Positions 1-64,000 of a stretch of DNA of 64,000 nt are shown piece by piece (the first letter of the stretch is position 1; each line of letters starts with the position of its first letter). A program made the position numbers and the translations under genes. The notes beneath the pieces were generated by a model. It saw only the letters and a list, made by a program, of their open reading frames with translations. It was not told where the DNA came from and searched no databases. The stretch is taken from the NCBI RefSeq assembly GCF_004010195.1, contig NC_057718.1, positions 8,476,494 through 8,540,493 of the forward strand. The letters are read 5' to 3'. This DNA comes from Chiloscyllium plagiosum. Taxonomy: Eukaryota.

Positions 1-114
1 ATTATGTTTCTGTCATTAACGTTTATTATACAGTTCATATAAACAGAGAAATGTGAAAAGTGCAGGGGGCTGCTTACTTCCTCTCATCTATACTCACTCT
101 TCAGATTTATTGAT

Positions 115-1010
115 TGGAGTCATACTTAGCACAGATGTTGTGGTTGTTGGAGGCTAATCACTTCTACTCCAGGACATCTCTGTCAGAGTTTCTCAGAGTT
201 CTGTCCTAAGTCCAACCACCTTCAGTTTATTCACCAAGGACCTTTTACCCTGTCATATGGTCAGATATGGGGATGTTTATCAATGACCGCACGGTGATCA
301 GAATTTGTGACTCCTCAGATACTGAAGAAATTCAGCTCCAAATACAGAAATACCTGGGAAACATCCAGGCTTGGGCTTACAGTTGACTTATAACATTTCT
401 ACTATACAAGTGCTGGGCGATGACCACCTCCAACAAAAAAGATTCCAACCATCACCCCTTGACATTCAATGATATTATCATCGCTGAACTATCAACATCC
501 TGGAGTTGCTATTGAATTGAAACTGAATTGGTATATCATATAACTACAGATATTATAAGGGGAGGTCAGAGGCTAGGAATCCTGCAGTGAGTAGCTCACC
601 TCCTGACTCCCTAAACCTTGCCCACCATCTACAAGGCACAAGTCAGGAGTATGATGGAATACTCCCCACTTGACTGGATGGGTGCAGCTCCAATGACACT
701 CGAGAAACGAGACACCATCCGGGAAAAAATAGCCCATTTTCATGACACCCCATCCACCAACCTAAGTATTCACATCCTCTACCACCGATGCACAATAACA
801 ACACTGTGTACTAAATATGATGTGGGCTGCAGGAACTCATCAAGGGTCTTCAAGAGCACTTCTCAAACCCACAACCTCTACCCTCTAGGAGAACAAAAGA
901 ATAATTACACCAGATGGATTGCATTGGTTCAAGAATTAGTTCACCATCTTCCCAAGGAACTTCTGAATGCTGATTAAGGATGAGCAATAGCTGGCCATCC
1001 CAGCAATATC
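115..1010 (+). mobile_element. CR1-group non-LTR retrotransposon 3' fragment (old family, distinct from HER1)
   Basis: ORF 618..977 TIYKAQVRSMMEYSPLDW resembles the C-terminal part of a LINE ORF2. Homologous decayed copies recur at 2597, 4525, 11205, 42200 and 44690. Confidence 0.75.
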
Positions 1011-2164
1011 TACAGTACAGACAGACCATTAAACATCTAATTAGTACCATTCACTGTTTATAATTACCATAGCTTTGACTTCCTTCTTTATGAATTTCTA
1101 GCTCCAAATATCAATATGACAGGTCATTCATAAATGACCGTAATGTGTGGACAAGTGCAGAAACTGGTTACATCAGTTACAGTCTGTCGTCATTTTAATC
1201 ACTGGGGCATGACCATTTTCAGACCAAATCTGCATTGCCAGAGACATAGATTCCATAGAAAAAACTGCAAAAGGTAAGGACAGAATATATCAAGGAATGT
1301 GTCTATAACCCGGTCCATTTTTGCAAACATGCAACTTGAGAAGATGGAAACACACGCACGCACAGAAATAGTTGCTCACTAGAGATAACTACAGCAAAAT
1401 AAGAACACTCTTCCATCTTCACTTTAGAATATTAAGAAATTTGAGAACACTCCTAGAATCCCATTTGGAATACGGATGCAACTTTTCTCCCAGTGGATCA
1501 TCTCAGAGTATGAACTATACCTCCACCTCCTGTTTCCCAGCAACACCGCCTATTGTCATGTCAATCCTCACCTTAGCTCCGATTCCACATCAAACAAGTG
1601 AATTAAATCCCAATTACGTTTTATACATTTCTGTGTCTGATCCTCTGTAACAGTCTTTTCAAATTATGCAGGTTAATGGAACGGAGAAGTACATTGAGCC
1701 CTCTGATTTATTTGCCTCTTATTTTAATGTCTGTCTTGTGCAAAATCTAAACTGCTTTTAATAAAACCAGAGAGCGCAGGAATTGCACAGTAAGTCCATT
1801 AGTGCTGGGTTAGGTACAGAACCAATTCTGATAAAGGGGCTTATATGTTGATATAATTGAAACATTAATCTGTTGTTCCCCATTTTGATGCTGGCATGCT
1901 GAGTACATTCAGCATTTTCTCTCTGGATTTTAGATACCCAGAATCTGTGGTTTATTAAAATTAAATCAGTCTCATTTGTGATTTAGTCTAATAGAATATG
2001 AATAATTTAGCCTCCATTTCCTCATTATTAAATTGTATCATACTAACAATTTTTATAAGGTTACAGCACAGAAAACAAGGCATTGATGCAGCTTGCACGG
2101 GTCAGAAATAAAAATGGGATTTAGTTTTAAACATTCATGAGTTGTGGAGCCCATCCCAAGTTAT

Positions 2165-2597
2165 GGGTGCCACAGTGGCTCAGTGCTTAGCAATGCTGCC
2201 TCACAGAACCAGGGACCCGGGTTCAATTCCAGCCTCAGGTGACTGTCTGTGTGGAGTTTGCACATCCTTCCTATGCCTGTGTGAGTTTACTATGGTTTCT
2301 TCCCAGAGTTGAAAAATGTGTTGCTGGAAAAGCACAGCAGGTCAGGTAGCATCCAAGGAGGAGAAGAATCAACATTTTGGACATAAGCCCTTCTTCAGGA
2401 ATGAGGAGGGTCAATCTTCTCAGAGTTCAGAGATGTGCAGGTTAGATAGACTGGCCATGCTAAATTGCCCTTAGCATCCACACTAGATAGGTTAGCCATG
2501 GGAACAGGGATAGGAAAAGGGCTTAGTCTTGGTGGGATGCTCTTTGGAAGGTCAATGTGGATCGAATGGCATACTTCCACACTGTAGAGATTCTAAT
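2165..2597 (+). mobile_element. HE1/V-SINE with a PLE terminal-repeat fragment inserted at ~2305-2410
   Basis: tRNA-like head (A box gtggctcagtg, B box ggttcaattcc) and V core ctgtgtggagtttgcaca. Confidence 0.85.
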
Positions 2598-3205
2598 TGC
2601 CCTTGAGAAGATTATGGTGAGCTGCCCATCTTGAACATTTGCAGTCCATGGCAGCTAGTGACACTCACAGTGCTGTCAGCAAGTTCCTGAATTTTGACTC
2701 AATGACAAATGAAAGAATGACGATACAGATCCAAGTTAGGATGCTGCGTGACTTGGAAGGGAAATTGTAGCTGGTGACACATTCGAGCATCAGCTGCCCC
2801 CAACTTTCCAGGAGGTAGAGGTCACGGGTTTGAAATCCACTGCCAAAATACACTTGGTGAGTCACTGCAGTGCATCTTTGTCAATGGTGCTGCCACTGAC
2901 TCATTACCTGTAGATGGTAGATAGGTTTTGGTGAGTCAGGAGCTAAGTTACTCAGTGCAGAATTTATGTCTTTATTGCCATGGTATTTATGTGGCTGGTC
3001 CAGCTCAGGTTTGGTCCATGGTAACCCCAGGTTGTTGGCAGTGATGGATTCAGTTATTGTAATGCCATTGAATGCCATGGGGAAATGGATATATTCTCTC
3101 TCATTGACAATACTCAATGCCTGACATTTGTGTGCTGCCAATTTTATTTGCCACTGAAGAGCCCAAATCTGGACGATGTCCATATCTTGCTGCATATGGG
3201 TACAG
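2597..3205 (-). mobile_element. CR1-group LINE 3' fragment (same family as 115-1010)
   Basis: Reverse-complement similarity to 115-1010; ORF 2881..3195 QQDMDIVQIWALQWQI. Confidence 0.7.
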
Positions 3206-3229
3206 ACTGGAAGTGCTCAGTGAGTTAGA

Positions 3230-3950
3230 CAGAATCTACAGTGAGAGAGACGGAGGTTGGGATAATGGCAGGATGTAACCAGTAGTGCCCCACAAAGATC
3301 TGTGTTAGGGTCACAATTATTCACTTTATTTATTAACCACTTGAATAATGAAATAGAAAGTCATAACTCGAAATTTAGTAATGACACAAAGTTAGGGGCA
3401 TTGCAGACAATGTCAATGATTTATAAATTTATAAATGATGTATACATTTATAAATGATGTATAAATTTACAAAAGGTTATTGGTTGACTAAGTGAATAGG
3501 CAAAACTGTGGTAAATGGGGTTCAGGAGTAAGTAAGTGTGAGATTATCTATTTTGAACCGAAAAACGATCAATCAGGGTACTTTCTAAATGATGCGAAGT
3601 TAAACATTGTGGCTGTCAAAAGAGACTTGGGCATTCTGGTTCTTGGCGTGGCACGGTGGCTCAGTGGTTAGCACTGCTGCCTCACAGCACAGGGACCTTG
3701 GGTTCAGTTCTAGCCTTGGTTGATCAGCTGTGTGGAGTTTGTACATTGTTTCTGTATCTGTGTGGGTTCCCTCTCACAGGAAATCACTGGCCAGTCAATC
3801 CAATCTCAATGGTGGGGAGCTATTGGAAGCAACTCTGAGGAACAGAATTAATCTGCATTTAGAGAAGCAGGGATTACTTAAGAACAGTCAGGGTAGTTCT
3901 GTTAAAGGAAGGTCATGAGAGACCAACTTGATTGGATTTTTCAAAAAGGT
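3230..3950 (+). mobile_element. Old CR1 RT fragments with a V-SINE 5' half at ~3646-3775
   Basis: Decayed equivalents of GVPQGSVLG / FADDTK coding sequence; SINE head gtggcacggtggctcagtggttagcactgctgcc. Confidence 0.65.
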
Positions 3951-4524
3951 CAGTTACAGGTACAGATCTGTTTGACTAAACGTACTTTACTGGGACTGAG
4001 GTAGGTGGGATTTAATGTGATTACTGTAGATATGGTAATTAATGTATACAATAGTTTCAGAGAATCCAAGGGACACAGAGAACCCTCAATGGAGACAGGT
4101 CCATCCCTCAAAGCTCCACACAATGTCACCATTGTCCAAAGGAATCAAGCAGTTAATGTAACCACAAGATTGTAAGAAATCAGCTCTGGAATAATTCTAG
4201 GCAGCTGCATGTTGATTTTAAATTATTAAGTGAGGTTCCAATCCAAAATTAATCATGCATTTATAAAAGCCTCAGTCAGTGACCTCAGTTATAATTTAGT
4301 AACCAATTAATACTAAATCATATGACACAGCAGTGGTCATTTTACTATTTGAATCTCTGGGTGACCCTGTCTATGTTTATATTTCCTAATTGGTTGTTAG
4401 TTTATTGTATTCACAACAGGTGCTAGAATTTGACTAGTGTCAGAAATCTCTGATTTGTTATTGTTATGCAATAATATGAAGAATGAGAGTAAGCATTCAT
4501 TTATCTGATTATCCAAGTGTTGTT

Positions 4525-6030
4525 TATTCATTTTTCGGATGTGGGTGTTGCTGGTTGGGTCAGCCCTTGTTGTCCCTCCCTAGTTGCCCCTGAGAAGGTG
4601 ATGGTGAGCTGCCCTCCTTAACCACTACGGTCCATTTGATATATGTACATCAACAATGCAGAAAGGTGAAAATCTCAGGAACGTGACACTGAAGTAATTG
4701 CGATATATTTCCAAGTCAGGATGGTGAGTGGTTTGGACAGGAACTTGCAAATGGGTGCTGTTCCCATGTATCTACTCCCCCTGTGGTCATGGATTTGGAT
4801 GGTGCTGTCCAAGGAGCCTTGGTGAATTTCTACAGTGCATCTTGTCTCTAATACACACTGCTGTGACTGAGCATCTGTGGTGGAGGGAGCGGATGTTTGT
4901 GGATGTGATGTCATTCAGACAGACTGCTGGATGGTGTCAAGTTTCTTGAGTGTTTTGCTGAAGCTGCACTCATCCAGACAAGTGGGAGTATTCCATCACA
5001 CTCCTGACTTGTACCTTGTCGATGATGGACAGGAGAAAGTGAGGACTGCAGATACTGGAGATCAGAGCTGAAAATGTGTTGCTGGAAAAGCGCAGCAAGT
5101 CAGGCAGCATCCAAGGAGCAGGAGAATTGACGTTTCGGGCATGAGCCCTTGGGGAGTCAGGAAGTGATTTCCTTCCTGCAGGAATTGTAGTCTCTGACTT
5201 GCTGTCATAGCCATTTCCCCTCCCCCCGCCTTGTCTCAGTCAAATCCCTCAAACTCAACACCACCTTCCTAACCTGCAATCTTCTTTCTGACCTCTCCGC
5301 CCCCACCCCCACTCTGGCCTATCACCCTCACCTTAACTTCCTTCCACCTATCGCATTTCCAACGCCCCTCCCCAAGTCCCTCCTCCCTACCTTTTATCTT
5401 AGCCTGCTGGACACACTTTCCTCATTCTTGAAGAAGGGCTCATGCCCGAAACGTCGATTCTCCTGCTCCTTGGATGCTGCCTGACCTGCTGTGCTTTTCC
5501 AGCAACACATTTTCAGCTATTTACATGGTGAGTCCAGTTCAGTTTCTGTTTAATGATAACTCCAGGATGTTGATACTGGGGCATTCAGCAACAGTAATAC
5601 CCTTGAATGTCTGGGGGTGATAGTTCAATTCTCTCTTGTTGGAGATAGTTATTGCCTGGCAAGTATGTAATTTGCCATCTTTCAGCCCAATCCTGGATAT
5701 TGTCCAAGTCTTGTTGCATTTGGACATGGGGTGTTTCAGTGTCTGACGATTGTGAATGGTGCTGAACACTGTACCATCAGTAGCAAACATTCCCATTTAT
5801 GACTTTATGATGGAGGGAAAAGTTATTGATAACACAGGTGGTTGAGACTGAGATGAAACTCTAAAGATGTCATGCAGAGACGTCCTAGAGTTGAGATGAT
5901 TAACCTTGACCAATCTGAACCATCTTCCTATGTACCAGCTCTGACTCCTACCAGCAGGGATTCCCATTGATTCGGTTTTACGTGGGGCTCCTTGATCAAA
6001 ATGCAGCCTAAATATCAGGGGCGGTCATTA
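4525..6030 (-). mobile_element. CR1-group LINE 3' fragment interrupted by two PLE terminal repeats (~5030-5150 minus, ~5214-5518 plus)
   Basis: Host sequence resumes after each insert; the inserts match the element at 29129-29337. Confidence 0.75.
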
Positions 6031-6504
6031 TCAAGGATCAGTCGCTCTGAGTTTGGTCATTAAACCCAGAGACAGTCCGTTCACAGAGAACGTCAATTAA
6101 TGCTTTCTTGTTCTTCTTCATTCAGAATTTCAGCAATGCAGGTCCCAGTATTTTACTGGCTCTTCCATGTTATAAGAGAGGATCAGCTGTGTAAATAAGA
6201 ACTCTCTCAGAGTGCACAGATTGGCTATAAATCACATTGTGCATTTCTGATTATCCCTCGCATGTTCTGTAAACAGAATTGAAATTTTTTTTTCACATAA
6301 TAACAGAATAAATCTGATCATTATTGTGAAAGAACATGTGAAGCTGGTTCCCGTAGTGTTCAACTTTTGGAACTTTGATCTGCGTTTTGAATTTTAAGAT
6401 CAGCAAACAAAGAAGGAGGCTAGTTGGCCCATCGAGCTTATGCTGGCTTCTGAAGGAGATATTGATGCAGCCCCATATTGATTTTTCTTCATTATCCTTT
6501 TAGG

Positions 6505-6822
6505 GTCACAGAATCCCTACAATGTGGTGACAGGCCATTCAGCCCACTGAGTCCACACCAATCCTCTGAACAGCATCCCACCCAGTCCCAAAATCCCCCC
6601 ATCCAACCCTCGTAACCCTGCATTATCTACCTAATCTGCACATCCCTGGGCACTATAGCTCAGCCAATTCACGTAACTTGCACAGCTTTGGACTGGAGGA
6701 AGAAACCAGACAGACATGGGGAGAATGTGCAAACTCCACACAGAAAGTCACCTGAATTTGGAATTGACCCTGGGTCCCTCATGTTGTGAGGCAGCATGGC
6801 TAACAACTAAGCCACTGTGCTG
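6505..6822 (-). mobile_element. HE1/V-SINE
   Basis: Reverse complement of the V core (tgtgcaaactccacacag) and of the tRNA-like head. Confidence 0.85.
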
Positions 6823-7842
6823 ACGTTTCAAGTCAGAATGTTGTCATTGACTCTGATTCCACTCCACTTGAGGTGACCCAAGCACAATAACTGGTTGCAC
6901 CAAAATTTAAGCCTTCCACAAGACATTGTCCATTTGCCAAATATTTTCAATTTGTGGCATCTGTTGCCTTCACTTCCTACCCAGAAAAACACTCCATCAT
7001 TATTTAATTCATCAAAGCCCTCCAGCAATTTGAGCATCTCTATTAAATCTTCTCTTTGCTCTCAGGAAGACTTGCCCAGCTTCTCCAGTCTCTCCTGCCT
7101 ACTGACACCCCTCACCATGGGTAGAATATTCTAGTATATTCCTTCCGCAAGAACCTCCCTCACATGTGGTGACCAGAATTTGGCAGCTTTCCAAATAGAT
7201 AAAATTGTCATTTTAACCTTCCGTTGCATAGCAACTGCTATTGAGGAAGGTGCCCTCAAACACTGTATACACATTACATCATAAAACAAACAGTATACAC
7301 CTCGGAGGGCTTTACACACTTGTTTTATGGAAGGTAAATCTTGGCTTAATGCAGAAGGCAGGCGGCTCATTCCTCTTCAAGCTGTTCCGTTTTCCTGATT
7401 ACAACTGCTGTTCCAACGACCAATTTAACTAACTGCAGGCAGTAAATCGAAATATAAATCATTGGCAAATTGTACCGCAATGTTTGGGCAGGAGATAATT
7501 TTAATTACCCTGCATCAACCATCTACTTGACTCTGTTGGGTGCAACACATCAACCTTACTCCAGGAAAGCTCAGCTTACTAAATACATACTTATTAAATA
7601 CTTGATTGTTTGGACTTCGTTAACATTTGAAAATTTGTAGACAGAATGAGATTCTCTGAGGAAATATCAATAATTCAGAGGGTCCTGAGCTTGGCTTAAG
7701 GAGGGGAAAGTTATATAAATTGAGAAACAGATAGGTAAGTCCAAACCTGGGATATCGAAGGGCTGTAGTGTATATGAAGAAGATTGACTACTACCCCCCC
7801 CCCCCAACACCCCTCAAAGGGCAACTAGAATTGTGCAATAAA

Positions 7843-8297
7843 TAGGCAAAAGTGAGGACTGCAGATGCTGGAAATCAGAGTCTAGATTAGGGTGGTGCTG
7901 GAAAAGTACAGCAGGTCAGGCAGCATCCGAGGAGCAGGAAAATCGATGTTTCGGGCAAAAGCCCTTCATCAGGAATGAGGCAGAGAGCCTCCGGGGTGGA
8001 GAGATAAATGGGAGAGGGGTGGGGCTGGGGAGAAGGTAGCAAAGAGTGCAATAGCTGGATGGGGGTGGGGATGAGGGTGGTAGGTCGGAGAGGAGGGTGG
8101 AGCGAATAGGTGGGAAGGGTGGTTGGCAGGTGGGACAGGTCATGAGGATGGTGCTGAGCTGGAAGGTTGGAACTGGGGTAAGGTGGGGGGAGGGGAAATG
8201 AGGAAACTGGTGTAGTCCACATTGATGCCCTGGGGTTGAAGTGTTCCGAGGCAGAAGCTGAGGCGTTCTTCCTCCAGGCTTCAGGTGGTGAGGGAAT
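7843..8297 (-). mobile_element. Penelope-like element 3' end (family A) with hammerhead-like core at 7941-7976
   Basis: Minus strand encodes the endonuclease C-terminus (LEEERL), then a C-rich UTR and CTGATGAagggcttttgcccGAAAcatc. Confidence 0.8.
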
Positions 8298-8431
8298 AGT
8301 AGTGCAATAAATACCCAATTGTAGCCCAGAACAAAATATAAGCTTGCAGAAGGGGAGGCTCAGGGAGATAAGAAATAGATTAGAATTGCAGGTGAAATAA
8401 ATAAGCTAGAAATCTAAGAGAAATCAAGATG

Positions 8432-8540
8432 GGGGGTTTCCTTGTGGTGCGGTAGTAGTGCCCCTACCTGTGAACCAGGAGATATGGGTTTGCATCCCAC
8501 CTGCTCCAAAGGTGTCTCTGAACAAGTTGATCATAAAACG
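8432..8540 (+). mobile_element. Short (~110 bp) tRNA-derived SINE; second copy at ~33565-33670 (minus)
   Basis: A/B-box-like motifs; both copies share cctgctcca.aggtgt...tgaaca.gttg.tc. Confidence 0.55.
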
Positions 8541-8915
8541 TCAAGAGACATCAAGGATGATGAAAAATTGATCCCACCAAGCCTTGTCATTCAGGAACAA
8601 AAGCAAAGCATTGCAGATGTTGGGGAATCTGAAATAAAACCCCAAAATGCTCAAAACAGTGAGTTGTCCGGTTCCCTTTGTGAAGTGAGAAGAGCAGTCA
8701 AAGACCTGTCACCGAAAAGTTCTGGTCACGGACCTGAAGGTAAATCTATTGTTGCCCTACACCAATGCTACCTGACCCATTGACTGAATCCCACAACTTT
8801 TGCTTTTATTTGTTTTCCTAGTGGTTTGACTCTTCCATTCCAATACCCAATCATGTTTTGTAAGATCCGGGTCTCTCCTTCCTGTTTGGCAGATTGTTTC
8901 ATTGTTTCCAAAATT

Positions 8916-9645
8916 ATTGGTCAGAGTATTGAGTACAGGAGTTGGGAGGTCATGTTGTGGCTGTACAGGACACTGGTTAGGCCACTTTTGGATAACTGTG
9001 TGCATTCTGGTCTCCCTCCTATAGGAAGGATATTGTGAAACTTAAAAGGGTTCAGAAAGGATTTACAAGGATGTTGCCAGGGTTGGAGGGTTTGAGCTGT
9101 ATGGAGAGACTAAATAGGCTGGGGCTGTTTTCTCTGGAGCATCAGAGGCTAAGGGGTGACCTTATAGAGGTTTATAAAATCATGAGGGGCATGGATAGGG
9201 TAAATAGACAAGGTCTTTTCCCTGGGCTGGGGGAGTCCAGAACTAGAGAGCATAGGTTTAGGGTGAGAGGGGAAATCTATAAAAGGGACATAAGGGACAA
9301 CAGTTTTCATGCAGAGAGTGGCGTGTGTATGCAATCAGCTGCCAGACGAAATGTTGGAGGCTGGTGTAACTATTACATTTAAAAGGCATCTGGATGAGTA
9401 TATGAATAGGAAGGGTTTAGAGCAATATGGGCCAAGTGCTGCTAAATGGGACGAAATTCGGTTGGAATTTCTGGTCCTGATGAAGAGCTTATGCTCAAAA
9501 CATCAACTCTCCTGCTCCTCGGATACTGCCTGACCGGCTGTGCTTTTCCAGCGCCACACTTTCTGATTAGGATATCTGGTTGGTATGGATGAGTTGGACA
9601 AAATGGTCTGTTTCCATGTCTTACATCTCTATGACCATGAATCTA
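8916..9645 (+). mobile_element. CR1/HER1 LINE 3' end with a PLE insert at ~9475-9563
   Basis: ORFs LYRTLVRPLL and RVQKGFTRMLPGLEGLS...RLRGDLIEVYKIM; ctatga-type tail. Confidence 0.9.
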
Positions 9646-10594
9646 TGCAAAACAATTTTTCACCGTTACAGTACTGAGCTGTTATGTTTTCTGTTTGTAT
9701 GCAATGTAGGAAGCATACTGAGTCTTGGTTTCAGCTCAATTAGGATGCAGTGAGCACAGAGGATGATATGTTTGTTACTTAGGAGGAGCAAGAGAGTGAG
9801 TTCAATGGAATCTTGAATAGAATTTGCAAGAATAGTTAGAAAGAAGGATATGAGGGACAGATTGCATTGCAGAGAATGCCAGTGGGAAGCTACCAGACTG
9901 GTTTTGACTTCAGTATTTGAGTGACCCTCACACAATGGAGTGAGAGGGAATTAACTATCACTCTGATGTCAGTGAAACCAAGAATCCTTAGCACATACAA
10001 TCAGGTGACTTGCCATAGGCCTGATACTAGACTAGTTTATAAACCTGTGTCCTTTTATTCTGTGCTTCCTACATTGCCATGTTGACTGCACTTCTGAGAC
10101 ATTTCATAGAAATACTTCAGCACAAAGGAGAGCCATTTAACCTGACAAACCCCGGTTAGCTCTGTTCATGGGCAACGTCATTGGACACAGACTGCAATGC
10201 TGAGATTTCCTTGCAACCCTGCAGTTTTTTTCCCTTTTATATCCCTATCCAATTGTTTTTGGAAAGTAATGATTGAATCTGCCTCTACCACACTTCTGGA
10301 TAGTGCAATCCACAGCTTAGCCACTCACTGCAACAAAAAGGTTTGGTCTTGTGTTATCAATATTGCCAATCAGTTTCACAGCATCCTTCCTATATCAGGG
10401 AGACCAGAATTTCACACAAGAGTAGCCTAACCAGTATCCTGTACAGCTGCAACATGACCTCACAAATCCTATACTAATGTTCTTGAGCCTGGTGCTAATG
10501 GGAGTGGCTTGTCTCAGACTAACCTGTTGAGACCCCTCGCGATCTTCTAGGAGAAAGTGAGGACTGCAGAACCCCTCACGATCTTGCCTATAAA

Positions 10595-10920
10595 GGGTGG
10601 CACGGTGGCTCAGTGGCAAGCACTGCTGCCTCTCAGCACCAGGGACCTGGGTTTAATTCCACCCCCAGGTGACTACTTGTGTGGAGTTTGCACATTCTCC
10701 CCGTGTCTGTGGTTTCCTCTGGGTAGTCTGGTTTTCTCTACAGTCAAAGAATGTGAAGGTTAGATGGGTTGGCCATGCCAAATGGTTCAGAGATGTGAAA
10801 ACTAGGTGGATTAGCCATGAGAAATGCAGAGTTACAGGGATAGATCTGTGTGCGATGCTTTTTGGAGGGTTGATGTGGGCTGAAATGCCTCCTTCCACAC
10901 TGTAGGTAATCTATGATTCT
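10595..10920 (+). mobile_element. HE1/V-SINE
   Basis: tRNA-like head, V core, tail ccacactgtagg...ctatgattct. Confidence 0.85.
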
Positions 10921-11422
10921 ATTAAAGACATGTCCTTTATCCATCAAAGGTTAAGCTTGAGGAATAAGAAAGTGAAATAACCTTACAAAAGAAGGTGATT
11001 TCATTCCCATTAAAACCTATTTTATATTCAATGAGAAAGGAGGAAATGTTGAAAGCTTAATATTTGAGAGGCTTGGAAGTGGAAAAGCGTTGAGATCAAA
11101 GGCCCTAATCTGATTACATGATTCACTGATACTTTTAAAGGACTTAAAAATATGACATGAAAGCTGCTGAATATACTTCAGACATGGACTAACCACGTTT
11201 AGTGTAGAACTTTCCCAAGTGATGATCACTGACACGATGTGGCATTTGCCACCTCTAGTAACACTAAAGTTGCCATTGTTACTCACAGCTCATGGACTGC
11301 AATGGTTTGAGAAGGCAGCTCACCACCACTTCTCAAGGTGGAATTAGAGATGGGCAATGCATGCTGACCCAGCCAGCGAAGCCCATTTCCCATGAGAGAA
11401 TATTTTAAAATATCTTCAATGA

Positions 11423-11602
11423 CCATGGGGCTGCTGTCTCATTAGAAAGGGGCAACTAGCATTGGTTTAACCTGAGGGACACCATGGCTCAGACGAGGGG
11501 AGAGATTGAGAAAGAGCATACTTTGCAGTAACCTCAGTAGGTGTAAGAATTCAGCCCCTTCGTCTACAATGCAAACCCAGCTGTTCATCCAACTATCCAA
11601 GC
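11423..11602 (-). mobile_element. tRNA-derived SINE family with an internal cctgagg...cctcagg hairpin (other copies 13478-13652, 22622-22790, partial ~39420-39610)
   Basis: Shared ggtttaacctgagggtcacc...ctcag...gaggggaga.gttgagaa; B-box-like ggttcaattc on the minus strand in the better-preserved copies. Confidence 0.6.
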
Positions 11603-11841
11603 AAACCCTCTTGCTGTCTCTGCCAGCCAATGGTACTAGGTAAGGGCTGTTTGATGTGATCTGCAATCATCAATTCTCCTTTGTCTTTGCTTTGACTTTG
11701 GCCTGTCTAATGATAATTGGATGAGGATGCACTACTATACAGTATTGACAGAAGAGACTGTCCTTAGGTAACAGGAATGTTTGTTGCATGATGATAGCAA
11801 TGAGTACAACTACATCTGGTATGATGTATAATGACTAGGAC

Positions 11842-12341
11842 NNNNNNNNNNNNNNNNNNNNNNNNNNNNNNNNNNNNNNNNNNNNNNNNNNNNNNNNNNN
11901 NNNNNNNNNNNNNNNNNNNNNNNNNNNNNNNNNNNNNNNNNNNNNNNNNNNNNNNNNNNNNNNNNNNNNNNNNNNNNNNNNNNNNNNNNNNNNNNNNNNN
12001 NNNNNNNNNNNNNNNNNNNNNNNNNNNNNNNNNNNNNNNNNNNNNNNNNNNNNNNNNNNNNNNNNNNNNNNNNNNNNNNNNNNNNNNNNNNNNNNNNNNN
12101 NNNNNNNNNNNNNNNNNNNNNNNNNNNNNNNNNNNNNNNNNNNNNNNNNNNNNNNNNNNNNNNNNNNNNNNNNNNNNNNNNNNNNNNNNNNNNNNNNNNN
12201 NNNNNNNNNNNNNNNNNNNNNNNNNNNNNNNNNNNNNNNNNNNNNNNNNNNNNNNNNNNNNNNNNNNNNNNNNNNNNNNNNNNNNNNNNNNNNNNNNNNN
12301 NNNNNNNNNNNNNNNNNNNNNNNNNNNNNNNNNNNNNNNNN
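11842..12341. other. Assembly gap (500 N)
   Basis: Run of N. Confidence 1.
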
Positions 12342-12560
12342 TTTCTGCGTGAAGTCTGCATGCTCTCCCCATGTCTGCGTGGGTTTCCTCTGAGTGCTCC
12401 ACTTTCCTCACACAGTCAACAGACGTGCAGGTTAGATGGAGTGGCCATGGGAAATTCAGTGTTGCAGGTCTGGGTGGGATGCTCTTCGGAGGGTCAGTGT
12501 GGACACGGTGGGCCAAATGGCCTGCTCCCACACTGTCAGGATCCTACGATTTTATGACTG
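12342..12560 (+). mobile_element. HE1/V-SINE 3' part (cut by the gap)
   Basis: V core and tail. Confidence 0.8.
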
Positions 12561-12610
12561 TGTGTCAGCAGACAAGGGAGTGAATGTCGAAGATGACATG
12601 AGGTGGAAAG

Positions 12611-12718
12611 TTAAAAATCACACAACATCAGGTTATCGTCCAACAGGTTTATTTGGAAGCACAAGCTTTCAGAGCACTGCTCCTTCGTCAGGCATCACAA
12701 CCACCGGCATCTCCAAAT
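12611..12718. mobile_element. Mini PLE insertion (family B) with 14-bp TSD
   Basis: Flanks catgaggtggaaag (12597-12610) and catgaagtggaaag (12719-12732); hammerhead core on the minus strand at 12660-12693. Confidence 0.75.
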
Positions 12719-14599
12719 CATGAAGTGGAAAGCATTTCACAATGCATTGTAGTATTAATATATGCAAAAGCTTTGCAATGTAAATGGATCCTCACTTTCC
12801 CTTCCCTCTTTAGAATGCCTTTATATCTATATTTGTGCTTGTGTAAGGATTAGCCAAGTACACACTTCTGAACTGGCAGCTTCTGATTAAACTGAATCCC
12901 ACCACGTGACAGCCCCATTACTGTCTCTTTCAAAGCTCTGGGGGCAGACGGAGCTTTAACGGGGGAGTTAGACATTGAAAATATTGACCTGGAGCATGAA
13001 TTAATCAAGAAGGAAAGCTTGATGGGATTTTCGAAAGCCAGCTGTGTCTTGAGGGAGCATTGTTCAGTGTAAAACATATCTGAGCTGTTTCTACTGTGGA
13101 TAAAATCATTTGTATTCAGAGGTTTAAGCATCTTTATCACTACATTTCTGGCTTAGAGATTTTGTATCAGTGTACCTTTCTGTTGGACGGCTGTAATAAC
13201 ACAGGCATGGGAGCACAGTGGTTACATTGCTGGAGTAACAGTTCAGAGGACTGGACCAGTGACCTGGAGCCTTCAGTAAATAATCCAGTCACAGAAGCTG
13301 GGGAATGTGAAACCAATGCTGAATTGAATCTGGAACTTAAAAATTCACAATCAGTAATGGTAACCTAGGTTTACTGGATTACCATGATCACCAGTCTGGT
13401 TCATCAAGACCTTTTAAGGGAGGAAATCTGCCATCTTTACCTAGTTGAGAGGTAAAGGGGCTGTAGTTTTTCCAGCCCTTAGGGCAGCTCCCTCAATTCA
13501 GAGAGACGACTGGTGCTGGTTTAACCCGAGGGTCACTGTGCCTCAGGCGAGGAGAGAGGTTGAGAAGGAGAGTTTATCATGGTGACCTCAGCCAATGTGG
13601 GAATTGAACACATGGTGTAGCTTCACAATACAACCCAGTCAACTGAACTAAAAACAGGGAGGTTTGGCTAAAACAATATAAAGCATGAATCAGACCACAC
13701 CTCAGATATTGTAAATAGTTTTGGGCTTCTTATCTAAAGATAAAAATAGACATTGGGAGTAGTCCACAAAAGGTTCCTCGGGTTAGTCCTGAGTATGGAG
13801 GGATTATCTGAGGAGGAGATGGTGTGGAGATTTGGCCTTTACTCATGAGCATTTAGATGATAAAGAGGCAAACTTATTGAAACAGGTAAGATTCTTAGTT
13901 TGTTAAATTTAAGTCTAGAGTTCAGAAGCTTTTAACTTGTCTAATTGAAAGATGAGTGCTCATTCTGGAGATTGGATTGAGCTTTACTAGAAAAGCATGC
14001 GCTGGTCACCTGATTCTTCTTTCTTTCTGCAATGGTTTGTGCGATTGCAGTGAGGCTAAAGTCAGCCTCAAGGAAGATTCTGAACTGCATTCTAACTGTG
14101 GCTGAGAGTGTGATTGATGCAGGATAAGTTCAGGTTAAGCAGTGCCTGATGTATGGTGGTTGCCAGCAGATTCTGGAGCTGCAGCCCACTGTAAACATCA
14201 TAAACCAATTGATTTGATATAGCAGACTTATAGGAATGGGGACAGAGGCTGCATTCTAGTAAATAAATCATCCAGAACAAATCTCCATGTTCCAGCAGAA
14301 CAGGAGTGGTGTGCATTAACTTGGATTTCCATACCAGAGATCAGTAGGGCTCCTGGTATTTAACTGGGCAGACGTTACTGACAGTAACGGCATTGTGCCA
14401 TAACAGCTATGGCACCATGGTAAATAGTGTCATTGCTATTGTTAGGAAATGGTGGATGGAAAGGACAAATATTTTGCTTCTGTCATCACTATAGAGGGTG
14501 CAAAAACATTCTAGCAACGGTTGTAAGTTAGGAGGTAGAAAGGAGAGAGGAATTTGGTCAAATTACAATCATGATGGCCATGATGCCGAGGAAACTGAT

Positions 14600-15105
14600 G
14601 GAACTGTGGGCAATTAAATCCCTGGGTCCAGATGAACATCACTCTTGGGTCTTAGAAGAGGTTGCTAATGATGCAATGATGCTACTTTTCTCAAACGTCG
14701 CTACATTCAGGACAGGTTCCATCAGATTGGAAAGTAGGAAATAAAGCATTTCTAATCAAGAAGGGAGACAGTAAACAGGAAACTATAGGTCAGTTAACTT
14801 GACATGGGTTGTGGGGTATATGTTTGAATTGATTATTAAAGAGATTGTAACTGCACACTTTGAAAAACTCAAGGTGATCAGGAGGAGTCAATATGGTTTT
14901 GTAAAAGGAAAGTCACATTTATCCAATTAATCAGACTTTTTAGAAATAGTGATGTGTGTTGCAGATAAAGGAAATCTTGCAAATGCACTTCACTTGGATT
15001 TCAAGAAGGCATTTCATAAGGTGCCACATCAAAGGTTATTGAAGAAAATAAAAACTGATAGTGGGCTGGGTGGAAAGAAGATTGGCTGGCTGGCAGAAAA
15101 CTGAG
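14600..15105 (+). mobile_element. Old CR1 RT fragment
   Basis: Decayed KSPGPD, NYRSVNLT and LDFKKAFHKVPH coding sequence. Confidence 0.7.
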
Positions 15106-15151
15106 TATGGGCAGTCCACATCTTGTGAACAGGTTGTGCTCTTAGTGCATT

Positions 15152-15468
15152 TTAGATTAGATGAGATTACTTACAGTGTGGAAACACACCCTTCGGCCCA
15201 ACAAGTCCACACCGCCCCGCCGAAGCGCAACCCACCCAAACCCCTACATTTACCCCTTACCTAACACTACGGGCAATTTAGCATGGCCATTTCACCTGAC
15301 CTGCACATCTTTGGACTGTGGGAGGAAACCGGAGCACCCGGAGGAAACCCACGCAGACACTGGGGGAACGTGCAAACTCCACACAGTCAGTCGCCTGAGG
15401 CTGGAATTGAACCCGGGTCTCTGGTGCTGTGAGGCAGCAGTGCTAACCACTGTGCCACCGTGCCGCCC
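15152..15468 (-). mobile_element. HE1/V-SINE, young full-length copy
   Basis: CpG-rich, close to the 57734-58050 copy, (TCTAA)n tail. Confidence 0.92.
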
Positions 15469-15724
15469 AATTTGTAGGTCAATTTGTACCCAAGTCAGAA
15501 TGCAATGCAGGACAATATAAAGTAACTGTTCATAAGTACAGGAATATTCATAAGTTAAAATGACACCCCTGTATGGGATCACATTTGTATGTATGAGCAT
15601 TCAGAAGTTAGATGTTTGTAAGTTGGGAACCCTATATGCATAAAAGGATTTTTGTCTGATTGGCAGAATGTGACAAATGGACTCAAGTTTTTTAAACTTG
15701 CCGTCAGTGATGTAGGTGAGGGTT

Positions 15725-16062
15725 TGGTTAGCACTGCTGCCTCACAGCGCCAGGGACCCAGGTTCAATTCCACACTCGGCTGACTGTCTGTGTAAAGTTT
15801 GCACATTCTCCCCGCATCTGTATGGGTTGTCTCGGGTGCTCTGGTTTCCATCCACAGTCCAACAATGTGCAGGTTAGGTGGATTGGCCATGCTAAATTGC
15901 CCCATACTGTCCAGGGTTGTGCAGGCTGGGTGAGTTAGCCATGGGAAATGCAGGGTTACAAGGATAGAGTGAGTCTGGGTGGGATGTTCTTCAGTGGGTT
16001 GGTGCGGAGTCAATGGGCTGAATGGCCTATTTCCACATTGTAGGAATTCTAGAATTCTAAAT
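15725..16062 (+). mobile_element. HE1/V-SINE
   Basis: B box, V core with internal duplication, tail. Confidence 0.88.
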
Positions 16063-16309
16063 TCTCAGATAAGGTGGGGAGGAAAATATGTTGTGAAGAA
16101 GATGTAAGGAGTTCACAGATCGATTGAGTGAGTAAATTTCGGGCAGATGGAGGGAGTGTATGAAGCTGCCTCCATTTGGAACAAGAGATTTTCCCCTTTA
16201 ATGCCAAAACACCACTCAGGCAGTTTTCCTGATCGTATTGATGTGGCTTTGTCTATACTTCCATGACCTGCAGCGTTATTGTGTTTGCATAAATGTTGTC
16301 AACTGGGAC

Positions 16310-16520
16310 CCAAAGGATTAGCAAGTTCAACACCCTCTTCAGAGAGCTGAGTTCAAAACCAAGGCTCACTAGGGACAAGCAGCACTGTTGAAGGTTCAGT
16401 TTTTAAAGGTGAGACATGAGATTAAAGTCTCAGGTGATGGAAAAGATCTTAAGTTTTTTTTTCAAAGGGAGAGTTCTCCCCCCCAATCTCCTGGGTCGAT
16501 ATTTATTTCTCAGCCAATAC
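16310..16520 (+). mobile_element. Deu-SINE (SacSINE1/AmnSINE1-like), decayed
   Basis: ctcaggtg...aaaagatc...gagttctccc...cctgg...atatttat.tctca.ccaa pattern shared with the copies at 39995, 34340 and 58050. Confidence 0.55.
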
Positions 16521-17422
16521 CCATGGCAGAAATAAAAGCAGGAAGTGCTGGAAACACGGGGGCAGCACAGTGGCAGCATCTGGGCAATGGCCTGTTTTCA
16601 TACTGCTGCTCATGATCACAATTGGTGCCAGCATCCTCTTGAAGCTTGGGAGGCTACAGGGTCCGTGTGGGAGGGGAAAGCTGCTCCTTGGTCCAACAAG
16701 GAAGATCTCTCATGGTTAACTAGATCCAGTTTAGTGCCTGTTTGTGACTTGTTAGAGGTTACAATGATATGGTAGATGTTAGTACAGAGACTTTGAGGAA
16801 GATCAGATCTTGGGTCTCACTCCTTTGTGATTCTAAGCTGCTCATAAGTCTACATGACATCTTCGTGGTGGGCGGTGCTTGTGGAATTCCTCTGTGTTAA
16901 ACCTTTCCGACCCATCTCCAACAAAACAGAGTTTACATTTCAGGTCAATGGCCATTCATATAAACTGACCAGGCTTTAAGATGTAGCTGCTCTGGAACTG
17001 GTTACTGTGTCTAGTCACGCACTGCAGTGGCTGTTTGTTGAATCTTGCTTTACAGACATGGCTTGACATCCTTGCTATAGTACAATGATCACTGTAATTG
17101 AGAAGGGCCCTGTTGGCTGGAGATGGTGATTGAGATGCCCTGAGACTATTGAGTGAACGCCATTTTTTTGAATGCAGGTTTAAACATGAAATCTTAATTA
17201 GCTGGTGATGGCACTGTAATAATCTCTTCAGCGATGTCAACCCTGTGGTGATCTGAGGAATGAGCTCCTGAGTTCTGGCCTTGCTGAATTTCTTTGTGAA
17301 TCACGCATTCTGACTCCAAATCCTTAATTATATTCAACGCTGGATGGTGTTTGTTGGGAATGCCTGCATGCTGGTTTTGGTGCCCTCAAGTGTCAGTTAG
17401 TGTGGGTGCTGGTTTGTTATTT

Positions 17423-17735
17423 GGGGCAGCATGGTGACTCAGTGGTTAGCACTGCTGCCTCACAGCACCAACGACCCAGGTTCGATTCCAGCCTCAGGTG
17501 ACTATCTGTGTGGAGTTTGCACATTCTCCCTGTATCCGTGTGGGTTTCCTCCCACAGTCCAAAGATGTGCTGGTTAGGTGAATTGGCCATGCTAAATTCC
17601 CCATAGTGTCCAGAGATATGCAGGCTAGGTGGATTAGCCATGGGAAACGCAGGGATAGGGTAGTGGGTGAGTCTGGTTGGGATGCTGTGATCTCGATGGG
17701 CCGAAAGGCCTGCTTCCACACTGTAGGGATTCTAA
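17423..17735 (+). mobile_element. HE1/V-SINE
   Basis: Head, V core and tail present. Confidence 0.9.
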
Positions 17736-17914
17736 GACAAGCACCTCACCCCTGCCAGACATTAGCTCAAGACACAATGGTGGCAGGAGGGGGTCTTTAG
17801 ATAGCCATTAATTGTTCAGTTTGTTGCAGGGCAATGATGGGCCTTACCCAGGGTAGAGAGGAGAAGGCTGTGAGGTCATTACACAATTCACTCTTATCTG
17901 ATTAAATGCTTGAT

Positions 17915-18083
17915 GGGAGAGATTAGATTCCCTCCAGTGTGGAAAACAGGCTGGAGCATTCGGAGGAAACCCATGCAGACACGGGGAGAATATGCGAATT
18001 CCACACAAACAGTCACCCAAGAGTGGAATTGAATTCTGGTCCCTGGCGCTGTGAGGCAGCAGTGCTAAAGACTGTGCCACCCA
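17915..18083 (-). mobile_element. HE1/V-SINE with internal deletion
   Basis: Head and start of V core joined directly to the tail. Confidence 0.8.
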
Positions 18084-18189
18084 TACTGCCCATGTCATGT
18101 TGGGTGTACAATCCAATAAAAATCCCTCCTGTACAAGAACTCACCATTGAGCAACAGAATAACCAGAAAGTGATCCTCTGTGTCCTCCT

Positions 18190-18828
18190 TGTTTTGATGA
18201 TGCTGTCACTTTAAAAGGTTATTTTGTCCTGCTTGTTTTTGAAAGGATGTTGTAAGACAGAGAGGACAAACTGTTTCTAAGAAAATAAACAATTTGTGAG
18301 ACCTTTGAAAGTTGGAACAATAGAAGCTGCCTGGGTGTGGCCAACTTTATCCGAGCAGGCTTTCAAGATTTTTTTTAGTTCTTAGGTTTAGTTTTAAACA
18401 GAAACCATTCGCATCTCAAAAGAGTTGGAAGCTTCAGTGAATGACTTGTAGCTGCCACTTTCTCTGAACCTTCCCTTGATGTTTCTTCCTCCTGGATTGG
18501 AGAACTGCATCTGAGAATCTGTGTCTGAATTTGCAAAGGGGTGTGTTTATGGGCTGATACTATACTGGAACAGTTAATTAGCAAAAGGCACTGTATCTAT
18601 TTTTCGGTTAAGTTTTCCAATAGCTAAGTTATTCTAAAGTCATCTTTCTTTTGTTTGCATTTTAACTACAGAGTTTAAATAAATTGTGTCTTGCTGAACA
18701 TCAAGCAGCCTGATCAGTCGCATTATATCTAGAATGTAGCACTTCACATTTGCCTGTAAATAAGAAAAGGTTAGGGTCTGGGCTATCTTCATAAAATATT
18801 TTCAGGGGGTTTGGCTTGGTCCAAAATA
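18190..18828 (+). mobile_element. Probable solo LTR related to the Gmr1-like LTRs at 44819/47662
   Basis: The 3' end gttagggtctgggctatcttcataaaatattttcagggggtttggcttggtccaaaata aligns with the reverse complement of 47662-47720; internal AATAAA. The 5' boundary is uncertain. Confidence 0.55.
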
Positions 18829-19276
18829 CTTTGCACCCTCTTCCTGAATTCATTCATCTATGGCTGCACCCCTCATTGATCTGATGTTTCAGGTGAGTGT
18901 AATATTGGCCTCCCAGTGGCACTGCCATGAAATAGAACCCCTGAGCTCTGACTGACCAGCAGCTTTGAGGGGACAGAATCCCCACTGCCTTTACTGTCTT
19001 TGGTCCCAGCTGAAGACCCACCGTTAAATGTTAAATGTCCCGATTGGCACGAGATATACTTGGCCTTCCCATAAAATAGCCACAAGGGGGATTTCACCAG
19101 CTCGCTGGAATACTTTGCCCTGCATTTTCTGCAATGTTCAGTTCTGGGAACTAAACATGCAATCCATAAGACCACAGGAAACAGGAAGAGGAATCGGCTG
19201 TTTGGCCCTTACAGCCCTTACATGTGGTTCATGAGGTACATGGGAAAGTGAGAATGAAAAAGAGCCTGATATTGAA

Positions 19277-19600
19277 AACACACACAGATACGTACATACA
19301 CACATAGACACAGACACACATATATATAGACACACACACAGACACATATGTGCACAGAATCAGACATACTCCGACACATACACACACACACAGACACGTA
19401 TGCACATAGACACAGAAACACACATGCACAGACACATATACACACCGACACAAACACACATGCACACACACACAGGCACACATTGACATACACACACAGG
19501 CACACACACAAAGTGAATGTATACACACACACACATATTTACACACAGTCACATATAAACACACACAACACAGATACACACACACATACACACACGCACA
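19277..19600. repeat. Degenerate (CA)n-type microsatellite
   Basis: ~320 bp of acac/agac/atac units; it generates the spurious HT/CV-repeat ORFs. Confidence 0.97.
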
Positions 19601-21262
19601 GAACTATAATCCTCTCCTTCATTGAAGAAGATTGGTCTCTGGTGAATTGAAGGTCACAAAATAGGATGAGATTTTTATTCTGGCTGAATCAGTTGTGAAA
19701 ACTAATAGAGAATGAGTTTGTTTTATCCTTGATTACATGGATTTGTAGTGAAAGATGGCTGCTCACACACAATATAAACACCAGCTTGCAGTGAATTCCC
19801 CTGTGAGCTATTTCTAGGTTTAATGTTTGACAGCAATACATTAACACGCTGAGGTTAGTAGCTCGATTTTGTTTGACAGTCTGGTAGTTCAGGATATGTG
19901 GATGACCATCAGGAGGAGACCTGTGCAGCCTGTCCCCATACAAAAGTGGTGGCCAGCGACTGAACGTCATGTTGGAGTAGCAAAGAACCAGATTAAAAAC
20001 CAAATCCTATTAGAATGATTTGAAAAAATTGAAAGATTCCTCTCCAACCCTATTTAATTGTCTGATATCTGGTCCCAGAGATCTTTACAGACTTGATTTT
20101 AGCATAATGAGCATGCATGTGTTAAATGTAGAAGTTGACTCAACATCAGCAGTCACATACTATTGAGACTCCAAGAAATAAAATATTGAAGAACTGTCCT
20201 TAGGACCCTATAGTACAAAGATTAACATTCTGTACATTAGTGTGTGGATAGATGGGTTCACTAGAACTCTTCCTAACATTTTCACATTGCAGTGGCAACA
20301 AAAGCCTGGGACAGTAAGATGGTGTGATGGGATAGGAGGATGAAGTGAATTGGACTGTCGAGATATTTTGGATCAGGTCGCATAGATTCAATGATCTTCC
20401 TCACTGATGCCCTAACTGCAATTTTACCACTTGAAGTGGGAACAAAGAAAGGAACTTGAGACTTGTAAAGATTGGACAACAGACCTGATTCAATCAGGAA
20501 AAAAAACCCACTTAGGTCATGGAAGGAGAGATGGTTCAGGAAATGAACTCAAGGAGATGATGAATTGGCCTTTTTGGTAATTATTATATCTGAAGACAGA
20601 AGAAAATTACAAAAAGCAAATGATAAAAAGTGACTGATAGGTGAACATGCTTACTGAGTTATGAACCATAAAACCATTTTGTTCAGAATTTCACTAAATG
20701 ATGCATCATTGGATATAAATGAAATTATTTATATGCCCTTTGTAGCAGTGGTCATTTAGGCTTTGCATTTTTCTGTTTAAATTTGCTAATTTGTGTTTAA
20801 ACGTTTAATCATTGACAGTGAATTGAGAGATTTGAGGAAAACTCCATTAATAGTAACTGATATTGAAAATCCTTTGGGTTAGCTTTGTTTCTGCAGTGAT
20901 AATTCTCACGATTATCTAGCTAGCTGCCTTCAATGGTAGACTGACAAAAGGAGATGGTTCAGTGCACAGCAGGAAGGGTAACTACTTGGAAAGGACAAGT
21001 TCAGGGTTTAGATAGGGATCTGGCGGGGGGGCAGTTTTCACCATGCTGTACTCAGTTGCAAAGGAATACAATGGATTCAACCTCTCAAAAGTTGGGGGTA
21101 ATTGTTATCACTGCGCGCTGTGGGTGTTGGCACGGTTGGGGTTGAAGAGGTCTTTTGAGTTGACTGTGTATGAACAGGCACCATTACTGTTGGTGTTGCT
21201 TGGCATTGCTTGTTCTTTCCATTGAGTTCACTTTTCCCTATGTTCGCTCTTTCCTTTCCCAG

Positions 21263-21649
21263 ATGGAAACCCGAAAGCGCCTGGCGAAGATTGTGCTGGT
21301 GTTCGTGGGTCTGTTTGCTCTCTGCTGGTTCCCCAACCACGTGCTGTACATGTACCGCTCCTTCCACTATGGCGAGATCGACCCCTCCCTCGGGCACCTC
21401 ATGGTTACCGTGCTGGGCCGCGTGCTGAGCTTCTCTAACTCTTGCGTGAACCCCTTCGCCCTGTACCTTCTGAGCGAGAGTTTCCGGAGGCATTTCAACG
21501 GTCACCTCCGGTGCCAGAGGCGACAATCGCACTTCAGTTCCAACAGCTACTTCCAGAGTACGTCGGCCATGAGGATGACATCTGTACGAAGCAGCAATAG
21601 GAACACCATCAGCAATGGCCACAGCCTCAAGCAGGAGTCAGTGGCATAA
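21263..21649 (+). CDS. NMBR: Terminal coding exon of neuromedin-B receptor (bombesin receptor family, class A GPCR): ICL3 end, TM6, ECL3, TM7, C-tail
   Basis: Polypyrimidine tract plus AG acceptor (ctctttcctttcccAG, AG at 21261-21262), then METRKRLAKIVLVFVGLFALCWFPNHVLYMYRSF...IDPSLGH...SNSCVNPFALYLLSESFRRHFN...NGHSLKQESVA and stop TAA at 21647-21649. CWxP and NPFALY motifs present. By recall it matches NMBR rather than GRPR/BRS3. The first ~31 aa of ORF 21170..21649 are intronic. Confidence 0.9.
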   Translation: METRKRLAKIVLVFVGLFALCWFPNHVLYMYRSFHYGEIDPSLGHLMVTVLGRVLSFSNSCVNPFALYLLSESFRRHFNGHLRCQRRQSHFSSNSYFQSTSAMRMTSVRSSNRNTISNGHSLKQESVA

Positions 21650-22289
21650 AATGATCTTCCATTGTACTTCATCTCTACGTAAGTTCAGTCTTGAGGCTAT
21701 TGCCATCTCCCTGCCCATCGCCCCTCCCACTTCATTGATCCAAACGCTATCTGACTTTTTGGGAACCAAAACAAAGAATGAGATGACACTTTGGATCAAT
21801 ACACATTGCCTTTCAAACCATGAAACTTGAAAGTTTTCCCTCTCTCTCTGATGAATGGAGATACCTGTGAGATAAGTTTGCACGTCTCACTCCTAATCTC
21901 CAAGGATATGGCTCAATGTCATGGGGGGACTCAGAATTCAACATCTGTTGGTGTCATAATGATCAGATTTTGCTTCAGGATTATCCTGAGTGGTACACAC
22001 ATGAAAAGAAATCCCTGATCTTTATCTTGTCATAGTTTATACATGAGGTGTTGAACATAACTTAGTTGGAAGTAATGCTCTAGCTTTGCAGTTCCCTTGT
22101 GGTACATTCATGATTGTATTTTGATTAATGAGATTGGCCTTTATTTTAAATACTTGGAATAACCATCTATCTTTCTCCAGTCTTTCTCCATTGCTGAGCC
22201 CTCAGAAATCTAGGGAGCAGTCATTGGATTTGTCCAAGTCTGCCTCCTAGGGGCGAAAATCTTCAATAGCACCTTTTGCAATCTCATCA

Positions 22290-22400
22290 TAACACTCTAC
22301 AGCCAGCTATGTATTTTTTGAAGCGTAGACCCTATTGAGATGTAGGAAATGCAGTTGCCAAGTTGTGCACAGCAAGGTCCCATGAATATCCATTTCATGA
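22290..22400 (-). mobile_element. Deu-SINE 3' fragment
   Basis: Reverse complement of gggaccttgctgtgcacaacttggcaactgcatttcctaca, as at ~40220 and ~27330. Confidence 0.6.
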
Positions 22401-22415
22401 TGTGCAGGTAATGAG

Positions 22416-22960
22416 AGGAGATGGTGGTGGAATGGTGATGAGTTATCCAGGGTTGAGGCTAATTCCCTGAAGAAGTCAGTTCAAATCCCACCATGGCAAC
22501 AGTGGAGGTTAAATTGAATTAATAGATCTCAGTTAAAAGCTAGTCATATTACCAGTGACGATGAAAAAGTTCTATTTATTTTTCTAAAACCCCACTTTTT
22601 TCATTAATGCACTTTAGGAGAGGTAAAGTCATCATAGTCCAAGGAGGACAAAGGGCTGCTCTGTCATTGCTACTGATTTAACCTGAGGGTCACCATGCCT
22701 CAGGTGAGGGGAAAGGTTGAGTCCTTCATGGGGTAACCTCAGCCATTGCGAGAATTGAACCTATGCTGTTGGTGTCATTCTGACAACCTTCGAGTAACTG
22801 ATCGCCTTTTTGGCATTATTGTCCCGACATGGTCTGGCCTATATGTGACTCCTGACTCACGGAGATGTGGCTAACCTCGAACTACCCTCTAGAATGTTCA
22901 ACAGCACTGAGGGCTGGGCAACAAATACTGACCTTGTCAGTGACACCCTCATTTCGTGGA
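22416..22960 (+). mobile_element. tRNA-derived SINE (family of 33170/38421) split by the hairpin SINE at 22622-22790
   Basis: gttcaaatcccaccatggca ... [insert] ... ggtctggcctatatgtgactcc ... gggcaacaaatactg. Confidence 0.7.
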
Positions 22961-22981
22961 AGAGCAAAGACAATAATCTGC

Positions 22982-23164
22982 TGCTGTAATGTTAGTTGGA
23001 CAATCATGCCATGCTATAATGTTAGTTGGACAATCATGCCATGCTATAATGTTATTTGGACAATAGTGCCATGCTGTAATGTTAGTTGGACAATCATGCC
23101 ATGCTATAATGTTAGTTGGACAATAGTGCCATGCTGTAATGTTAGTTGGACAATCATGCCATGC
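22982..23164. repeat. 30-bp minisatellite, ~6 copies
   Basis: Unit tgct(a/g)taatgttagttggacaat(ca/ag)tgcca. Confidence 0.97.
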
Positions 23165-24254
23165 CAGGAATCAATCTGGTGAATCTTCACTGCACTCCCC
23201 CTGTGGCAAGTGTATAATTTCTCAGATGAGGAGACCAACGCTGCACATGATACTACAGGCCTCGTGCCCTAATAACCGGGACATCCGTGGTACAAATGCA
23301 TTGCTCTTTTACTGGAAATCTCTTACGATAAAGAATGCCATTGCATTTGCCTTCCTATCTGCTTGCTACACCAAATACTTGCTTTCAATCGTCAGAGTTC
23401 AATGAGTTACTTTGATTGAATTTACTTTGTACATCAATGTTTCCGAATCTATCACCTGTCTAGATAACAGTCCACCATTGTGTTTATCCAACTGGAGCGG
23501 ACAACCTCACATTAATCCACATTTCACTGCATCTAGCACAAGTCTGCACTGTGCCTGAAGAACTTTGATAAGTTCAGATAAATCTGAACCTTAATTATTT
23601 AAAACTGTTAGAGAGCACCTTCCCATACTGCTTAGTTCATGGATGGGTCCCAAATCTTGGTCACTTACCTCGAGTCATTCTCTACGAGCATGTGACTTTC
23701 ATGAGCACGAGCAAGTAGAGCATGTGACTTTCAAATACATTCTAGTTCTCAGCATGGTATTCCAATTACTCTTATGCCCCTGCTCCACGCAGGTGGCCCT
23801 GCACTATCTTCCCCTAGTGTTACAGCATATCCTATATACAACAATGGAAACAAACACTGTACAAGTTACACAAATTTAATCTGTCGTGGGGTGTGCATTT
23901 GTGATAAATCGAAGGCAGCCAAGTGAAGCATAATTGAACTGTGCTTTGTACTGTGAAAGTTCAGCAGTAATTGGGAAATGGACTCAACAGGAGCTGGATA
24001 ATGGACACAGAGGCTGTTGAAGTGGAAGTTGAGGACAAGGGGAACCTGTTATGATTTTGGGAAGGAGCATAAGCACATCAGCAGAAGTGTGTGAAATAGA
24101 TTGCATGCAGTTGAGGATCCAGCCCAGCAGACAGGAGAGGGATTTCATTAGTTGAAATAAAGGCAAGGCATATTGGAAGCACCGGTACAGAAGAGTTCAT
24201 GTCTGAAAGTGCGTGACTGAGCAAGAGTAACATGGAGAATGATAATAGATTTAA

Positions 24255-24990
24255 CAATGATCCTCTGCCATTTTCACAACTTCCTGTGTGACTCCACTAT
24301 CTTCCCCCCCATCCCTTTCAGCATTCCAAAGGGATTGTTCACTCCACAACTTTCTGGTTTATTCCTCATTTAATCCCCCTTCTTTACAGCACCTTTTGTT
24401 ATCTCAGCAAGAGGCACAATAACTGTCCAGTTAGTCTTCCTTCTCACCATCCAGTGGCCCTATCAATCCTTCCAAAGGAGACTGTATTTCCTTCTGTTTG
24501 ACTTGCTTCATTCACTGCACTGACAATATCATCTCCCCAACACTGGAAAGACCACACACCGACTGGGTGACTGGTTGAGGGAACACTTTCTCTCTGTCCC
24601 TAAATGTGACCCAGTGCTTCCTGTCATTTTTAATATCAATTCTCCATCTTGGTCTCACTTTAACGTCACCATCCTTGACTTGTTGTAATGCTCCAGTGAA
24701 GCTTAACAGAAGCTAAAGGAACAGAGCCTTATCTAAAGGGAAAAATCAAAGGAACTGAGGATGCCAGAAATCAGAAACAAAAACAGGAATTGCTGGAACA
24801 GCTTGGCATCATCTGTGGAGAGAAATCAGAGTTAATGTTTCAGGTCCAGTTATCCCTCCTCAGTTCTGAGATGCTGCCAGACCTGCTGAGCTTTTCCAAA
24901 CATTTCTGGTTTTGTTTGTCACAAAATCTTATCTGCTCACTTGACATTCCTGAGCCTCCAGGGATCAAGACAGCGTTCACCAATTTAGAT
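24255..24990 (+). mobile_element. Decayed PLE linker/GIY-YIG fragment with a nested terminal-repeat fold-back (~24735-24920)
   Basis: Similar to 49215-49530 (cgactgggtgac, gaggaacac, aaggaacag); the insert has aaacaggaattgctggaa...ttttccaaacatttctggtttt. Confidence 0.55.
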
Positions 24991-25161
24991 CGTAATCACT
25001 GCCTCTATTTAGCTTTGTGGGTCATTTTGTTTGTGGTTTATATTTATGTTCTTTCTTCATTTGTTCACATTGCGATTGTCATTCAGCCACTCATACCTCA
25101 TCTGGACATTGCATTCATTTCTACACCATTTCCCTTGTCACTCTCTTTAGTTTTGTCTAAG

Positions 25162-25850
25162 AAGGATGTTGCCAGGGTTGGAGGATTTGAGCTATAGGGA
25201 GAGGGTGAACAGGCTGGAGCTGTTTTCCCTTAAACGTCGGAGGCTGACGGGTGACCTTTTAGAGGTTTACAAAATTATGAGGGGCATGGATAGGGTAAAT
25301 TGACAAAGTCTTTTCCCTGGGGTCAGGGAGTCCAGAACTAGAGGGCATAGGTTTAGGGTGAGAGGGAGNNNNNNNNNNNNNNNNNNNNNNNNNNNNNNNN
25401 NNNNNNNNNNNNNNNNNNNNNNNNNNNNNNNNNNNNNNNNNNNNNNNNNNNNNNNNNNNNNNNNNNNNNNNNNNNNNNNNNNNNNNNNNNNNNNNNNNNN
25501 NNNNNNNNNNNNNNNNNNNNNNNNNNNNNNNNNNNNNNNNNNNNNNNNNNNNNNNNNNNNNNNNNNNNNNNNNNNNNNNNNNNNNNNNNNNNNNNNNNNN
25601 NNNNNNNNNNNNNNNNNNNNNNNNNNNNNNNNNNNNNNNNNNNNNNNNNNNNNNNNNNNNNNNNNNNNNNNNNNNNNNNNNNNNNNNNNNNNNNNNNNNN
25701 NNNNNNNNNNNNNNNNNNNNNNNNNNNNNNNNNNNNNNNNNNNNNNNNNNNNNNNNNNNNNNNNNNNNNNNNNNNNNNNNNNNNNNNNNNNNNNNNNNNN
25801 NNACCGAAGGGTCTGTTTCCATGCTGTACATCTCTATGAGTCTATGACTC
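25162..25850 (+). mobile_element. CR1/HER1 3' end spanning the gap
   Basis: Same sequence as ~9068-9270 before the gap; tail ctctatgagtctatgactcta after it. Confidence 0.88.
25369..25802. other. Assembly gap (434 N)
   Basis: Run of N. Confidence 1.
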
Positions 25851-26317
25851 TAGAAGCTTTTGCCATTTAACCTCTCCTGCTCTCAACGCTATCACAGGTC
25901 TCATTTTTTAAAGTTCTTTCATGGGATGTGAGTGTTGCTGCCAAGGTCAGTATTTATTGCCTACCCTTCATAGCTCTTGAAATTAGCAGCTTGCTCAATA
26001 ATTTCAGACTGTTGTTATGAGTGAAGCATATTGCAGTGCATCTGGACACTCATGTAGGTCAGACCAGGTTAGAAAGGCAGATTTCCAACCTGAAAGATTG
26101 TTAGTCAACCAGACGGGAACCAGTAATGGTACCACTGCTAAGAGGAGCTTTCAATTCTAGATTGATTAATTGAATATCAATGTTTCTAGCTGCCAAGTTG
26201 GCATTTAAACACATATTTCCAAAGCATTAAAATAAAACAAAGATCTGCAGATATTGGACATCTAGAACAAAAATAGAACTTGCTGGAGAAACTCCCTTCT
26301 TCATTGGATTTTGGATC

Positions 26318-26820
26318 ATAGAGTCATAGAGATGTACAGAATGGAAACAGACCATTTGGTTCAACCCATCCATGCCAACCAGTTATCCTAAATTAATCTA
26401 GTCCCATTTGCCAGCACTTGGCCCATATCCATCTATACCCTTCCTATTCATGTACTCATCCAGATACCTCTTAAATATTGTCATTGTACCAGCCACCACC
26501 ACTACCTTTGGCAGCTCATTCCATACGCACACCACCCTCTGTGTGAAAAAGTTACCCCTTAGATCCCTTTTAAATCTTTGCCCTCTCATCTTAAACCTAT
26601 ACCCTCTAATTTTGGACTACCTACCCTAAGGAAAATACCTCACTTTTTTACCCTGACTATGCTCCTCATGATTTCATAAACCTCTATAAGGTCACCCGTC
26701 AGCCACTGACACTCCAGGAAAAAATAGCCCCAAACTATTCAGCCTCTCCCTATAGCTCAAACCCTCTAATCTGGCAACATCCTTGTAAATCTCATCTGAA
26801 CTCTTTCAAGTTTCACAACT
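26318..26820 (-). mobile_element. CR1/HER1 3' end
   Basis: ORF FKRDLRGNFFTQRVVCVWNELP; tail catagagtcataga. Confidence 0.9.
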
Positions 26821-26933
26821 CCTATACAAGAGATTTGAAATGTCAACTCTGTTTCCTCTCCACAGATGCTACAAGACCTACTGAGTTTCTCTAGTAATTT
26901 CTGTTTTTGTCCCCAGAGCATTAGCCTGTGGTC

Positions 26934-27128
26934 AAAATGTGTGGTGCTGGAAAAGCACAGCCAATCAGGCAGCATCCGAGGAGCAGAGGAGTTGATGTTT
27001 CGAGCATAAGCTCTTCATCAGGAGTTCCTTCACCACATTCCTGATGAAGAGCTTATGCTTGAAACATTGACTCTCCTGCTTCTTGGCTGCTGCCTGATCT
27101 CCAGCATCTGCAGTCTGCACTTTCTTCT
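26934..27128. mobile_element. Mini PLE fold-back (family A) with two opposed hammerhead cores
   Basis: Cores at ~26991-27023 (minus) and 27041-27070 (plus); imperfect TSD cattagcctgtggtc / cattagcttataggtc. Confidence 0.75.
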
Positions 27129-27789
27129 CATTAGCTTATAGGTCCATTAGCCCAGTGCCATCCCACTGGATCACCATATCCTCCACACTTACTCATCTCA
27201 TTTGCTTATTACCCTGATATTTACATCTTTCTTCAGTTCTTGATGAAAAGTCATTGACCTGCCTCTGTTTCACACCACAGATGCTGATGAGCATGTCCAG
27301 CATTCTCTGTTTTGCCTCACTAAACCAGCACATTGCTGTATGTATGAACATGCTGTCGACAAATTGACGGTCGTGCTTCCTCCATTTCAACAGCAATTAC
27401 ATTTGCAAAACTACTTAAGTGGCTTTAAAGTGCTTTGGGACTTATGAAGATGTGAAAGCCTCCTTCTTTCCTTTCTCACAATGACACCTGCAACCCTTTG
27501 AATAGTTGTAAATTGTGTCTCTTAAGTGCAGTTGAGTCAATTAAAGGCTGATTAGCTGCCATCTATGTGCTAATGAGACAATTGTACACACAGCAGGCAG
27601 GGCTTCAGCACAGATACACAAAGCCAAAATGTCAAACTTTTGGGATTCATCAGCAACTGAATTGGAGAGAACTCCCAAATGCTACAGTTAGAGAGTTAAA
27701 TGAGCTTTGCCTAAAAACATAGATCACAGAACAACACCAGACACAGCCTTTATAAAGTCACTGACACTTCCTATCTAGATTAAGAATTT

Positions 27790-27920
27790 AGGAACAAATT
27801 ATTGCAGATGCTTGAATCTGTTCTAAAAACAACAAATGCTGGAGGTCACAGCGGGTCAGACAGCCTCCACAGAGAGAGAACAAAGTAACGTTTCGAGTCT
27901 AGATGATTCGTCATCAGATT
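27790..27920 (-). mobile_element. PLE terminal repeat (family C type) with hammerhead core
   Basis: Minus strand CTGATGAcgaatcatctagactcGAAAcgtt at 27887-27917. Confidence 0.6.
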
Positions 27921-28021
27921 TGGTTTTAAGTTAAGAACTTGCCAAGATTAAAATTTCTTTCTACTCTCACTTAAAACAATATTATCATTTTCTTATTAGG
28001 TTCAATGGTTATTTACAACCA

Positions 28022-28186
28022 GGATTGGGAGGAGCCGGTGTTGGACTGGGGTGTACAAAGTTTAAAAATCGCAAAACACCAGGTTATAGCCCGACAGGTT
28101 TAATTGGAGGCACTAGCTTTCGGAGTGCTGCTCCTTTGTCAGGTGGTTGATGACCTGATGAAGGAGCAGCGCTCCGAAAGCTAGTT
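28022..28186. mobile_element. Mini PLE fold-back (family B) with opposed hammerhead cores
   Basis: 28111-28145 and 28152-28186 are inverted copies; the plus copy reads gacCTGATGAaggagcagcgctccGAAAgctagtt. Confidence 0.8.
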
Positions 28187-29012
28187 TTACTTGTTCTAGA
28201 TAAGGAATGCTCTCAGAATAAACTAAAATACGGAGCATAGGCAGCAGCTTCACTTGATGATGTTTGATAATTGGATGAGATCATTTGAATTAGAAATTTG
28301 GCCAAATTTGCAGCACCCCTATTCACACCAACTTGAAATCCATTTCAGTTAGAATAATGCTAGACATTAATATTTTTCGCCTCACCCTGAAATTCTGCAT
28401 TATTTCAAACATCTAAATAGCACATTGACAGCTATTCAATCTTGACAGTTACATTACCCAAACAATTCCTAGCATTCTCACTAATGCACTCCCCTTTACT
28501 TTGAGTAGGAATTGATACATAAAGCAAAACAAGATTGCCATTGGAGGAGCAATATCCTCTCCCCCATTGGTGAGACAATACTGTCCACAATGGAGAAAAA
28601 GCAAGCTTTTGGTGCAGCTATGGGCAATTTAAGCGGACTTCAAGCAAGAATTGTATAGGCATAATCTTTTTCATCTCTTCTCCCTCTTGGGCTGCAGACA
28701 CTAATTGTGGACAGAAATGTACGAGCTAATCCTGTCCCTTTTTCAATGCAACTTGTGATCAGTTGAAATTCCTTAATCAGTGCAGAAGGAGGATGAGAAT
28801 GACAGTGATGGTGCATTATCTGACTCTTGCAACTATCAACTCAGATACTGACATTATTCATCCTTGAGAGGCGAAGGTAGAGGTGGGATTTGCACATGTG
28901 GTAGCTTATTTGATACAAATATACAGGTTATAAGGGTTGATGTAGGTGGTAGTTTGCCTGATCTGGAATATTGTGAGCAAATTTGGTCCCCTTGTTTATG
29001 GAAAGATGGAAA

Positions 29013-30918
29013 CCAGAAGGACAAAAAGGGGACATGAGATTGCTTTGGCAAATAGAGTTAAGGAGAATCCAAAGGATATTTACAAATACATGAAGGACAA
29101 AAGGGTAACTAGGGCGAGAATAGGGCCCGAAAATATGTTGCTGGAAAAGCGCAGCAGGTCAGGCAGCATCCAAGGAGCAGGAGAATCGACGTTTCGGGCA
29201 TGAGCCCTTCTTCAGGCCCTCATGCCCGAAACGTCGATTCTCCTGCTCCTTGGATGCTGCCTGACCTGCTGCGCTTTTCCAGCAACACATTTTCAGCTCT
29301 GATCTCCAGCATCTGCAGTCCTCACTTTCTCCTCGAAGAGAATAGGGCCCCTCAAAGATCAGCAAGCCAGCCTTTCTGTAGAACTGCAGGGGATGAAGAG
29401 GATACTAAACAAGTATTTTGCATCAGTGTTTACTGTGGAAAAAGACATGGAAGGTATAAAATGTAGGGAAATAGATGGTGACATTTTGAAAAATGTCCAT
29501 ATTACAGAGGAATAAGTACTGGATGTCTTGAAATGCATAAAAGTGGATAAATCCCCAGGACCTGATCAGGTGTACCCTAGAACTCTGTGGGAAGCTAGGG
29601 AAGCAAATGCTGGGCCCCTTGCTGAGGTATTTGTATCATCGATAGTCACAGGTGAGGTGCTGGAAGACTGGAGGTTGGCTAACGTGGTGCCACTGTTTAA
29701 GAAGGGTGGTAAGGACAAGCCGGGGGATTATAGATCGGTGAGCCTGATGTTGCTGGTGGGCAAGTTGTTGGAGGGACAAGATGTACATGTATTTGGAAAG
29801 GCAAGGACTGATTATGGATAGTCAACATGACTTTGTGCATGAGAAATCATATCTCACAAACTTGACTGAGTTTATTGAAGAAGTAACAAAGAGGATTGAT
29901 GAGGGCGGAGTGGTGGACATGATCTTTATGGACTTCAGTAAGGCGTTCGACAAGGTTCAACATGGAAGACTGGTTAGCAAAGTTAGAATGTCATGGAATA
30001 CAGGGAGAACTAGCCATTTGGATCAAAGATAGAAGACAGAGGGTGGTGGTGGAGGGTTGTTTTCTAGACTGGAGGCCTGTGACCATTGGAGTGCTATAAG
30101 GATCGGTGCTGGGTCCACTACTTTTCGTCATTTATATAAATGATTTGGATGTGAGCACTAGAGGTATAGTTAGTAAATTTGCAGATTACACCAAAAGTGG
30201 AGGTGTAGTGGATAGCAAAAAAGGTTACTTCAGATTACAATAGAATCTTGATCAGATGGGCCAATGGGCTGAGGGGTAGCAGAATTTAATTTAGATAAAT
30301 GTGAGTGGCTGCATTTTGGGAAAGTAAATCTTAGCAAGACTTATACACTTAATGGTCTGGTCCTGGAGAGTGTTGCTGAACAAAGGGACATTGGAGTGTG
30401 GGTTCATAGCTCCTTGAAAGTGGAGTCGCAGGTAGATAAGATAGTGAAGAAAGCGTTTGGTATGCTTTCCTTTATTGGTCAGAGTATTGAGTACAGGAGT
30501 TGGGAGGTCATGTTGCGGCTGTACAGGACATTGGTTAGGCCACTTTTGGAATATTGCATGCAATTCTGGTCTCCTTCCCATTGGAAGGATGTTGTGAAAC
30601 TTGAAAGGGTTCAGAAAAGATCTACAAGGATATTACCAGGGTTTGAGGATTTGAGCTATAGGGAGAGGCTGAATAGGCTGGGGGTGTTTTCCCTAGAGCA
30701 TCAGAGGCTGAGTGGCGATCTTATAGAGATTTATAAAATCATGAGGGGCATGGATAGGATAAATAGACAAAGTCTTTTCCCTGGGGTTGGAGAGTCCAGG
30801 GAAGGGTTTGGAGGGATATGGGCCGGGTGCTGGCAGGTGGGACTAGATTGGGTTGGGATATCTGGTCGGCATGGACGGGTTGGACTGAAGGATCTGTTTC
30901 CGTGCTGTACATCTGTAG
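29013..30918 (+). mobile_element. CR1/HER1 LINE ORF2 remnant (RT to 3' end)
   Basis: KSPGPDQVYPR, DWRLANVVPLFKKG, MDFSKAFDKV, LYRTLVRPLLEYC; frameshifted. Confidence 0.95.
29129..29337. mobile_element. Mini PLE fold-back (family A), 209 bp, perfect 13-bp TSD
   Basis: gagaatagggccc at 29116-29128 and 29338-29350; 76-bp arms at 29129-29204 and 29219-29294 with one mismatch. Confidence 0.9.
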
Positions 30919-32029
30919 GACTCAAAAGAAAGCTAGTGCTTCCAAATAAACCTGTTGGGCTATAACCTGGTGTTGTGTGATTTTTAACTTACAACCAGAA
31001 AGCTCCCAAAAGCTCACATCTGTGAAACTAGACATCAGAACCAAACACAGAAGATGCTGGAGAAATGTTTCAAGACGAGAAGTATTAATTCTGTTTCTTT
31101 TTCCACCAGACCTGCTGATGTTCTCCAGCGTTTTCTGTGTTTGTTTCAGATATCCGGCATCTGCAATATTTTGCTTTGATTCAAGAACATCTGAAACAGG
31201 GGCCACTCAAGAAAATCATATTTTATCTGATTATGGCTTTGACTCCACTTTCCTGGTGGTCCACTCACCCTCTCCCATGCTCCCCAACCCATTGCAAATA
31301 AACCTCGACCCCCTTCTCTGTCGAAAATCTGGCTAACTCAGCTTTGAATACACTGACTGGCTCTGTCTATACTAGTCTCCAGAGAGAAGAATTTCAAACA
31401 CTAATTCCAAACATCTCTGAGAGAAGAAGTGCTTTGTCATCTCCATCTTTCATGGGAAACCCTTTAATTTGAAATTATGCCTCCTGGTTATATATTTCTC
31501 CATGAGGTGAGACACTTGCTCAGTCTCTCCCCTGTCTAACCACCTCAGTTATGTATTTATATACTAAAAGATCTCATTCCTTTTGACAGCAAACTGTAGT
31601 GGCAAAGTTGCTCAATCTTTCCTTGTAGGGATCAAATCACCCATCCTGGAAATTAGCCCAGAGAACTTTCTCTGAGCTGCTACTAATTCAAGTATATTCA
31701 TCCTTAAATAAGAGAAACAAACATATGCAGCACTTTAGATGTGGATTCACCAATTTCTTTTGCCATAAGGCATGGGAGCAGATGTAGGCCATTCAGCCCA
31801 TCGAGTCTGCTCTGCCATTCTGATCTAATGATCCTCAACTTCCTCTTTTCTAATTTCCCCATGATCCTTTACTGAGTAAAAATCTCTCTATTTCAGCTTT
31901 GAATATACATAAGGTCCCAGCTTCAACAGCCCTCTGTAGTAAAGAATTCTATAGATTCACAACCATCTGAGTGAAGAAATTCCACCTCATTTCTGTCTTA
32001 AATGTGCAACCTTTTATTCTGAGTTTTTT

Positions 32030-32320
32030 TTAGTCTACATTCCCTATATTGCGGAAACAGGCCTTTCAGACCCAACATCACCCTGCTGAAGAGCAATCCA
32101 CCCAGACCCATCTCCCTCTGACTAATGCACCTAACACCATGGGCAATTTAGCGTGGCAATTCCATCTGCCCTGCACACCTTTGGATTTGGGGAGGAAACC
32201 CACACATACACGGGGAGAATGTACAAACCCCATACAGGCAGTCACCCGAGGCTGGAATCGAACCTGGGTCCCTGATGCTGTGCGGCAGCAGTGCTAACTG
32301 CTGAGCCACTGTGCCACCCT
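32030..32320 (-). mobile_element. HE1/V-SINE nested in an older CR1 3' end (~31765-32430)
   Basis: SINE head and core on the minus strand; the flanking CR1 tail sequence resumes after it. Confidence 0.8.
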
Positions 32321-32533
32321 AAATTTTCTCCTCTGGTCTTGGACTCTTCCACAAGGGGAAACAACCTCCTGACCTGTATACTGTCAAGACCTCAAGAATT
32401 TTGTATGTTGCAATAAGGTCACCCCTCATTTCTCTATGTTTTGTAAAACAAATTTGTAAAAGTACATTAGAAGAGATTTCAACTCAACTATTATAGTAAG
32501 TGCAACAAAATTCAACTTGCTCAATACAATATA

Positions 32534-32748
32534 CAGGTCGTTCTGTTATAATGCGCATTTCGTTAATATGAATTCGTTATAATGTGATTGACAAATTGGG
32601 GACACTGTTTCTACAGCCCATACTTTTAAAATATGTGTTGGTTGTAGCGCAATTACATCGCCAATACTTTAAGCACTGTTTCTAAAGCACGATTTTTTTA
32701 CATCGTGGGGTTGCACAAGAACACATCGTGTTATAGAAGAACTAGCTG
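32534..32748. mobile_element. Tc1/mariner (Tigger-type) MITE, 215 bp
   Basis: TA on both sides (32532-32533, 32749-32750); imperfect ~22-bp TIRs caggtcgttctgttataatgcg / cgtgttatagaagaactagctg. Confidence 0.75.
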
Positions 32749-33169
32749 TATTCCAATACGATTGTAATAAACTTAATATTTACTAAGCACATGACATGTC
32801 AGGTATTCAGCAGAAGGGAAAAGCATTTTGAATTGGGAATTACACAAAAAATGCAATAGGTATAATATTTTTCTCTATCCATGTACCCTTCAGAGATGCC
32901 TCAATACCTTTTCAATGCACTTTACACATTCCATGTCAGGCATGTAGCCAGAAGGGCTCTACTGCTCACAGCCTCATAGTGTATTATGGTTGACTGACTT
33001 TCGGTAGCTTCCATTCCTCTCTGTACCTGCTGCCCCAAACCTTACTGCATTCATTGTTAGAATCCATTAAATAGAATTCAAATCCATGCTTTTATGTGGG
33101 AGCTTTATTTCAATTAACTACACTTTGTAAAACTCAGATGTCACTGATTACTTTTCTGTCATGTAAATA

Positions 33170-33510
33170 GGGAGGCAATGGCCTAGTGGTAGACTGTTAA
33201 CCCAAAGAGCCAGGTGATGCTCAGGGAGTTTGGGCTTGAATCCCACCATGGCAGATGGTGTAATTTGTATTCAATGTTTTAAAAATCTGGAATTAAAAGT
33301 CTAATGATTGTCAGTTGTTGGAAAAACCCATCAGGTTCACTAATGTCCTTTAGGGAAGGAACCTGCCATCCTTACCTGGTCTGGCTTACATGTGACTCCA
33401 GACCCACAGCAATGCAGTTGACTTTTAACTGCCCTCTGGGCAATTAGTAATGGGTAATAAATGTTGGCTTTGCCAGTGATGCCCTCATTCCATGAATGGA
33501 TTTTTAAAAA
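33170..33510 (+). mobile_element. tRNA-derived SINE sharing its 3' tail with the old CR1-group LINE
   Basis: A box tggcctagtgg, B-box-like ggcttgaatccc; body nearly identical to 38421-38765; older copies at ~13207, ~42612 and ~44230. Confidence 0.85.
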
Positions 33511-34339
33511 TCCAGTAACCTGTCCAGTAAAATGAGTTATTGATTTTTTAAAATTCATTCATGGGACCAACCTGTTCAAAGATGTTATAGCACACCTCTG
33601 GAGCAGGAGGAGCCTGAACCTGGGCATCCAGGCTCAGAGGTGGTAACGCTACCACTGCACTATAAAATCCCTTTCTTTCATCCCCTATCAATCATCCGAC
33701 TGCACTTGGTATTCCCTGTTAGTCCTGAGTATGCATAGATTCTGAGGTCAGATGAAATTGAGCATTTTCAGGCTACTAACTCCCCAGATTTATGCAAATA
33801 CTTCTCACCCAATTAACTTGTAATTGATAAATCCTTCACCTCTTCCCTCATTCCATTGGGTCTCAGATGCTCCTTCAGACCATCTTAGAAAGCCTTGGGC
33901 TGCACCTTGGTGTGCTACACCAAGTCAAGGACAATGCCTTGCATTGGATGACCAAAGAAGACTTGAAAGCCCTCCAGGAGCAGTTGCTGCTTGCCTCAAT
34001 GTGCATCCTTGTGACTGGCACAGAGCTCAGACTCAGCCACTCTCCTATTCAGCTGTGGCCAGACATTCAACTTGAGTACTCCATCCCTGTGGCAAAAATG
34101 GTCAATATTCTGTTTTCTTTCTGGATCACTTGTAGCTGGATGCTAACTTTTCATGATTCATGTACTTGATAGCCTGCAGTTCTGATCGAACAATTGGCAG
34201 TTGCTAAGTACAGCTCCCTGGCAAGAATGCCTTGAAATCACAAAGGGATTGCTCGCATGCACATCACACATTATCCAACTGCACCATGTTCCAAGCACCT
34301 CACAGCTTGCAATCACTATTACAACATAGCGAACATGGT

Positions 34340-34605
34340 AGCCAATGCGCATACATCAAGATCCCATAAGCAGCTGTTAAATACATTACCTGTAATGTTT
34401 ACTTTAATGTCAGTTGTTGATTGAGGTATAAATATTTTCCAGGGGACAGAGCACCTAGTTGAGAGTGTGGTGCTGGAAAAGCATAGTAGGTCAGGCAGTA
34501 TCCGAGGAGCAGGAGAATCTGATCTCCAGCATCTGCAGTTCGCATTTTCTCCTCCCGACAGAACACCTACTCTTCTTTGGGTAGTGCCAGGGGATCTGTA
34601 AAAAT
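34340..34605 (-). mobile_element. Deu-SINE fragment split by a 99-bp mini PLE (34458-34556)
   Basis: TSD gacagagcaccta (34445-34457) / gacagaacaccta (34557-34569). Confidence 0.75.
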
Positions 34606-35029
34606 CAAAGCCTAAAACCTTTGAAACGGCAATAACAGTCATTTTACATGTGATTCTGATAAATGAACAAGTATAATACATTCATTCTATTACAGTCTGA
34701 AAGCTAAATTGATAGATCTTCCATTTTAGTAGCAATTTGTCTTAATTAATTCTCATCAATAATGATTTGACTGTTCAAACTGAGGAAGAAACATATTTCA
34801 AATCTGCTGACGCACCATTTTGATTATGGAGAATAGGCACTTACAGTTCCAATTTGATTTCAAAAGATTAATGTAATGCATATTCGATCATCTGTGTCTG
34901 TTTACCCTTCTAAATGAACTGTAACTTATTGAAATTGTGTAGCACAATTTGCTGCCGCACATTTCCCAACTGCTGTTAGAATTACAATTCAGATCAACTT
35001 GAGTTTGGGGCAATTTAGTGGATGCAAGA

Positions 35030-35390
35030 ATCATTTGTGATCAAATGGATTCTGCATGGCAGGATGTGTCTGAGGGGCAGGTGGACATTTGCAAGGCTGC
35101 CTTGTCGAAATATAAATGGAGATATTGAGGAAGAAAAAGGAGTCAGAGATGGACCAGGTGAATGTGAGAACGCAGTGGAAACTGAAGTTGAATCAATAAA
35201 CTTTTCCAATTCTGGAGAGGGGAGGGAAGCAGCACCAATGTAATCATCAATATACCGCAGGAAGAGTTGTGGGCGGGAGCCTGAGTAGGGCTGGAACAGG
35301 GAATGTACCATGTCTCCTACAAAGAGACAGGCATAACTGGGGGTCCACGTGGGTACTCACAGCTACCTGTTTGACCTGAAAAAGGATTAT
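35030..35390 (-). mobile_element. PLE reverse transcriptase fragment
   Basis: ORF 35015..35311 contains PQLFLRYIDDYIG. Confidence 0.8.
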
Positions 35391-36204
35391 CAGATTAAAC
35401 ATGACCTCATTGAATGGGGACAGATTCAATGGGCTGAACGGCCCATTTCAACATTTAAGTCTTATGGTGTAATAGTTTTGAGGTGAATGAAGCCTTATTT
35501 ATCACTTCTGGTTGTATTTACACACTCAGGATAACATCAAGACTAATGTGGTTCCAGGGTCAGAATGGCTCCCCACTCTCGAATTTGTGTGGCTTGTTTT
35601 CAAAGTGTTATCACTTTTGAAGTCAGCCACTGCTGCAGAACAAATGCAGAGCATCTAAAATCTGGCACAATGGTAAATGTCATCTATAATTGCCAACTGT
35701 AAAAATGATTCAGAGGATGACACTCTTTGCCAAAAATATTTAACATAGCCACCAAAACAACCATCTAAACCAATAAGACAAGTTAATTACACCGCCAAGT
35801 GAACAACCACGAGAGAATGGATATCTGTCTTGGTGTTTCTTGCTTTGTCCTGGTGGGAAGAATGTTCTGGAAATCAAGCCCCACTATTTCACGAGCCATC
35901 AGCAATGTGAAATATGACAAGTTGAATCAATGCCTGACAGTAACCATGATCTAAGATAAAAAGAAACTCACAACAGCTTTCATCAATGTGTAAGAAAACA
36001 AATGAAAATATTTTTATCATAACACTATCCTCCAACATATGACAGAACTGGATTATTAATTATTCATGTCAAACTTAAATTAGATCTCCTTTAAATCTAA
36101 TCACTCACGCATTCATTCACACAGTGGATGTACAAGACAGAAAAGACAGGTTTTCTTTTTAGCAATCATGGATGGCAAATATAAACAAAAAGGCACAAGA
36201 TAGT

Positions 36205-37333
36205 GTCAAAGAGTCATAGAGATGTACAGCATGGAAACAGACCCTTCAGTCCAACTCGTCCACGCCAGCCAGATATCCTAAATTAATCTAGTCCCATTTG
36301 TCAGCACTAGGCCCATATCCCTCCAAACCCTTCCTAGTCATGTATCCATCCAGATACCTTTTAAATATTATAATTGTACCAGCATCCACCATTTCTTCTG
36401 GCAGCTTATTCCATACATGCACCACCCTCTGCGTGAAAACGTTGCTGCTAATTCCTTTTAAATCTTTCCACTCTCACCCTAAACCTATGCCCTTTAGCTC
36501 TGAACTCCCCCATCCCAGGGAAAAGATCTTGTCTATTAATCCTATCCAAGCCCCTCATGATATTATAAGTCTTTATGAGGTCACCCCTCAGGCTCTGATG
36601 CTCCAGGGAAAACAGGTGTAGTCTATTCAACTTCTCCCTATAGCACAAACCCTGGCAACATTCTTGTAATGTTTTTCTGAACACACTTTCAAGTTTCACA
36701 ATATCCTTCCTGTAGGAAGACCAGAATTGCACGGAATATTCCAAAGATGGCCTGACCAATGTCCTGTGAGCCACAACATGCCCTCCCAACTCCTGCACTC
36801 AATACTGTGACCAGTAAAGGGAAGCATACCAAACACCTTCTTCACTATCCTATCTACCTGTGACTCCACTTTCAAGGAGTGACTCCACTTTCAAGGAGCT
36901 ATGAACCTGCACTCCAAGGTTCTCTTGTTCAGCAACACTCCCTCGGACCTTACCATTAAGTGTATAAGTCCTACTAAGATTTGCTTTACCAATGTGCAGC
37001 ACCTCATATTGACCTAAATTAAACTCCATCTGCCACTCCTTGGCCCATTTGCCTATCTGATCAAGATCCCGTTGTACTCTGAGGCAACCTTCTTCGCTGT
37101 CCACTACACCTCCAATTTTGGTGTCATCTGCAAACTTACTAACTGTACCTCTTATGCTCACATCCAAATCATTGATATAAATGACCAAAAGCAGTGAACC
37201 CAGCACCGATCCTTGTGGTACTCCACTGGTCACAGGCCTCCAATCTGAAAAGCAACCATCCACCACCACCTTCTGTCTTCAACCTTCGAGCCAGTTCTGT
37301 AACCAAATGGCTAGTTCTCCCTGTATTCCATGT
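36205..37333 (-). mobile_element. CR1/HER1 LINE 3' portion
   Basis: VTSGVPQGSVLG...YINDLD...SKFADDTKIGG. Confidence 0.95.
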
Positions 37334-37839
37334 GCTGTGGATCAGAGTCCAATCCTAATGGAAATTTGAAGTCACTTTCTCAGTTTTTGTTTTTGTTTTG
37401 GCAACACCATCACATTGTTGAATGCAATGATCTTTAATTCAGCAGCTGATCAGTTAGACCTAGGTCTTGGCTTGATTTAGACATTTTCTTTCTTCCTTCA
37501 AAATGTTTTGGTGATATTTCTTTGCCATTTAAAAGAGAGAGGATGGATTTTGCTTGCTTGCAGGCTTAAAGCTCTGAGTCCTGATGGATCTCTCTCCTCC
37601 AGTTCAGTGATAAATGGCCACCTGCAACCATTGCCGTGCAGTCACTCTGAGGGTCCATATGCATGGAACAAAATGCCAACACCATGCTGATGCAGTCACT
37701 ATGGTTACTCCAGCTGCTGCCTTTGCAGGTCTGTGCTGCAGCTGAAGAAATTAGCCAGAATGTAACTTACAACCAACACAAACCCTGTTGATGGGCAGTT
37801 ACTGTTCTCAACTCAACAATCATTTCTCAACTCAACAAC

Positions 37840-38058
37840 CCAACGCCTCATCTTCCGACTCAGAACACTTCAACCCCAGGGCATCAATGAGGACTTCACC
37901 AGTGTCCTTCTCCACCCTGCCTCTATTCCTGATGAAGGGCTTTTGCCCGAAACGTCGATGTTCCTGCTCCTCGGATGCTGCCTAGCCAGCTGTGCTTTTC
38001 CAGCACCACTCTAATCTAGACACTGGTTTCCAGCATCTGCGGCCCTTGTTTTTACCTA
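37840..38058 (+). mobile_element. PLE 3' end (family A) with an intact hammerhead core at 37925-37960
   Basis: ttcCTGATGAagggcttttgcccGAAAcgtcga. Confidence 0.8.
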
Positions 38059-38420
38059 GTTACTTTTCTATGTTAAAGTCATTTGGAGTCAAGAATGAAC
38101 TGCCAAAGTTTCAAAATTCCACCGTCTGACAAAGTTAAATGCTCTGATGTTAACTGTTAAGTGACAACATAGTTCCACCTTACTCTGTATAAAATGCTGC
38201 AAAGGTCACAGCTAGAGTACTGTGTGGGCCGTTCTGGTCACCACACTATAGGGAGGAAATGATTGCACAAGAGAGGGTGCAGAGGAGATTCACCAAGATA
38301 CTGCCTAGGTTGGATGTTCTGATCAATGAAGAAAAATTGGAAAGGATGGGGTTGGTTTCCTTGAAGCAGTAAACATTGAGAAGGAGTAGTAGATTATTAA
38401 AGGGGACAATTCAAGATCAG

Positions 38421-38765
38421 GTGGTAATATCACTGGACTGTTTATCCAGAGGCCCAGTTAATGGTCTGAGGACCTGGGTTTGAATCCTGCCACAGCAGAT
38501 GGTGGAATTTGAATTCAATGAAAATCTGTGATTGAGAGCCTAATGATGACCATGAAACCATTGCTGATTTTTGATAAAAAGCCATCTGGTTCATTAATGT
38601 CCTTTAGGGAAGGAAACTGCCATCCTTACCTGGTCTGGCCTACATGTGACTCCAGACCCACAGTAATGTGGTTGACTCTTAACTGCCCTCTGGGCAATTA
38701 GGAATGGGCAATAAAAGCTAGTCTAGTCAGTGATGCCCTCATCCTGTTAATAAATAAATAAAAAT
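38421..38765 (+). mobile_element. tRNA-derived SINE inserted into an old CR1 3' end (~38170-39040)
   Basis: Homologous to 33170-33510; CR1 sequence continues on both sides. Confidence 0.85.
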
Positions 38766-39994
38766 TAATAACCAGAAAGACAAGGATTTAAGGTAAGAGG
38801 GCAATTGAGGAGAAGCTTTCTCACCCAGAGGGTAGTGGGTATTTGGAGCTTACTATCTGAAAGGGTGGTTAAGTCAGAGACTGTCATAATATTGAAGTAT
38901 ATTTAGAGATGCACTTACATTTCCAGGAGCTATTGGCTGAGAGCTGGAAAATTGAATGAGACCGGGTCGATCTTTGTTAACCAGTATGGACATGATGGGC
39001 CAAATAGCCTTCTTCCCTGTTCTAAATGACCGTGAATCTGTGAAAACTAAAACAACTAATAATCCAAACTCCCATTTTCCGGTTTATATTTCCAAATTGA
39101 ACATGCAGTGCTTACACTTTGTTAAATCGGTCCACACTCTGAACGCAATTGACATGACCTTGGGGCAACAGTTCCCAAAGGATTTGTGAATGGAATGGAA
39201 TTAAATCCCGTGTGGTGAAAACCTGATTTGATTGCTTTGCAGTGGCTGAGCCAATGTCAAAGGGTCATAGATCAAACGTTTAATGCAGTATTGGAATTCA
39301 GGAGCAATCCTTTCCCCAGAGAGTGGCGAAAGTATAAAGCCCACGACCAAAGGGAGATATTCAGCTGAATCAAATTGTTAGATTCAGTGGAAAATTGGAA
39401 ATGCGCTCAGAGGGACAAAGGACCAGAGGCATCTCTCTCCATTAGAGAGTGAGACAATGGGTTATGGATAGTATGAGGATAGCCATTCACCAAGAATGGG
39501 GTAAAGTGTAGAGATAGGATCTCCATGAGCTACCACAACTTCTAGGTGAATTAAAACTGCACTGTTGGCTTTACTTTTCACCACAACCTAGCCAATTGAG
39601 CTACTGACCCCAGGCTATCTGAATAGGGTTAGGTGAAGAGAGGATGAGAGGAGACTTGTTTAGGGCTGAATAGCTCGCTTCTCTGTAGTTAATTTGATCC
39701 AAGTCTTAAAGCAAAGAAATGAGAACATGGTTCCGGAATGATACCACAGACTATTGATGTGATGGACTCAATACTTATTTTGAAAGAATGCACCACAGGA
39801 GTGAAACTATCTGAGTTGAGGTGCATGGTCATTCTATTCCACAAGCATTAGAGAATAATTAAAATGTGCACACATTGCTTGTGATCTGGTGAAATGTGAA
39901 GTTTGGATTTTCCCCATTGTTAATACTGTATATAAATATGCTCACTTGAACAATATTGTATGCTTGTCAGCGTTGGTGAGTAGTGTCTTCTTGG

Positions 39995-40260
39995 GTGAGA
40001 CTCCAGTGCAGTGCTGGAATGAGTGCCACATTGCCAAAGATGCCACCTCCTGTATGTGGCACGAAGACAGGACTCCATCCGATTTTCACAGGTGGAGATG
40101 AACTGCCATTGTTAGCTAAAACAGAATGGCAAGTAGGGTGTTTCTCCCTGGTCTCCTAGTCAGTATTCATTGTCCAATCGATGCCACTAAAAACTTGTTG
40201 GTCATTTCACTGCTTGGTTGTGGGATCTTGCTGTGCACAAATTGATGACCGTATTTTTGA
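39995..40260 (+). mobile_element. Deu-SINE (SacSINE1-like)
   Basis: actccagtgcagtgctg...tctccctggt.tcct.g...tgtgggatcttgctgtgcacaaattg matches the recalled Deu-SINE pattern. Confidence 0.65.
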
Positions 40261-40766
40261 CTGAGCTGATGGTCATGTTAATAGACAAGCTGCTATCTCC
40301 TCTTTGTGCTTGGCAATTCAGCGGGCCACATTTCCCTTCATTCCTGCTTCCTGTGCTTTCTCTATGATGTGAACAATGTGTGTGGTATACCACGAACATC
40401 CTGTTCCTGTGACCAAAGTCAGTGCATCATTTTGAGCTTAGTTCGATTTCTAGCTGTGATGCCACATGGGTATGTGTTTGATTGCATTCAGCAAAAATTG
40501 TTTGACCGTATAAAACAATGCTAATTTGAATAAAAAGATGAATTATTCAATTATTTCTCTGTGTGTGCCTTAACTGCTTAATCAGCAAGATATGATAAGA
40601 TTTTCCACTTTCTCCTTAATATACACCTCCTACAAAACATGAACCTCATCTATTTCCTCAGAATGGTGTTATGATTGAGAAATCTTTTTATTATGCACCC
40701 TGAAATGATGTTTGAACAAACAATGTATTTATATGGCAATCTGTTCTCAGTGAGTTAATCTATTTA

Positions 40767-42198
40767 TCATAGAGTCATGGAGATGTACAGCATAGAAACA
40801 GACCCTTCAGTCCAACTCATCCATGCCAACCAGATAGTCTAGTCCCAATCTAGTCCCAATCCAACCAAATCTAGTCCCACCTGCCCGCACCCGGCCCATA
40901 TCCCTCCAAACCCTTCCTATTCATATACCCATCCAAATGCCTCTTAAATGTTGCAATTGTACTAGCCTCCACCACTTCCTCTGGAAGCTCATTCCATACA
41001 CATATCATCCTCTTTGTGAAACAATTGCCCATTAGGTCTCTTTTATATCTTTCCACTCTCACCCTAAACCCTCTAGTTCTGAACTCCCCTGTCCCAGGGA
41101 AAATACCTTGTCTATTTACCCTATCCATGCCCCTCATGATTTTATAAACCCAACAGCCCCAGCCTATTCAGCCTCTTTCTATAGCTCAAATCCTCCAACA
41201 CTGGCAATATCCTTGCAAATCTTTTCTGAACCCTTTCAATTTTCACAACATCCTTCCAATGGGAAGGAGACCAGAATTGCACGCAATATTCCAACAGTGG
41301 CCTAACCAATGTCCTGTACAGCCACAACATGACCTCCCAACTCCTGTACTCAATACTCTGACCAGTAAAGGAAAGCATACCAAACGCCTTCTTCACTATC
41401 CTATCTACCTGTGACTCTACTTTCAAGGAGCTATGAACCTGCATGTCAAGGTCTGTTTGTTCAGCAACACTCTCTTGGACCTTACCACTAAGTGTATAAG
41501 CCCTGCTATGATTTGCTTTCCCAAAATGCAGCACCTCGCATTTATCTAAATTAAACTCCATCTGCCACTCCTCAGCCCATTGACACACCTGATCAAGATC
41601 CTGTTGTAATCCGAGGTAACCTTCTTCGCTGTCCACTACAACTCCAATTTTGGAGTTATCTGCAAACCTACTAACTATACCTCTTATTCTCGCATCCAAA
41701 TCATTTATCTAAATGATGAAAAGTAGTGGACCCAGCATCGATCCTTGTGGCGCACCACTGCTCAAAGGCCTCCAGTCTAAAAAACAACTCTCCACCACCA
41801 CCCTCTGTCTTCTACCTATGTGCCAGTTCTGTATCCAAGTGGCTAGTTCTCCATGTATTCCATGAGATATAACCTTGCTAATCAGTCTCCCATGGGGAAC
41901 GTTGTTGAATGCCTTACAAAAGTCCATATAGATCACATCTATCACTCTGCCCTCATCAACCCTCTTTGTTACTTCTTCAAAAGGTTTGTGGGACATGATT
42001 TCTCACGCACAAAGCCATGTTGATTATCCATAATCAGTCCTTGCATTTCCAAATGCATGTACATCCTATCCCCCAGGATTCCCTCCAACAACTTGCCAAC
42101 CACCAACGTCAGGATCACCAGTGTATAGTTCCCTGGCTTGTCCTTACCACCTTTCTTAAACAGTGGCACCACGTTAGCCAACCTCCAGTCTTCTGGCA
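40767..42198 (-). mobile_element. CR1/HER1 LINE ORF2 remnant
   Basis: ORFs 41142..41699, 41709..41996 and part of 41969..42481 carry RT motifs. Confidence 0.95.
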
Positions 42199-43177
42199 GT
42201 TCACAAAATTCCATTTGCTCATCCCTTGTTGTCTCTGTGGAGGTAGCCATGAGTTGTTCTCTTGAAATGCTGTAGTGTGTGTTGTGCAAATGCTCCCACA
42301 GTGCTCTTGAGTCAGGAGACACACATTTCGGCTCTGTGGTAATAAAGGAAAAGCAATGTATTTCCAAGTCAGGATGGTGAGTGGCTTGAGGAGGAGCTTG
42401 CAGGTGATGTTGTTCCCCTGCATCTGCTTCTCTTGTCCTCTCAGAAGCTTGATGGGTTGCTGCAGTATGTCGATGGTGCACACAGCTGCCTCTGTGCAGA
42501 ACAAGTGAAAAGATGTCAGCTCAAATTCTTGATCAGTTAACACTTCAGTTAAATCAACCAACAAAAACATTTCATGAGGGAACACGTGAATTTCTACGCT
42601 ACCTTCGAGGGGGACATGGTGGTGTAATGGTAATTTCACTAGACTGGCGATCTAAGCTAATGCTTTAAGAACATGGGTTAAAATTCCACCATGGAAACTA
42701 GCCAAAAACCTGCCATTGACAATAAACTTTCAATAGTGATGAATATGGGACTGTTATTGACTGCTGCAGAAACAGACCAGTTTCACTAATTGGAAGACAA
42801 TCTCACTTTGTTCATTCTCCAAACCTATAATGTGGTTGAATATTAATCTCTTTCTGAAATGACCTCACAAGCTATCGATTAGGGATATGTAAGAAATGTT
42901 GACCCTGTAGTGCTACCACATCTCATTAAAAAATGAAAATGAAATCTTGCCACGGCAAAATATTTCTAGGGTAGCTCTTCAAACAAATCGAGTGACTGGG
43001 TCAGGAAAGCTCACTTGATTATAATTTAAATGGATGGCACTTCTCTGATGGTGCATTTGTATCTGTGTGTGTGTGTGTGCGCGCACACTTATATGTGTGC
43101 ATGTGCTTATCTCTGTGTCTGTTTGTGCACACCTCACTTTCTGATTTTCCTACACTTGCTTTGCCACATGCAGTGAT

Positions 43178-43644
43178 TGTAATGAGGTCAGCCAGGGGGA
43201 CCTCAAAGAATATGAGCTCCCTGATTGGGGCTATTAACCTGATCCAATCAGGGAGCCCCGCTGACAGATGTAAACAGGAGTGTTTTGCCCTTATCAGGTT
43301 TTGCTCAGTATTGGTTCACTGACCACATGGGTGTGTTTTCCTGGTGGTGGAAATATTAAACTAACTTGTTTGCATAATGGTTTCTGTAACGAGTCCCTGC
43401 ATGCACGTACATGCAGATACACTCAGTGTGGTAGAGAAAAGAAAACAATAAGCACTACTGCTGTACAATGGTAGCGTGGGGTGGGGGGGAGTGGGTGGAA
43501 AATAGAATGAACATTTATTAATAAATAAACAGGGGATTCAGAGTCTCCTCACTTCAGGGACTGACTCTGAGGTGGCTGGACATAACCAGTGCACTGTACA
43601 TGTGTGACTTGGTGATGGATATCAGCCTCTGTGGAGTTATTTCA
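43178..43644 (+). mobile_element. Probable interrupted solo LTR
   Basis: Begins TGTAAT, ends ATTTCA; paired inverted CCAAT boxes; no TSD seen; apparently unrelated sequence at ~43292-43535. Confidence 0.45.
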
Positions 43645-45045
43645 CCTGTGCCCTGATAAATGACCCTAGTTGGTGCTGGTTGGGTTCCAGTTGAACAGGT
43701 GCCTGCAATATCTGAACTGAGGACCTTAACCTCCATGTGCACGTCTAATCATTAGGATCTAACAGGTTATTGAACTATGAGGCATCTACGTTAAACTTGA
43801 TGTTTGATTGTGGTGATTTTCCTTTAAGGGAAGACAAACTGATACTTCTTGCTCAGGGTAACCGGCGTTGCTTCGGCCAATGGTAACTCCAACAGCTCTC
43901 CATCTCAGATAAAGGGAGAAAAATTGCAGGGTGATGGTGAAAGGAATGTGACCCATCATTGCCTCTTACAGAGAGCCAGCATGAGTTTGATGGACTGATT
44001 GCCCTCCTCCAGTGCTGTGGGTTATGGTATTGAATGAGGAACCGACAATACCAGCCGTTCTAAGGTCTGGTGCACGGTGAACAGTATTGGCACACTCATC
44101 GTGGCACTGACTCTGGTTCCACGTTCCCTGCTGTACACAGACTTTGGAGGTTCATGCAGTCTGAAAGAAAATTAAAAGCAATGCCACTAGGAATCCACAG
44201 GTGCTGACTAATGCTCCAACAACAAATCCAAATCCCACCATGGCACACAAGTATTTAAACCTGATGGAGAAATGTGCCTTTCAATAATTTTCACAAAACT
44301 ACTGGATTATCATGAAGGTCTAACATGTCCCTCAGGGGACGAAATCTACTTTCCCCACTCTGTATGGCTTACAGGTGACTCCAGAGATGACCTGGCAAAT
44401 CACTGAGTTATACCAAACAAAGAAAAGAGGCTGTTGATGTATCTAGGTCACATGGACTGCAATGGACACTCACCAAAAGGACACTCACCACCACCATCTC
44501 AAAGGCATTTCAGGATGGGCAGTAACTGTTGGCTCAGCTGACAATGCCCATTTATAAAGAGCCAACACAAAACATCCAAGGACCCGCCCCAGGTGAGACA
44601 GAACTACACGAGTGTCATGTGGAGCAACAAGGGCTTTGGGAAAGGCAGGAGAGCTAGTTGTTTCAGTTAATTTGTGTTATTCTGTTTTTATCTGTTTGTG
44701 TGTTGTGGGCATTGTCTCTACCTATCCCTAGTTGCCTTGAGAAGGTGATGGCGAGCTGCCTTGTTGATACCCACAGCGCTGTGAAGGAAGGAGTTCCAGG
44801 ATATTGACCCATCAACACTGTTATGGACTAGGCCACACCACTCAGAACATTTTTAAGCAGGCAGCCCAGACCATAACTTTGCAATTTGCTTCAGTAAGTG
44901 TACAGTGAAAATTACCCAGAGTGATGGAGCTAGATTGACTACCAGGTTTTAAAACAGCAAAAAATGTATTCACAAGAGTACACAATGAAACAAGAACAGG
45001 ATAAAGAACCCCTCCAGAACTTAGTCTATCCAAACTAGACTTAAT

Positions 45046-45610
45046 AAAGTAATTATTCTACAACTCTGTTAGGTGTGATGTTGCGTAATGGGATTGCCTC
45101 TGGAAATCTAGTTGTCCAATTCAGTATTGTTAATCAATACATATTCTCACTTTTTGTTTGAGGTAGGGGACCTATGCAATCAATCAAGACTTTTGTGGAA
45201 GGTTCCTCAAATGCTGGAATAGGTATTAAAAGTGCAGAGTTTATTACTGCCTGTGGTTTTCCGATTAGCTGACATGTACGACACGTCTGGCAAAATTAAA
45301 CTATATCCTTGTGTAGTCCAGGCCAGTAAAATCATCTTTGTATTCTAGCCTGTGTTTTCCTCACCCCTAAATGACCTCCAAGTGGTAGCTCATACACCAC
45401 TCGCAGCACCTCCTTTCTATACCCTACTGGTAAAACAATTTGATGAATCTCTGCCCATTTCTCATCTTCTTGAATGTGTGATGGTCTCTATTTCTTCACT
45501 AAGACATCATTTGCTAAATAATAACACACAGGAATGCATTCACTTTCTTCCTCTGTAAATGCCCTTTGATATGTGTTATAACTCCTCATCTTTCTGCTAT
45601 AATTCAATCA
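45046..45610 (-). pseudogene. Retroviral-type integrase N-terminal part with in-frame stops (absent from the ORF track)
   Basis: Manual translation: GGHLGVRKTQARIQR*FYWPGLHKDIV*FCQTCRTCQ...KVLIDCIGPLP...TTRFPEAIPLRNIT. Confidence 0.9.
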
Positions 45611-46200
45611 GCTATGCAGAGCGAAAGATACTTGTACTTTTGCCTATTTGCTCCTTCATTGTGCCAATTATCTGACCAGAAAAGGTCTCAGATAATGCTA
45701 TGTCAGGTGCCTTATCTGTGCCTTTTAATCCTTTCTGCATCAGCTTGTGCCTCTGTGATCTTGTGATCACACAGTCAGGGAAAGTTCCTGGATAAATGTC
45801 CTTCATTTCTTCAGTTGCCTGCGTCTCCACTAGCTTTTCAATTAGAGTAGGCAGTATACCTACTGGTGAATCAGCTATATCATTTGCAAGGACAAATTGT
45901 ACTCCTGGAGCTGACAGTTTGTCCAGTACTCCTACCATAAAGTCTTCACTCTTCTCTGGAGTCTCCAGCTTCACTTCACATAACTGAGCACTTTTTGTCT
46001 TACCATGAATTCCTGTTGCCAGTACCTTCTCTGGTAATGGTCCCTCAGGAGTACATATCTTCTCATCCTTCAGCATTCCAGACTGAGAGGATCCTGTGTC
46101 CCTTAATATTGTAACCTCCTTACCAACTGCTCTAGGCCTATGTGAATAAACTTTACCCTTACATGTATATTTTTTAAGCAAATCTGGCACTTGTTTCTTA

Positions 46201-46510
46201 GACCATAAGACCATAAGACATAGGAGTGGAAGTAAGGCCATTCGGCCCATCGAGTCCACTCGCCATTCAATCATGGCTGATGCGCATTTCAGCTCCACTT
46301 AACAGCGTTCTCCCCGTAGCCCTTAATTCCTCTAGACAACAAGAATCTATCAATCTCGGCCTTGAAGACATTTAGCGTCCCGGCTTCACTGCACTCCGTG
46401 GCAATGAATTCCACAGGCCCACCACTCTCTGGCTGAAGAAATGTCTCCGCATTTCTGTTCTGAAATGACCCCCTCTAATTCTAAGGCTGTGTCCACGGGT
46501 CCTAGTCTCA
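46201..46510 (-). mobile_element. CR1 LINE 3' end (TCTTATGG tail) nested in the LTR element
   Basis: ORF TRTRGHSLRIRGGHFRTEMRRHFFSQRVVGLWNSLP; CpG-rich, so probably young. Confidence 0.9.
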
Positions 46511-47216
46511 TGGACTGAAATTGACTCTGGAAGCCAAACCGAGTTTGATGAACTCATAACCATCAGCCCCTTCAGCTGCTAACCTTGCTGTTTTAACTCT
46601 CTGCTCTTCCACATGAGTTCACACTACTTCCTCACTGAGCCTACCCTCAGACTTTATCTCTAGCCTTTTAAGCTGACTTTCCTTTTTGATTGTCAGTCTT
46701 TGAAGTTCTTAATCAACCTCTGATCATCTTGTACACTCTGAGGCAGTTGTCTAACTTCCTTTGTGCTTTTTGTTACTAGTCCATCAAAACTTCCAGGCTT
46801 GTCTGGTTTTCCTACATCTGGCTTTCTCCTAGCCCACCAACACTGTGATTTTGTGTGGCCCACTTTATTATAATGAAAACACCGGAGCTTTTTAACTTCT
46901 TTGTCCCCCTCAAGGGTTTCTTTTTTACCCGGTGGTAATTTATCCTTATAATCTTCACTGAGATCTACCTTTCCCTTTCCCCATGAGGATTTCTCTTTGC
47001 CCCAATTTCTATCCCTCATGGACTGAAATTGACTCTGGAAGCCAAACCGAGTTTGATGAACTCATAATCATCAGCCCCTTCAGCTGCTAACCTTGCTGTT
47101 TTAACTCTCTGCTCTTCCACATGAGTTCACACTACTTCCTCACTGAGCCTACCCTCAGACTTTATCTCTAGCCTTTTAAGCTGACTTTCCTTTTTGATTG
47201 TCAGTCTTTGAAGTTC
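46507..47216 (+). repeat. 202-bp direct repeat (46507-46708 and 47015-47216)
   Basis: The two copies differ at one position seen (ataacc / ataatc). Confidence 0.95.
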
Positions 47217-48469
47217 AAAAGCTCTCTTTTTCTTTCCCTACTCTCTCTTTTTCCCTCTCTTCTGCTTTTAATCATAACTCAATCTGTTTCATTTCTGCTG
47301 CCCTTTCCTTATCTCTTGCCTCTAACTCAAGCTGCTTCACTTGCAATTGAATTCTTGCCATCTCTATAGATTCTGATGGTTTCTCCTGCAAGTTGAAATG
47401 CTGAGCTACTGCTGTAATTATCTCTCCTTTCCTCACAGAAGCAGGCAGTTCCAATTCCAGCTTCTTTGCTAATTCCTGCAGCTTGGTCTTATTCACTTTT
47501 GCAAAACTCCCAAAGTCACCGCATCCACATCCAGAAAACCTCTGGCAACTAAACGAGCCATTACTATCCCAAGCTTTGTCCACCCAATCAAACTAACACC
47601 AGAAATAAAGACACTAGCACCCACCACTCACTGTTTAAAATCCCACAAATAGCCCCCAATCTGTTATGGATGAGGCCAGATTACTCAAAACATTCTTAAG
47701 CAGGCAGCCCAGACCATAACTTTGCAATTTGTTTTGGTAAGTGTACAGTGAAAATTACCCAGAGTACGGTAGCAAGGTTGACTACCAGGTTTAAAACAGA
47801 CAAACATTTATTCACAAGATTACACAATGAAACACAAAGAACAGAATAAAAAAACCCTACACAACTCAGTCTATCCAAACTAGGCTTAATTATGCTGTTC
47901 CGAATATACACAACAGTCCCAATAAGCAAACCTTCTTGAAACACAGCTAAAAAATGGAACAGATGCTTACAGGTTGAAGTTAGAAGAGCAGAAAGAAAGA
48001 GAGTTTGTTTCCACACAGCTCACTGTTGAAATCCCAACCAGTTCTGGACTGAACTAAACTGCTCAGCTAGAGAGCTGACCACTCCCCTTTCATTCTACAG
48101 GTCACTTCTAAAACATGACCAATTTGGCCTGAAGTCTCATCTCTCTACATATAAACAAAAGGCCTCTCAAAATCCTTTTCACCCCTGTACCAAACCAATC
48201 TAATCAGCACTGAGAGCGGTTTATTACACCTCTGAAAAAAATTAAATAGAGAGTATCCTTGAGAAAAGGAAGAGCCTTTAGTAAAAAGAACCCTGCTTTG
48301 TGACAACACTGAAGGAACAGCAATATATTTCCATGCCCGAACTGAGTGGCTTGGAGGAGATCTTGCAGGGAGTGGACATAGAATAGGGGGAAGAACAACC
48401 TTCCCCTCTACACTTGCACTATTTTAGATTTATGCATGTAAGCTGAGTGAAAAGGCATTAACTTTCTGA

Positions 48470-48905
48470 CACCAAAACAGAATTAGCTGGAGCAACTCAG
48501 CAGGTCTGGCAGCATCTGAGGAGAGAAAGTGCAGTTAACATTTCAGGTCCAGTGACCCTTCTTCAGAACTCATTGTTGCTAGAAAAAGGTTGGTATATAC
48601 GCTAAAGATGAGCGGAAGGTGAAGGAGTAAACGATAGCTGGAGATGAAGCTGAGAGAGAGAGAGTGGGAGAGAGAGAAAGAGAGAGAGAGAGAGAGAAAG
48701 AGGAGAGCCAGAGAAAACAGCAGTTGGTTAGATGAAGCATTGAATAATAGTGAGCCAGGGAGAAGGAGAAGCTGCTAATGAGGAGCATTATATGGCAAAA
48801 CTGAGCTGAATGTGGTGAATGCAGTCCATGTGGTGGCAAGACCTGGTGTTTGGGGATGGGGGAAGGACATGGAAAAGATACCTGGGTCCTCAAATTATTG
48901 AACTA
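48470..48905 (-). mobile_element. PLE 3' end (family C) with hammerhead core 48533-48570 and a (GA)n tract
   Basis: Minus strand agttCTGAAGAagggtcactggacctGAAAtgttaact. Confidence 0.7.
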
Positions 48906-49214
48906 ATTCTCTGACGTTGTGTTTCAAATTGCAGCACAGCGTAAATCAGCCTGTTAGTGTGGAGAGCCTGGCCTCAGCTTTATTCGAGGAAGTGAGTTAA
49001 CACCTTGTCATTCGCCTTGCACACTATCTTTGGCTCACCTGTCAACATGTTTTATCGTTGTCTGTGTTATTTGGGGGTTTCACACCCCTGTCAACATGTT
49101 GGCGCCATTTAAATGAACTCATTTTCACAGTTTGGAACTGTAACATTCAATGGAGCATAAAAAAGACATTCAGATTATTATATCCATACAGGATCTTTCA
49201 GTAAGGTTACCAAT

Positions 49215-49842
49215 GGCTCTTGCCTCTTCAGTCTCTACCACCAATGTCACGTACTGCATCCATTGTATCCAGTGTGGTCTCCTCTACATCAGGGAGACAG
49301 GATGCCTTCTTGCAGATCGTTTCAGAGAGCATCTTGGGACACCTGCCCCCACTGACCCCACTGCCCTGTGGCTGAACACTTCAAATCCCCCACCCACTCC
49401 ATCAAGAACATGCAGGTTCTGGGCCTCCTCCACCACAAAACCGTTACCACCCTATGCCTGGAGGAAGAGCGCCTCATATTCCGCCTTGGGACCCTGCAAC
49501 CACATGGGATAAATGTGGATTTCAGCTGCTTCCTCATTTCTCCTTTCCCCACATTATCCCAGTTCCAAGCCTCCAACTCAGCATCACCCTCCAGACCTGT
49601 CTATTACTCCCCCCTCTGACCTATCACCTTCTCCCTCACCTTCAACCACCGATCACATTCCCCCCAACCCTACCTGCCTCCCATTTATCTTTCATCCGTG
49701 ACCCATACGTATCATTTCTGATGAAGAGCTTATTCTCGAAACATCGATCCTCCTGCTCCTCAGATGCTGCCTGATCTGCTGTGCTATTCCAGCATCACAC
49801 TCTCGACCCTGTTCTCCAGCACCTGCAGTCCTCACTTTCTCT
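49215..49842 (+). mobile_element. PLE GIY-YIG endonuclease end plus terminal repeat (family A)
   Basis: NVTYCIHCIQCGLLYIRETG...RFREH; LEEERLIFRLGTLQPHGINVDF; hammerhead-like core at ~49718. Confidence 0.9.
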
Positions 49843-50223
49843 GACAGCCTGTAAATCCTTGTTGTGGCCAACTCAGTTGGAACTTCCTACCCGAAACTGG
49901 ACACATTCTGTTGCCCTTTTGACAGATGGGATCACCATCAGATTGATGATGGTGCAGGGAACCACACAATTAGAAATCATGCTTTCATTATCATGGAATC
50001 CCTCCAGTGTGAGAGCAGGCCATTCGGCCCATTGAGTCAACACTGACCCTCCGAAGTGCATCCTTCCTAGACCCATCCATGGCTAACCCATCAAACGTGT
50101 ACATACCCAGACACTATGGCACAATCATGATATGGAGGTGCCTGTGTTGGACTGGTGTGTACAAAGTTAAAGATCACACAACCCCAGTGTTAAAAATCAC
50201 ACAACATCAGGCTTATTTGAAAG

Positions 50224-50258
50224 CACTAGCTTTCGGAGCACCGCTCCTTCATCAGGTG
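50224..50258 (-). ncRNA. Minimal type I hammerhead ribozyme motif (equivalent intact copy at 53623-53657, minus)
   Basis: CAC-CUGAUGA-A-GGAGC-GGU-GCUCC-GAAA-GCUA-GUG: complete core, helix I CAC/GUG, 5-bp helix II, palindromic AGCU in place of helix III. Activity untested. Confidence 0.75.
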
Positions 50259-50407
50259 GCTGTGGAGTATAAGATCATAAGACACAGAACTTATAGGAGA
50301 AGTTTACAGTGTAATGAAACTGAAATTATATGTTAAAAAAGACCTGAATTGTTTGTTAAGTCTCTCATCTTTTTGAATGACCATGCTGGTTTCAGTTCTT
50401 TCATATG

Positions 50408-50675
50408 GGTGGCATAGTGGCATAGTGGTTAGCACTGTTGCCTCAGTGCCAGAGACCGGGGTTCAATTCCCGCCTCAGGCGACTGACTGTGTGGAGTTTG
50501 CACGTTCTCCCTGTGTCAGCGTGGGTTTGCTCCAGTTTCCTCCCACAGTCCAAAGATGTGCAGGTTAGGTGAATTGGCCATGCTAAATTTGCCCGTAGTG
50601 TTAGGTCAGGGGTGATGGGTCGGTGTGGCTTTGTTGGGCCGAAGGGCCTGTTTCCACATTATAATCTAATCTAAT
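50408..50675 (+). mobile_element. HE1/V-SINE nested in the PLE left arm
   Basis: Head, core and (TCTAA)n tail; absent from the right arm. Confidence 0.88.
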
Positions 50676-53207
50676 ATGTAAATCTCAGAACTTCTTTAAA
50701 GTTACATTCTCAAGTGAACTTTAACAATAGGTGCCATGTCGGCCCAGATAATGCATTGAAGGTGTGAGGTGCCCTGTGTGAGGCTGTTTGTGCCCCAATG
50801 TTCAGACTGACTTTAATCTAAAAAAGGGACTTACAGAATCTTACATGGATTCATGCAGTTTTTGAGCAAAATAAAATGTAATTCTGCAAGTAGAAACTCC
50901 CCCCAGCAAACATATATGTGTGCATGTGGATCTGTGTGTTTGGGGTGGGGGTGGTTATGAGTGTCTATGAGACAATGTGTGTATGTGTGTGCATGTGAGT
51001 GTAAAGGGGTATAAATCTGTGAGAGGGTGCGTGTGAGAGTGTGGAAGTGTATGTGTGAGTATATGAGAGAGAGCTTGTGTTATCAGCCTCTGTTCAGTCA
51101 CTTTGAGTTGTTGCCTGTCCCGAAATCCGCCTTAGAGGATGGTCAACCGAAGGTCCGAGGTTGAATATCTTGTACCGCTGAAGTGTTCTCTGACTGGGAG
51201 GGAACACTCCTGTCTGTTGATTGTTGTGCAGTGTCCAGTCATCCTTTGCCGTAGCTCGGTTTCACCAATATACCATGCCTCGGGGCATCGTTGCTTGCAG
51301 TGTATGAGGTAGATAACGGTGGCTGAATCACATGAGTACCTGCCATATAAATGGTGAGAGGTGTCCCCTGGTGGTGTCCGTTTCAACACTCTGACATGTC
51401 TTGCAGCATCTGCTATGACAAGGTTGTATGATATTGTCCTGAAAGCCGGGCAATTTGCTACGAACAATGACCTGTTTGAGGTTTGGTGATTGTCTAAAGG
51501 TCAGAATTGGTTGGGGAAGGTCTTGGCGAGGTGCTCATTCTCATCAATAATCTGTTGCAGGCTGCGAAGAACATGGCATAGTTTTTCGGCTCCTGGTAAG
51601 TCCAGGTGATGGCAATGGGATCCTGTGTGAGAACCTTTCTGGCTAAGTCAAAGGCATCTTGAAACCCATTGTACAGGGGATCCCAGCTTCTGTCACAACA
51701 CTACAGATTTCTTACAGAAACTCAGCACCCACGGACCAGTTGAACCAGGAACATTCCTCATCACAATGGATGTTTCAGCACTCTACACCAGCATCCCCAC
51801 AGTGATGGCAACAGCCTCAGTACTCAACACCAACCATTGCCAATCTCCAAACACTCTCGTACAACTCATCCGCTTTATCCTTGACCACAGTGTTTTCACC
51901 TTTGACAACCAGTTCTTCATTCAGGCACACGAAACAGCTATGGGGACCAAGTTTGCACCCCAATATGCCAAATGTTTCATGCATAGGTTCAAACAAGACT
52001 TCTTCTCCACGCAGGACCTCCAACCAAAAGGTATATTGACGACATTTTCTTCCTCTGGACCCATGGCAAGGAATAGTGATATCAAAGAGTTGTATCCTAC
52101 CATCAAATTCACCGTGGACTCTCTCTAGTATCTGTCTCATTCTTGGACATATGCATCTCCATCAAGGATGGGCACCTCAGCACCTCACTCTACCGCAAAC
52201 CCATGGATAACCTCACGATGCAACACTTTTCTAGCTTCCACCCCAAACATATTAAAACAGCCATCCCCTACGTACAAGCCCTACGCATACACAGGATCTG
52301 TTCAGATGAGGAGGAATGTGACAGGCACCCGGAAGTACTCAAGGATGCCTTCATAAGAACGGAGTACGTTGCTCAACTCATCGACCACCAGTTCCAATGT
52401 GCCACAGCAAGAAACGGTAATGACTTCTTCAGGAGACAAACACGAGCTGAAACCGGCAGGATACTCTTCGTTGTCCAGTATTTCCCAGGAGCCGAAAATC
52501 CATGCCATGTTCTTCACAGTCTGCAATGCATTATCAATGAGGATGAGCACCTCGCCAAGACCTTCCCCATGCCTACACTGCTCGACTTTAAACAACCATC
52601 AAACCTCAAACAGATCATTGTTCATAGCAAACTGCCTGGCTTTCAGGACAATACCATACAACCTTGTCACAGTAGACGCTGTCAGAGTGTCGACACAGAT
52701 ATCACCTTTACACATGGGGACACCTCCCACCACTTACGCGCAGGTACTCATGTGACTCAGCCAACATTGTCTATTTCATGCTCTGCAGGCTGGGATTCCC
52801 TGATGCATGGTACATTGGTGAGAATAAGCAGATGCTACGGCAACGGATGAATGGACACCGCACAACTATCAACAGGTGCTCCGGTTTCCTCCCACAATCC
52901 AATTAGTGCAGGTTAGGTGGATTGGCCACGCTAAATTGCTCCATAGTTAAAAGTCACACAACACCAGGTTATAGTCCAACAGGTTTATTTGGAAGCAATC
53001 GGAGAAAACTTCAGAGGGATATTTGATCTCGGACCTTTGGATGACCGTCCTCCAAGATGGACTTCGGGACAGGCAATAACGCAAGGTGGCCGAGCAGAGG
53101 CTGATAGCCAATTTCAGTACTCATAGGGATGGCCTCAACCAGGACCTTGGGTCCATGTCACACTACAGGTGACCACCATTGCACTATATACACACACAGA
53201 CATTCCT

Positions 53208-53241
<34 letters not shown>

Positions 53242-53980
53242 GGGGTGAATTTGTACTTGCAGAATTACATTTCATTTTGCTAAGCACTATATACACACAC
53301 AGACATTCCTACACACACGCACACGCAGACACACACGTGCACACACACACACACACATATAGGTTTGTGGGGTGAATTTGTACTTGCAGAATTACATTTC
53401 ATTTTGCTAAAAAAAACCTGCATGCATCCATGTAAGATTCTGCAATCCCCTTTTTTAGATTAGAATCAGCCTGAACATGGGGGCACAGACAGCCTCACAC
53501 AGGGCACCTCACACCTTCAATGCATCATCTGGGCCGACATGGCACCTATTGTTAAAAGTTAAAAATCACACAATACCAGGTTATAGTACAACAGTAGTAT
53601 AGTACAATAGTATAATTGCAAGCACTAGCTTTCGGAGCATCGCTCCTTCATCAGGTGGTTCTTCCAGTCCAACACCAGCATCTCTAAATCATGCCTACTG
53701 TTAAAGTTGACTTGAGAGTGTAACGTTAAAATATAGTTCTGGGATTTACGCATGAAAGAACTGAAATCAACATGATCATTCTAAAAGGTGAGAGACTTAA
53801 TAAACAATCCAGGTCTTTTTCAATCTATCATTTCAGTTGCATCACACTGTAAACTTTCGTTATAAATTTTATGTCTTACAATCTTATACTCCACAACCAC
53901 CTGATGAAGGAGCAGTGCTCTGAAAGCTAATGCTTCCAAATAAACCTGTTGGACTATAACCTGGTGTTGTGTGATTTTTA

Positions 53981-54180
53981 ACTATGGGGCAATTTAGCAT
54001 GGCCAATCCACCTAACCTGCACATCTTTGGATTGTGGGTGGAAACCGGAACACCTGGAGGAAACCCACACAGACACAGGGAGAGCATGCAAACTCCATAC
54101 AGACAGTCATCAAAGGGTAGAATCGAGCCCAGGTCCCTGGTTCTGTGAGACAGCAGCATTAACCATTGAGTCACCATGCT
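53981..54180 (-). mobile_element. V-SINE 5' half; its 3' half lies at ~49990-50119
   Basis: The two halves join at actatgg to give one complete SINE. Confidence 0.85.
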
Positions 54181-54944
54181 GATTATTCTGCAGTATTGCA
54201 AAATTCTGAAGGGGGGCATTCGGGGCATTGGGATTATCAAAGCTGTTATGTTTATTCAATCCTCTTAACAGCCCTCCCTTGCTCCAGATATGTAATCCCT
54301 AAGTCTTCTCAAGAAGAGCAACACAACTGAGATAACGCTGTTTACAAACACCTTGATTATAAAGATCAGTATTGTTCATTATAGGAACTGTCGAGTTAAA
54401 ACCAAACACTGGAGGATATTTTGGAATATCTGATGATATTTCTTTTTAACCCCAGGAAGTTTTCAAAGAAGCCAAAATTAAAGAAGGGGTGAAATAGGTG
54501 CATTACACATCGCCTTTCACAACCTCAGGATGTCACAAAACACTTGATGGTTTTTATGACACCTCACAGGTTGGGGGTCTCCAGTTCTGTACAATTCTGG
54601 GTGAGATTACACCCAAATAGTTATAGTCTCTCATGAGGAGGGATGGACTGTCTCCCCTAAGGATTCCTTCCCCTGTGAATATCTTTACCCATCCCAAATG
54701 TTTTTAAATGGAGCCAGTTCAACCAAGCTTTCTTGTTAAAGAAAGAATGAACTTGTTAGTTACTAAAACACAAGAAAAGGTAATCAAACACATGGGTTAG
54801 AAATGAGACATGGGTCTAAATGGTAAAGCAAAATAAATGAATCAGTCTTTGACTTGTCCGTAATGAACAGATTGCGAGATGTTATAGTTGTCAAGAAGGG
54901 TGATTCTGGGAGTGTTGAATTTAGCAGTTAGAGTCATATACACA

Positions 54945-56030
54945 GAGTCATAGAGTCCAACAGCATGGAGAGAGGCCCTTTGGCCCAAACTGGTCCATGA
55001 TGACCAAAATGTCCGCTCATGCTAACAGAGTGCATTTCTCTGCACACAGCCCATATCCTTCTAATCCTTTCCTTTCCATGTATTTGTCCAAACGCCTTTT
55101 AAATGTTGTTAATGTACCCGCCTCAACCAATTCTGCTGGCAGCTCATTCCATATGCGAGCCACCCTCTGGGTAAAAATGTTAACTCTCAGGTTCCCTTTT
55201 ATTCTTTCCCCTCTAACCTTAAACTGATGCCCCCTACTCCTTGATTCCCCAACCCTGGGCAAAAGACTGAGTGCATTCACCCTATCCATGCCTCTTGTGA
55301 CCTTAAACACTTCTATAAGATGTCCCCTCAGCCTCCTACGCTCTAAAGAAAAAAGTCCTAGCTTGTCCAACCTCTCCCTATAACTCAGACCGTTGAGTCC
55401 TGGCAACATCCTTGTAAATTTCTTCTGCTCTCTTTCCAGTTTAATAACATCCTATAGCAAGGTGATCAAAACTGAACACAATACTCCAAGTGCAGCCTCA
55501 CCAACATCCTGTACAACTGCAACATGACTTCCCAACTTCTATACTCAATGCCCTGACTGATGAAGGCCAGTGCACCAAAAGCCTTTTTCACGCCCTGTCT
55601 ACCCATGACTCTACTTTCAGAGAACTGTGCACCTGAACTCCAAGGTCCCTCTATTCCACTACACTTCTTAAAGCCCTATCATTCACCATGAAACTCCTAC
55701 CTGGGTTTGACTTTCCAAAATGCAAGACCTCACACTTATCTAAAATTCCATTTGCCATTTCTGGGCCCACTTCCCCAACTAATCAAGGTCCTGCTGCAAT
55801 TTCTGATAACCTTCCTCACTGTCCACAGTACCGCCTATTTTAGTGTCATCTGCAAACTTGCTAACCATGCCTTGTACATTCTCATCCAAATCATTGATAT
55901 CGATAACAAACAGCAATGGGCCCCGCACCGACCCCTGAGGCACTCCACTAGTCACAGGCCTCCAGTCCGACAAGCATCTTTCCACTATTAACATCTGCTT
56001 CCTACCATCAAGCTAGTTGTGTATCCAGTT
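54945..56030 (-). mobile_element. CR1/HER1 LINE 3' portion
   Basis: VTSGVPQGSVRGP...SKFADDTKIGG; LERRRLRGHLIEVFK. Confidence 0.93.
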
Positions 56031-57733
56031 GAGTAGTTGTTTGGATATTTGGAGTAGTTGAAAGGTGTTTGTCCAGTTTCCATCAACAGTGGCTTTGCTG
56101 ATGATTTCTTTAGCAATCAGAGAGAACAAGAGCGAGAGGGAGATTTTATTTCTTGTTACCTGCATATTCAGGGATGTCCAATGGAAGTTCCAGAAATGTC
56201 ACTTCATGGCATTATTTACCACAATAGAACTTGAACAAGCTATCACACTAGCATGCAAGTAAGTTTACAGCAAAGAAACTATGTCTGGTTAGCACGCAAA
56301 ACTATAATTTTCACCATGTCTCAGTGCATGTAGCAATAATAAACATAACTGGGAGCCCCACTTTGTGTGCCTGCTTCTGATCCATTAAAAATCCATCTTC
56401 CAATCTTCACTCAATTTTCTTACTCAGTTTTCTTGACATTTTGTTTGTATCTGTCTGTTCTCAGAATTATATAAGTAAAACCTAATGGACATCGGTGTGT
56501 CTCCTGTTCCACTTACCCTTTGAAAGAAGTTATTTATTTTCGATCATTTCCACACCACCCAACTAAAATCACAACACAGTCTTCGTGCTTTAAACCCACC
56601 CTGCCTTTCAAAGAAAAAGTTAATTATTATGGTTAATTCTGTGAGTTTTTAAATGTTTTCTTTTGTATTCCCGGAAGGGTGAAACATAAACATGAATTTC
56701 ATCCATGTGGGTCAAGCAGACGTTTTTAAATTGACCCACAGCCAAGGAGATCAGGAAATTGGCCAAACTAAATTAAACTTAGTCAGGGACAAAAAAAAAA
56801 CTGGAGAAGCTGGAATCCAAAGTAGGCAGGCAACAGGCTGGAAGGACACAATAAACCAGGCAGCACCAGGAGATGCAGAAGTCCGATGTTTCAGGTATAA
56901 TCCCTCTGCCCAAGTATGTGCACTTTACACCTCCCAGCATGCAACAGTGAAGGGTGCTACCACGAGCCCATTGGATGATTTGAACCCACTCATGACCACA
57001 TTGGCTAAAGGCCACAGAACATTTTGGAAAGCCCTGAGCAAGGGGCGTAAAAACACACATACCTGGAAGCCCTCAGTGAAGATTCTCAGAGAAGATTCAA
57101 CGTAGACTGGAAAGAGAGTTTAAAACAGATCAGTCCTTACCCGTGAAACCCACCTTTGTGGAAGAAAGCCAGCTCTACATCAGAGAGAAAGGAGACTCCA
57201 ATGGCCCAGCTTAAACATATGGATTATTGTAGGTAATATCCTTTCTCAGACAGATAGAGCTAGATACAGAGTAAATATGTGGGAATTTAGGAAGTGTTCA
57301 TGTGGTATTTTTAATAAGCAATATCTGGTTAATTAAATAGATTTGTGTGTCCCTTTCACTGCCTCACTGATCAGAGCCTTACTGAGTGAACGGCATTTTG
57401 ACATCTTGCTGCCTGAGGCTCACTTGATACTCTTCATACGGAATACTCCAGAATTCTTCTCTGGACTCAGTGTAGTACACACTGGAATTTCCATAAACAG
57501 CCATTACCTCTACATTCTCAGCCATCCTTTTCTCTGGAACATTCTTTTTAGAAAGTATCTGGATATATGATAGAGTCAGCGATGTGCTTGTAAAGAGGAA
57601 TTATAGGAGACATGGCGTAAAATTGTGCATAACAAGCTCCCATGTACCATGAACTCCAATGAACAATCTACTTTTACGGGATAAATATTATCAACGAACC
57701 AGAAATCACTTTCCTGTTCTCCTTGAAAACAAT

Positions 57734-58050
57734 GGCGGCACGGTGGCACAGTGGTTAGCACTGCTGCCTCACAGCGCCAGAGACCCGGGTTCAACTCCCG
57801 CCTCAGGCGACTGACTGTGTGGAGTTTGAACTTTCTCCCCGTGTCTGTGTGGGTTTCCTCCGGGTGCTCCGGTTTCCTCCCACAGTCCAAAGATGTGCAG
57901 GTCAGGTGAATTGGCCATGCTAAATTGCCCGTAGTGTTAGGTAAGGGGTAAATGTAGGGGTATGGGTGGGTTGCGCTTCGGCGGGGCGGTGTGGACTTGT
58001 TGGGCCGAAGGGCCTGTTTCCACACTGTAAAGTAATCTAATCTAATCTAA
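57734..58050 (+). mobile_element. HE1/V-SINE, young full-length copy inside a Deu-SINE remnant (~57630-58230, minus)
   Basis: Intact A/B boxes, V core, (TCTAA)3 tail. Confidence 0.95.
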
Positions 58051-59039
58051 AATGCCATAGGATTTCTTGCATCTACACAGGAGGTCAGAGAAGGTTCAAC
58101 ACTTCATCCAGAAGATGATGATCCAACAGTGTAGCAGAGCCTGAGTACTGCACTGAATTGTCATCTTAGATTATGGATTGAGACTTGCCAACTCAAATCT
58201 TCTGACTTCGAGGCAATTGCACTATTGAGGTAAATCTCAATTGATAGTAGCCGAAACCCACTCACCAATATTAGATCAAAATAAATAATCTGAATAGGCT
58301 TTTGGATTAACTAGGAATACTTTGTATGTGGGTCAATTTGGAATGTCTGCTTGACTACATGGGTGAAATATGTATTTGTCTTTTACCCTTCCAGGGATAC
58401 ACAAGAAAGAATTTAAAACAGAATTAGCCATGATTAATTAAATTAGCAGAGTGGGTTTGTCCTGACAAGTCTGTATGGTGATTTTAGTTGGGTATTGTGG
58501 GAATGATCTAAAATAAATATTCCTTCTCAAAGAGTAAGCAAACCAGGAGATGGGTCAATGTCCATTAGGGGTTCTTCTTGTATAATTCTGAGAACAGACA
58601 GCAAAGAACAAAATGTTAAGAAGACTGAGAAAGAAAATTGAGTGAAAGATTGAATAAGCGTTTTTAATGGATCAGAAAAGAGCACACAAGGTAGACCACA
58701 CAGTTATGTTCTACGTCTTTGATTTGATTTATTATTGTCACATGTGTTGAGATACAGTGAAAAGTATTGTTTAGCATGCTATCCAGCCAAAAGTAAAGCG
58801 ACGTTGCAAAAGTGATAAATTTGCTTTTAATCAAGTGTTAATTCGACGGCTATAATTCTTTATCATCCACTTATTAACCTTATGGGTCAAGGAGGATTGA
58901 TAATGAGGCTTAGTTCTCAGGGCTAGACTTGGCGACATTAAAGTGGACTCTCTGTCATCTATTCCAGGCTAATGAAGCTTTCAGGTTCAATGCTGTGGAT
59001 ATGAGAGCTGGGTCAGGCACTGCACCAGCATTAAAGGAA

Positions 59040-59302
59040 CATGATCATAGAATCCCTACAATGCTGAAAGAGGCCCTTCAACCCATCAAGGCTGTGCCAA
59101 CCCTCCTATGATCATCCCACCCTATCACTACATTTACCATGGCTAATCCATCTAGCCAGCACGTGGTTGGATGGTGAGAAGAAATTGGAGCACCTGGCAG
59201 AAGCCCACGCAGACTTGGCGAGAATGTATAACACAGACATTGAACCTGGGTTCCAGGTGCTGTGAGGCAGCAGTGCTAACCACTGAGCCACTGTGTCACC
59301 CT
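59040..59302 (-). mobile_element. HE1/V-SINE, decayed
   Basis: Reverse complement of the head: gctgtgaggcagcagtgctaaccactgagccac. Confidence 0.8.
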
Positions 59303-59933
59303 GCAATAAGGCTTCTTCAAGGGCAATGATGTATTGACAGGTAATGTTATGCAGTAGCACAGAACTCAGTCATGGCTAGAGACTACCAGGAGGACAGCGT
59401 AATGCTTTCGTGATGTCTGTAAAGGCCTCCCTGAAGAGGTGAAACATCTCCTGCCAACTGGTCAGAGATCCTGCTCTGTTACTGACTGACATGCAGAGGC
59501 AGGAGGGAGCTGAAGTTCTGGAAGGAACTAAACATACCATGAGACTTTTCCCTCCATCCCCACCCCCATTCACCTATTGTACTCTTTGCTATCTTCTCCC
59601 CAGCACCTGCCCCCCTATTTATCTCTCCACCCTGGAGGCTTCCTACCTCTATTCCTGATGAAGGGCTTTTGCACCACTCTGACCTAAACTCTGGTTTCCT
59701 GCATCAATAGTCCTCACTTTTGCCTATATCATGAGACTTTGTCAATTGTGTGGAGGTGAAAGCAAGACAGTGCACAAACCTCTGAATAATTCATTTGGCA
59801 GAGACACTTGTTCTACCTGTGGCAGAGCCCACAGAGTGTGCCCTTTGATTCTCAGCCATCTCAGAATCGAAGGGAACAATCATTCATCCCCTGAGATTGC
59901 CGAGGGAGAAGAAGACATGACGCAGTATGCAAA

Positions 59934-60122
59934 GAGTTGAGAGTGTGGTGCTGGAAAAGCACAGCAGGTCAGGTAGCATCCGAGGATCAGGAATTCCTGA
60001 TGAAGGGCGGTATGCCCGAAACATCGATTCTCCTGTTCCTCGGGTGCTGCCTGATCTGCTGTGCTTTTCCAGCACCGCACTCTCAACTCTGATCTCCAGC
60101 ATCTGCAGTGCTCACTGTTTCT
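59934..60122. mobile_element. Mini PLE fold-back (family A)
   Basis: Arms gagttgagagtgtggtgctggaaaagc... / ...gcttttccagcaccgcactctcaactc; core CTGATGA at 59997. Confidence 0.8.
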
Positions 60123-60279
60123 GCAGTAGAATAAGATCCCATCAATTCTATTCCGTACTTTGGATGCAGTTATTTTCAGGCAGCAAAGTCAATGATGCCA
60201 ACATACCCATCCTTCTTGCCTTGTCTCTTATTACATAAGCACTTTTCCAGCTTATCCATGGGCATTTTTCTCAACTATC

Positions 60280-62620
60280 GAACATAGAACATACAGTACA
60301 GCACAGCACAGGCCTTTCCGCCTTCAGTGTTGTGCTGACCTTTTATCTTACTCTAAGGTCAGACTAATCTACACATCCTTCATTGTAGTATCTTCTATGT
60401 GCCTATCCAAGAGTTGCTTAAATGTTCCTAATGTATCTGACTCTACTACCACTGCTGGCAGTGCATTCCACACACCCATCACTCTCTGTGTAAAAAACCG
60501 AAATCTGACATCTCCCCTAAACCTTCCTCCAATCACCTTAAAATTATGCCCCCTAGGGACAGCCATTTCTCCCTAGGAATGAGATTCTGCCTATCCACTC
60601 TATCTATGCCTCTCATCATCTTGTACACCTCTATCTAATCACCTCTCATCCTTCTTTGCTACAATCAGAAAAGCCCTAGCTCCTTCAAGCTTTCTTCATT
60701 AGACATGCCCTCCAGTCCAGGCAACAACCCGATAAATCTCCTCTGCACCTGTTCTAAAGCTTCTACATCTTTCCTATAATGAGACAACAAGAACTGAACA
60801 CAATATTCCAATTGTGGTCTAACCAGGACTCTGTAGAGCTGCAGCAAAACCTCGCGGCTCTTAAACTCAATTCCCCTGCTAATGAAAGTCAACACACCAT
60901 ATACCTTCTTAACAACCCTACCAACTTGGGTGGCAACTTTGATGAAGCTATGGACATGGACTCCGAGATCCCTCTGTTCATTGACACTGCCAAGAATCTC
61001 ACCTTTAACCCCGTATTCTGCATTCAAATTCGACCTTCCAGAATGAATGATTTCACACTTTTCCAGGTTGAACTCCATCTGCCACTTATCAACCCAGTTC
61101 TTTGAGAAGGTGACTAAACAGGTGGATGAGGGTAAAGCCATTGATATGGTGTATGTGGATTTCAGTAGGGTGTTTGATAAGTTTCCCCATGGTAGGCTAT
61201 TGCACAAAATACGGAGGCATGGGACTGAGGGCGATTGAGTGGTTTAGATCAGAAATTGGCTAGCTGAAAGAAGACAGAGGGTGGTGGTTGATGGGAAATG
61301 TTCATCCTGGAGTTCAGTTACTAGTGGTATACCACAAGGATCTGTTTTGGGTCCACTGCTGTTTGCCCTTTTTATAAACGACCTGGATGAGGGCCTTGAA
61401 GGATGGGTTAGTAAATGCTCGGACTACGCTAAGGTCGGTACAGTTGTGGATCATGCCAAAGGATGTTGTAGTTACAGAGGGATGTGGATAAGATGCAGAG
61501 CTGGGTTAAGAAGTGGCACTTGGACACTACTTCAGTGGAAAGTGAGGACACAAAGACCATCACCAAAGGTGCAGCAATCTCTTCCCTTGCTTCCATTAGT
61601 AACCTAGAGTATATCCCACCTTACCTAGGAGGTTTATCTATCCTTATGTTTTCAAAATTTTTGGCACATCCTCCTTTTTAACATCAACCTGTTTGAGCAT
61701 ATCAGCCTGTTTCACGCTGTCCTCAGAAACATCAAGGCCTCTCTCAGAAGTGAATACTGAAGCAAAGTATTCATTAAAGACTGTCCACTATCCCTGATCA
61801 GCCCCACCCTCACTCTGGCTATCCTCTTGTTCCTTACATAATTGTAGAATGCCTTAAGGTTTTCCTTAATCCTACCCGCTAAAGCGTTTTCATATCCCCT
61901 TCTAACTCTCCTAAGTCTATTCTTCAATTCCTTCCTGACCATCTTGTAACCATCTAGAGCCTTGTCTGATCCTTGCTCCCTCAACCTTAAGTGAGCTTCC
62001 TTCTTCCTCTTGACTAGATGTTCCACATCCCTTAGCACCAAGGTTCTTTCACCCTACCATCCCTTCCTTGCCTCAGTGGGACAAACCTATCCAGCACTCA
62101 CAGCAGGTGCTCGCTAAACAACCTCCACATTTCTGTCGTGCATTTCTCTAAGAACATCTGTTCCCAATTTCGGATCGCCATTTCCTGCCTAATAGCATTT
62201 TAATTCCCCTCCCCCAACTAAAAACTTTCCTATACCGTCTGCTCCTATCCCTCTCCATCAGTATAGTAAAGGTCAGGGAATTGTGATCACTATCATTGTA
62301 ATGCTCTCCCACCAAGAGATCTAACACCTGGCCTGGTTCGTTGCCAAGCACCAAATCCAATATGGCCTCCACTTTAGTCAGCCTATCTGCATATTGAGTC
62401 AAGAACCCTTCCTGGACACACCTGGCAAAAGCTGATCCATCCAAACTATTTGAACTAAGGAAGTTCCAATCAATATTAGGGAAGTTAAAGCCACCCATAA
62501 CAACAACCCTGTTACTTCTGCACCCTCCCAAAATCTGCCATCCAATCTGTCTCTGTTGCTGTTGGGTGGTCTGTAGAAAACTACCAATAAAATGACTGCA
62601 CCTTTCCTGTTACTGACCTA
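60280..62620 (-). mobile_element. CR1 LINE (APE endonuclease to 3' end) with an inverted internal segment at 61097-61515
   Basis: APE motifs FYRPPNS, VMGGFNFP, LDLVL, SDHN on minus; RT FFEKVTK...GIPQGSVLGP on plus; 3' end on minus. Confidence 0.9.
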
Positions 62621-62651
62621 GCTTAGCCTAGTAATCCTGAAGCCCGCACTA

Positions 62652-62962
62652 ATCATAGAACCCCTATAGTGTGGAAGCAGGCCATTCGGCCCACTGAATC
62701 CATACCAATCCTCCAAAGCGCTTCCCACCCAGACCTTAACATCTACATTTCCCACTGCTAACCTCCTCTCCCGCCCCCAACCAACACTCCACCTAACCTG
62801 CACATCTTTGCACTGTGGGAGGGAACTGGAGCACCAGAGGAAATCCACGCAGACACGGGGAGAATGTGCAAATTCCACACAGACAGTCCCCCAAGGGATT
62901 TGAACCCAGATTTTTGGCACTGTGAGGCAGCAATGCTAACCACTGAGCCACTGTGCTATCCC
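62652..62962 (-). mobile_element. HE1/V-SINE
   Basis: Head, core and tail on the minus strand. Confidence 0.88.
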
Positions 62963-63069
62963 ATCCAGCGATATAGGCTTAAACCCTAGCACTGTAGCTG
63001 CGGAAAATTTGAATTCAATAAATATGTCAGAAGCACATGAGCGTGAATTGCTAACCCATTCTTCTTGAG

Positions 63070-64000
63070 TTTGGGTCCATTACGTAGATGACACCTCTGT
63101 CATCACAAAACGAAACAAATTAGAGGAAACCTACAACATCATCAACAATATCCTAACTGCATAAAATTCATAAAAGAGGAGAACAACAACAGACTGAACG
63201 AAAAGCCAATGGAGAGCTGCAGACCTGCATCTACAGGAAAGCAACATACACAGACCAGATACTCAACTACAGGAGCAATCATCCCAACTTCCACAAACAG
63301 AGCTGCATTAGGACATTATTTAAACAGGCCACAACACACTGCAGCACCCAGGAACAAGAGTACCAGAAGAAAAATACCTATACAGCGCATTCAATAAGAG
63401 CAGGCCCCAATAAACACAGTCCGTCGATTCCTAAACAACAAACCCAAACGAGCAGACACAATGTGCCCAGGGACTGTAGCCACATTACCTTACAGCAAAG
63501 ACATTTCGGAAATGACTACCAGACTACTCCAACCCCCTTGGCATCATGGTAGCCCACAAACCTACCAACACACTTAAACAGCAGCTGATGAACCTAAAGG
63601 ACCCTATATCAACAATCAGAAAAACTAACGTCTTTTACAAAATACCAGGCAAGAACTGTAACACACACTACATCAGACAGACAGGCAAAACACGAGCCAC
63701 CAGGATACATGAACATCAACTAGCCACCAAAAGACATGACCAGTTATCACTAGTATCCATACATACAGACGAAGAAGAACAGCACTTCAACTGGGACAAC
63801 CACCCTGGGACAGGCTAAACAGAGACGAGCATGGGAATTCCTAGATGCTTGGCATTCAAACCGGAACTCCATTAATAAACACATTGATTTACACCCCATT
63901 TACCAATCTCTGAGAAAAAGAACCAGAAATGATATCACCCACCACAACAGAGCAAGACACATAAATAGCAAGCGGTACAGAACACCAGCGCTTCACTGCA
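63070..64000 (+). mobile_element. Penelope-like element (a further family, Poseidon-like) RT to GIY-YIG remnant
   Basis: WVHYVDDT at 63072; NVFYKIPGKNCNTHYIRQTGK...RIHEH; no Cys-rich linker seen. Confidence 0.85.

Follow-up and report, generated by a model that had tools for sequence, protein, structure and literature searches.

Minimal hammerhead ribozymes of metazoan Penelope-like elements (PLEs) have been reported in fishes, coelacanth, amphibians and reptiles, where they occupy the pseudo-LTRs (Cervera and De la Pena 2014, PMC4209133). They have a CUGANGA...GAAA core, an unpaired nucleotide between A9 and 10.1, a G10.1-C11.1 closing pair, a short helix I and a palindromic 15.2-16.2 step without loop 3. 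Several consensus families with compensatory changes exist per genome, mostly as solitary motifs or opposite-strand pairs. The activity of such motifs in vitro is low, with weak cleavage of dimers (PMC4209133). In the Poseidon element PAc of Anolis carolinensis, inserted copies have the motif ∼100 nt before their 3′ boundary, the tail is optional, the insertion ends have AT-rich flanks and the start of the ORF falls within the motif (Frangieh et al. 2024, PMC11167929). This lizard PLE inserts in vitro without need of its ribozyme, and no RNAs ending at the cut site were detected; cleavage is protein-assisted, and reverse transcription begins ∼110 nt downstream (PMC11167929). PLE clades devoid of hammerheads proliferate well (PMC8557442). 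The hammerheads of newt satellite 2 and of viroids, which act only as dimers (Forster et al. 1988, in PMC6765202), and those of vertebrate non-LTR retrozymes are likewise of type I; their palindromic helix III is unstable and requires a second copy. They have a short but real helix III stem with a loop, tertiary contacts between loops 1 and 2, and long tandem arrays.

We analysed a 64,000-nt stretch of the Chiloscyllium plagiosum genome (contig NC_057718.1, hereafter the window), in which an earlier note had described PLE-borne minimal hammerheads at seven sites. The copies in the window share with the PLE ribozymes of PMC4209133 the core, the unpaired nucleotide, the G10.1-C11.1 pair, the short helix I, the palindrome without loop 3, the several families with compensatory changes and the mostly solitary or opposite-strand occurrence, and with PAc the position of the motif relative to the inserted 3′ end, the optional tail and the AT-rich flanks. 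They differ from the schistosome families in helix II, which has 4–5 bp here and 7–8 bp there (PMC4209133), and from the newt satellite 2, viroid and retrozyme motifs in being dispersed and devoid of loop 3; no tandem array of short hammerhead units, the mark of non-LTR retrozymes, was present in the window. The whole picture is already contained in Cervera and De la Pena 2014 (PMC4209133), and the earlier note is a correct rediscovery of a kind in print since 2014. Each feature, namely the extra nucleotide, the G10.1-C11.1 pair, the loopless palindrome, the opposite-strand pairs and the optional tail, has been published (PMC4209133, PMC11167929 and PMC8557442). Our analysis supports the interpretation of the note. 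These are very probably type I minimal hammerheads in the 3′-terminal or pseudo-LTR part of PLE retrotransposons, present here as relics, whose active relatives would cleave as dimers.

The letters at all seven sites read as described. The catalytic core (C3 U4 G5 A6 N7 G8 A9 ... G12 A13 A14) is intact to the letter in 12 window copies, and the A15.1-U16.1 pair is followed by an H at position 17, with GUC, CUA or GUU as the cut-site triplet. Helix II consists of 4–5 perfect pairs closed by a loop of 3–5 nt, with G10.1-C11.1 as its first pair; helix I has 3–4 pairs and is open to the ends. These readings bear out the minimal type I architecture. One further element, which the note had missed, is a single unpaired nucleotide that separates A9 from helix II in 19/19 window copies and is usually A; by this unpaired-nucleotide criterion, one of 53 anchored genome copies departs at position 7. 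No intramolecular helix III stem-loop exists at the seven sites, where A15.1-N15.2 joins N16.2-U16.1 directly. In its place we observed the proposed loopless palindrome, ACGU or AGCU, often decayed by CpG transition to ACAU or AUGU.

The note had estimated more than 15 intact or decayed cores, and we counted 19: a relaxed scan of the window gave 23 sites, 17 family members and six chance-like ones, to which the decayed copies at 24838 (−) and 27891 (−) were added. Eight of the 19 lie outside 27885..53932, at 2375 (−), 5428 (+), 7949 (−), 9477 (+), 12667 (−), 24838 (−), 26998 (−)/27041 (+) and 59997 (+). Family A1 is represented by the intact copies 37929..37956 (+; CUGAUGA-A-GGGC-UUUU-GCCC-GAAA-CGUC, with intact ACGU and a GUC triplet) and 29188..29215 (−; CUGAAGA-A-GGGC-UCAU-GCCC-GAAA-CGUC), the latter being the long arm of a head-to-head pair whose inverted arm, 29219–29331 (+), begins inside helix II. 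Further A1 copies are 5428..5455 (+; C3 to U, ACGU intact), 7945..7972 (−; palindrome CpG-decayed to ACAU) and the decayed 2371..2398 (−; G12 to A, palindrome AUGU); a family A variant at 59997..60025 (+) has helix II GGGCG/UGCCC, an ACAU palindrome and an inverted partner arm at 59933–59992. Family A2 comprises 49718..49745 (+; helix II GAG/CUC, ACAU), the head-to-head pair 26994..27021 (−; GAGC/GCUC, ACAU) and 27041..27068 (+; C11.1 to U, ACAU), and 9477..9504 (+; G12 to A). The last resides in a solo mini-copy of ∼92 nt, 9475–9566, which sits in an unrelated RT-bearing repeat with an imperfect target-site duplication.

Family B has intact copies at 50227..50255 (−), 53626..53654 (−) and 28155..28183 (+), all of the form CAC-CUGAUGA-A-GGAGC-NNN-GCUCC-GAAA-GCUA-GUG, that is, with helix I CAC/GUG, helix II GGAGC/GCUCC, an AGCU palindrome and a CUA triplet. 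The third is paired head-to-head with the decayed inverted arm 28114..28142 (−; G8 to A). Two more members are 53901..53929 (+; C11.1 to U by CpG decay) and 12663..12691 (−; N7 = C, C11.1 to U, triplet CUU). Family C occurs at 48537..48566 (−; AGUU-CUGAAGA-A-GGGUC-ACUG-GACCU-GAAA-UGUU-AACU, helix I AGUU/AACU, helix II GGGUC/GACCU, palindrome decayed to AUGU, GUU triplet) and, decayed, at 24834..24863 (−). A motif is also present at 27887..27917, which had been taken for a variant of family C. It lies on the minus strand and belongs to a separate minor lineage, D, with helix II GAAUC/GACUC containing one A·C mismatch, an ACGU palindrome and a GUU triplet; it is one of 39 genome copies, and its unpaired nucleotide is C where the remaining 38 have A. 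Instead of three families we therefore recognize at least five lineages: A1 (GGGC/GCCC), A2 (GAGC/GCUC), B, C and D.

A chance origin of the window motifs is excluded. The pattern CTGANGA-N6-30-GAAA matched 21 times in the window, compared with 6.61 ± 2.61 (largest value 14) in 100 dinucleotide shuffles. A strict descriptor required the core followed by a single extra nucleotide, a stem of 4 bp or more with no mismatch, GAAA and an intact or CpG-decayed palindrome; it matched 12 times, whereas 200 first-order Markov simulations yielded no match at all (mean 0.0, maximum 0). Rfam hammerhead models gave no match in the window at the gathering score and none at E ≤ 10, an expected outcome given that the motif lacks a helix III stem-loop. 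Genome-wide, the prediction of a very large dispersed load held, with 139,654 ACGU-type and 41,100 AGCU-type matches (reversed-pattern controls, 523 and 3), the AGCU-type count being that of the family B pattern with helix II left free. A 20-mer of the family A tail had 166,246 genome matches (reversed-pattern control, 0), and family C had 3,152. These at least 180,754 pattern matches compare with ∼4,000 in coelacanth and ∼9,000 in Xenopus tropicalis (PMC4209133), although the descriptors differ and the numbers are not strictly comparable.

The association with PLEs, as claimed before, was confirmed by the reading frames. Among 12 assessable, well-supported PLE C-terminal ends, 10 are followed on the same strand by a core 137–804 nt downstream of the frame end, and one more by a decayed core 92 nt downstream. 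The distance from frame to motif is ∼150–230 nt in family A and ∼460–800 nt in family B. In tblastn searches with PLE proteins, a 5′-truncated, frame-broken coding region from the RT to the C-terminus was found at 51611..53166 (+; best E 3.5e-76), 734 nt before the family B motif at 53901; an inverted, 5′-truncated C-terminal fragment, 51063..51599 (−), abuts it head-to-head and has the family B motif 50227..50255 804 nt on its 3′ side. The A2 motif 49718..49745 follows a C-terminal fragment whose strongest match is 49234..49532 (+), at 146 nt past the last protein match (49571), and the A1 motif 7945..7972 lies ∼230 nt 3′ of a weak fragment at 8203..8325 (−; one match, E 3.7e-4). PLE protein matches occur elsewhere in the window as well.

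At locus L001, two family B cores stand as direct repeats 2,517 nt apart around a frame-broken reading frame of ∼860 aa with YVDD. This ORF has 106 longer homologs (E ≤ 1e-10) with RVT_1, many of them also with GIY-YIG, which was rechecked on the proteins P0005 and P0012. The window PLE copy aligns with the endonuclease region of P0005; Pfam made no GIY-YIG call on the broken copies. Families A and B were found to lie in the terminal repeat of an element with RT and GIY-YIG. For C and D, the only link to PLEs is the similarity of their tails to that of family A, and no reading frame was seen adjoining their motifs. Other hallmarks of PLEs are the partial tandem of L001, the inverted partners and the optional tail: the inserted copies end 82–99 nt after the core start, or at 121–134 nt with an optional extension of ∼35 nt, and 55 of 96 tail-ascertained family A copies have inverted 5′-truncated partners. 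Target-site duplications of 13–19 nt surround solos and pairs at 14/30 family A and 5/30 family B loci. The genome loci come from the first 1–2.3 Mb of one contig plus the window and are a non-random sample of the genome. The window copies are retrotransposition relics: 5′-truncated copies, solo mini-copies or head-to-head pairs from single events.

We then compared how the helices and the core have changed. Helix I reads AUUC/GA(U/A)U, CAC/GUG or AGUU/AACU depending on the lineage. At pair 10.2-11.2 the genome-wide counts were G-C 120,631, A·C 2,548, G·U 2,258 and A-U 1,596; from the margins ∼126 A-U pairs would be expected if the two sides were independent. Copies with A-U form a single coherent subfamily; most of the 100 matches listed have U7 and the loop UUAU. 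Pair 10.3 is G-C or A-U, and pair 10.4 is C-G, G-C or U-A. The covariation of helices previously proposed is real between lineages, whose helices differ and remain paired, but it does not extend to the inside of a subfamily, where the core decays like the flank. This is seen in family A copies anchored on both sides, at non-CpG sites. Across subfamilies, 21/477 core sites (4.4%) and 204/2173 tail sites (9.4%) were changed (Fisher p 0.0003), compared with 62/265 (23%) for N7 and the loop. Within the main subfamily the values were 14/306 (4.6%) for the core and 81/1326 (6.1%) for the tail (p 0.34). In family A the core is better kept than the tail across subfamilies, not within the main one, and constraint acts on lineages, not on individual copies. 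Because core and flanks decay alike inside a subfamily, mostly at CpG sites, the window copies are dead relics. Their decay is neutral and most rapid at the CpGs C11.1-G12 and C15.2-G16.2 (motif-internal CpG sites of family A were changed in 54/318 cases, 17%), and they are functionless at the locus.

Helices I and II can fold within one RNA, but not helix III, since A15.1-C/G15.2-G/C16.2-U16.1 forms a palindrome without a loop; from this anatomy and the literature, helix III is predicted to form only between two molecules. The energy of the shared helix is −1.7 kcal/mol for ACGU and −2.5 kcal/mol for AGCU. With a 4-bp helix of this strength, the suggestion that dispersed transcripts of one family pair in trans is unlikely to hold without tandem copies or protein. 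In active elements, two RNA motifs, supplied by tandem units or by two RNAs held in a dimeric element RNP, may pair through the palindrome into a shared 4-bp helix III, and each would then cut after GUC, CUA or GUU, probably aided by the element's own protein. Over 27800–29400 no pile-up of read ends was seen in poly(A) single-cell RNA reads, a library type poorly suited to this, and the family A copies bear no fossil trace of cleaved templates, only 2 of 96 starting exactly at the predicted 3′ cleavage product (+28).

The motifs might instead belong to short non-autonomous elements of ∼95–135 nt, similar to retrozymes or SINEs, for which PLEs supply only the enzymes. Just 17 of the 96 tail-ascertained family A copies reach at least 25 nt beyond the core on its upstream side, some solo mini-copies are bounded by target-site duplications (9475–9566 in the window; L035, L044 and L056 elsewhere), L002, outside the window, has a 357-nt unit in 2.0 copies with family B motifs, and a 2026 preprint (10.64898/2026.07.22.740005) traces vertebrate retrozymes to PLE pseudo-LTRs. 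This reading, which overlaps with the PLE reading and is not mutually exclusive with it, is nevertheless very improbable, as the same motif and tail stand behind PLE reading frames in 10/12 cases, the window has no tandem array of units, and extreme 5′ truncation is itself a hallmark of PLE insertion (PMC8557442). We give almost no credence to an overlapping reading frame as the reason for the conserved letters, even though the PAc ORF begins at an AUG within CUGAUGA (PMC11167929) and U7 copies here have ATG at the corresponding place. The most abundant family A subfamilies among the matches listed read CUGAAGA and hence lack the AUG; the frame opened by the ATG meets TGA in 100 of the 100 family A tails listed, the family B frame is stopped by a UAG overlapping the CUA triplet, and the change from A1 to A2 alters both codons yet restores the base pair. 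The frame that is open in PAc runs for 17 codons in family A and for 9 in family B, and for both families this explanation is already contradicted.

The sequence could also be kept for a non-catalytic role, its likeness to a hammerhead being secondary; for example, the palindromes (the helix II hairpin and ACGU/AGCU) could form a pairing module that joins two templates or nascent cDNAs during insertion primed from both target strands. Each of the 55 family A copies with an inverted partner forms one arm of a head-to-head pair whose junction lies at the motif. For the longer arm, the end falls at −12 to 0 in 23/24 cases, the remaining one reaching −60, and the shorter arm ends at +1 to +13 (16 cases) or at +20 or beyond (15 cases), never at +14 to +19 (P ∼0.001 under uniformity). 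In addition, 31/96 family A copies start 1–8 nt ahead of the core. Both strands of the target are nicked and extended by the lizard PLE, in which catalytic mutations of the ribozyme leave insertion in vitro normal (PMC11167929); such double-strand priming would explain the head-to-head pairs here. Against this, the ten catalytic letters have stayed the same in all five lineages, with loops, N7 and flanks diverging, a constancy that simple pairing would not need; the junctions were measured on 27 arms, a small and non-random sample, by a method that ignores indels, and the peak before the core is equally explicable as a transcription start site. We hold a purely non-catalytic role to be quite unlikely, and it is also unlikely that the hammerhead region is, besides its ribozyme role, the joint of PLE insertions. 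A discrete class of mini-copies and the longer head-to-head arms start 1–8 nt before the core, where helix I has its first base; breaks in the shorter arm fall at the 5′ strand or loop of helix II or at the ACGU/UCGA palindromes, never between. If the region were such a joint, two RNAs or nascent cDNAs of an insertion primed from both target strands would anneal through the motif palindromes, and the fold would be selected at least partly for pairing during integration.

We favor the reading of the motifs as relics of PLE-borne minimal type I hammerheads. Minimal dimer-dependent hammerheads are a published hallmark of PLEs in non-mammalian vertebrates, and a 3.56-Gb genome with at least ∼180,000 near-intact cores carries one of the largest ribozyme-motif loads in the literature compared. 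The counts of the four states of one helix II pair are clean evidence for past selection on RNA pairing in the active lineages. Conservation at the level of lineages, together with neutral decay at the level of copies, explains why a comparison of core and flanks within a family would wrongly argue against a ribozyme.

We read the hammerhead sites named in the earlier note directly from the sequence and found all of them as described. Every copy begins with the 5′ strand of helix I, CUGANGA and one unpaired nucleotide (A), continues through the helix II 5′ strand, a loop of 3–5 nt and the helix II 3′ strand, and ends with GAAA, the letters C/G, G/C, U and H, and the 3′ strand of helix I. The final A of GAAA and the three letters following it read ACGU in families A, C and D, and AGCU in family B. 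As no base intervenes between the halves of this palindrome, an intramolecular helix III is impossible, and pairing can take place only with a second copy. The loose pattern CTGANGA-N6-30-GAAA occurred 21 times in the window, compared with 6.61 ± 2.61 in shuffles, and a strict descriptor matched 12 times, compared with none in 200 simulated windows. We counted 19 family members in the window, in agreement with the claim of more than 15 intact or decayed cores in 64 kb: six of A1 (GGGC/GCCC), four of A2 (GAGC/GCUC), six of B (GGAGC/GCUCC), two of C (GGGUC/GACCY) and one of a minor lineage, D (GAAUC/GACUC). This last copy, at 27887–27917 on the minus strand, had been taken for a variant of family C, an assignment that we have corrected.

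The motif is physically linked to Penelope-like elements (PLEs). At L001, one of the genome loci, two cores of family B lie on one strand, 2,517 nt apart, on either side of three reading-frame pieces; these sum to ∼860 aa and contain the polymerase motif YVDD. A 410-aa piece from this locus had 106 longer homologs at E ≤ 1e-10, with precomputed RVT_1 domains and, in many of them, GIY-YIG; a domain search confirmed both domains in the homologs P0005 and P0012. Fusion of reverse transcriptase (RT) with GIY-YIG is the defining trait of PLEs. A solved-structure search with two ORF pieces yielded nothing useful. Using the homolog proteins in tblastn, we located PLE coding remains in the window at 51611–53166 (plus strand), with an adjoining inverted fragment at 51063–51599 (minus), at 49234–49532 (plus) and at 8203–8325 (minus), together with two further, smaller matches. 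Across the window and 94 genome loci, 12 PLE C-terminal ends were well supported and had downstream sequence long enough to assess; 10 of these were followed by a same-strand core at 137–804 nt, one by a decayed core at 92 nt, and one had no core within 801 nt. For families C and D we saw no adjacent reading frame, and their tails resemble that of family A.

Other RT remnants are also present in the window. The pieces at 36850–37278 and 41142–41708 carry Pfam RVT_1 and were rejected as PLEs, none of the 106 PLE proteins matching them; they are presumably LINE-like. The RT-bearing repeat to which they belong has six copies (9033–9635, 26316–26818, 30472–30921, 36206–36817, 40774–41368 and 55033–55557), the first of which is interrupted by a 92-nt hammerhead mini-copy. 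An Exo_endo_phos (endonuclease/exonuclease/phosphatase) fragment at 62148–62609 on the minus strand is a remnant of a LINE endonuclease.

No Rfam hammerhead family matched the window copies, either at the gathering score or at E ≤ 10. Rfam hammerhead models need helix III. The window motif shows every testable defining feature of the published PLE minimal hammerheads, and lacks the helix III stem-loop and the Rfam model match of classical hammerheads. We concluded that it belongs to this published class; the observation is correct and already known.

The assembly containing the window is eukaryotic (3.56 Gb in 101,977 contigs), and pattern counts over this genome, set against reversed-pattern controls, bore out the very large dispersed load of ribozyme motifs proposed earlier. 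Cores ending in GAAACGUH gave 139,654 matches (control, 523), the family A tail 20-mer 166,246 (control, 0), the family B core with helix II left free 41,100 (control, 3), family C 3,152 (control, 0) and lineage D 39 (control, 0). A 2014 survey, which used a different descriptor, gave ∼4,000 motifs in coelacanth and ∼9,000 in Xenopus tropicalis (PMC4209133).

Homology among the copies runs from the core to either 82–99 nt or 121–134 nt downstream. These two limits reflect the optional tail of 30–40 bp described for PLEs (PMC8557442), and they fit with a start of reverse transcription ∼110 nt 3′ of the motif (PMC11167929). Past the 3′ ends of the units (29331–29333 and others), reads of other copies run into AT-rich sequence in the loose-end consensus, in line with reports that PLE endonucleases prefer AT-rich targets. 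Head-to-head pairs were found at 26994–27068, 28114–28183 and 29116–29331, and a solo mini-copy at 9475–9566 within an unrelated repeat. Target-site duplications of 13–19 nt were detected at 14 of 30 family A loci and 5 of 30 family B loci, around whole pairs and solo mini-copies; by our own estimate, made without a shuffled control, a match of at least 13 nt is expected ∼0.01 times per locus, and matches of 10–12 nt, being at chance level, were disregarded. As the duplications bracket whole pairs, each pair represents one insertion event. All these traits are standard for PLEs, whose insertions are known to be truncated at the 5′ end, to have an inverted copy next to them and to carry a tail (PMC8557442); motif pairs on opposite strands have also been published (PMC4209133).

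No tandem array of hammerhead units occurs in the 64-kb window. Outside it, the locus L002 (G000:C1:17709500-17713500) contains at 1719–2431 a tandem repeat of 357 nt (2.0 copies, 96% identity) whose units each carry a minus-strand hammerhead of family B; this is either a retrozyme-like tandem or a tandem of an internally deleted PLE. A 30-nt tandem repeat at 22982–23164 (6.1 copies, 90% match) bears no relation to the hammerhead units. The runs of N at 11842–12341 (500 bases) and 25369–25802 (434 bases) both lie in repeat-rich stretches, and open frames spanning them are artefacts. The head-to-head units at 29156–29267 and 28110–28188 form long, near-perfect hairpins, and we rejected their miRNA-precursor matches in Rfam (mir-3127 at 37.6 bits, gathering 82; mir-143 at 27.6, gathering 60) as sub-threshold hits to such hairpins.

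We measured 5′ ends, without allowing for indels, in a small sample of 96 unique family A copies, picked by tail alone from 360 kb comprising one contig end and the window. Counted from the first base of the core, 17 copies began at least 25 nt upstream, 4 at −14 to −10, 31 at −8 to −1, where the ends concentrate, 19 at 0 to +13, 2 at +20 to +23 and 16 at +28 to +46, with 7 misplaced by indels. Fifty-five of the 96 were arms of head-to-head pairs. The shorter arm ended at +1 to +13 (16 arms) or at +20 or beyond (15 arms) and never at +14 to +19; under uniformity this gap has P ∼0.001 for the 27 arms ending inside the motif, again in this small sample. Both sets of positions coincide with self-complementary parts of the motif. 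That the hammerhead region acts as a joint of PLE insertions, and not only as a ribozyme, nevertheless appears to us quite improbable.

Dimer cleavage of PLE hammerheads has reportedly been described by Lunse, Weinberg and Breaker in RNA Biol. By extension from PMC4209133, PMC11167929 and PMC6765202, two motifs would pair by sharing one 4-bp helix III, and each would cut after H17. The setting would be either a tandem transcript or a dimeric RNP, with help from the element's own protein. The computed shared helix is worth only −1.7 or −2.5 kcal/mol, so the suggested pairing in trans of unlinked same-family transcripts is unlikely. RNAcofold of two units returned no double hammerhead, a kissing or pseudoknot-type fold being beyond what the program can represent. 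We aligned two runs of raw poly(A) single-cell reads to 27800–29400, along with two contig sets, one of DNA and the other presumed to be RNA; among the sequence sets listed as containing this region, none is recorded as RNA. Run X19, with the same species label, gave 3,081 reads over the hammerhead units in both orientations, and run X20 gave none. Ninety-nine per cent of the X19 reads continue into unlike flanks and hence stem from other copies; hammerhead copies are therefore present in RNA, probably as passengers of longer transcripts. Molecule ends were not listed as piling up anywhere, the cut sites included, in the poly(A) single-cell reads over 27800–29400, a library type ill suited to showing them, and a fossil test for cleaved templates lent no support, exact starts at +28 occurring in just 2 of the 96 family A copies. 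In vitro, the activity of PLE hammerheads is low (PMC4209133) and the ribozyme is dispensable for PLE insertion (PMC11167929); PLE clades without hammerheads thrive (PMC8557442).

The covariation claimed for the helices holds between lineages but not within family B, where the variation among 100 listed copies is one-sided decay. In the cross-family MAFFT alignment, family B was shifted by one column; pair counts were therefore obtained by parsing the copies ourselves and by counting patterns in the genome. G10.1–C11.1 is constant across lineages; A-U stands in for G-C at pair 10.2 in A2 and D and at pair 10.3 in B; and pair 10.4 is C-G, G-C or U-A. Helix I varies in sequence between lineages, and its pairing is kept. 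Counted genome-wide under a single pattern frame, pair 10.2–11.2 was G-C in 120,631 copies, A.C in 2,548, G.U in 2,258 and A-U in 1,596, versus ∼126 A-U predicted if the sides were independent. The A-U class forms one coherent, older subfamily (U7, loop UUAU, palindromes mostly decayed), whereas the one-sided classes are scattered over all subfamilies. The A-U pair therefore goes back to a single compensated change in a master lineage and not to repeated independent changes.

An overlapping coding frame does not explain the conservation of the core: the subfamilies most common in family A lack the core AUG, the frame that opens at the core ATG in family A is closed by TGA in 100 of 100 listed tails, which also disposes of the idea that it was closed only through CpG decay (CGA to TGA), and the family B frame is stopped by the UAG overlapping the triplet. 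We compared core and tail at non-CpG sites in family A copies with an anchor on each side; an earlier figure of 1.3% versus 17.4% was discarded, being biased by requiring similarity through the core. The core was more conserved than the tail across subfamilies (21 of 477 core sites differed versus 204 of 2173 in the tail, p 0.0003; N7 and loop, 62 of 265) but not within the main subfamily, where the core differed from the majority at 14 of 306 sites and the tail at 81 of 1326 (p 0.34), and where changes are neutral decay after insertion. The CpG observed/expected ratio of the window is 0.25, and the CpG sites inside the motif (C11.1–G12 and C15.2–G16.2), changed at 54 of 318, account for the commonest window lesions, CUGAAA, CCAAAA, ACAU and AUGU. 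The constraint therefore acted on the replicating lineages and not on the copies now present.
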